A stretch of 32,000 bases of DNA from Candidatus Saccharimonadota bacterium (GTDB lineage Bacteria; Patescibacteriota; Gracilibacteria; BD1-5; UBA2023). A model generated the notes under the pieces. It saw only the letters and a program-made list of their open reading frames with translations, was not told the DNA's origin and made no database searches. This document shows, piece by piece, positions 1-32,000 of this stretch; the stretch's first letter is position 1; each line of letters starts with the position of its first letter. Position numbers and translations under genes: made by a program. The DNA lies in contig BAAFHK010000001.1 in assembly GCA_042852035.1 (NCBI GenBank), forward strand, positions 390,001-422,000, written 5' to 3'.

Positions 1-864
1 CGTATATCACATGATGAGGATTTTGTAAAAGAACTTAAAGATATTGGAAAGGGGTTTGAGGTCTATCTGCAATTCGATTCACTCAATCCAGAGGCCCTAA
101 ATAGTATACGAAATGCTGATATGACGAAAGTTCGACAGAAGGCACTTGAAATGCTTGAAAAATATCATATCTCAACGACATTGGTTTGCGTGATTGAAAA
201 GGGGGTCAATGATGAGGAAATTCCAAAACTTATAGAACATGCAAAGTCATGGAAGTGTGTACGGGGGATAGTTTTTCAGCCGATACAAAATGTTTGAAGA
301 AATGCCATTGAAGATCATGACTACCGAATCACGCTCTCGGAAATCCGTAATATTATAGTGAAAGATGAATCAAATCCATTTGCTGAGGATGATATGATTC
401 CTCTCCCATGTGATCCGCATAAAATTTGTGTCGGATACGCGATCAAGAATGGAAAAGATATCCTTCCGGTAACTGGAAAAATTCCAAGAGAAATGATTAC
501 TGAACAGAAGGGGACAATTGCTTTTGAACAGGACAAAGAGTTTATCAAAACAGTAGTTCATGCTGTAACACTAGATACGGCTCTCGGTGAAAATATTATC
601 AATAAAGAAAGCGTAAAACGTAAGCTTTTCTGTTGTTGGCCAGAATTTATTGCCCCAGAAGATATGACCTACGAGAGAGTATTTCGTATCGTTATCATGG
701 AGTTCACCGATATTTATAATTTCGACAGCACCAATATTAAGCGAGAATGTAACTTTATGATCGAGCCCGGTAAGGTAATACCATTTTCTACTTACAATAT
801 GGGACTTTCTCGTAGTTCAGAAAAGCCAAATCTAAGAGAAAAACTCGAAGCATGGAAAAAATAG
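1..864 (+). CDS. Radical SAM domain protein, C-terminal part. The 5' end lies outside the window.
   Basis: Frame 1 is open from base 1 and passes one TGA (295-297) inside ...IVFQPIQNV-G-RNAIED... The FQP..GR and PLPCDP segments resemble the C-terminal halves of radical SAM enzymes. It ends at TAA 862-864. The family call is from memory of motifs only. Confidence 0.55.
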
Positions 865-885
865 GCTCATTTTTTTAGTATTCAT

Positions 886-1413
886 ATGTTTCACTCGACC
901 ATCAAGCGAACAAAGCGTCGCACTCTTGCACTTCAGATAGATCATGAAGGAAATCTTATTATCCGTGCTCCGAACCGTATGCCCATGAGTCTTATCGAGG
1001 AATTTATAGCACAAAAAATAGACTGGATAAAAAAACATCAAAAGAGGATACAAGAAAAAAATAGTCTGCAACCACAAAAAACTTACAATAAAAATGAGTT
1101 CTTAACCGCTAAAAAAGAATTACAAGACTATCTTCTTCTAAGAGTACGAATGCTCTGGGAAAACACTAAACTTCCCCCCTATACTTCACTCAAAGTAACT
1201 CATTCGAATAAAAGATGGTGAAGTTGTAGCGGGAAGAATGGACTTTGTTTTTCTTATAGGCTTCACCAGTATATCGATGAAGATCCGAAGATTATCGATG
1301 CAATCATATACCATGAGCTTGCTCATCTAAAAGAGAAAAATCATGGAAAAAAATTTTGGGATATTGTTTTTTTCCTCGAGCCCAACTATAGAGATATCAT
1401 GAAAAGACTTTAA
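886..1413 (+). CDS. DUF45 / YgjP-like (M48 / WLM-type) metal-dependent hydrolase
   Basis: ATG at 886. TGA 1219-1221 falls in the family-typical KRW-G-SCS motif. The HExxH motif (YHELAHLKE) lies downstream. Stop is TAA 1411-1413. Length 175 aa. Confidence 0.75.
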
Positions 1414-1419
1414 TTTTTA

Positions 1420-2442
1420 TTAGACAATATTTCCTATTTCTTCAGAAACTTTATTATCCGAATACCCATCAACAATATATGTTTTAATCGGTTTCTGCCT
1501 TCCTTTTATAGACTCTTCGGAAAGGAAGTGAATCCCAAAACTATCAAGTTTTTCGATCCCATTGTAGGTTGTTTCACTGATAATAATGCGAGCATTATAG
1601 GTTCGAGTAAGTTTTTCAAGTGCAGCAGTGATATTCACGGCTTGTCATATCACCGTAGCCTCCATGCGATCTTCAGTACCAACAGTTCAGAGAGTTACTC
1701 TTCATCGATTGATTCCGATGCCGACATGAATTTCCTTTCAGAGAGTATTTTGTTGAAATGTTTTTATATATTCTTGTATTTCAATAGCAGCAGAGAGAGA
1801 TGCATCGGTATTTTTTCCATCAAATATAGCAAGTATCCCATCACCGAGATATTTATCGATGTACCCCCCATACTTTGTTATACACTCACCGATACCATCG
1901 AAATAGATATTGAGAAGCAAGAGGGTTCTATAAGGATCATGGATCTCTTCGCACATAGTAGAGAATCACTTTATATCAAGAAACATTATAGTGTATTCTT
2001 TTGTTACAGCCCTTCCAAGTACAATTTTTTCATATCCCTGAAATCCGATTTCATCGTGTATTTTTCTTGGAATAAATTTTTCATAAACATTCTTTAGATC
2101 ATTGTAATCTTTTGTCATGAGATTTTGCTCGACGTACGCACGCTTCATAAGCGAGAGAAATCGTGCATTCTCATCGAATTCTTCTATAGCTCAGGCAAAA
2201 TTCATTCGTATATTTTTGTGCCGCATAAAATAGGTGAAACTTCAGAGAATTTTCTCATACTCTCACCAATATCGAGCATTCATAAAAATAAAGTACCAGC
2301 ACATTACAAAATCGAGTGAGATAATGCAGTAGAGGTACCATTTTTCTGTATGAAAAAATACCGTATAGCATATTGCAATAGCATTTAATATCGTGAAAGT
2401 TAGCACGATAAATCTATTAATATCAGAAATTTTATATCGCAT
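1420..2442 (-). CDS. Membrane-anchored class III adenylate/guanylate cyclase (two N-terminal TM helices plus a cyclase homology domain)
   Basis: Three track ORFs (tops at 1638, 1956 and 2148), one sub-60-aa segment between the first two, and an upstream extension to ATG 2442 share one frame and are joined by TGA codons. Motifs are FLDIK-G-FSTM, YLGDGILAIF and GIGINR-G-RVTL-G-TVGTEDRMEATVI-G-QAVNITAALEKLTR. The N-terminus is hydrophobic (FIVLTFTILNAIAICYTVFF, WYLYCIISLDFVMCWYFIF). Confidence 0.8.
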
Positions 2443-2521
2443 AGTTCTATGCTAGCATAAATTTCTATCAAAATCAAAAATAGTCTTTACTATTTCGAGA
2501 AAAATACGAATAATTTTTCTC

Positions 2522-3910
2522 CTAAAAAATATAGTGAACCTTTGATCAGATTTTGATATTTCCGGTGATATTTTTCGTGCTTACCTCATCATATTCATCA
2601 ACCTCTGGTGCGTGAAGTTCTGGACGGATGATTACAGAATCTTTTCCTCCTTCCATAATATACCCTACCTGCATCTTTCATTTTCTTTGTTCTCGCTTCT
2701 TTGCATAGATTTCTTCAAGTATTGGAGTAAGGGCTTTTATTCGATTTTTAGCGCTTTCATCATCCACTTTATGATCGAGTTTTGAACTTGTAGCAAGTAC
2801 CTCATCGTGGTATTGAAAAATTCCCACCGATTCAAATTCATTTTGCTTTACGAATTCTATGAGAGAATTAAAATCACTCTCCGTTTCTCAAGGAAATCCG
2901 ATGATAAATGCAGTACGTATAAATGCATTTTCGAAGGTTTCTCGAATCTTTAAGAGGAAGGCATCTATATGTTTTCGGTCGTAGTGTCGCCCCATTCTTT
3001 TGAGCACTGATTCACTCGCGTGTTGAAATGGAATATCAAAATAGGGAAGGAAATGTTTTAGTTTTCCAAGCTCGTCAATGTGGGTAAGAGTAAGAATGTC
3101 AGGATAAAGATAATAGACGCGAAATTTCGCATCAATATTACTTTTTTCTATGGTTTCATCGATTGCCCGAAGAAGCTCAAGGAGTTTTGGTTCTCCGTAA
3201 AGGTCAGTTCAATATCTTGTAGTATCCTGGGAAAGAATTTGAATTTCTTTAATTCCTGAATTAAGCATCGTTTTTACTTCTTCAACTATCGATTCAATCG
3301 GGCGTGATTGCTGACGTCCCCGAATCGTTGGAATAATGCAGAAGGTGCAATTATTATCACATCACTCAGCTACTTTTAAATATTCATGACCAAAAGGGGC
3401 ATGAATATAGGCACGTACTTCATCTCATTTCCAAACAAATGCTTTTGCATTTTTTCCAGGTGCTTCAATCGAAGCGAGATAGTTCGAAAGGGTCTTTTCT
3501 CGGCTTTCCTTATGTGCCTGTTTTGCTCGTACTATTGCCCCGAGATTGAGTTTACTTTTTTTCCCGAGAAGAAGCTCTTCGATAACAGAATAGCTCATAA
3601 ATGGAACGATAGAGTGAAGATTTTTTAGGGATGCAAGAAAAGCATCATCCTTCACACTTACGTAACACCCCATAAGGATAAGTTTTTTTCCAAGGCTATC
3701 ATAGTAGGCTAAAGTTTCTTCGCTTTCTTCTCGAGCCGATGAAAGAAACCCACAAGTATTAACGATAACATATTCTGTTTCTGGGTCTTCAGGATTTTCA
3801 CGGTATTCGATAGGGGTTCTCTCTGAATATTTGAGTATCTCTCAGATAGCGAATTCGAGATCAACCATATTTTTCGAGCATCCGAGATTAATCGCAGAAA
3901 ATGAAAACAT
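2522..3910 (-). CDS. rimO: Ribosomal protein S12 methylthiotransferase RimO (radical SAM MTTase)
   Basis: N-terminus is MFSFSAINLGCSKNMVDLEFAI-G-EIL, followed by NTCGFLSSAREES. The radical SAM cluster motif is E-G-CDNNCTFC. The C-terminus is TRAM-like (GYIMEGGKDSVIIRPELHAPEVDEYDEV). Length 462 aa, stop TAG 2522-2524. Confidence 0.8.
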
Positions 3911-3931
3911 AGTAAAAAATTAGTTTCGCGG

Positions 3932-3959
3932 AGTATAGAAGAATATTTACAAAATGCAA
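3932..3959 (-). promoter_or_regulatory. Sigma70-like promoter upstream of rimO
   Basis: On the minus strand: TTGCAT (3959-3954), a 16-nt spacer, then TATACT (3937-3932). It lies about 20 nt upstream of the rimO ATG at 3910. Confidence 0.5.
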
Positions 3960-4015
3960 CAAATTGACGAAATTCATTTTTATCTTTAATAACATGAATT
4001 CTATCAAATTCTCAT

Positions 4016-5290
4016 CTAGAATTGAGAATAAAATCTCTCTTTCTTTTCCATCCATTCCCTAGATTGTCGACAGAGATTTTTTTCATCTTCTCGATCTTGA
4101 AGGAATTCCTTAACTCCTTCTTCGAGAAATATGGTATTTTGACTTCATTTTACATAAATGAGAGTTGGCTTTTCTTTTTTCTTCAGAATTGCAGCAATTT
4201 TTTTTCCAGCTTTACGACTCGAAAGAAATCAAAAAATCGGAAATTCATTTTTTAATATTGGGATCACAAATTCATTCATCTCTTTTCCTACTACAAAAAA
4301 CTCTATATCTTTATTCTTTGGAAAAATGCTCTCAATAATTTTTGCAAGCTCTGTATGCATTCTCTCTGTATGAGCTCAGAGCTCTCTCATGTCACCAAGA
4401 AAGCAAATTATTCTGTGTGATTCAGTAAAGGGAGTGAGTGATTCGAGTCATTTTACGATACTTTCAAACCCGCCATTATAACTCCCATCAATTATTGTTG
4501 AATTAAATTGCCCACGAAGAATACTTGATCTTCCAGGTTCAGGAGAAAATAAGGCACTTTTTTCTTTAATAAGGCTTGTATCAATATGAAGATGGGAACC
4601 AATTGCAAAAAGAGGAAGTATATTTTCTGCCTGATAGTCTCAAAATACCGGGAGTGAGAGAGAAATCTTGCTTCCCTCTATCATAACATCGATATGGAGC
4701 GCATCGAGTGCCTGCTTGGTTGCATGAACATGCCAAGCGGATCAGATTTTCTTCCCATAATAAAATACCTTTTCTCATTCTATAAATTCAGCCTGAGAGT
4801 CATGAATAATAGAGATTTCTTTCGCATGCTTTGGTAAAAGGAGTTTTGCATCACGGTATTTTTCAAGACTTCAGAATTGTTCGAGATGATTCGGGGCTAC
4901 TGGGGTCAGTATCGCAATGTGTGGTTTTGCTATAGAGAGAAGATATTGCATTTCTCCTGGATGATCAATCCCATATTCGAGAACAAGGTACCGAGGATAA
5001 GGACGAAAGAGCTTAAGGATAGCTTGAAAAAAGACTCAAAGCCACTTAATTGGGTTCTTTCCCCCTGTCTTGGATCCTATAATAGTAAGGGGAAGTCCGT
5101 ATTCTCCGTTATAGTGATATCTTGAGGCTCCAACATTCTTTTCTCCATATACTTCCCGAAGAAATCTTGTTATATAGGTCGTTTGGGTTGTTTTTCCTAC
5201 TGTGCCAGTAACTCAGATTATATATGGTCGATGTCTTTCTATAATAAGTTTTGAGAAGAACTTAAGAAGAGTGAGAAGAAGTGTTTGCAT
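4016..5290 (-). CDS. murF: Mur ligase, most likely UDP-MurNAc-tripeptide--D-Ala-D-Ala ligase (MurF) with a short N-terminal region
   Basis: Motifs are the P-loop II-G-VTGTVGKTT, LEYGIDHPGEM, PVAPNHLEQF-G-SLEKYRDAK and IIDGSYNGG. It lies immediately downstream of ddl on the same strand. Length 424 aa, stop TAG 4016-4018. I hand-checked the frame and found no TAA or TAG. Confidence 0.7.
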
Positions 5291-5300
5291 GGAAATACTA

Positions 5301-5328
5301 TAAAAAAATGCTTGCAAAAAGCAAGCAT
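5301..5328 (-). terminator. Rho-independent terminator after ddl
   Basis: Perfect 8-bp stem atgcttgc (5308-5315) / gcaagcat (5321-5328) with a 5-nt loop. On the minus strand a T-run follows (A-run 5302-5308 on the plus strand). Confidence 0.6.
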
Positions 5329-5347
5329 TCAAGGCGTTCCAGTTCTC

Positions 5348-6337
5348 CTAAAAAGCAAGAAGCATCTCCATAAAATCACTCTCTGTTTTTCCAGCTTTTT
5401 TCCACATTTTTGGAACAAGGGATGCAGTACTAAAGCCAGGGATTGTATTTACTTCAAGAAAGTATATATCCTTCCCATCATAACGCCAGTCCATGCGAAC
5501 AATTCATCGACAGCCAATAAATTCATAAATCTGAGCACTTTGTCTTTCGAGAGCATTTTTAAGTACTCATTCGATATCACTAAATACTTCATTTGATCCA
5601 TCGGTTTCATATTTTTCTTCATAGTCAAAAAAGTCACCCTTTTGTGTAATAATCTCTATGATGGGAAGAATATGGATTCAGAGGGAATCCTTGTAGGCCC
5701 CTACGGTGAACTCTCTTCATTCGATACATTCTTGCACCATCGGGACATCAGAGAGGGAGGGGAATTGTCGTACAAAGTGTGGAGTTGATTTTCAGAGAAG
5801 CAAAATCCTTTCTTGAGTAAGTGATTCAATCACTTCATTTACCGAATTTATTCCATTATGAAACTCTTCAAGTGTTCGAGCTTTTGAAGTAGCAAGGGAG
5901 CTTCATCACTGATTTGGCTTTATGATGAGAGCCTTTTCGAGTGAATCATCTCATTCAGAGGGGAGTAATTTTTGTGGATGTGGAAGTCAGGGTATCCAGC
6001 TTTTTGGGATTTTTACTCCGATTTTTTCCACCACACAATTGGTCCGGAATTTATCGATACAAAGAGCATGCACAGAAGATGAGCATCATGCAACCTTTAT
6101 TCCGAGAGTCTCACACATTCCAGTAATAATACCATCTTCACCATACCGACCATGAAATACTGGAATTACAAGTTCATAATTTTTATAGGCCTGAAGAAAT
6201 GCATCCACCTCTTCAGGGAGATCATAGGTTTGAACTTGGTGTCATGCTTTTTCTATCCATTGAGACATGTTTGCTGCACTTCTGAGTGCAACAGCCCGTT
6301 CAGTAGATATCCCTCCAGTAAGTATTGCGATATTCAT
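5348..6337 (-). CDS. ddl: D-alanine--D-alanine ligase
   Basis: Motifs are MNIAILTGGISTERAVALRSA, FHGRYGEDG, IIKPNQ-GG-SSLA (two consecutive TGA codons), GCR-G-IVRMDW and LEVNTIPGFS. Length 329 aa, stop TAG 5348-5350. I hand-translated the whole frame. Confidence 0.9.
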
Positions 6338-6438
6338 ACGCTCACTATAGACAGAGTTTAGGAAAATGCAAAAAATGCAGAACAATTTAAGAAACCATTA
6401 ATTATTGAGCTTATGATTTCTTTGTAGTAATTTTTATT

Positions 6439-8886
6439 ATGAAAAAGATTATTGCTCTAATATTTCTCATTCTGTATTGATCTCAGGAAGTTTTTGCATC
6501 TCTGGAGATTATCTTACTTTTTCCAAACCCAACATGAGATGATGTTCTAGGTGAATATATCGAGATTCATAATATAAGTTGTATATGATTTGATATTTCA
6601 TCCTATTCACTTTCAGATGCGAGTGGAAAAACATATTTTATACCAACTGGGACTTTTATAGAATGACATACCACAAGAAGATATTCATACAATGAAACAA
6701 AAATCTCACTTAATAATAATTGAATTGAAACGGTCTATTTAAAAAATTTCAGTTGAGAAATTATTGATTTGTATACTTATTCTTGAACACAAAAAGATGA
6801 TATAGTACTAGAAATTCCCTATCAAGATGAAGCGTGCGAAGCTTGAAACACTTGAACCGGGGTAATAACGGGTACGGGTATAATTTCTTCTTCGGGATCA
6901 ATAGAAAATCTCACATGAAGCGAATCAGAATCGAATAACTTTTTTTCTTGAAGTGAAACTATTTGAACTTTTACTGGAGAGATTACTGTCTTTAGCTGAA
7001 ATACAAATCAAAGTGGTGTTATTCAAATATCAACTGGAGAGTATATGGAGAATCAAAATATACTTACAAACAGTTGAATCGATGAAATAATCATATTTTC
7101 ATGAGTTAATCTGCATTTCACATGATCTATTTCCGCTGAGTGGCTCTACTACGATGATGAAGATTCTAATGGATTTATAGATAGGCTCTATATAACTTAT
7201 GAAGAAACTCTTACCGGAGCATTCAATACTTGATCCATAGCTCTTTCATCGTCCTCGGGGGGAATTTCTCAAGAAAAAATAGATACCGAAACTGGATACT
7301 TATTGTGATGATTTCTTTCGTGAAATACGCTCATATTAAAACTCAAAGAATGAAATATTCCTAAAAAAAATTTAAAAATAAATAATACTACCACGAGCGA
7401 GCTTCGATTGAAGTCGCTCTTAGATCTCTGATTTTATTCAATAAATGGACATTCGATATCTCCTTTGTACCTTACGAGTTCATTTATGAGCTACAAAAAT
7501 ACAGGTCCTAAGAAAACCTGAGAAGAACAAATTCAGATAGAAACTTGAGGCACAAATACCTCAGTAGTGACTGAGTGATCACTCTCATGATCGGATGGAA
7601 GTAATTTGACTGTATTTCCGAAAATTTTTCCAACTATTCAGTCTCCCACAAATGCAGTATATCAGTCATGAATTTTTCTTTGTACTGAGATTGATTGTCG
7701 AATTAATATAACTTTTGTTCCTATTTTTTCAGGCAGCCTGAAGGTTGGGGAGTATGATTGTTATTTTGGCACAGGAGAAAATCTACTTATTCAAGATGAT
7801 GACTGTAATCCAAATACCTATAGTTTTCATGAAAGTGGGAGTATTTTGTTCGAGCTTCTTCATATTAAAAGTCAAAGTAAAATTCAGGAGAGGTTTACTA
7901 TTGATTTCGATAAGCAATTGCTCATCGATTCCAAATCGAATGCGGCTATTCTCACTCAAGATACCGGAAAGCCTATTGCTATAATTGAGATTGATGGGAA
8001 GTGGAAAGAGTATTACGAGCAAATTGGAGATCATGAATTAAATTGCTATACATTCACATGTGGGATTAATTTTACTGCAGAAAAATCCTATGACCCCGAA
8101 TGAAATCCAATCAGATTCCTCTGGATATATGGACGAAATGACATAAAGACCTCAAAAGATCCTTGAGCACATAAATATGGAATCTGAGATCATCGCATTA
8201 TATTGCGAGTAATAGATGAATCAGAAAATTATGATGAGATTCTTTATATAATTCACGTACTCTGACCGAGACAAAATACGATACCAGAGAATGCTATTAA
8301 AGCGAGTATAAAAAAATCACAGAAGAAAATCTCAGCGCAGAAGTCAAAAGCCAAGAAAAAATATAAAAAAATCCATATGGAATTCTTTTCTTTACCAACA
8401 TTGTTTCTCCAAGGAAAAACAGGAAAGAGAATAAGTGAAGCTAATTTTCAATGTAGCACTAAAACAACAAAGACTTGTTCTCTAAACTTTTCCCTCTCTG
8501 GAACTCTTTCGAGCATGGAATATCGTTGGTATATAGATGGAAAAGAAGTTTATAAGGGAAAAAATCCAAAAGTCTGGAAATTCAGCCCCGGAAATCACAG
8601 TCTTACCATCGAAACCTATAGAAAATGATCTCTTATTGCGAGCTCAAAACAGATATTTGATATTAAAGTTATTGCAACAGCAAAAAAAGTGAAGAAAAGT
8701 GCGAAAAAAGCAAAGGCCAAAAAAACCAAGGATGTGAAGATAAAAATTATACCAACAACTCATGCATCAAACGATGATTCTATAGAGTGACAAAATTCAT
8801 CTATCCTTGCTCTTTTTATATTGCTTTCATGACTTTGATTCTGATTTCTTCTAAGGGGAAGAAAAAGAAAGAATCATTCTAGTTAA
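6439..8886 (+). CDS. Large secreted surface protein: signal peptide, lamin-tail domain (LTD), Gly/Ser/Thr-rich region, two PKD/Ig-like modules flanked by Lys-rich linkers, and a C-terminal hydrophobic anchor with a basic tail
   Basis: I translated it codon by codon from ATG 6439 to TAA 8884-8886 (815 aa). There is no TAA or TAG, and about 36 TGA codons by my count. The signal peptide is MKKIIALIFLILY-G-SQEVFA. The LTD-like stretch is LEIILLFPNPT-G-DDVLGEYIEIHN...SLSDASGKTY...VYLKNFS-G-EIIDLYTYS. The PKD-like stretch is SYDPE-G-NPIRFLWIYG...G-DHRIILRVIDESENYDE. The C-terminus is SSILALFILLS-G-L-G-F-G-FLLRGRKRK. Confidence 0.8.
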
Positions 8887-9002
8887 AATGGTTTTCTCTT
8901 TGCTCCCTTTTCCTATTGAATACATTTTTCGAACTTTCTTAACGTCAAACGGATTTTTCTTATTTCCCTTGATTTCTTTCATGGAAGATTATAATAACTT
9001 TG

Positions 9003-9211
9003 TATTCTCTCTTTTCTCGTGCATCTGGTCGGTATTTTTCTCTACAAATTATACCGCTTCCTAGGGCGGATGCCATAGTCTCCTATGGAGTCCGATCCGC
9101 TGTTATCATGGAGGGCAGAACCCGCTATGATCTCATTGCAACCAGGGATAAAATAAGATCTACAACGGTCGAGAGAGACTATAAAAAAGCACCGATATAC
9201 GGTGTTTTTTT
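9003..9211 (+). ncRNA. Candidate structured small RNA of unknown class
   Basis: It lies in a 323-nt gap with no credible ORF. TATAAT is at 8990-8995, with TTGATT 15 nt upstream. Nested perfect helices are 9030-35/9051-56, 9066-71/9095-9100 (enclosing 9073-78/9083-88) and 9105-11/9125-31 (enclosing GGG 9113-15 / CCC 9121-23). The segment ends in a strong terminator. The core 9056-9131 is about 55% G+C by hand count, against roughly one third for the window. Confidence 0.4.
9183..9211. terminator. Bidirectional rho-independent terminator
   Basis: The stem is aaaaaagcaccg / cggtgtttttt with the 5-nt loop atata. An A-run precedes it and a T-run follows, so it reads as a terminator on both strands. 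It lies between the plus-strand RNA candidate and the stop (TAA 9210-9212) of the minus-strand membrane protein gene. Confidence 0.65.
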
Positions 9212-10406
9212 ATTTTTGTTCGACTCACTTTTCTGGCTCTTCTTTTTCTTTTGAAGAATACGTAAACGTTTCACTATTTTTAATAGCAGCCTCTTGGATT
9301 GTTGTGTGCGTGCTTTTCACGAAGTGAAAGAATCATGTAATAAGGCCAATTCCTGGTGTATGTATATTTGTACTCTCTCTCGCATAAACAAGTATATGAA
9401 CTATAGGAAACAAAAGAAGAAGAAGATATGGGCTTGAGAATTCTTTTCTCCAGAAAAAGAAGAATGAAAATATCAAAGTAATAATGAGTCACTCGGTACT
9501 AATACGCCTATACGATTGAAATTTTTTGATAAATAGAGAGGGGATTGTAAAGAGATTCCAAAATGGAAGACCTATAAGACTAGCTGGCATAAAATATTTC
9601 TCTTCATGCGGAATAATTGATTCAGCTTCAGCAAGATAGCCTGAATAGTATTCTTTATAACTCCCTGATTTTTCCTTTCCAAGTGAAACACGAAAAAATT
9701 CAAAGATGCTTTTTACAGAAGCTTTTATATGAGCTTCGATTTCATTATACGTTAGAATTTTATCAACAATATTCCATGAAACAAATGATCCATAAAGAAA
9801 AATATAAATAGCTTCGACTACGAAAACTACTATTCCACTTATTAAAATCAAATTCGGAAGAAAGCCCACTTCAGATGAAATTAAGAATGAAATGAAATAA
9901 AGAAAGGCAAAAAGTGAACCGAGAACCCTTCATCGAATCATGATTGGAAGTTGATATTTTTTTGCTATCCATATTCCAAGGAGAGGAATCATGCTTGCAA
10001 GGATTCGAGATTTCTCTTCTTCACTTTCAATTTTGTATATTCAGGAAACTTCAATATTTCAGAGCTGATTTATATTTATGTTCGTTTTTTCTCATGGCAT
10101 ATTTCATAGATATGCATGGTAGGCTCAACGAGAAAGATAGAATAGAGTAATTCAAATAATACTAGCAAGTACGAGAGTTGCTACATTAATCCCAATTCAG
10201 GGTATTCCTATACTTATGTATTTTCGCACAAAAAAATAGAATACACATAATAGAATCATAATCCCAATAATTTTACTCGATTCTCGAGCATGAGATTGTA
10301 CATAGCTATCCCCGAGTGGGGTATCCTTTTTTGCAAAAAGAATAAATGGTCCAAGAAAAAAATAACTTATGATAGCGTTAATCCGAGATTGTTCGTTTGA
10401 ATACAT
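9210..10406 (-). CDS. Multi-pass integral membrane protein, function unknown
   Basis: Track ORFs 10197-10406 and 9489-9869 are in one frame. I hand-checked that they join through TGA codons and extend to TAA 9210-9212. Length 398 aa, with repeated hydrophobic stretches (IISYFFLGPFILFA, IIGIMILLCVFYFF, LILISGIVVFVVEAIYIFLY, LIITLIFSFFFFW, PYLLLLLFPIVHILVY). Confidence 0.6.
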
Positions 10407-10453
10407 AAGATGATTATAGTATATTCGTTGTTTCTAAGCAAATATTCTTGGCT

Positions 10454-11761
10454 TTATATTGACTTCTTTTTATGTGCAGCAAGGAAAGTTATAATAAGAA
10501 GGAGCACCTGTGTAACAAGGGTTACCCATGCTGATCAGATGAAACTATACCTTGGTATAAAGATGATATTTCAGGCAATATTTGTAAGTGCTACAAAAGC
10601 ATTAATATACATCATCTTTCGTTGCTCTCATTTTGAGATAAGTATATAAGTGTAGAGAGATGAGATAAAATACACTAAAAATATCCAAGCAACAATCTTG
10701 AGTGCATCCACCGAACTGTATCAGAGAAGCTTTGTTGATACAAATGCTTCCGTTGAGATTATTTTTATAATAGCTTCAGCACCAAAATAGAGGATACAAG
10801 CTCATATGAGTCATCAGAATGAAAGAAGCATAAGAGCATGTCTTGATATTTTGCGAAATTTCGCAGTATCTCATTTTTCATGTGCAGAAGTCAGTACGGG
10901 GAGGAGGGAATTGAGAAAAATTGTTCCATACATCATACCAACTTCAACAAGCTTCATCGGAAGTCCATAGAGGGCTACGGCCGTGTCTGCAATTTCTCTT
11001 GTCTCAAGTACTGAGAGAAGGATGGTATCGACTTTAAAAAATATCACATTAAGAAAAAGGGCAATTCCGTATGGGAGAGAAAGCTTAATAATTTCACGAA
11101 TATATTTTTTATCCCAGTGAAAAGTTATCTTTATAAATCTCCCTGTATACCACCATGTGAGACACATCATAAGAATATTTCCTGCAAGTCAGGCAAGCAT
11201 CACGAGTCAAAATTTTACTTCATCCATACTCCCATCTACCGCAGGATAGAGGACTCCTGCGAAGAGGAATACGAGACCGAAGGTAAGGAGCTTTCCGCTT
11301 GTATTCGCTACGAGAGTAAATTCAGTTCTGAGAGTTGCCTGAAGATAACTCATAAGTGAACTATTGACGAGTCATGCGAGCACGAAGAGTGAGGCAAGCG
11401 CTATGCCGATATAGGCACTTGGAGTATCATATCATGAGAGAAATGGTGCGATAGCAAGGGAGAGAAATATAATTATCCCTCCTGAAAGCGTCCTAAGCGA
11501 GAGAACATTTCATGATATTTTTTTTATCATTTCTCTATCATCTTCATACTTGGTAAGCTCTCGTACTGTTATCGTATAGAGTCCGAGATCAGCGATAACA
11601 GCAAAGATAGAAAGATAGTTATAGATTTTTGTATAGAGCCCATATCAGGCAACATCGAGGTAATTCGTAATGATTTTTATCATCACGATAGAGATGAGCG
11701 CGGTGAGTACTTTTGACCCAATTTGTGCTATGGTGTTGGTATATATTTTCTTCGTTGGCAT
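10454..11761 (-). CDS. MOP-superfamily flippase (Wzx / MurJ / polysaccharide-biosynthesis-protein family)
   Basis: ATG at 11761. The N-terminus is MPTKKIYTNTIAQIGSKVLTALISIVMIKIITNYL. The protein is hydrophobic throughout. The frame runs through about 16 TGA codons to TAA 10454-10456 (435 aa). The family call rests on the N-terminal motif and the topology pattern. Confidence 0.6.
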
Positions 11762-11857
11762 GATGGAAGTATAGAGAAAAGGAGGGGAGAGTCAAAATCG
11801 AGAAAAAGATATTGGATATTAAAAAGTACTGAATATACTGAATTAAACTACTTAAAT

Positions 11858-12439
11858 ATGGATATAATTAATATTCTTGCTGGTATAATTTGAGGTTCAT
11901 TAGCAACAACAATTATAAATCATTTTTTGAATCGAAGTAATACAATTGCAGATAGAAATTATTTATTCTTAAAAGAAAAATTTTTTAAGTACCAAACAAT
12001 TTCAGAAAAACTTATTCAAAAACTAATATTAGTAGATAATCACAGAGAGACATTAATTAAATATGTACAAAATTCCCAAATCGAATCAGTTTCAAAATGA
12101 TCAAAATTTATTAATCTTACTGATTCTTTCAATAAGGATTTATTTGAACAAAATCAACATGAAATTGCAACAATAATATTTATTTATTTCCCTGAAATAA
12201 TTGAGGATTGGAACAAGTGTCTTGATCTAATGGAAAAGCTTTATTGAACAGCATTAATCATTCCATTTAGCAAACAACACTGAATAGATATAGATTGGAA
12301 AAAATTAATTGATGACTTTAATGAAATTAACATCAAAATTTGAGATTTACCTAACAAAATCTCTACTAAAATTAAAGATGAAGTTAAAGATCTAGAAACT
12401 GAAATAAGTAATCAAAAATCTAAATTTAAATTTTTATAA
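11858..12439 (+). CDS. Hypothetical protein with one N-terminal TM helix and a helical, Lys/Glu-rich remainder. The gene is very AT-rich.
   Basis: It runs from ATG 11858 to TAA 12437-12439 (193 aa) with 5 in-frame TGA codons. The N-terminus is MDIINILAGII-G-GSLATTIINHF. The stop overlaps the polA ATG (TAATG). I recognise no motif. Confidence 0.5.
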
Positions 12440-13857
12440 TGCCCACCTTCCACGACATCCGTATAGCTTCCGGTCTCACGAACTCTCTATCAAGAGGAAC
12501 TTTTGCTGAATTTATGGAGCGCGAAACGACCTATGCTTGGGATGGGAGTCTTGAATGAAAGATTGCTCTTATGAAAGAGTATAGCGAAAAGGAACTCTCC
12601 GAAAGAGAGCAGGCTATCCTCGAAGTCGAATCAAGACTCATCCCAATTCTTGCTGATATGGAGATGAAAGGGGTAGTCCTCGATACAAAAAAACTCGAAG
12701 AAATTGGAGTAAGAATAACAACTGATATAAAGGCAGCCGAGATAGAAATTTATGAAGTTATCGGTGAATTCTTCAATATTAATTCACCAAAACAAGTTGC
12801 TGAAGTCCTATTCGGAAAACTTGGCATCAAACCTACTAAGAAGAATAAAACGGGCTACTCTGTCGATAATGAAGTCCTCGAAGAAATCGCAAAAGAGTAC
12901 AATGTAGCAAGGCTTATCCTCGAATATCGGTCTCTTTCAAAACTCCAATCAACCTACGTTGATGCTCTCCTAAAAGCGGCTGATAAAAAAACTCATCGAG
13001 TTCATACAACTTATGGCCAACTTGGTGCTGCCACAGGGCGTATGAATTCCAATGATCCGAATCTACAAAATATCCCGACAGGGAGTGGTTACGCAGATGA
13101 GATTAAATCCTGTTTTATCCCAACGGATAGAAATATTTTTCTTGTAGCAGATTATTCTCAGATTGAAATCCGAGTCCTTGCATGGCTCTCACAAGATCGA
13201 GCGCTTCTTGAGGCATTTGAGAAAGAAGAAGATATCCATGCTCGTACGGCACGATTTCTTTTTCCAGATATAGCAGAGATTTCGAGCGAACAACGCAGAA
13301 TAGCTAAGACCGTAAACTTCGGTGTTATCTATGGAATTACAGGATTTGGTCTTGCAAAAACCCTTGGAGCACCACCATGGGAAGCAACGAAATATATCGA
13401 AGCATTTTACGAGAAGTATCCAGGAGTAAAAAACTACTATGAGACAATTCTTGAAGAGGGGAGAGCACTCTGATATGTTGAAACAGCATTTGGTCGTAGG
13501 CGTTATATCCCATGACTCAATGACGCAAACAAAATGGCGCGCTCTATCGCTGAACGAGAAGCTATCAATATGCCGATACAGGGTACTGCCGCAGATATGC
13601 TTAAAATAGCAATGATTGATATAGATGCAAAGATTCGCGAAAAAAACCTTAAAGGCTCTATGATACTCCAAGTCCATGATGAACTTGTTTTCGATATTCC
13701 AGAGGGTGAAGGTGAAATTTGGGAACAAATGATACAAGACTGCATGGAAAACGTACTCAACAATCACGATACAAAACATGGTATGCTTGGTGATGCTCTC
13801 CCTCCAATTCGTGTTGATATCCATAGGGGAAGAAATTGGGTTGAAGCAAAAGGATAA
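12439..13857 (+). CDS. polA: Family A DNA polymerase (Pol I) with the polymerase domain only; no 5'-nuclease domain and no complete 3'-5' exonuclease domain
   Basis: ATG 12439 is in frame with track ORFs 12571-13473 and 13534-13857. Motifs are DYSQIEIRVLA (motif A), RRIAKTVNFGVIYG (motif B), EEGRAL-G-YVETAFGRRRYIP-G-L, NMPIQGTAADM and LQVHDELVF (motif C). Length 472 aa, against about 900 aa for canonical Pol I. Confidence 0.85.
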
Positions 13858-13898
13858 TTCAGTCTTGCAATTAGCCCCAGTTTTCCTATACTAGTACT

Positions 13899-14177
13899 AT
13901 GATATGGCTCCCTCTCATTAGCTTGATTTTTCTTATTCTTATCTACCGAGTACATCGGTGAGTTTTTTGGATGGTATCAATTTTTGAGATAACCCTGTAT
14001 ACCTTTTGAATGATTTATATAGAAGATAACTTGAGGATTTTTGGTAACCAACTTCTTTATTCTCTTGCTCTTACTGGAGCATGACTCGTTCTTTGAGTGG
14101 CAGGATTTTTTATTGCCATTAGTATCAACCATAGACACCTCTATGATGAGCTTGATAATAATAGTGAAAAAGCTTAA
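13899..14177 (+). CDS. Small hypothetical membrane protein (92 aa)
   Basis: It runs from ATG 13899 to TAA 14175-14177 through 4 TGA codons. It has hydrophobic stretches (MIWLPLISLIFLILIY, LLYSLALT-G-A-G-LVL-G-VAGFFIAISI). There is no homology evidence. Confidence 0.4.
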
Positions 14178-14200
14178 AACCCTCACATCACTTCTCCTTC

Positions 14201-14992
14201 ATGAATAACTTCGACAATCTCTTCTTTCGGGCCTACACATGAGCTGATAGTGAAATCAGGGAAGTTTTTCATCGTCATTATTTTATAATAATAGAAGATA
14301 TTGTTGTATGGGTCTTTTTTGGAATAGTTGTTCCGTGATTTCTCTATAGTCAAGATATTTTTTCGATACGATCCTCTATAACACCTATTTACTCGTATTT
14401 TTACATGACTTTCATGTACCTGATCCTCATGTATAAGCTTTTTGATTGGTATGTAGACACTTGGATTATGACAGAGTCTATGATTGTCTCGATGCGATGG
14501 AAGTGGTTCTCTTCAGATATTCTCTATATTCCTTATAAAAAAATCGAAGGCATAGAAATACGAACACAATCTTGGTGGGCAGCACTTCTTGGTATGTCTG
14601 ACGTAGTCGTAAAACTTGCATGAGACGATGAATTTATGCTCTCAAGTGCTGACCGATCATCCAATATTGTTGCATTTCTCCAGGACGTCGGGAAATGAAA
14701 AAAATGACATAAAGCTGATGATAGGGAACCATTCGAGATTCTTGTTGAGTCACTCTCTTCGGTTGTAAAAGGTCATCTTGCTACAAATGGTCGAGATTAC
14801 ATAACAAAGGACTATCTGAATAAGCTCGATGAAACTCTCGTACATGGAATTCCAATAGATCTCAGATCACAAGAAGAAAAAGAGCAAGTAAAAACTTGGA
14901 AGGAGAGAATCCTAACTCATGGAGAAGCTGACGGACATGATTGACATGAAGATTCTCACAGTGAAGAAGAAGATCATCATTGACACCACTAA
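14201..14992 (+). CDS. Membrane protein with a bacterial PH (bPH_2 / YdbS-YdbT-like) domain and a His/Asp/Glu-rich C-terminal tail
   Basis: It runs from ATG 14201 to TAA 14990-14992 (263 aa). Two TM helices are followed by DWYVDTWIMTESMIVSMRWKWFSSDILYIPYKKIEGIEIRTQSWWAALLGMSDVVVKLA, a pattern typical of the membrane-flanked bPH domain. The tail is HGEADGHD-G-HEDSHSEEEDHH-G-HH. Confidence 0.55.
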
Positions 14993-15050
14993 CTTTAAAG
15001 TTTGAGTCTTTGATACTTAATAAACTTTTTAACCTCTAACATTTTTATCT

Positions 15051-15362
15051 ATGGATACACCTGAAGTTATTCTCCATGCTGACGATACATTCTCTGAAGC
15101 AACTCGCGCATCTCTCTATGAATATATTGAGAAAGATCTCCACGGGAAGCTCGACAGCTATATTAAAAAGCATGAAAAACCAAATAGCCCAGTAAGAGTG
15201 GAACTTACAGTAAAACATGCAAAAGAAAAAAGCTTTGATGGAAAGCTTGTGCTGACTGTCGGAAATGTGCAGTATCGTTCTGAAAGAGAAGGATTTAGAG
15301 ATCTTAAGGATCTCGTCCTTCACCTCTTTACTCACGTTAAAGAACAAATGGCAAAACAATAA
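15051..15362 (+). CDS. hpf: Ribosome hibernation promoting factor / RaiA (S30AE) family, short form
   Basis: This is an intact 103-aa ORF with no TGA. The pattern ...VRVELTVKHAKEKSFDGKLVLTVGNVQYRSEREGFRDLKDLVLHLFTHVKEQMAK matches the beta-alpha-beta-beta-beta-alpha HPF/YfiA layout. Confidence 0.65.
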   Translation: MDTPEVILHADDTFSEATRASLYEYIEKDLHGKLDSYIKKHEKPNSPVRVELTVKHAKEKSFDGKLVLTVGNVQYRSEREGFRDLKDLVLHLFTHVKEQMAKQ

Positions 15363-15416
15363 GCGTTAGAAATGGAGGGGTAACTCCTCTCCTTTCTAAT
15401 TCTTATTTCGATACTT

Positions 15417-16595
15417 GTGGCTATTCTTTTTTGAATCTTACTGACTCTTGTTATCTTAACTGTTGTTGTCTTTATCCATGAGATGGGACATTTTCTTGCT
15501 GCTCGATCTACGAAGATGAGAGTTGAAGAATTTGGGATTTGAATCCCTCCGAGAGCAAAAAAAATATATACCGATAAAAAATGAACTACCTATACACTCA
15601 ACTGGCTCCCAATAGGGGGCTTCGTAAGAATTCATGGGGAAGATGGCAGCTCAGAGGAAGCAAATGATACTGATTCATTTTCTCGGAAAAAGTGGTGGGC
15701 CAGAGTATTTGTACTCATAGCGTGAGTTACGATGAATTTTTTTCTTGCCTGGTTTATTTTTACTCTTCTTCTTTGGAAGGGTTCATCACCTCTTGCTGCG
15801 AATTATCTCATATCAAAAAATTATGGATCATATTTTCTTCCCTCAATAGAGGAATCTATTCAATCTTGATACATAAAGCATCAAGGCATTATTCTTGACC
15901 CAATAAGTTGATGACCTGCGGATTGAGCATGAATCGAAAAATGAGATATTCTTAGGAAGATTGATAATACGCCTGTATATACCATTGACCAAGTTATGAA
16001 AAATATAGAAAGTGGTAACTCCATGTCATTTACCCTTCTTCGCTCATCGACTCAGACCGAGTATCAGGTAGAAATTACACCAATGAATAAAAAAATTAAA
16101 TCCTACCTTCGTTACGATAATATCAAAATAAATACACAATATCAGGAAAATTTTGCCTTCAGCACCTCCCTGAAGAAGGGACTTACTGAAACCATTACTC
16201 TATCGAGAGTCACCTTTGATTTTTTATGAAAAACTCTTCATGATCTTATTCGTCCGAATAAGCCAGAGGATAGAGAAATTGCCAAAGAGATGATATCTTG
16301 ACCAATTGGTATGGGAGCAGGCATGGTAGAACTCGTAAAAATATGAGTCAGCTTTGAAACAGTATTTCTTATGATGGCATTTCTCTCCCTAAATCTTTGA
16401 GTTCTGAATATTCTTCCATTTCCAGCACTCGATGGCTGAAGAATAGTCTCAACGACAATAATTTCATGTATATGATGGTTTACCCAAAGGAAAGCCCTTC
16501 TGAAAAAAGTGGAACAATCCATCCACGCATTAGGGATGATTCTTCTTATCGTACTCTCACTTTTAATTGCTTTTCACGATATCTTTAAGCTATAA
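15417..16595 (+). CDS. rseP: RseP/RasP-type site-2 intramembrane zinc metalloprotease (M50) with a PDZ domain
   Basis: Motifs are FIHEMGHFLAAR (HExxH), LNWLPIGGFVRIHGED, the PDZ stretch DPIS-GG-PAD-G-A-G-IEK-G-DILRKIDNTPV, and NILPFPALD-GG-RIV. Stop is TAA 16593-16595. The start is uncertain: there is no ATG, so I placed it at GTG 15417, and ATT 15399 is an alternative. Confidence 0.85.
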
Positions 16596-16597
16596 AT

Positions 16598-16801
16598 ATG
16601 CCACTCTTTTCACTTACCTCCATTTTCTTCGGAATAATAATCATTCTCAATCCAGATTTTATTGCCTATATAATAGGATTTCTCTTTATATTTCTATGAG
16701 CCAATTCACTCATATATTTCATAGCCATGAAGCGACTAATGAATAGTGGAAGCGGTAAGTCTTGGATATTTTGAAACTATGAAATTATTAAGAAGAAGTA
16801 G
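16598..16801 (+). CDS. Small two-TM membrane protein, DUF3096-like (67 aa)
   Basis: The ATG at 16598 lies 2 nt after the rseP stop. Stop is TAG 16799-16801. The sequence is MPLFSLTSIFFGIIIILNPDFIAYIIGFLFIFL-G-ANSLIYFIAMK. Confidence 0.5.
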
Positions 16802-16803
16802 GT

Positions 16804-17670
16804 ATGATTATAATAAAGCTATTTCTCATACTACTATTTCTCTCTTTCCCCATTTTACTTTGGGGATATTGAACGCTTTATTTATCAAAAAATGTATGGA
16901 ATAAAAACCGATTCTTATTTGGCATGCTCTGATGAAGCATTGCCGTAGCAATAATATCATTTTTTGGGAAAGAAAGCATCTCATGATGAAATACTCTTCA
17001 AATAATCTCTTTTGTTGGTATTTTTTTTATTATATGAGTCCTTGTTTGGTGGGCTACAAGAAAATGATCGCCTTTTATTCGAGGATTTCTTAGAAAAGCA
17101 ATTCTCCTTCATAGTGGTATTTTTTGTTTCATCTTCATCATAAGTATACTACTGAGTAACTTTTTTGAAGTATCACATTCACTTATGGTGCTCCTTTCAG
17201 GAGTTGGAAGTGTACTTATTGCTGCCTCCTTAGAAGAATGAGTGAAACATATTTCGACACTTTGACTCACTGCAAAAGAGTTTCGATTTACTCGAAGAGA
17301 TTTTCTGCTTTTTACATTTTTTGTAACCCTATGATTTGCCACTTCTGAGAATGCAATATATCTTTTTCAAAACATGAATCTTTCAGTATGGTCGATTGCA
17401 TTTATCTGAATTTCAAGAATCCTTTTTTCTCTCACTCTCCATGTTTTTGCAGCCTCTATATGCGTAATGATGTGGTGGAAGGCTCTTTCGTATAAATTTA
17501 TGTCATTTGAATATATACTCTTATTTCTTGCTTGATATATAACCGCAATACTTATACATGGTACGTTTAATATTTTTCTCGAGAGATCATACGTACTCCC
17601 TCTTGTTTTATTGACGTGATTTTGATATTTTTCCTTTACTCAATGGATTCTCGATGAGAATGAAAAGTAA
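16804..17670 (+). CDS. PrsW-family intramembrane metalloprotease-like protein
   Basis: The ATG at 16804 lies 2 nt after the previous stop. Length 288 aa, polytopic. Family-type motifs are SLEE-G-VKH (EExxK), ATSENAIY, SLTLHVFAAS and IHGTFNIF (HxxxN). Stop is TAA 17668-17670. Confidence 0.6.
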
Positions 17671-18079
17671 ACCTTCTTTGCGTATCACTGAGTTTTTCAA
17701 TATTTACCTCAAGTGTTGGCTTATACTCAGAAGAAATTACATCTGGCCATTCTATTAGGCAAATAGTTGATGGATTATCGAAAATATCTGAACCTCAAAT
17801 AAGAAAAAAGTCATTGATTGATTCGAGTCGGTAGAGATCAAAGTGATAAATATTCTCACCATACTTCTCAAAATAAGTATAGGTAGGCGATCGAACTACT
17901 AGTGTAGGATTTCAAAAATGCTCACGCAAAAGAGTACGAATGAAAGTACTTTTTCATGATCCAAGGTCTCATCGAAAGTAGACTCGATTTCATTTTAATA
18001 ATGGGAAAGTATATTTTATTATTTCGTCTTCTCTAAGAATAATTCATATGTCAAGGGGAAAATTGGTAGCTTCTTGCAT
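17636..18079 (-). CDS. tsaE: tRNA t6A37 biosynthesis ATPase TsaE (YjeE)
   Basis: The Walker A loop is FR-G-DLGS-G-KSTFIR, with two TGA codons at the glycines. SPTYTY...YHFDLYRL...LIEWP follows. Length 147 aa. The stop TAA 17636-17638 lies 35 nt inside the convergent prsW-like gene. Confidence 0.85.
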
Positions 18080-18127
18080 TGGGAGGAACGTTATGATATG
18101 CTCGATATTGTATATTAATTTCAACTT

Positions 18128-18607
18128 ATGCAAGAGTGAACACTCCCTACTCTGGTACCAAAAACCAGTAAAACTCCATTTTATGGATCAATATTTGTTG
18201 CTGCGGGAATCATAGTTGCGACTATTGGGCTCCTCATAATAAACTCAAGCCTCTCTCAGGATGCTGAAAATCTGTCGAGAGAAATAGCTCAAAAAAAATG
18301 AGAAATCAGCGAAGTTGCAAAGGATAGAAATGTCGTTGTAACAAGGATACTTCAGACCCACACCGTTCAACCTACTCTCAATCTTAGGTGAATAATCGCA
18401 AACTTCCGTGATGTAGCAGCTAAGGCCAATGTTCGACTTAAGGGCTTCAATATAACAAATGACGTCATTACGACATCTCTGATTGCAACAGAAGGAAACC
18501 CAAATATTCATCCAGATCCAGCAAGTACTATCGTAACAATGATGCGAGCATATATGGCTGAGAATGGTGATGGCAAATTTACCCTTGATCCTATACGAGT
18601 TATTAAC
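18128..18607 (+). CDS. PilN-like type IV pilus assembly protein (bitopic: TM helix plus coiled coil)
   Basis: It runs from ATG 18128 to TAA 18605-18607 (159 aa); I checked every codon. The TM helix is FYGSIFVAAGIIVATIGLLII, followed by a helical region. It is the first gene of the pilus operon. The call rests on architecture and context only. Confidence 0.45.
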
Positions 18608-18680
18608 GGTGATTCAAAATCACGTAATACCTCTATTTCACTAAGAATCGTCCCTACGTCTATAAAATAACTTTTATTGT

Positions 18681-19280
18681 ATGATTACTAGCGCCACTCT
18701 TCCAAAGAAAGATATATCTGCCCTGACTAAGAATCGCATTTTTGCACCCGTAATTCTCGGTATTTTTATCTTTGTCGGAATACTCTTTACTCGACCCCTT
18801 TATGTTGAATATGTAAATTCGAAAGCGAATATCATGAAGCTTGAATCGAATTTAGATGCACTCAATAATGAATATGAATCGCTTCTTACTGTAAAAAATA
18901 GTACCGATAATGGATCATGAGACCTTCTTACAAAAAAAATACTTGAAAAATTTGATCGAGCTGGAATAATCTCAGTAGTCATGTTCAATGAATTTACAAA
19001 GGAAGATTTTTGAGACAATCCTAAAATTTCAATCGGTTGAATCTCACTTACTGATCCTTCAAGACTCCCAAATGGACTTTCTCAATCAACCATTAGTATA
19101 GCAATTCAATGAAGAACTATCGATGAAATTGTAGACTATATCAGCTATATTACGACTCAAACTCAATACGCTTTTACTCTTGGTGATATTTCTCTTCCTA
19201 TAGATACCGATCCTGAATGAAATCTTCCAGATGGATATAGTATGAGTCTTACATTTTGAATCTATACATTTGAAAGCTAG
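18681..19280 (+). CDS. PilO-like type IV pilus assembly protein (bitopic)
   Basis: It runs from ATG 18681 to TAG 19278-19280 (199 aa). The TM helix is IFAPVILGIFIFVGILF. A coiled-coil segment follows (VNSKANIMKLESNLDALNNEYESLL), then a C-terminal globular part. The call rests on architecture and context only. Confidence 0.45.
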
Positions 19281-19309
19281 TCCTTTTGCGTCCTATAATT
19301 CCAAAAATT

Positions 19310-20371
19310 ATGTTTTTTTCACGAATTTCCATCAAAGATAAGGCTCTATTTTATGAAAATATTGCAAATCTTCTTGAGTGAGGAGTAACCCTAACTATAG
19401 CACTCAAGTGACTCAGAGATCGTCTTCCTCTTGGGAAACTTAAAGAAGCGATAGATCATCTTGTATTTTTTATAGAAAGTTGAGATTCGGTCAATGTATC
19501 GATGCGAAAATTGCCAAATTTCTTCGATGAACAGGAAATAGCGATTGTTGAAAGCTGAGAACAAACTGGTATGCTACAGGCATCATTTTTTGAAATTGCC
19601 AATGACCTTCGAGGGCAGGAAGAATTAAGAAACAAAATTACAAGTGCTATGACTTATCCTGTAATTATACTTTTCTTCCTCGTGCTCGCTGTCATGGTCG
19701 TTATGGTTTATGTTGTTCCACAGCTTGTGCCAATCATTACAAGCATGTCGACAGAACTTCCATTTATGACAAAGGCTCTCGTCAATACAAGTAAATTTCT
19801 CAAGGAGAACATCATAACTCTTCTCCTCTCATGATTCTGAATCTCTCTTATTATATTCGGATATCTAAGCTCTGAGGTTGGAGCATATCAGTGGGATAAA
19901 CAAAAAATTCTTCTCCCGATAGTGTGACCAGTATATAAGAACTACCTCATAGTTCGCACCATGTCAACATTTCATCTTCTTTCCAGCGCATGAGTAAGTA
20001 TTGTTAAATCCCTTAGACTTACGGGGGAGAGCTCATGAAATATAGTTGTAAAAAAGATTTATGCTGCCGTTTCAGAAGATATCGCTAGCTGACAGAAAAT
20101 TTCAACATCAATGGCAAGTCATGATGCTGAGCAGAGCTTCTTTAGTTTAGATATTCTGCAGATGATTGAAGGAGCTGAAAGAACTTCAACTATTGGCGCT
20201 GTTGCAAAAAAGATTTCTACTCAATATAAACGCGAAGTTGATTTTGCCCTTGCAAATATGGTTAAGTATATTGAACCGATAGCACTTCTCTTGGCTGGTA
20301 TTTTTGTACTTTGGTTTGCTATAGCAATTTTTTGAGCTATTATGCAAATTGTCGGTATTGCTTGACAATAA
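19310..20371 (+). CDS. pilC: Type IV pilus / type II secretion platform protein (PilC/GspF family)
   Basis: Length 353 aa, with a two-fold internal repeat of the T2SSF type: ALFYENIANLLE-GG-VTLTIAL ... IVES-G-EQTGML, then TFHLLSSA-G-VSIVKSL ... MIEGAERTS. There are three hydrophobic segments. Stop is TAA 20369-20371. Confidence 0.8.
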
Positions 20372-20374
20372 AAT

Positions 20375-20929
20375 ATGAATCTCTATCGGGGACATAAAAA
20401 CCAAAACGGTTTTACACTCGTTGAAATGATGATTGCGATTTCAATTATCGTTATTCTCACTTCGATTGCATTTATTCCATTTTCATACTATTTAGAAAGA
20501 GCAAAAGTAGAAAAAAATGCGGACACATTAGGCCAGGAATGGCTCATACTTCATGAAGATATCCGAAACTGACTTGTATACGATTCTACCGATCCGCTTT
20601 CACAACACGCACATCTATTTGCTACATTAAAAAAGGACAATGATTATATCGATATCGAGGTCTCAACAGGCTCCCTGACCTCAAAAAAGTTTTATAAACG
20701 AATTGATCTTGAAAAACCTATAAAAATTCTTGCATTTTCTTGAAGCGCTGACGGTGCTAATACGATAATATATCATCTTGTTCCGCCACACGCTACCGGT
20801 GCTTATATCATTGATGCGAATCCAGAAATAGCCATCTCTACATGAATTATTGTAGAAATTTGATATACTGAGGCTACGCTTTCATCATGAAGAGCTCGAC
20901 AGATTCTCTTAAGACCTCGATATAATTAA
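20375..20929 (+). CDS. Prepilin-type protein (candidate major pilin)
   Basis: The N-terminal cleavage/methylation motif is KNQNG-FTLVEMMIAISIIVILTSIAF. Length 184 aa, stop TAA 20927-20929. Confidence 0.75.
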
Positions 20930-20930
20930 A

Positions 20931-21566
20931 ATGAAACTGACTCATCACCTCATAACGAACCGACGCTGATTTACACTGGTAGAACTTATTATAGGTATGA
21001 CCATTTTTGTCGTTTGAATGACTGCTATTCTTACACTCCTAAATTCAGCCGTAAGCTCATCACAGCGATCTAAAAATGAAATCATCGCTGCAAATATTCT
21101 CCGTGAACAAGTTGAACTTGTAAAAAATATACGAAATACAAATGTACGAAGTTTTGCACTTTGGTCTAGCTGAATCGTGCCAAATCTCTATACAATTGAA
21201 AATGACTACTCAAATTCACTGACCACGTATACAAATGGAATTCCTACCTCTTGACCTGTAAAAATGACCACGAGCACTATTTTGCAAACCGATTGACTGA
21301 AGGATAGATTTGAAAAGGCTCGCCTCTATATCGATGATAAATGAAGGTTTACTCACGCTATAACATCCACCGGGTCAAATATTGCATCCTACATTACAAT
21401 AACTCCTTTGCAATTTAGTCGACCTGCGTGAACTCCTCTTGTTCTCGAGCCAAAAGATAGAGACGGAAACAATCAATGATATATTCTTGATGCTCGAGTA
21501 ATTATAAACTCAAGTGGATTTAGAGAATATGATCTTAAGACTGTTATTACAGACTGGCAAAAATAA
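20931..21566 (+). CDS. Prepilin-type minor pilin / pseudopilin
   Basis: The motif is NRR-G-FTLVELII-G-MTIFVV, with the cleavage-site glycine encoded by TGA. Length 211 aa, stop TAA 21564-21566. Confidence 0.75.
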
Positions 21567-21568
21567 CT

Positions 21569-22234
21569 ATGAAACTCTCAAAGAATACATCTTGATTTAC
21601 TCTTGTTGAGCTTGTTCTCTCAATGACAATTTTTGCTGTCATGATGACAACAATAATCTCAATATATATTCAAACCACAGCCTTAAGCTATCGACTCAAG
21701 GCAGCGAGATATCTATCTGAAACAGCAAGAGAAATAACCGAAAAGATTTCTGAAGATGTAAAGGAGTATGGTATGACCTGATCAACGTTAGTAAGTGCGT
21801 ATTCGCCTTGGAGTACCCTTAATTATTCTGACTGAAATGAAATTCTCGGTATCGGTGATGGAAATAAAAAATATATCTATTGAATAAAAGAGTTGGTAGG
21901 TCCAAATTGGACGATTAATCCATGTAATGACCCAAGAAAATCTGACCCAAGAGAACACTGCTGACTTTATGAAGTTATCGGAAGTTCAGCGCAATCATAT
22001 CAAGATGCATATAATCTTGTTGATAGTTTTATCCCTGAGGAATCAAAGAAAAGAGTAAAAGTTAAGGATCTGCGTTTTTATATATCATGAGATGGGATAA
22101 GAACTGAAAAAAAAGTTACTCTCGTACTTACTCTTGCTCTTATGCCCCGGATTTGAGTACCAAAGCTTTCAGTTGATAACAGCACCCTCTCCCTCCAAAC
22201 AACTATAACGGCACGAACATTTCAAAAAAACTAA
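21569..22234 (+). CDS. Prepilin-type minor pilin / pseudopilin (GspJ/PilW-like size)
   Basis: The motif is KNTS-G-FTLVELVLSMTIFAVMM. Length 221 aa, stop TAA 22232-22234. Confidence 0.7.
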
Positions 22235-22235
22235 T

Positions 22236-23201
22236 ATGTATAGCTCTCCTATTACATCAAAGAAGGGATTCTCGATACTAATAGCACTGGGATCAATTTG
22301 AGTGCTCATGATTATTGTTATTGGGATGGTACAAGTTTTTCTTACGGAGATGAGACTTTCGAGATATCAATATGATTATATCCTTGCAAATGAACAAGTG
22401 GAATGAGCATTTGAATATGCTATGCTCAAAGTAGGTAATCACCGTGATGGTTTTCAGGATGAGGTAACTGAATCTGATCTTGATCAAATACTTTTCTCCT
22501 GAGCAACTGATAGAACCACTAATAATAAAATTACCTACCATATTTATGCTCAAACATGAAATTTGAGGGAAACTATCCTTCCATGAGACTACCTCATCTT
22601 TCCATTATTTTCTGGGGATGATGACTATATAGTTAGCGGAAAACCTTCGAAAATCCCAAATATAAATACCTGAAGTACTATCGTGGATAATTTTCGAATG
22701 TCTCTCTCAATGACGCCAGAAAATATATATTGGAGCATTATTGCCATGAGCGGTTCTCAAAATGTAAGTCTTTCATGAACCTGAGAAATTAATGGTACTG
22801 AAAAAGGTTTAAGCAGATTAATATGAGTGGAGTGTATCGATAACGCTGGAAATAGCGTTGCTCCGATTGATAATTCCTGCCCTCCAGCAATTATTTCGGC
22901 GGGCTGAGAGGCATTACAGTATTTTTTTGATCAAGAAAGTACGGTAGAAGATTTTCTTAAAGTACATGGAGTATGAGTCAATGCTCGACAGGTTCAAGAT
23001 CCATACTTTCTCGTATTTAATAAATGAGCCAACCCTGTTAATCTCCTTATCCAATCAAATGCATCAACTCCATTTGCCCTGCAAAATCTTACCATAGTTG
23101 TTGAGGCAAAGAAAGGAAAAGCAATACAAACTATTCGATTCAATTCAGATAAAAGTAAATATTATGATGGGCTCAAATATTCACTTTATGACACTCAATA
23201 A
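22236..23201 (+). CDS. Minor pilin lacking Glu5 (GspK/PilX-like)
   Basis: The N-terminus is SKKGFSILIALGSI-G-VLMIIVIGMV. It has the pilin-like hydrophobic helix without the conserved Glu. Length 321 aa, stop TAA 23199-23201. It is the last gene of the operon. Confidence 0.55.
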
Positions 23202-23202
23202 T

Positions 23203-23224
23203 AAAAGCGGTATAAACCGCTTTT
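23203..23224. terminator. Bidirectional terminator between the pilus operon and dnaB
   Basis: A 9-bp stem aaaagcggt (23203-11) / accgctttt (23216-24) with the 4-nt loop ataa. It has A/T-runs on both sides and lies between convergent genes. Confidence 0.65.
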
Positions 23225-23225
23225 A

Positions 23226-24572
23226 TTATTCCATATCAAAGTCACCATCTCGAGTTCGTTCAATCTCATAGAACTTTTGATGTTGCTTTTCAAATTTTAA
23301 GTCAACCTGGCCCGTTGGTCCATTTCTGTTTTTTCTTATGAAGATATTTGTTACATTTGGTGTTTCAGAGAATTCATTGTAATAATCATCACGATAGAGC
23401 ATAAGAATAATATCAGCATCTTGCTCAATGGCTCATGATTCTCTTAAATCTGACATTACAGGCCGCTTATCTGGTCGTGCCTCAAGCGCACGGGAGAGCT
23501 GTGAAAGAGCAATAACTGGAACATCAAGCTCTCGGGCGAGACTTTTAAGCCCTCGAGAGATTTCAGAGACTTCTTGAACACGATTCATGCTATTTCAACT
23601 CGAAATAAGCTGAAGATAATCGATAACTATAAGATCAAGTCATGATTCCATTTTCAGTCTTCTTGCTTTTGATTTAAGTTCAAGTATTCATGCTCAAGCA
23701 GGGGAGTCATCGATATAAATCTTTGCTTCTGAAAGCTTCTCAAGAGCATCACCCATTCGTGCAAATTCATCTTCTGAAAGTTTTCCTTTTTGAAGTTTCC
23801 AACTATCCACAGCCATTGATGCGGCTATCATACGATCTGTAAGCTGCTCTTTGGACATTTCGAGGGAAAATATTGCAACATTTTTCCTCTTTTCTCATAC
23901 ATTCTGAGCAAAGTTTAGTGCTATAGCTGTCTTACCCATACTCGGACGAGCTGCGATAATAATAAGGTCACCCCGCTTAAATCATCAGAGTTTATAATCA
24001 AATCAAGCATATCAAGTAGATACACTATTTGCTTGAACAAGTTCTGGATCAGCATGAATTGCAGCAAATTCTTCATAGCGAGCATTCAAAATATCTTTTA
24101 TATGAACGAGCTTATTCTGGATAAAGGTCTGAGTTACTGCAAAAAGTCATTTTTCAGCCTTCTCAAGAAGCTCATTTATTTCCGAAATTTCATCAAAGCC
24201 TATTTGTGTTATTTCAGATCATGCCCGAATAAGCTTTCTGAGTACTGATTTATTTTTTACAATTTGAGCATACTGAAAGATATTTGCACTTGTAAAAACT
24301 GAAGTCATAAGATCTGCAAGAAATGCATCTCCCCCTATAGAATCAAGTTTCTTCTGGTCATCTATAGATTCCCTAACAGTAAGGGAATCTATAGGCTTAT
24401 TTCGGGTATATAATTCAATCATTGCCCCGAAAACAATAGCATGAGCAGGTTCATAAAAGTCTTCAGGAGCTAAAATACTTGCAACTTGAAGCATGCCATC
24501 CTTATCAATAAGGATTGATCCAAGTACGCCGCGTTCAGCCTCGAGTGAATGTGGTGGGGTGGTGAGTGACAG
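23226..24572 (-). CDS. dnaB: Replicative DNA helicase DnaB
   Basis: The N-terminus is [23 protein letters not shown]. Further motifs are Walker [53 protein letters not shown] and KNRNGPTG. Stop is TAA 23226-23228. The start is uncertain: no ATG, GTG or TTG lies upstream of the conserved N-terminal motif. I placed it provisionally at CTG 24570-24572; the first ATG is at 24494. Confidence 0.85.
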
Positions 24573-24590
24573 ATTTATAAAATTTATTAA

Positions 24591-25865
24591 TTATAATTGT
24601 TTTTCTCAAAAATTTCCAGCAAGCTCATCTTCAGTAACTAGCTTCGAAATAAGATCAATAATTTCTTGGTTATACGGGGTAAGATTCTTTAGTTTTATAA
24701 GGGTTTCTATCGCTCATCTTCTCTCTCCTTTTGTGATTTGAGATTGTGAATAAAGCCAGAGAATTTCTGGATTTTTTGGATATTGCTTTAAGTATAACTT
24801 TGAATAAGCATATACATCGTCTGTAAGACCCAATTCTGATGCAATATGGGAAAGAGTATAGAGGATCTCTTCGGTCTCTCATGATAAGGAGAGAATCTTT
24901 TTATAGATTTCATACGACACCTCGAATTTTCTCTGCATAGCAACTACCGTTGCAAGATGCGTAAGTATTTCAACATCATTTGAGTCATTTTCAGCAAGCT
25001 CTTTGAGAACGAATTCTGCCTTTTCAAATGCATGATCTCTTTCGTAGAGCCCAGCCATGAGAAGATTCAAATCTCTATTTGATTTCTCAAGAGAGAGTCA
25101 GTTCACTATGAGTGCACGAGCTTCATCAATATGTCATCTTGCAATAAGGGTTTTTGCATTGTTGACAATCTCAAGGACTTTTTCTTTTTTTTCTGGAGAT
25201 AGGGGAGTACGTTTTTTTGTTTCTTTTAGGAATTCATCATCATGACTTTTTTCCTTTTTTGAATGATTTAAATGGTTCGATTTTTTGTTTTCAGTATTGG
25301 CTTCTATAGCATTTTCCTGTACTGCCTTCTCAGCCTCATGAGGTTCTTGGTTATTATTTATTTCCTCAATACTCTTTCACTCAAGTGAGTCTGAGGCAAG
25401 GAATTCAGGAGATCCTTCACTAACATCCGTTGATTCTTCTATATGTGAATCATTAACCGAATTTTCTCAGTTTATCTCCGTTATTGAGTCTATAGATAGA
25501 GAAGCTTCTTCTAGTTTAATATCATTTTCATTAAATGAAGCATCTCAGGTTAGATTTATTTGAGATTCATCTTCTATTACTCATTTATTTTCAGTATCTA
25601 AGTTTTCTTGAGTTGAGTTCTCAACATTTTTTAGTTCATCATCAATTGTTTCGAGTGTAATTGCGGGAGTTTGAATACTATTAGAATCATCTTTGGTTTC
25701 AATAGAATTTTGCTCTGTGTATGCTTTTCTTGGATAAAGTTCTCTATATTTTTGCTTCACCCACACAGTGGCATCATATATAAGAAAAAGGAGGATGATT
25801 CAAAGACAAAAGAAAACAATAATAGCTTCAACTGAGGCACTATGATTCAAAAAAAGGAAATCCAT
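24591..25865 (-). CDS. Membrane-anchored TPR-repeat protein with a long acidic low-complexity linker
   Basis: It runs from ATG 25865 to TAA 24591-24593 (424 aa); I hand-checked every codon in 25070-25865. It has an N-terminal TM helix (AIIVFFCL-G-IILLFLIY), an Asp/Glu/Ser/Asn-rich segment of about 190 aa, and C-terminal TPR-like helices (AKTLIAR-G-HIDEARALIVN-G-LSLEKSNRDLNLLMAGLYERDHAFEKAEFVLKELAEND...). Confidence 0.6.
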
Positions 25866-25983
25866 AGATTATACTAAAAGCGAGTTTTATAGTAAGAGGA
25901 AGCACAATTTTAACGTTGTCTAGCATATGAAGATTACTAAATTTTGCAAACGAGAAATGGAATTTTTCTTTTTAAAAAAAGAT

Positions 25984-26011
25984 TTGCATTTCTTAATGCT
26001 TGTTATATAAT
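25984..26011 (+). promoter_or_regulatory. Sigma70-like promoter of rplS
   Basis: TTGCAT (25984-89), a 16-nt spacer, then TATAAT (26006-11). It lies about 28 nt upstream of the rplS ATG. Confidence 0.55.
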
Positions 26012-26038
26012 CCACCGCGTTTCACGTTATTTTTCTTT

Positions 26039-26401
26039 ATGGACTCTACACTCTTACAAGCAATTCAAGCAAGCACTCAAACTACTCCACAGAACGACCA
26101 AGACCTAAGAACAGGTATGGAAGTTGAAGTTCACCAAATAATAAAAGAAGGTGATAAGGAGCGTACACAAACATTCAAAGGGATTATCATCTCTATGAAA
26201 GGAAAGACTTCCCTTGATAAAGTCATCACTGTCCGTGCGGACGTAGATGGTATCGGGATAGAAAAGATTTTCCCTGTTAATTCCCCTTATGTAGCGAAAA
26301 TAGTAGTATTACGTCAATTTAAGGTTCGACGAGCTAATATTGGATACATAAGAGAACTTACTGGAAAGGCAGCTCGTCTAAAAGAGATTAAGTCAAAATA
26401 A
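26039..26401 (+). CDS. rplS: 50S ribosomal protein L19
   Basis: The sequence ...LRTGMEVEVHQIIKEGDKERTQTFKGIIISMKG...ITVRADVDGIGIEKIFPVNSPYVAKIVVLRQFKVRRANIGYIRELTGKAARLKE carries the classic L19 signature. I placed the start at ATG 26039; the track's longer ORF starts at a non-ATG codon. Length 120 aa with no TGA codon. Confidence 0.9.
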   Translation: MDSTLLQAIQASTQTTPQNDQDLRTGMEVEVHQIIKEGDKERTQTFKGIIISMKGKTSLDKVITVRADVDGIGIEKIFPVNSPYVAKIVVLRQFKVRRANIGYIRELTGKAARLKEIKSK

Positions 26402-26403
26402 TA

Positions 26404-26427
26404 AAAGGCTCCTTTGGAGCTTTTTTT
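26404..26427 (+). terminator. Rho-independent terminator after rplS
   Basis: The stem is aaaggctcc / ggagctttt (one G-U pair) with the loop ttt, followed by a T7 run. Confidence 0.6.
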
Positions 26428-26731
26428 AATTCAATTTAAAAATTTTACATGCTAAATCTTACGAATATTTAGCTTTAATTTTTTATAAAAAAATAAGTAC
26501 CTTGTTACGAGTAAAAGTTCACATTTTGAGCTTGATTTTTTCGTGAAGCAGCTGTGAAGAGAGTTAGAGGATTTTCTGTTCAAATAGGGTATACGGGACT
26601 CTCTGTCAAATGTTTTTTTTCTTTTGACTTCAGTTAAAAAAAGGATAAAAAGACATTCACAAATATGGAGTATAAGTATATTTATAGAGCGAAAAGTAGA
26701 AGTGTCTAGTGTTCCTTCCTCCTTCAATTTT
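26421..26731. other. Candidate chromosomal replication origin (oriC) upstream of dnaA
   Basis: The 330-nt gap lies directly upstream of dnaA. It has an extremely AT-rich tract (about 26421-26497) followed by four copies of a TTCAC(A/G) core in both orientations (26516-21, 26542-47, 26553-58, 26656-61). These match the relaxed DnaA box TTWTNCACA at 6-7 of 9 positions. Gene orientation flips nearby: dnaB and the TPR gene are on the minus strand, while rplS, dnaA, rsmI and trhO are on the plus strand. Confidence 0.45.
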
Positions 26732-28156
26732 ATGTCTCAAATTTTCACATTTTCCGACCTTGAATCAGCAATGCGTAATATTGCGAGTTCTATTCGAAAA
26801 CAAGATTTTCTTACCTACTTCAAAAAGTTTTCACTTGTTAATGCAAATGAAACTTCCGTTGTACTCGGAGTTGTTTCGGGATTCCACCGTGATAACTTAA
26901 TGAAGAAGTTTATAGTAGAGATAGAAAAAGCGATCAGAGAAATTCGCCCTTCTATCAATACTATAGAAATCACTGTTGATGAAGAGATGGAAATGAAATG
27001 ATCTGAGTGTGTAATCGAATGTAAGGGTCTCCTAAAAGAAACTGAAAAAACTCTTAAAAAGCAACAAGTAGAGTGAGTTGAAATCGTTGAATGATTGAAT
27101 AGCCGACTTATAAGTGATCGCTATAGACTCGATAATTTTATTATCTGACCCTCTACTCAGCTTGCTCATGCTGCCTGTGAAGCGGTATCAAGAAAGCCTG
27201 GTGGATCGTATAATCCACTCTATCTATATTGAAATGTTTGACTCGGAAAAACTCACCTCCTCCAAGCGAGTGCTAATCTCATCCGAGAAAAACACAAAAA
27301 CCTTAAGGTTATTTATACTACGGCAGATCGTTTTCTAACGGATTATGTTGCGAGTATAAAATGAAGATCTATCGATAAACTGAGAGAAAAATATAGACAG
27401 ATTGATGTTCTTGTAATAGATGATGTTCAGTTTCTTGCAGGAAAAAAGCAAACTCAAGAAGAACTCTACAATATATTTAATATCCTTTACGAAGCTGGAA
27501 AACAAATTATTTTATCTTGAGATCGCCCCCCAAAGGAGCTTACCGAGCTAGAGCCTCGACTCCAGAGCAGATTTGAATGGGGAATAACCGTAGATATCGG
27601 CGAGCCCGATTATGAAACTCGCCTCGCTATTATTCAGGAAAAATCAAGAGCCAGAGAGTTTATTCTTGAGCAAGAAGTTGCTGAATTTATCGCAGAAAAT
27701 GTAACCAATAATGTCCGTGAAATTGAATGAGTACTCAATCAGATTATAGCCGAATATGATCTAAGAAATACTCCTCCAACACTTGAAAATGTCGCCTTCA
27801 GGCTCTCTAAGCTTGCAGTGAGATCAATTACTCAGACGCTAACTGAAAGTCGATCTATACGACCTGGAAACTGTGGTTACGAAGATCTTTTACAAGCTGT
27901 ATCCTGACACTTTGGTATAGAGATACGAACACTTCTTTCTGAAGATAGAAAAAAAGAAAATATGATTCCACGACAGGTTGCTATGTATCTTCTAAAAAAT
28001 CGACTTCACTATACTTACGAACGTATCTGAAACATATTTTCTTGAAGAAACCATACAGCAGTAATGTATTCCTGCAAAAAATTAGAAGAAGTAATGAAGA
28101 AGGATCAACAGGTGGTCTACGAGGTGAACATTATCCGAGATAAACTCTGAATTTAG
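26732..28156 (+). CDS. dnaA: Chromosomal replication initiator protein DnaA
   Basis: Motifs are Walker [93 protein letters not shown], and in domain [10 protein letters not shown]...[19 protein letters not shown]. Length 474 aa, stop TAG 28154-28156. Confidence 0.93.
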
Positions 28157-28170
28157 TTGCAATATAAAAA

Positions 28171-28200
28171 AAACTTTCTAGACTAATAGAAAGTTTTTTT
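28171..28200 (+). terminator. Hairpin plus T-run between dnaA and rsmI
   Basis: The stem is aaactttct (28171-79) / agaaagttt (28188-96) with an 8-nt loop. A T-run follows and ends at 28200, directly abutting the rsmI ATG at 28201. Confidence 0.5.
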
Positions 28201-28863
28201 ATGCTTTCTATCGTATCAACCCCCATCTGAAACCTTGAAGATATAACACTTAGAGCTTTGAGAATTCTAAAAGAAGCTGATTATATTGCTTGCGAGGATA
28301 CTCGTATGACTGGACAATTACTCCAGCATTATCAAATAGAAAATAACGGTCGACTCCTCTCATTTCATTCACACTCATGATTTTCAAAGCTCGATAAGAT
28401 CATCGACCTTCTCAAGACAGGGAAACATGTAGCCCTCGTATCTGACGCTGGAACTCCTTGAATAAGTGACCCTTGATTTGTATTAATAAAGAAAGTAATT
28501 GAAGAGGGAATGGAGGTTACACCTGTTCCTTGAGCTTCAGCTGTTCTTTCGGCTCTTGTTGCAAGCGGTATTGATTGCCATCAGTACCTCTATCTCTGAT
28601 TTTTACCCGTGAAAAAATGACGACAAACACTTCTAAAGTCTCTTAAAGTTAAAGAATATACTGTTGTCGTCTACGAATCTGTTCATAGGATTGAAAGAAC
28701 ACTTGAAGAACTTGAAGCATATCTCTGATCTGATCATTATATCGTTATCGGGAGAGAGATTACCAAAAAATTCGAAGAATTTAAGAGAGGGACGATAAGT
28801 GAAGTGAGAAAATACTATTCTGAATGATGAAAGGTAAAAGGAGAGTTTGTGCTTGTATTTTAA
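28201..28863 (+). CDS. rsmI: 16S rRNA (cytidine1402-2'-O)-methyltransferase RsmI
   Basis: Motifs are [79 protein letters not shown] and VVYESVHRI. Length 220 aa. Confidence 0.85.
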
Positions 28864-28929
28864 TGATTCTATTTATAATCCAAGTGTCCGAACAACAATT
28901 CGCACATTTATTTTTTCGCAACAACGAAT

Positions 28930-30042
28930 ATGATTTCCCAACTTAACGCTCGTCATAAGCCAAAATACAGTCTTTTAACATTCTATAAATTTATTGATAT
29001 TCCCGAGAAAGAGTTAGAGTCTCTGGCTCAAGAACATTTAGATTTTGCTCGCGATATTGGTTTAAAATGACGTGTTTACATCGGAACGGAATGAATCAGC
29101 TCTACGGTGACAGGAAATCAGGGTCAATGCTGGGCCTATAAAAAATTCCTTGAGAATTCAAAATATTTCCAAGACATTCCTGATATTGATGAAAAATCTA
29201 CTCCAGTTGAAGATCATCAATTCCCAAGAATGAGCGTAAAGATACGAAATGAAATAGTTACCCTCTGAGTAAAAGTTACCGCGGATCAGGTAAAAAAATA
29301 CAAAAGGGAGCTATCTCCTGAGGAATTTAAGAAAATAATTGATGAGGATAAGTCTGATGAATATTTAATCCTTGATATGAGAAATGACTATGAGTATCGA
29401 CTTTGACACTTTAAGGGCGCCATACCTGCAGGTACAGTAAACTTCCGAGAAGTTCCAAAACTTCTGGAACAATACTGAAAGGCAGCAAAAGGAAAAAAAA
29501 TTATCTGGTATTGCACATGAGGGATACGCTGTGAAAAAGCGGCAGTGTTATGAAATCAAATCGGAAGTACTGAATTTTATTCTATTGAATGAGGGATTGT
29601 TAAATATGTTAATGCTTATAATGACTGAAATTGGCTTGGAAATCTCTATACATTTGATGGGAGAGTCTCAACTCAAGTTGGTGATGAAAATACTCATACC
29701 ACAATTTGAGAATGCCTTTACACATGAGAAAAAACCGATAATTGCGAAAATTGTCGATATGCGCCCTGTAATGCACGTCTTATCTGTACTGAGAAAGCAT
29801 ATAAAAATCACCTCTGATTCTGTTCAGAAGAATGCTATAAAAATGCACGTCAAGATGGTCTAATAAAAAATATGAGTTGGGATAAATTTGATTATCTTGG
29901 TCTCGGTAGGGTGTGGAGACTTGATTGATCAAAAAAGGATTGAATCATCAATGAAATTCAACAACATCTCGATCAGAAACTCGGAAAAATCGAATGGAAA
30001 AACAAGGTTTCACAAAAAGAAGAGGAAATACTCGAGTGCTAA
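28930..30042 (+). CDS. trhO: Rhodanese-domain tRNA uridine(34) hydroxylase TrhO (YceA/YbfQ, UPF0176) with a Cys-rich C-terminal region and an extended tail
   Basis: Motifs are FYKFIDI, RVYIGTE-G-ISSTVTG, LDMRNDYEYRL-G-HFKGAI, WYCT-GG-IRCEKA and FYSIE-GG-IVKY, followed by a CxxC/CxxxC-rich segment. Length 370 aa, stop TAA 30040-30042. Track ORF 29531-29863 is out of frame with it. Confidence 0.8.
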
Positions 30043-30095
30043 TTATAGAATAATAAATTGCAACTTTTAATTGATTCTGATACTGTATATGTATC

Positions 30096-31574
30096 ATGAG
30101 TCTTGTCTGACAACTTCATCCACATTACGGAAAAAATGATATCGTTTGAGTTCATCGAGATACCGATCTTGTGCTTGCTTTATTTCGCGAACACCCAGAA
30201 GTAAGTCAATTTAGAGATAAAGTTGTATGAATATTAGCACAAAATCCAGAAAAATGAACTCACTTGCGCAATAGGCTCCAAGAAGCATATGGCGATATGG
30301 GAAAGCCATCAATACAAGAAATAAGCGATATTGATGCCCATAACCTTTCTTGAGTTGATAAATTACATTTTACCTATCAAAATCTTTTAGCATTTCGCTA
30401 CTTCGCACAAAGATATCCAGTAGCTGCAACTGAAATATTTCTACGAAATATAAAAGAAATTCTCACAGAATATTGACTGAATGAAGCTAAAATAGTATCT
30501 ATCTGACAAAGTGTTTGAGAGGTAACCTGAGAAGACTTTTGATGAACACTAGAAAATCTTAAAACCCATGTTGAGAGAATTGCTTTTCTTGAATGATGTA
30601 TTGAAAGGGGGATATTTCTCAGTGAGATTATTGAGCATGCACAATACCAGAGGGATAAACTTAAAAAAGAACGTGAAGCCTCTTTTGAATACTGGGATTA
30701 CAATAATATTGTAGTTCTCGCTCAAACACGAAAAAGGTGACTTAATAGAGGTAATGACTGAGGGAAATCATTCTCGCTTTCATGATGATCAGGGAATGCA
30801 TTAACACAACTCAGTATAATCTCTAAATATATAGAAAGTGGATGACATATACGATCCATATCATGAACAAGTCTTTGATCTACTATAGCTGTTTTAGTGG
30901 GTAGTATTTGAGATAATCGACAAAAAATGGAGCAACTTATGCAAGATATCCAATCTATGAATGAGCTCTGAGAAATTCCAAAAGATCTGAGAAGCTCAAA
31001 GAATCAAAAGGCATTTTTATCGACACTTAAAAGACTTCTCTTGAGATATTGAATCAATGATAAAACAAGGTTTTCGGATCTAAAAATTCCGGTAGTTATA
31101 AATGCCTGAAGACAATCAGGAAACCTAAGTGAACAAGAGATAGTTCTTTGATGAAATGAGCTTGTTATAGATTCTATAATGGCTTCTATGAATGTTCCAA
31201 TTGGATCAAAGAATATTGGAAAGTTTTGATGAACCAAAGTTCATTGAGTACCAATGATTGATTATGCTGCAAATGAACGCTGAAATCCTACCCACTGGCT
31301 TGAGCTTTTAGGAGAAGCACAAAAAAATATAGTTGCCATCGATGTGGGATACTCATCAGAAAGAGGATGAAGCCCTCTGGTAAGAAGATTATTCCAAAGA
31401 GCGACTATAAGGGATTTTTATGCAAAAATGCGCATAGCTACGAATGGAGGAATAGTAATAGACGCACCACTAGAATCTAAAGAATGATATTTATTCCCTC
31501 CTTGAGCTATTGAGAGGTTTTATAAGATTGGGGAAGAGCTCTATAAAAAATTTTTTAACGAGCAAGTCGAATAA
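30096..31574 (+). CDS. Patatin-like phospholipase domain protein with an N-terminal helical domain of about 200 aa that I do not recognise
   Basis: It runs from ATG 30096 to TAA 31572-31574 (492 aa) with about 40 TGA codons. The patatin blocks appear in order: LS-GG-SGNAL (oxyanion-hole-like), IS-G-TSL-G-S (GxSxG nucleophile elbow), MASMNVP (ASxxxP) and PMIDYAANER-G-NP (Asp block, DYA instead of DGA/DGG). Confidence 0.6.
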
Positions 31575-32000
31575 TAAATCTCGCTCCTTGGGGGTGATTT
31601 TTTTCAACTTCAAGTCCTCATCGATGAAGACGAGCAATTCGATCAACAATCGATAGTCCTATACCCATGCTTTTATCTGTTTGATTTCTTCCTTTATCAA
31701 CACGATAAAATTTTTCTTTTACAAACTCAAGTTCACTATCTGGTATTCCAATTCCATTATCCTCAAAGATAAATATATATTCCTTTTGTTCTTTAAAATA
31801 TTTAATTCTGAGTTCTGTTGACTCACCAGAGTACTTTATAAAGTTTGAAATCATGTTATGTAAAATCTGTACATACATTCATTTATCCATACTTGTCATA
31901 GTATCTTCAGGGAAATGAAGTGAGATTTTCTGATGATTTTTATCAAGCTGTGGACGGTACTCTAGAATAATGGATTCCGATATTTTTTTAATAGAAAAGC
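31555..32000 (-). CDS. Sensor histidine kinase, C-terminal HATPase_c part. The 5' end lies outside the window.
   Basis: Motifs are the N box ILHNMISNFIKYS, the G1 box FEDNGIGIP, and the G2 box DKSMGIGLSIVDRIARLH. The frame reads through TGA to TAA 31555-31557, overlapping the convergent patatin-like gene by 20 nt. Confidence 0.8.

Follow-up and report, generated by a model that had tools for sequence, protein, structure and literature searches.

In Mycoplasmatales (Mycoplasma), Entomoplasmatales (Spiroplasma) and some insect endosymbionts, UGA is read as tryptophan (translation table 4). A reassignment of UGA to glycine is known from Gracilibacteria and Absconditabacteria, where a tRNA-Gly with a UCA anticodon is expected and release factor 2 (RF2) occurs only in members that have not been recoded (PMC8629427; PMC4032931). 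This phenomenon is already known: as NCBI table 25 it has been on record since 2013, with Campbell et al. 2013 and Rinke et al. 2013 (both cited in PMC8629427) and Hanke et al. 2014 (PMC4032931) as sources. The glycine identity elements expected of such a tRNA are G1:C72, C2:G71, G3:C70 and U73 (PMC8629427). In Absconditabacteria CGA and CGG are also reassigned to Trp, as is CGG in some Gracilibacteria, and the frequency of CGA in Absconditabacteria is below 37 per 10,000 (Shulgina & Eddy, PMC8629427).

The window analyzed here, i.e., the whole 32-kb stretch of DNA, is, judged from its sequence, part of the chromosome of a Candidatus Gracilibacteria bacterium (BD1-5/GN02 lineage, Patescibacteria/CPR). 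Besides a type IV pilus cluster and a murF-like gene, it carries dnaA, dnaB, rplS, polA and ddl. The DnaB protein shares 60–92% identity with 80 related loci, the best match being JAYVIJ010000058 (Ca. Gracilibacteria, 92%), and 22 genes of the window have orthologues in these loci. The titles of the loci name Gracilibacteria, the Patescibacteria group or '(uncultured) Candidatus Peribacteria', or say no more than 'bacterium'. A preliminary description had left the choice between Gracilibacteria and Absconditabacteria; the nearest relatives by DnaB (Gracilibacteria/Patescibacteria MAGs) and the retention of CGA and CGG as Arg narrow it to Gracilibacteria.

We regard it as very nearly certain that TGA encodes Gly and not Trp in this DNA, with table 25 as the applicable code and UAA and UAG as sole terminators, because four independent tests agree: solved structures, related loci, Pfam scores and composition.

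Reading frames with TGA as a sense codon

Stop-to-stop ORFs that do not overlap number 80 in the window when TGA is a stop (median 80 aa, longest 304 aa, coverage 68.7%) vs. 33 when it is sense (median 330 aa, coverage 97.5%), 19 of the latter being at least 300 aa long; tables 4 and 25 are identical in this respect. The earlier statement that the standard code fragments almost every gene and that TGA as a sense codon fuses the pieces is borne out by these figures. As a control, the two other stops were treated in the same way, and the ORFs were not rescued, with only three reaching 300 aa if TAG is sense and one if TAA is. The gene set consists of greedy longest-ORF calls, corrected by inspection and Pfam at three places: 10409–12439 (+), where an antisense ORF was chosen at first, the over-extended TsaE ORF, and 18119–18670, which was initially missed. 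TGA makes up 3.0% of the 10,352 codons of these genes. The 31 genes ending within the window terminate in TAA (24) or TAG (7), in line with the earlier claim that these are the only stops, and no gene of the corrected set contains an in-frame TAA or TAG. Reading TGA as sense also opens long spurious antisense ORFs, one of which, 586 aa in length, lies opposite the real flippase gene.

Table 1. Position of the window and its genes, with in-frame TGA codons, motifs and Pfam bit scores (residue inserted at TGA in brackets).
Feature	Position	Strand	In-frame TGA	Motifs and TGA positions	Pfam (bits)
Whole window, chromosomal segment, TGA = sense	1..32000	.	308 in ~33 genes	stops only TAA/TAG	
dnaA, stop-to-stop ORF, ATG ~26732	26588..28156	+	13	Walker A Y-TGA-NV-TGA-LGKT (27230-27232, 27239-27241); FII-TGA-PST (27146-27148); REIE-TGA (27728-27730)	Bac_DnaA 214.5 (Gly), 203.8 (X), 198.5 (Trp)
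dnaB	23226..24590	-	12	ST-TGA-YA (24012-24014); RES-TGA-AIEQDAD (23433-23435)	DnaB_C 346.2 (Gly), 334.3 (X), 326.3 (Trp)
polA-like, polymerase domain only, 475 aa	12430..13857	+	3	TGA-YVET (13471-13473)	DNA_pol_A 462.7
tsaE	17636..18073	-		Walker A TGA-DLGS-TGA-KST (17969-17971, 17954-17956)	TsaE 90.6 (Gly), 73.8 (Trp)
ddl	5348..6397	-	11	KPNQ-TGA-TGA-SS (5906-5908, 5903-5905)	Dala_Dala_lig_C 100.8 (Gly), 86.7 (Trp)
rsmI-type methyltransferase	28168..28863	+	10	TPI-TGA-NLED (28228-28230)	TP_methylase 109.7 (Gly), 92.7 (Trp)
trhO (UPF0176/rhodanese)	28879..30042	+	14	CT-TGA-GIRCE (29518-29520)	
rseP (M50 protease with PDZ)	15384..16595	+	16	TGA-TGA-PAD-TGA-A-TGA-IEK-TGA-D (spans 15909-15947)	Peptidase_M50 156.4 (Gly), 128.3 (Trp)
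YgjP-like/DUF45 metallopeptidase	865..1413	+		RW-TGA-SC (1219-1221)	YgjP-like 108
Three pilin genes	20372..22234	+		prepilin TGA-FTLVE in two (20967-20969, 21593-21595)	N_methyl
TGA-rich patatin-like ORF	30057..31574	+	34 in 505 codons	GGxG-like LS-TGA-TGA-SGN (30783-30788); lipase motif S-TGA-TSL-TGA-S (30864-30866, 30876-30878)	Patatin 28.0 (Gly only; cut-off 27.7)

The residue specified by TGA

The window was compared codon by codon with the 80 related Gracilibacteria loci. Since these relatives probably use the same code, circularity was countered in two ways: only codons of unambiguous meaning were counted in them, and PDB sequences from standard-code organisms were added. Pooled over the 80 loci, TGA of the window is aligned to GGN in 51%, to TGA in 17% and to TGG in 0.1% (5 of 4345) of the codon pairs, a pattern indistinguishable from that of the window's own GGN codons (52–57% GGN, 13–18% TGA); TGG of the window is aligned to Trp in 68%. 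When TGA codons of the relatives are ignored, Gly is the majority residue at 107 of the 150 informative TGA sites. At TGA sites with at least 80% conservation it is found in 77 of 81 cases, the remainder being Ser (3) and Glu (1), never Trp, while at the same conservation GGN sites are 90–95% Gly and all 20 TGG sites are Trp. The four TGA codons facing Ser or Glu are read as ordinary substitutions, because their rate equals that of GGN codons and TCA and TGA are one step apart.

Among solved structures from standard-code organisms, Gly occupies 39 of the 74 TGA sites and Trp none, according to a hand count with one homologue per protein (DnaB, DnaA, Ddl, RsmI, TrhO, TsaE, PolA, RseP). Walker A, RESGSIEQDAD, RELEG, TPIGNL and CTGGxRCE are among the motifs matched by Gly. 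Pfam domains extend across the TGA positions, and in all 14 TGA-containing domains compared the bit score is higher with Gly than with Trp (sum ~187 bits), with the TGA-free N-terminal domain of DnaB unchanged as a control (118.4 vs. 118.3). The composition of the window's proteins points in the same direction: Gly amounts to 3.8% from GGN alone and 6.8% including TGA, and Trp to 0.84% from TGG. The proposal that TGA columns correspond to glycine and not to tryptophan is thereby upheld, the columns matching mainly Gly and not Trp, Cys, Sec or gaps.

Pfam also agrees with the gene identities proposed previously (DnaA, TsaE, PolA, YgjP/DUF45, pilins, TrhO-type UPF0176/rhodanese, Ddl, RsmI-type methylase and RseP/M50). 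Under table 11, the DnaA Walker A region (27221–27262) reads YLY*NV*LGKTHLL; the DnaA proteins of B. subtilis, Thermotoga and Aquifex carry Gly at the Walker A, GxG and RELEG positions, and another TGA of this gene (27518–27520) falls on the conserved Ser of 'SDRPP'. Both tabulated DnaB sites are invariant Gly in four solved structures of this protein. The TsaE Walker A corresponds to GDLGAGKT in H. influenzae HI0065, and the tabulated PolA site to the Gly of 'GYVTT' in the Bacillus Pol I large fragment, where a second TGA is aligned to a variable Asp. Of the 10 TGA sites in rsmI, 6 are Gly in the E. coli protein, including that of TPIGNL. The best solved TrhO homologue (9j5o) has Gly at 7 of 12 aligned TGA sites and shares CTGG[IV]RCE with Legionella lpg2838. 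Aquifex RseP reads GSPADQVGIKPGD at the PDZ motif and has Gly at 8 of 14 aligned sites overall, and the PDZ domains of RseP exceed the gathering threshold with Gly only. RW-TGA-SC of the DUF45 protein corresponds to RWGSC, which we take to be the family motif. The third pilin carries G-FTLVE with a GGN-coded Gly, an internal control for the TGA of its paralogues. In the patatin-like ORF, both the GGxG-like and the lipase motif depend on TGA being Gly, and translation with X or Trp gives no Patatin match.

The nine motifs quoted in the preliminary description are all present with TGA as stated, but two of the glycines called invariant are variable. The RseP TGA directly after P-A-D is aligned to Gln in the Aquifex structure, and the first TGA of the Ddl motif is Gly in one solved Ddl (KPNSGGSS) and Ala in another (KPVRAGSS); in each motif the adjacent TGA is a conserved Gly.

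Rival readings and decoding

The remaining 61 sense codons agree with the standard code at conserved sites across the 80 loci. This bears on an extended code as published for Absconditabacteria and, for CGG, some Gracilibacteria (PMC8629427), in which CGA and/or CGG would have passed from Arg to Trp in addition to UGA as Gly. CGG is indeed rare here (21 codons), but CGA is common: its 118 codons correspond to ~114 per 10,000, and in Absconditabacteria the figure is below 37. At informative sites, counted without any CGA or CGG codons of the relatives, Arg is the majority at 41 of 65 CGA sites, Trp at none, and the seven CGG sites have Arg (5), Lys (1) and Ser (1) majorities; pooled Trp is 0.0% for both codons. 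Moreover, the CGG in PDK[R]P of DnaB is aligned to an Arg that is invariant in solved DnaB, and we consider the extended code highly unlikely. A further reassignment of AGG, CGG and CGA was rejected: the pooled AGG/CGG signal toward Gly/TGA consists of two DnaB sites replicated over the 80 loci. Extremely unlikely, in our assessment, is a dual meaning, in which TGA is mostly Gly and terminates in some contexts, or tRNA-Gly(UCA) misreads UGG by wobble. Shulgina & Eddy (PMC8629427) have pointed out that wobble at U34 could make UGA (Gly) and UGG (Trp) ambiguous, and the penultimate codon of dnaA is TGA. Yet every gene whose end lies within the window has its TAA or TAG near the ends of its homologues, TGA makes up 3% of codons all along the genes, catalytic motifs included, and conserved TGG is strictly Trp (20/20).

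The two remaining readings give up glycine altogether. Tryptophan at TGA (table 4) shares its ORF map with table 25, so that ORF lengths cannot separate the two, and the 35% GC of the window resembles that of low-GC organisms using this code. The residue comparisons nevertheless make it vanishingly improbable: TGA faces TGG in only the 5 codon pairs reported above, conserved TGA sites and the 74 sites in solved homologues are never Trp, conserved TGG sites always are, and Pfam scores are lowest with Trp, under even X in nearly all domains. Table 4 would furthermore raise Trp to 3.9% of residues, and in two relatives (L017 and L018, ~80% DnaB identity) tRNA-Trp has a CCA anticodon. That TGA is still a stop, the window being degraded, pseudogenised or error-ridden, would account for almost every gene being broken under table 11, yet we find it practically inconceivable. 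The interruptions are all TGA, never TAA or TAG, and lie at specific conserved Gly columns, the same positions are TGA or GGN in 80 independent assemblies, and apart from this the reading frames are undamaged, no frameshift occurring in ~31 kb. A contig of 1,947 nt from an independent assembly (Logan DRR350542), the sole match in an exact look-up with the TGA-free L19 protein, is in addition 100% identical to positions 24823–26769 of the window.

With TGA as Gly, and going by published data on the lineage, UGA would be decoded by a tRNA-Gly with a UCA anticodon, and RF2 would be absent, leaving RF1 alone to terminate at UAA and UAG. The window contains no tRNA genes of any kind, and no release-factor domain is among the Pfam matches of the proteins of these 32 kb. 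The 81 loci fetched contain no tRNA(UCA); tRNA-Trp(CCA), Thr, Gln, Arg(CCG) and Ser were found in them. No Rfam family reaches its gathering threshold in the window, and when the intergenic region 8800–9300, which is richer in GC, was scanned permissively, only sub-threshold matches at chance level appeared (rimP leader, 26.6 vs. 47 bits). DnaA boxes (TTATCCACA, the E. coli consensus, at most one mismatch) occur 14 times vs. 9.7 expected and form no cluster beside dnaA; oriC was not located in the window with this consensus.

TGA usage and comparison with known codes

TGA accounts for 44% of the Gly codons and is the single most used Gly codon of the window. This share is about twice that of the closest sequenced relatives (14–26%, at 86–92% DnaB identity) and lies inside the range of 2–92% over the 80 loci. 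At orthologous Gly positions, 87 TGA codons of the window face GGN in one relative (L002) and 22 show the reverse (4:1). TGA share is correlated with GC content over the Gracilibacteria loci (Spearman -0.90). Under table 25, GGA to TGA is a single synonymous transversion, and AT-biased mutation for this reason raises TGA usage as GC falls. The lineage may even be undergoing a rapid, recent takeover of Gly coding by TGA under AT pressure, a tentative suggestion to which we give slightly less than even weight. If it were true genome-wide, the clade would offer a natural series to follow the spread of a reassigned codon.

The value of the assignment is practical rather than conceptual, as it provides the correct table for annotating the contig. 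The earlier warning that annotations made with table 11 or table 4 are wrong holds fully for table 11, which shatters almost every gene. For table 4 it holds for the residues but not for the ORFs, which are correct: Trp would be placed at ~3% of residues, catalytic glycines included, with the consequence that domain scores are lowered and weak families are hidden, as in the case of the patatin-like ORF, recognised with Gly only. The 'Peribacteria' label on several closely related public MAGs could steer pipelines to the wrong table.

Similar to table 4 organisms, the window combines one and the same ORF map with TAA/TAG stops and a low GC content, yet it differs in the amino acid, its TGA columns being Gly and never Trp. 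With the extended code of the Absconditabacteria (Shulgina & Eddy 2021, PMC8629427), a sister lineage, it has UGA as Gly in common, whereas CGA and CGG stay Arg and CGA is not depleted. The closest correspondence is with table 25 itself (Candidate Division SR1/Absconditabacteria and Gracilibacteria): frequent in-frame UGA at Gly columns, UAA and UAG as only stops, a low-GC CPR genome and Gracilibacteria MAGs as nearest relatives. Nothing of substance sets the window apart from this group, within which its 44% TGA share stands above the 14–26% of its closest relatives.

Open reading frames and termination

With an identical stop-to-stop procedure (greedy, non-overlapping ORFs) for each stop set, the three standard stops divide the whole window (35.4% GC) into 80 ORFs with a median length of 80 aa, a coverage of 68.7% and a longest ORF of 304 aa. 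Reading TGA as sense reduces this to 33 ORFs (median 330 aa, coverage 97.5%), with 19 ORFs of at least 300 aa. This rescue is specific to TGA, since control reassignments of TAG or TAA to sense yield just three and one ORFs of at least 300 aa, respectively, over the same window. In the gene set obtained after three corrected calls, every gene is free of in-frame TAA and TAG, and the 31 genes terminating in the window end with TAA (24) or TAG (7).

All motifs quoted in the preliminary description are present, with TGA at the positions it gave; under table 11, 27221-27262 reads YLY*NV*LGKTHLL. The Pfam matches comprise replication proteins (DnaA, DnaB and PolA, the latter with its polymerase domain only), enzymes (Ddl, a Mur ligase and a RimO/MiaB-like radical-SAM enzyme) and, further, RseP/M50, PrsW, TsaE, PilC, pilins, L19, an RsmI-type methylase, a TrhO-type UPF0176/rhodanese protein and a YgjP-like protein. 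They agree with the identities proposed earlier for DnaA, PolA, Ddl, RseP, TsaE, the pilins and the RsmI-type, TrhO-type and YgjP-like products.

The amino acid at TGA

We approached the identity of the inserted amino acid by four lines of evidence, none of which presupposes the answer. In-frame TGA accounts for 308 of 10,352 codons (3.0%). Glycine would be abnormally low with GGN alone (3.8%) and amounts to 6.8% with TGA included; tryptophan stands at 0.84% with TGG alone and would become abnormally high (3.9%) with TGA added.

A DnaB-based scan with one genome per GTDB species provided 80 related loci, all from Gracilibacteria or Patescibacteria MAGs, with a DnaB identity of 60-92%. The proteins of the window, with TGA masked as X, were aligned to every ORF delimited by TAA/TAG in these loci, and the aligned codons were read. 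The partners of TGA are GGN (51%), TGA (17%), Ser codons (8%) and TGG (0.1%; 5 of 4345), the same profile as for GGN codons of the window (GGN 52-57%, TGA 13-18%, Ser 7-11%). TGG codons have a Trp partner in 68% of the cases and a TGA partner essentially never. A second count, made per site and leaving out TGA codons of the relatives, guards against pseudo-replication and circularity: glycine is the majority residue at 107 of 150 informative TGA sites, and those conserved to at least 80% divide into 77 Gly, three Ser, one Glu and no Trp (n = 81). By the same benchmark, GGN codons are 90-95% Gly and TGG codons Trp at 20 of 20 sites. TGA is a sense codon equivalent to GGN, and termination occurs by TAA and TAG only.

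DnaB, DnaA, Ddl, RsmI, TrhO, TsaE, PolA and RseP, again with X at TGA, were also aligned to standard-code PDB chains. By hand count with one homologue per protein, Gly is found at 39 of 74 TGA sites and Trp at none; the remaining sites are variable positions (Ala, Lys, Glu, Ser and others). Gly-matched TGA codons lie in Walker A GxxGxGKT and RELEG of DnaA, TGF and RESGSIEQDAD of DnaB, GDLGAGKT of TsaE, GYV(E/T)T of PolA, KPxxGGSS of Ddl, TPIGNL of RsmI, CTGGxRCE of TrhO, and the PDZ motif GSPADxxGIxxGD and NxxPxxxLDGG of RseP. Of the positions previously named as invariant glycines, two are variable, namely the RseP TGA right after PAD and the first TGA of Ddl KPNQxx, and in both motifs the conserved Gly is the adjoining TGA.

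For ten proteins translated with each of Gly, X and Trp in place of TGA, all 14 TGA-bearing domains had better Pfam bit scores as Gly than as Trp translation, with a summed gain of ~187 bits. Peptidase_M50 scores 156.4, 133.5 and 128.3 bits and TsaE 90.6, 74.5 and 73.8 bits with Gly, X and Trp, respectively; the RseP PDZ domains pass only as Gly translation, and the choice makes no difference to the DnaB N-terminal domain, which has no TGA. Composition, relatives' codons, solved structures and Pfam scores all agree on glycine; the original assignment was correct and well argued.

A few TGA codons occupy conserved-Ser columns (dnaA 27518-27520, RseP codon 177, PilC codon 365, DnaB codon 148). 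The dnaA codon falls on the Ser of the 'SDRPP' motif, a residue shared by the four aligned solved DnaA chains. These codons look like Ser-to-Gly replacements eased by the new code, because TCA and TGA differ by a single base; TGA is found at Ser columns at a rate equal to that of GGN codons.

Individual genes and regions

Features of the window with their coordinates
Feature	Position	Strand	Remarks
Structured intergenic region	9055-9215		between convergent genes; GC ~42%, above the window's
Bidirectional terminator hairpin	9181-9213		end of the structured region
Spurious antisense ORF	10409-12439	+	586 aa; arises once TGA is not a stop
Flippase, Polysacc_synt/MurJ-like	10457-11818	-	454 aa, 85.5 bits
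Putative small gene	11864-12439	+	last ~190 aa of the antisense ORF
Family-A DNA polymerase (polA-like)	12430-13857	+	~475 aa; Pfam DNA_pol_A at residues 87-471
Type IV pilus-like cluster, compact	18119-23201	+	Pfam, prepilin motif
Patatin-like ORF	30057-31574	+	505 codons, 34 TGA (6.7%)

The patatin-like ORF matches Pfam Patatin (28.0 bits; cut-off 27.7) as Gly translation only, with no match as X or Trp, and spells its glycine-rich 'LS-GG-SGN' loop and GxSxG-type 'G-TSL-G' motif with TGA; its product is probably a divergent patatin-like phospholipase. Opposite the flippase gene, a longest-ORF gene caller chooses the wrong strand, and the terminal part of the antisense ORF alone looks like a real gene. 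The polA-like product lacks both 5'-nuclease and 3'-5' exonuclease domains, and Pfam finds nothing in the ORF upstream of it. Besides PilC (T2SSF), the pilus-like cluster encodes three pilins that carry the G/FTLVE prepilin site, two small membrane proteins lacking annotation and one 330-aa protein without Pfam match; it is conserved in 24-28 of the related loci. The structured intergenic region folds at -55 kcal/mol (z = -4.2, plus strand), matches no Rfam family above threshold and may represent either a small RNA or no more than a structured 3' UTR; the related loci do not extend over it.

E. coli-type DnaA boxes do not cluster beside dnaA, and none of these boxes occurs in the rplS-dnaA spacer (26401-26730). 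Across the whole window, TTATCCACA, the E. coli-type consensus, has 14 matches with at most one mismatch versus 9.7 expected. An origin, if in the window, has another box consensus.

Organism, alternative readings and known codes

Candidatus Gracilibacteria MAGs rank first among the matches (DnaB up to 92% aa identity), and none of the top matches is labeled Absconditabacteria; this agrees with the earlier placement in either of the two lineages and narrows it. The exact organism is absent among GTDB species representatives, since nucleotide identity to the nearest ones is just ~71% in alignable parts. It is also present in the DRR350542 sample, because a 1,947-nt Logan contig from an independent assembly of that run (DRR350542_6511383) is 100% identical to 24823-26769. 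Four related loci (CAYSEP010000001, CAYVAG010000002, CAZQUZ010000007, CAZXUQ010000003; L001, L003, L004 and L007) are titled 'uncultured Candidatus Peribacteria bacterium', with DnaB 86-90% identical to that of the window. Peribacteria are described as standard-code; in these loci, TGA stands in frame at Gly positions and accounts for 14-22% of the Gly codons, and the label is thus no guide to the translation table.

All residue-level tests contradict, and thereby refute, a reading of TGA as tryptophan (table 4). An origin of the interruptions by pseudogenisation or sequencing error is refuted as well: the interruptions are exclusively TGA, fall at Gly columns and are common to 80 assemblies. 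A context-dependent dual decoding of TGA is very unlikely, and nothing supports it. For glycine insertion, the literature on the lineage (PMC8629427, PMC4032931) suggests that UGA would be decoded by tRNA-Gly(UCA) and that RF2 would have been lost. The window contains no tRNA genes and the 81 loci, Logan contig included, no tRNA(UCA); the relative GN02-873 (L017, L018; ~80% DnaB identity) carries a tRNA-Trp with a CCA anticodon, consistent with a non-Trp reading of UGA.

Reassignment of CGA/CGG to Trp is reported for Absconditabacteria, and that of CGG for some Gracilibacteria (Shulgina & Eddy, PMC8629427). CGA is common in the window (118 codons), with Arg as majority residue at 41 of 65 informative sites and Trp at none; the seven informative CGG sites have a majority of Arg (5), Lys (1) or Ser (1). 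With the relatives' own CGA/CGG left out, pooled Trp is 0.0% at each codon, and solved DnaB structures have an invariant Arg at the position of one DnaB CGG. In the per-site test, the remaining 61 sense codons all retain their standard assignments. The code is therefore plain table 25, with CGG judged from few sites, and not the extended Absconditabacteria type. The UGA-to-Gly reassignment itself is already known and has been catalogued since 2013. The one mildly unusual feature is the extent of its spread: 44% of the Gly codons in the window are TGA versus 14-26% in the nearest relatives, and orthologous Gly sites show a TGA/GGN asymmetry of ~4:1 (against the related locus L002, 87 sites with TGA in the window and GGN in the relative, and 22 the other way round). 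Among the 80 loci, this share varies between 2 and 92% and correlates with GC (Spearman -0.90).
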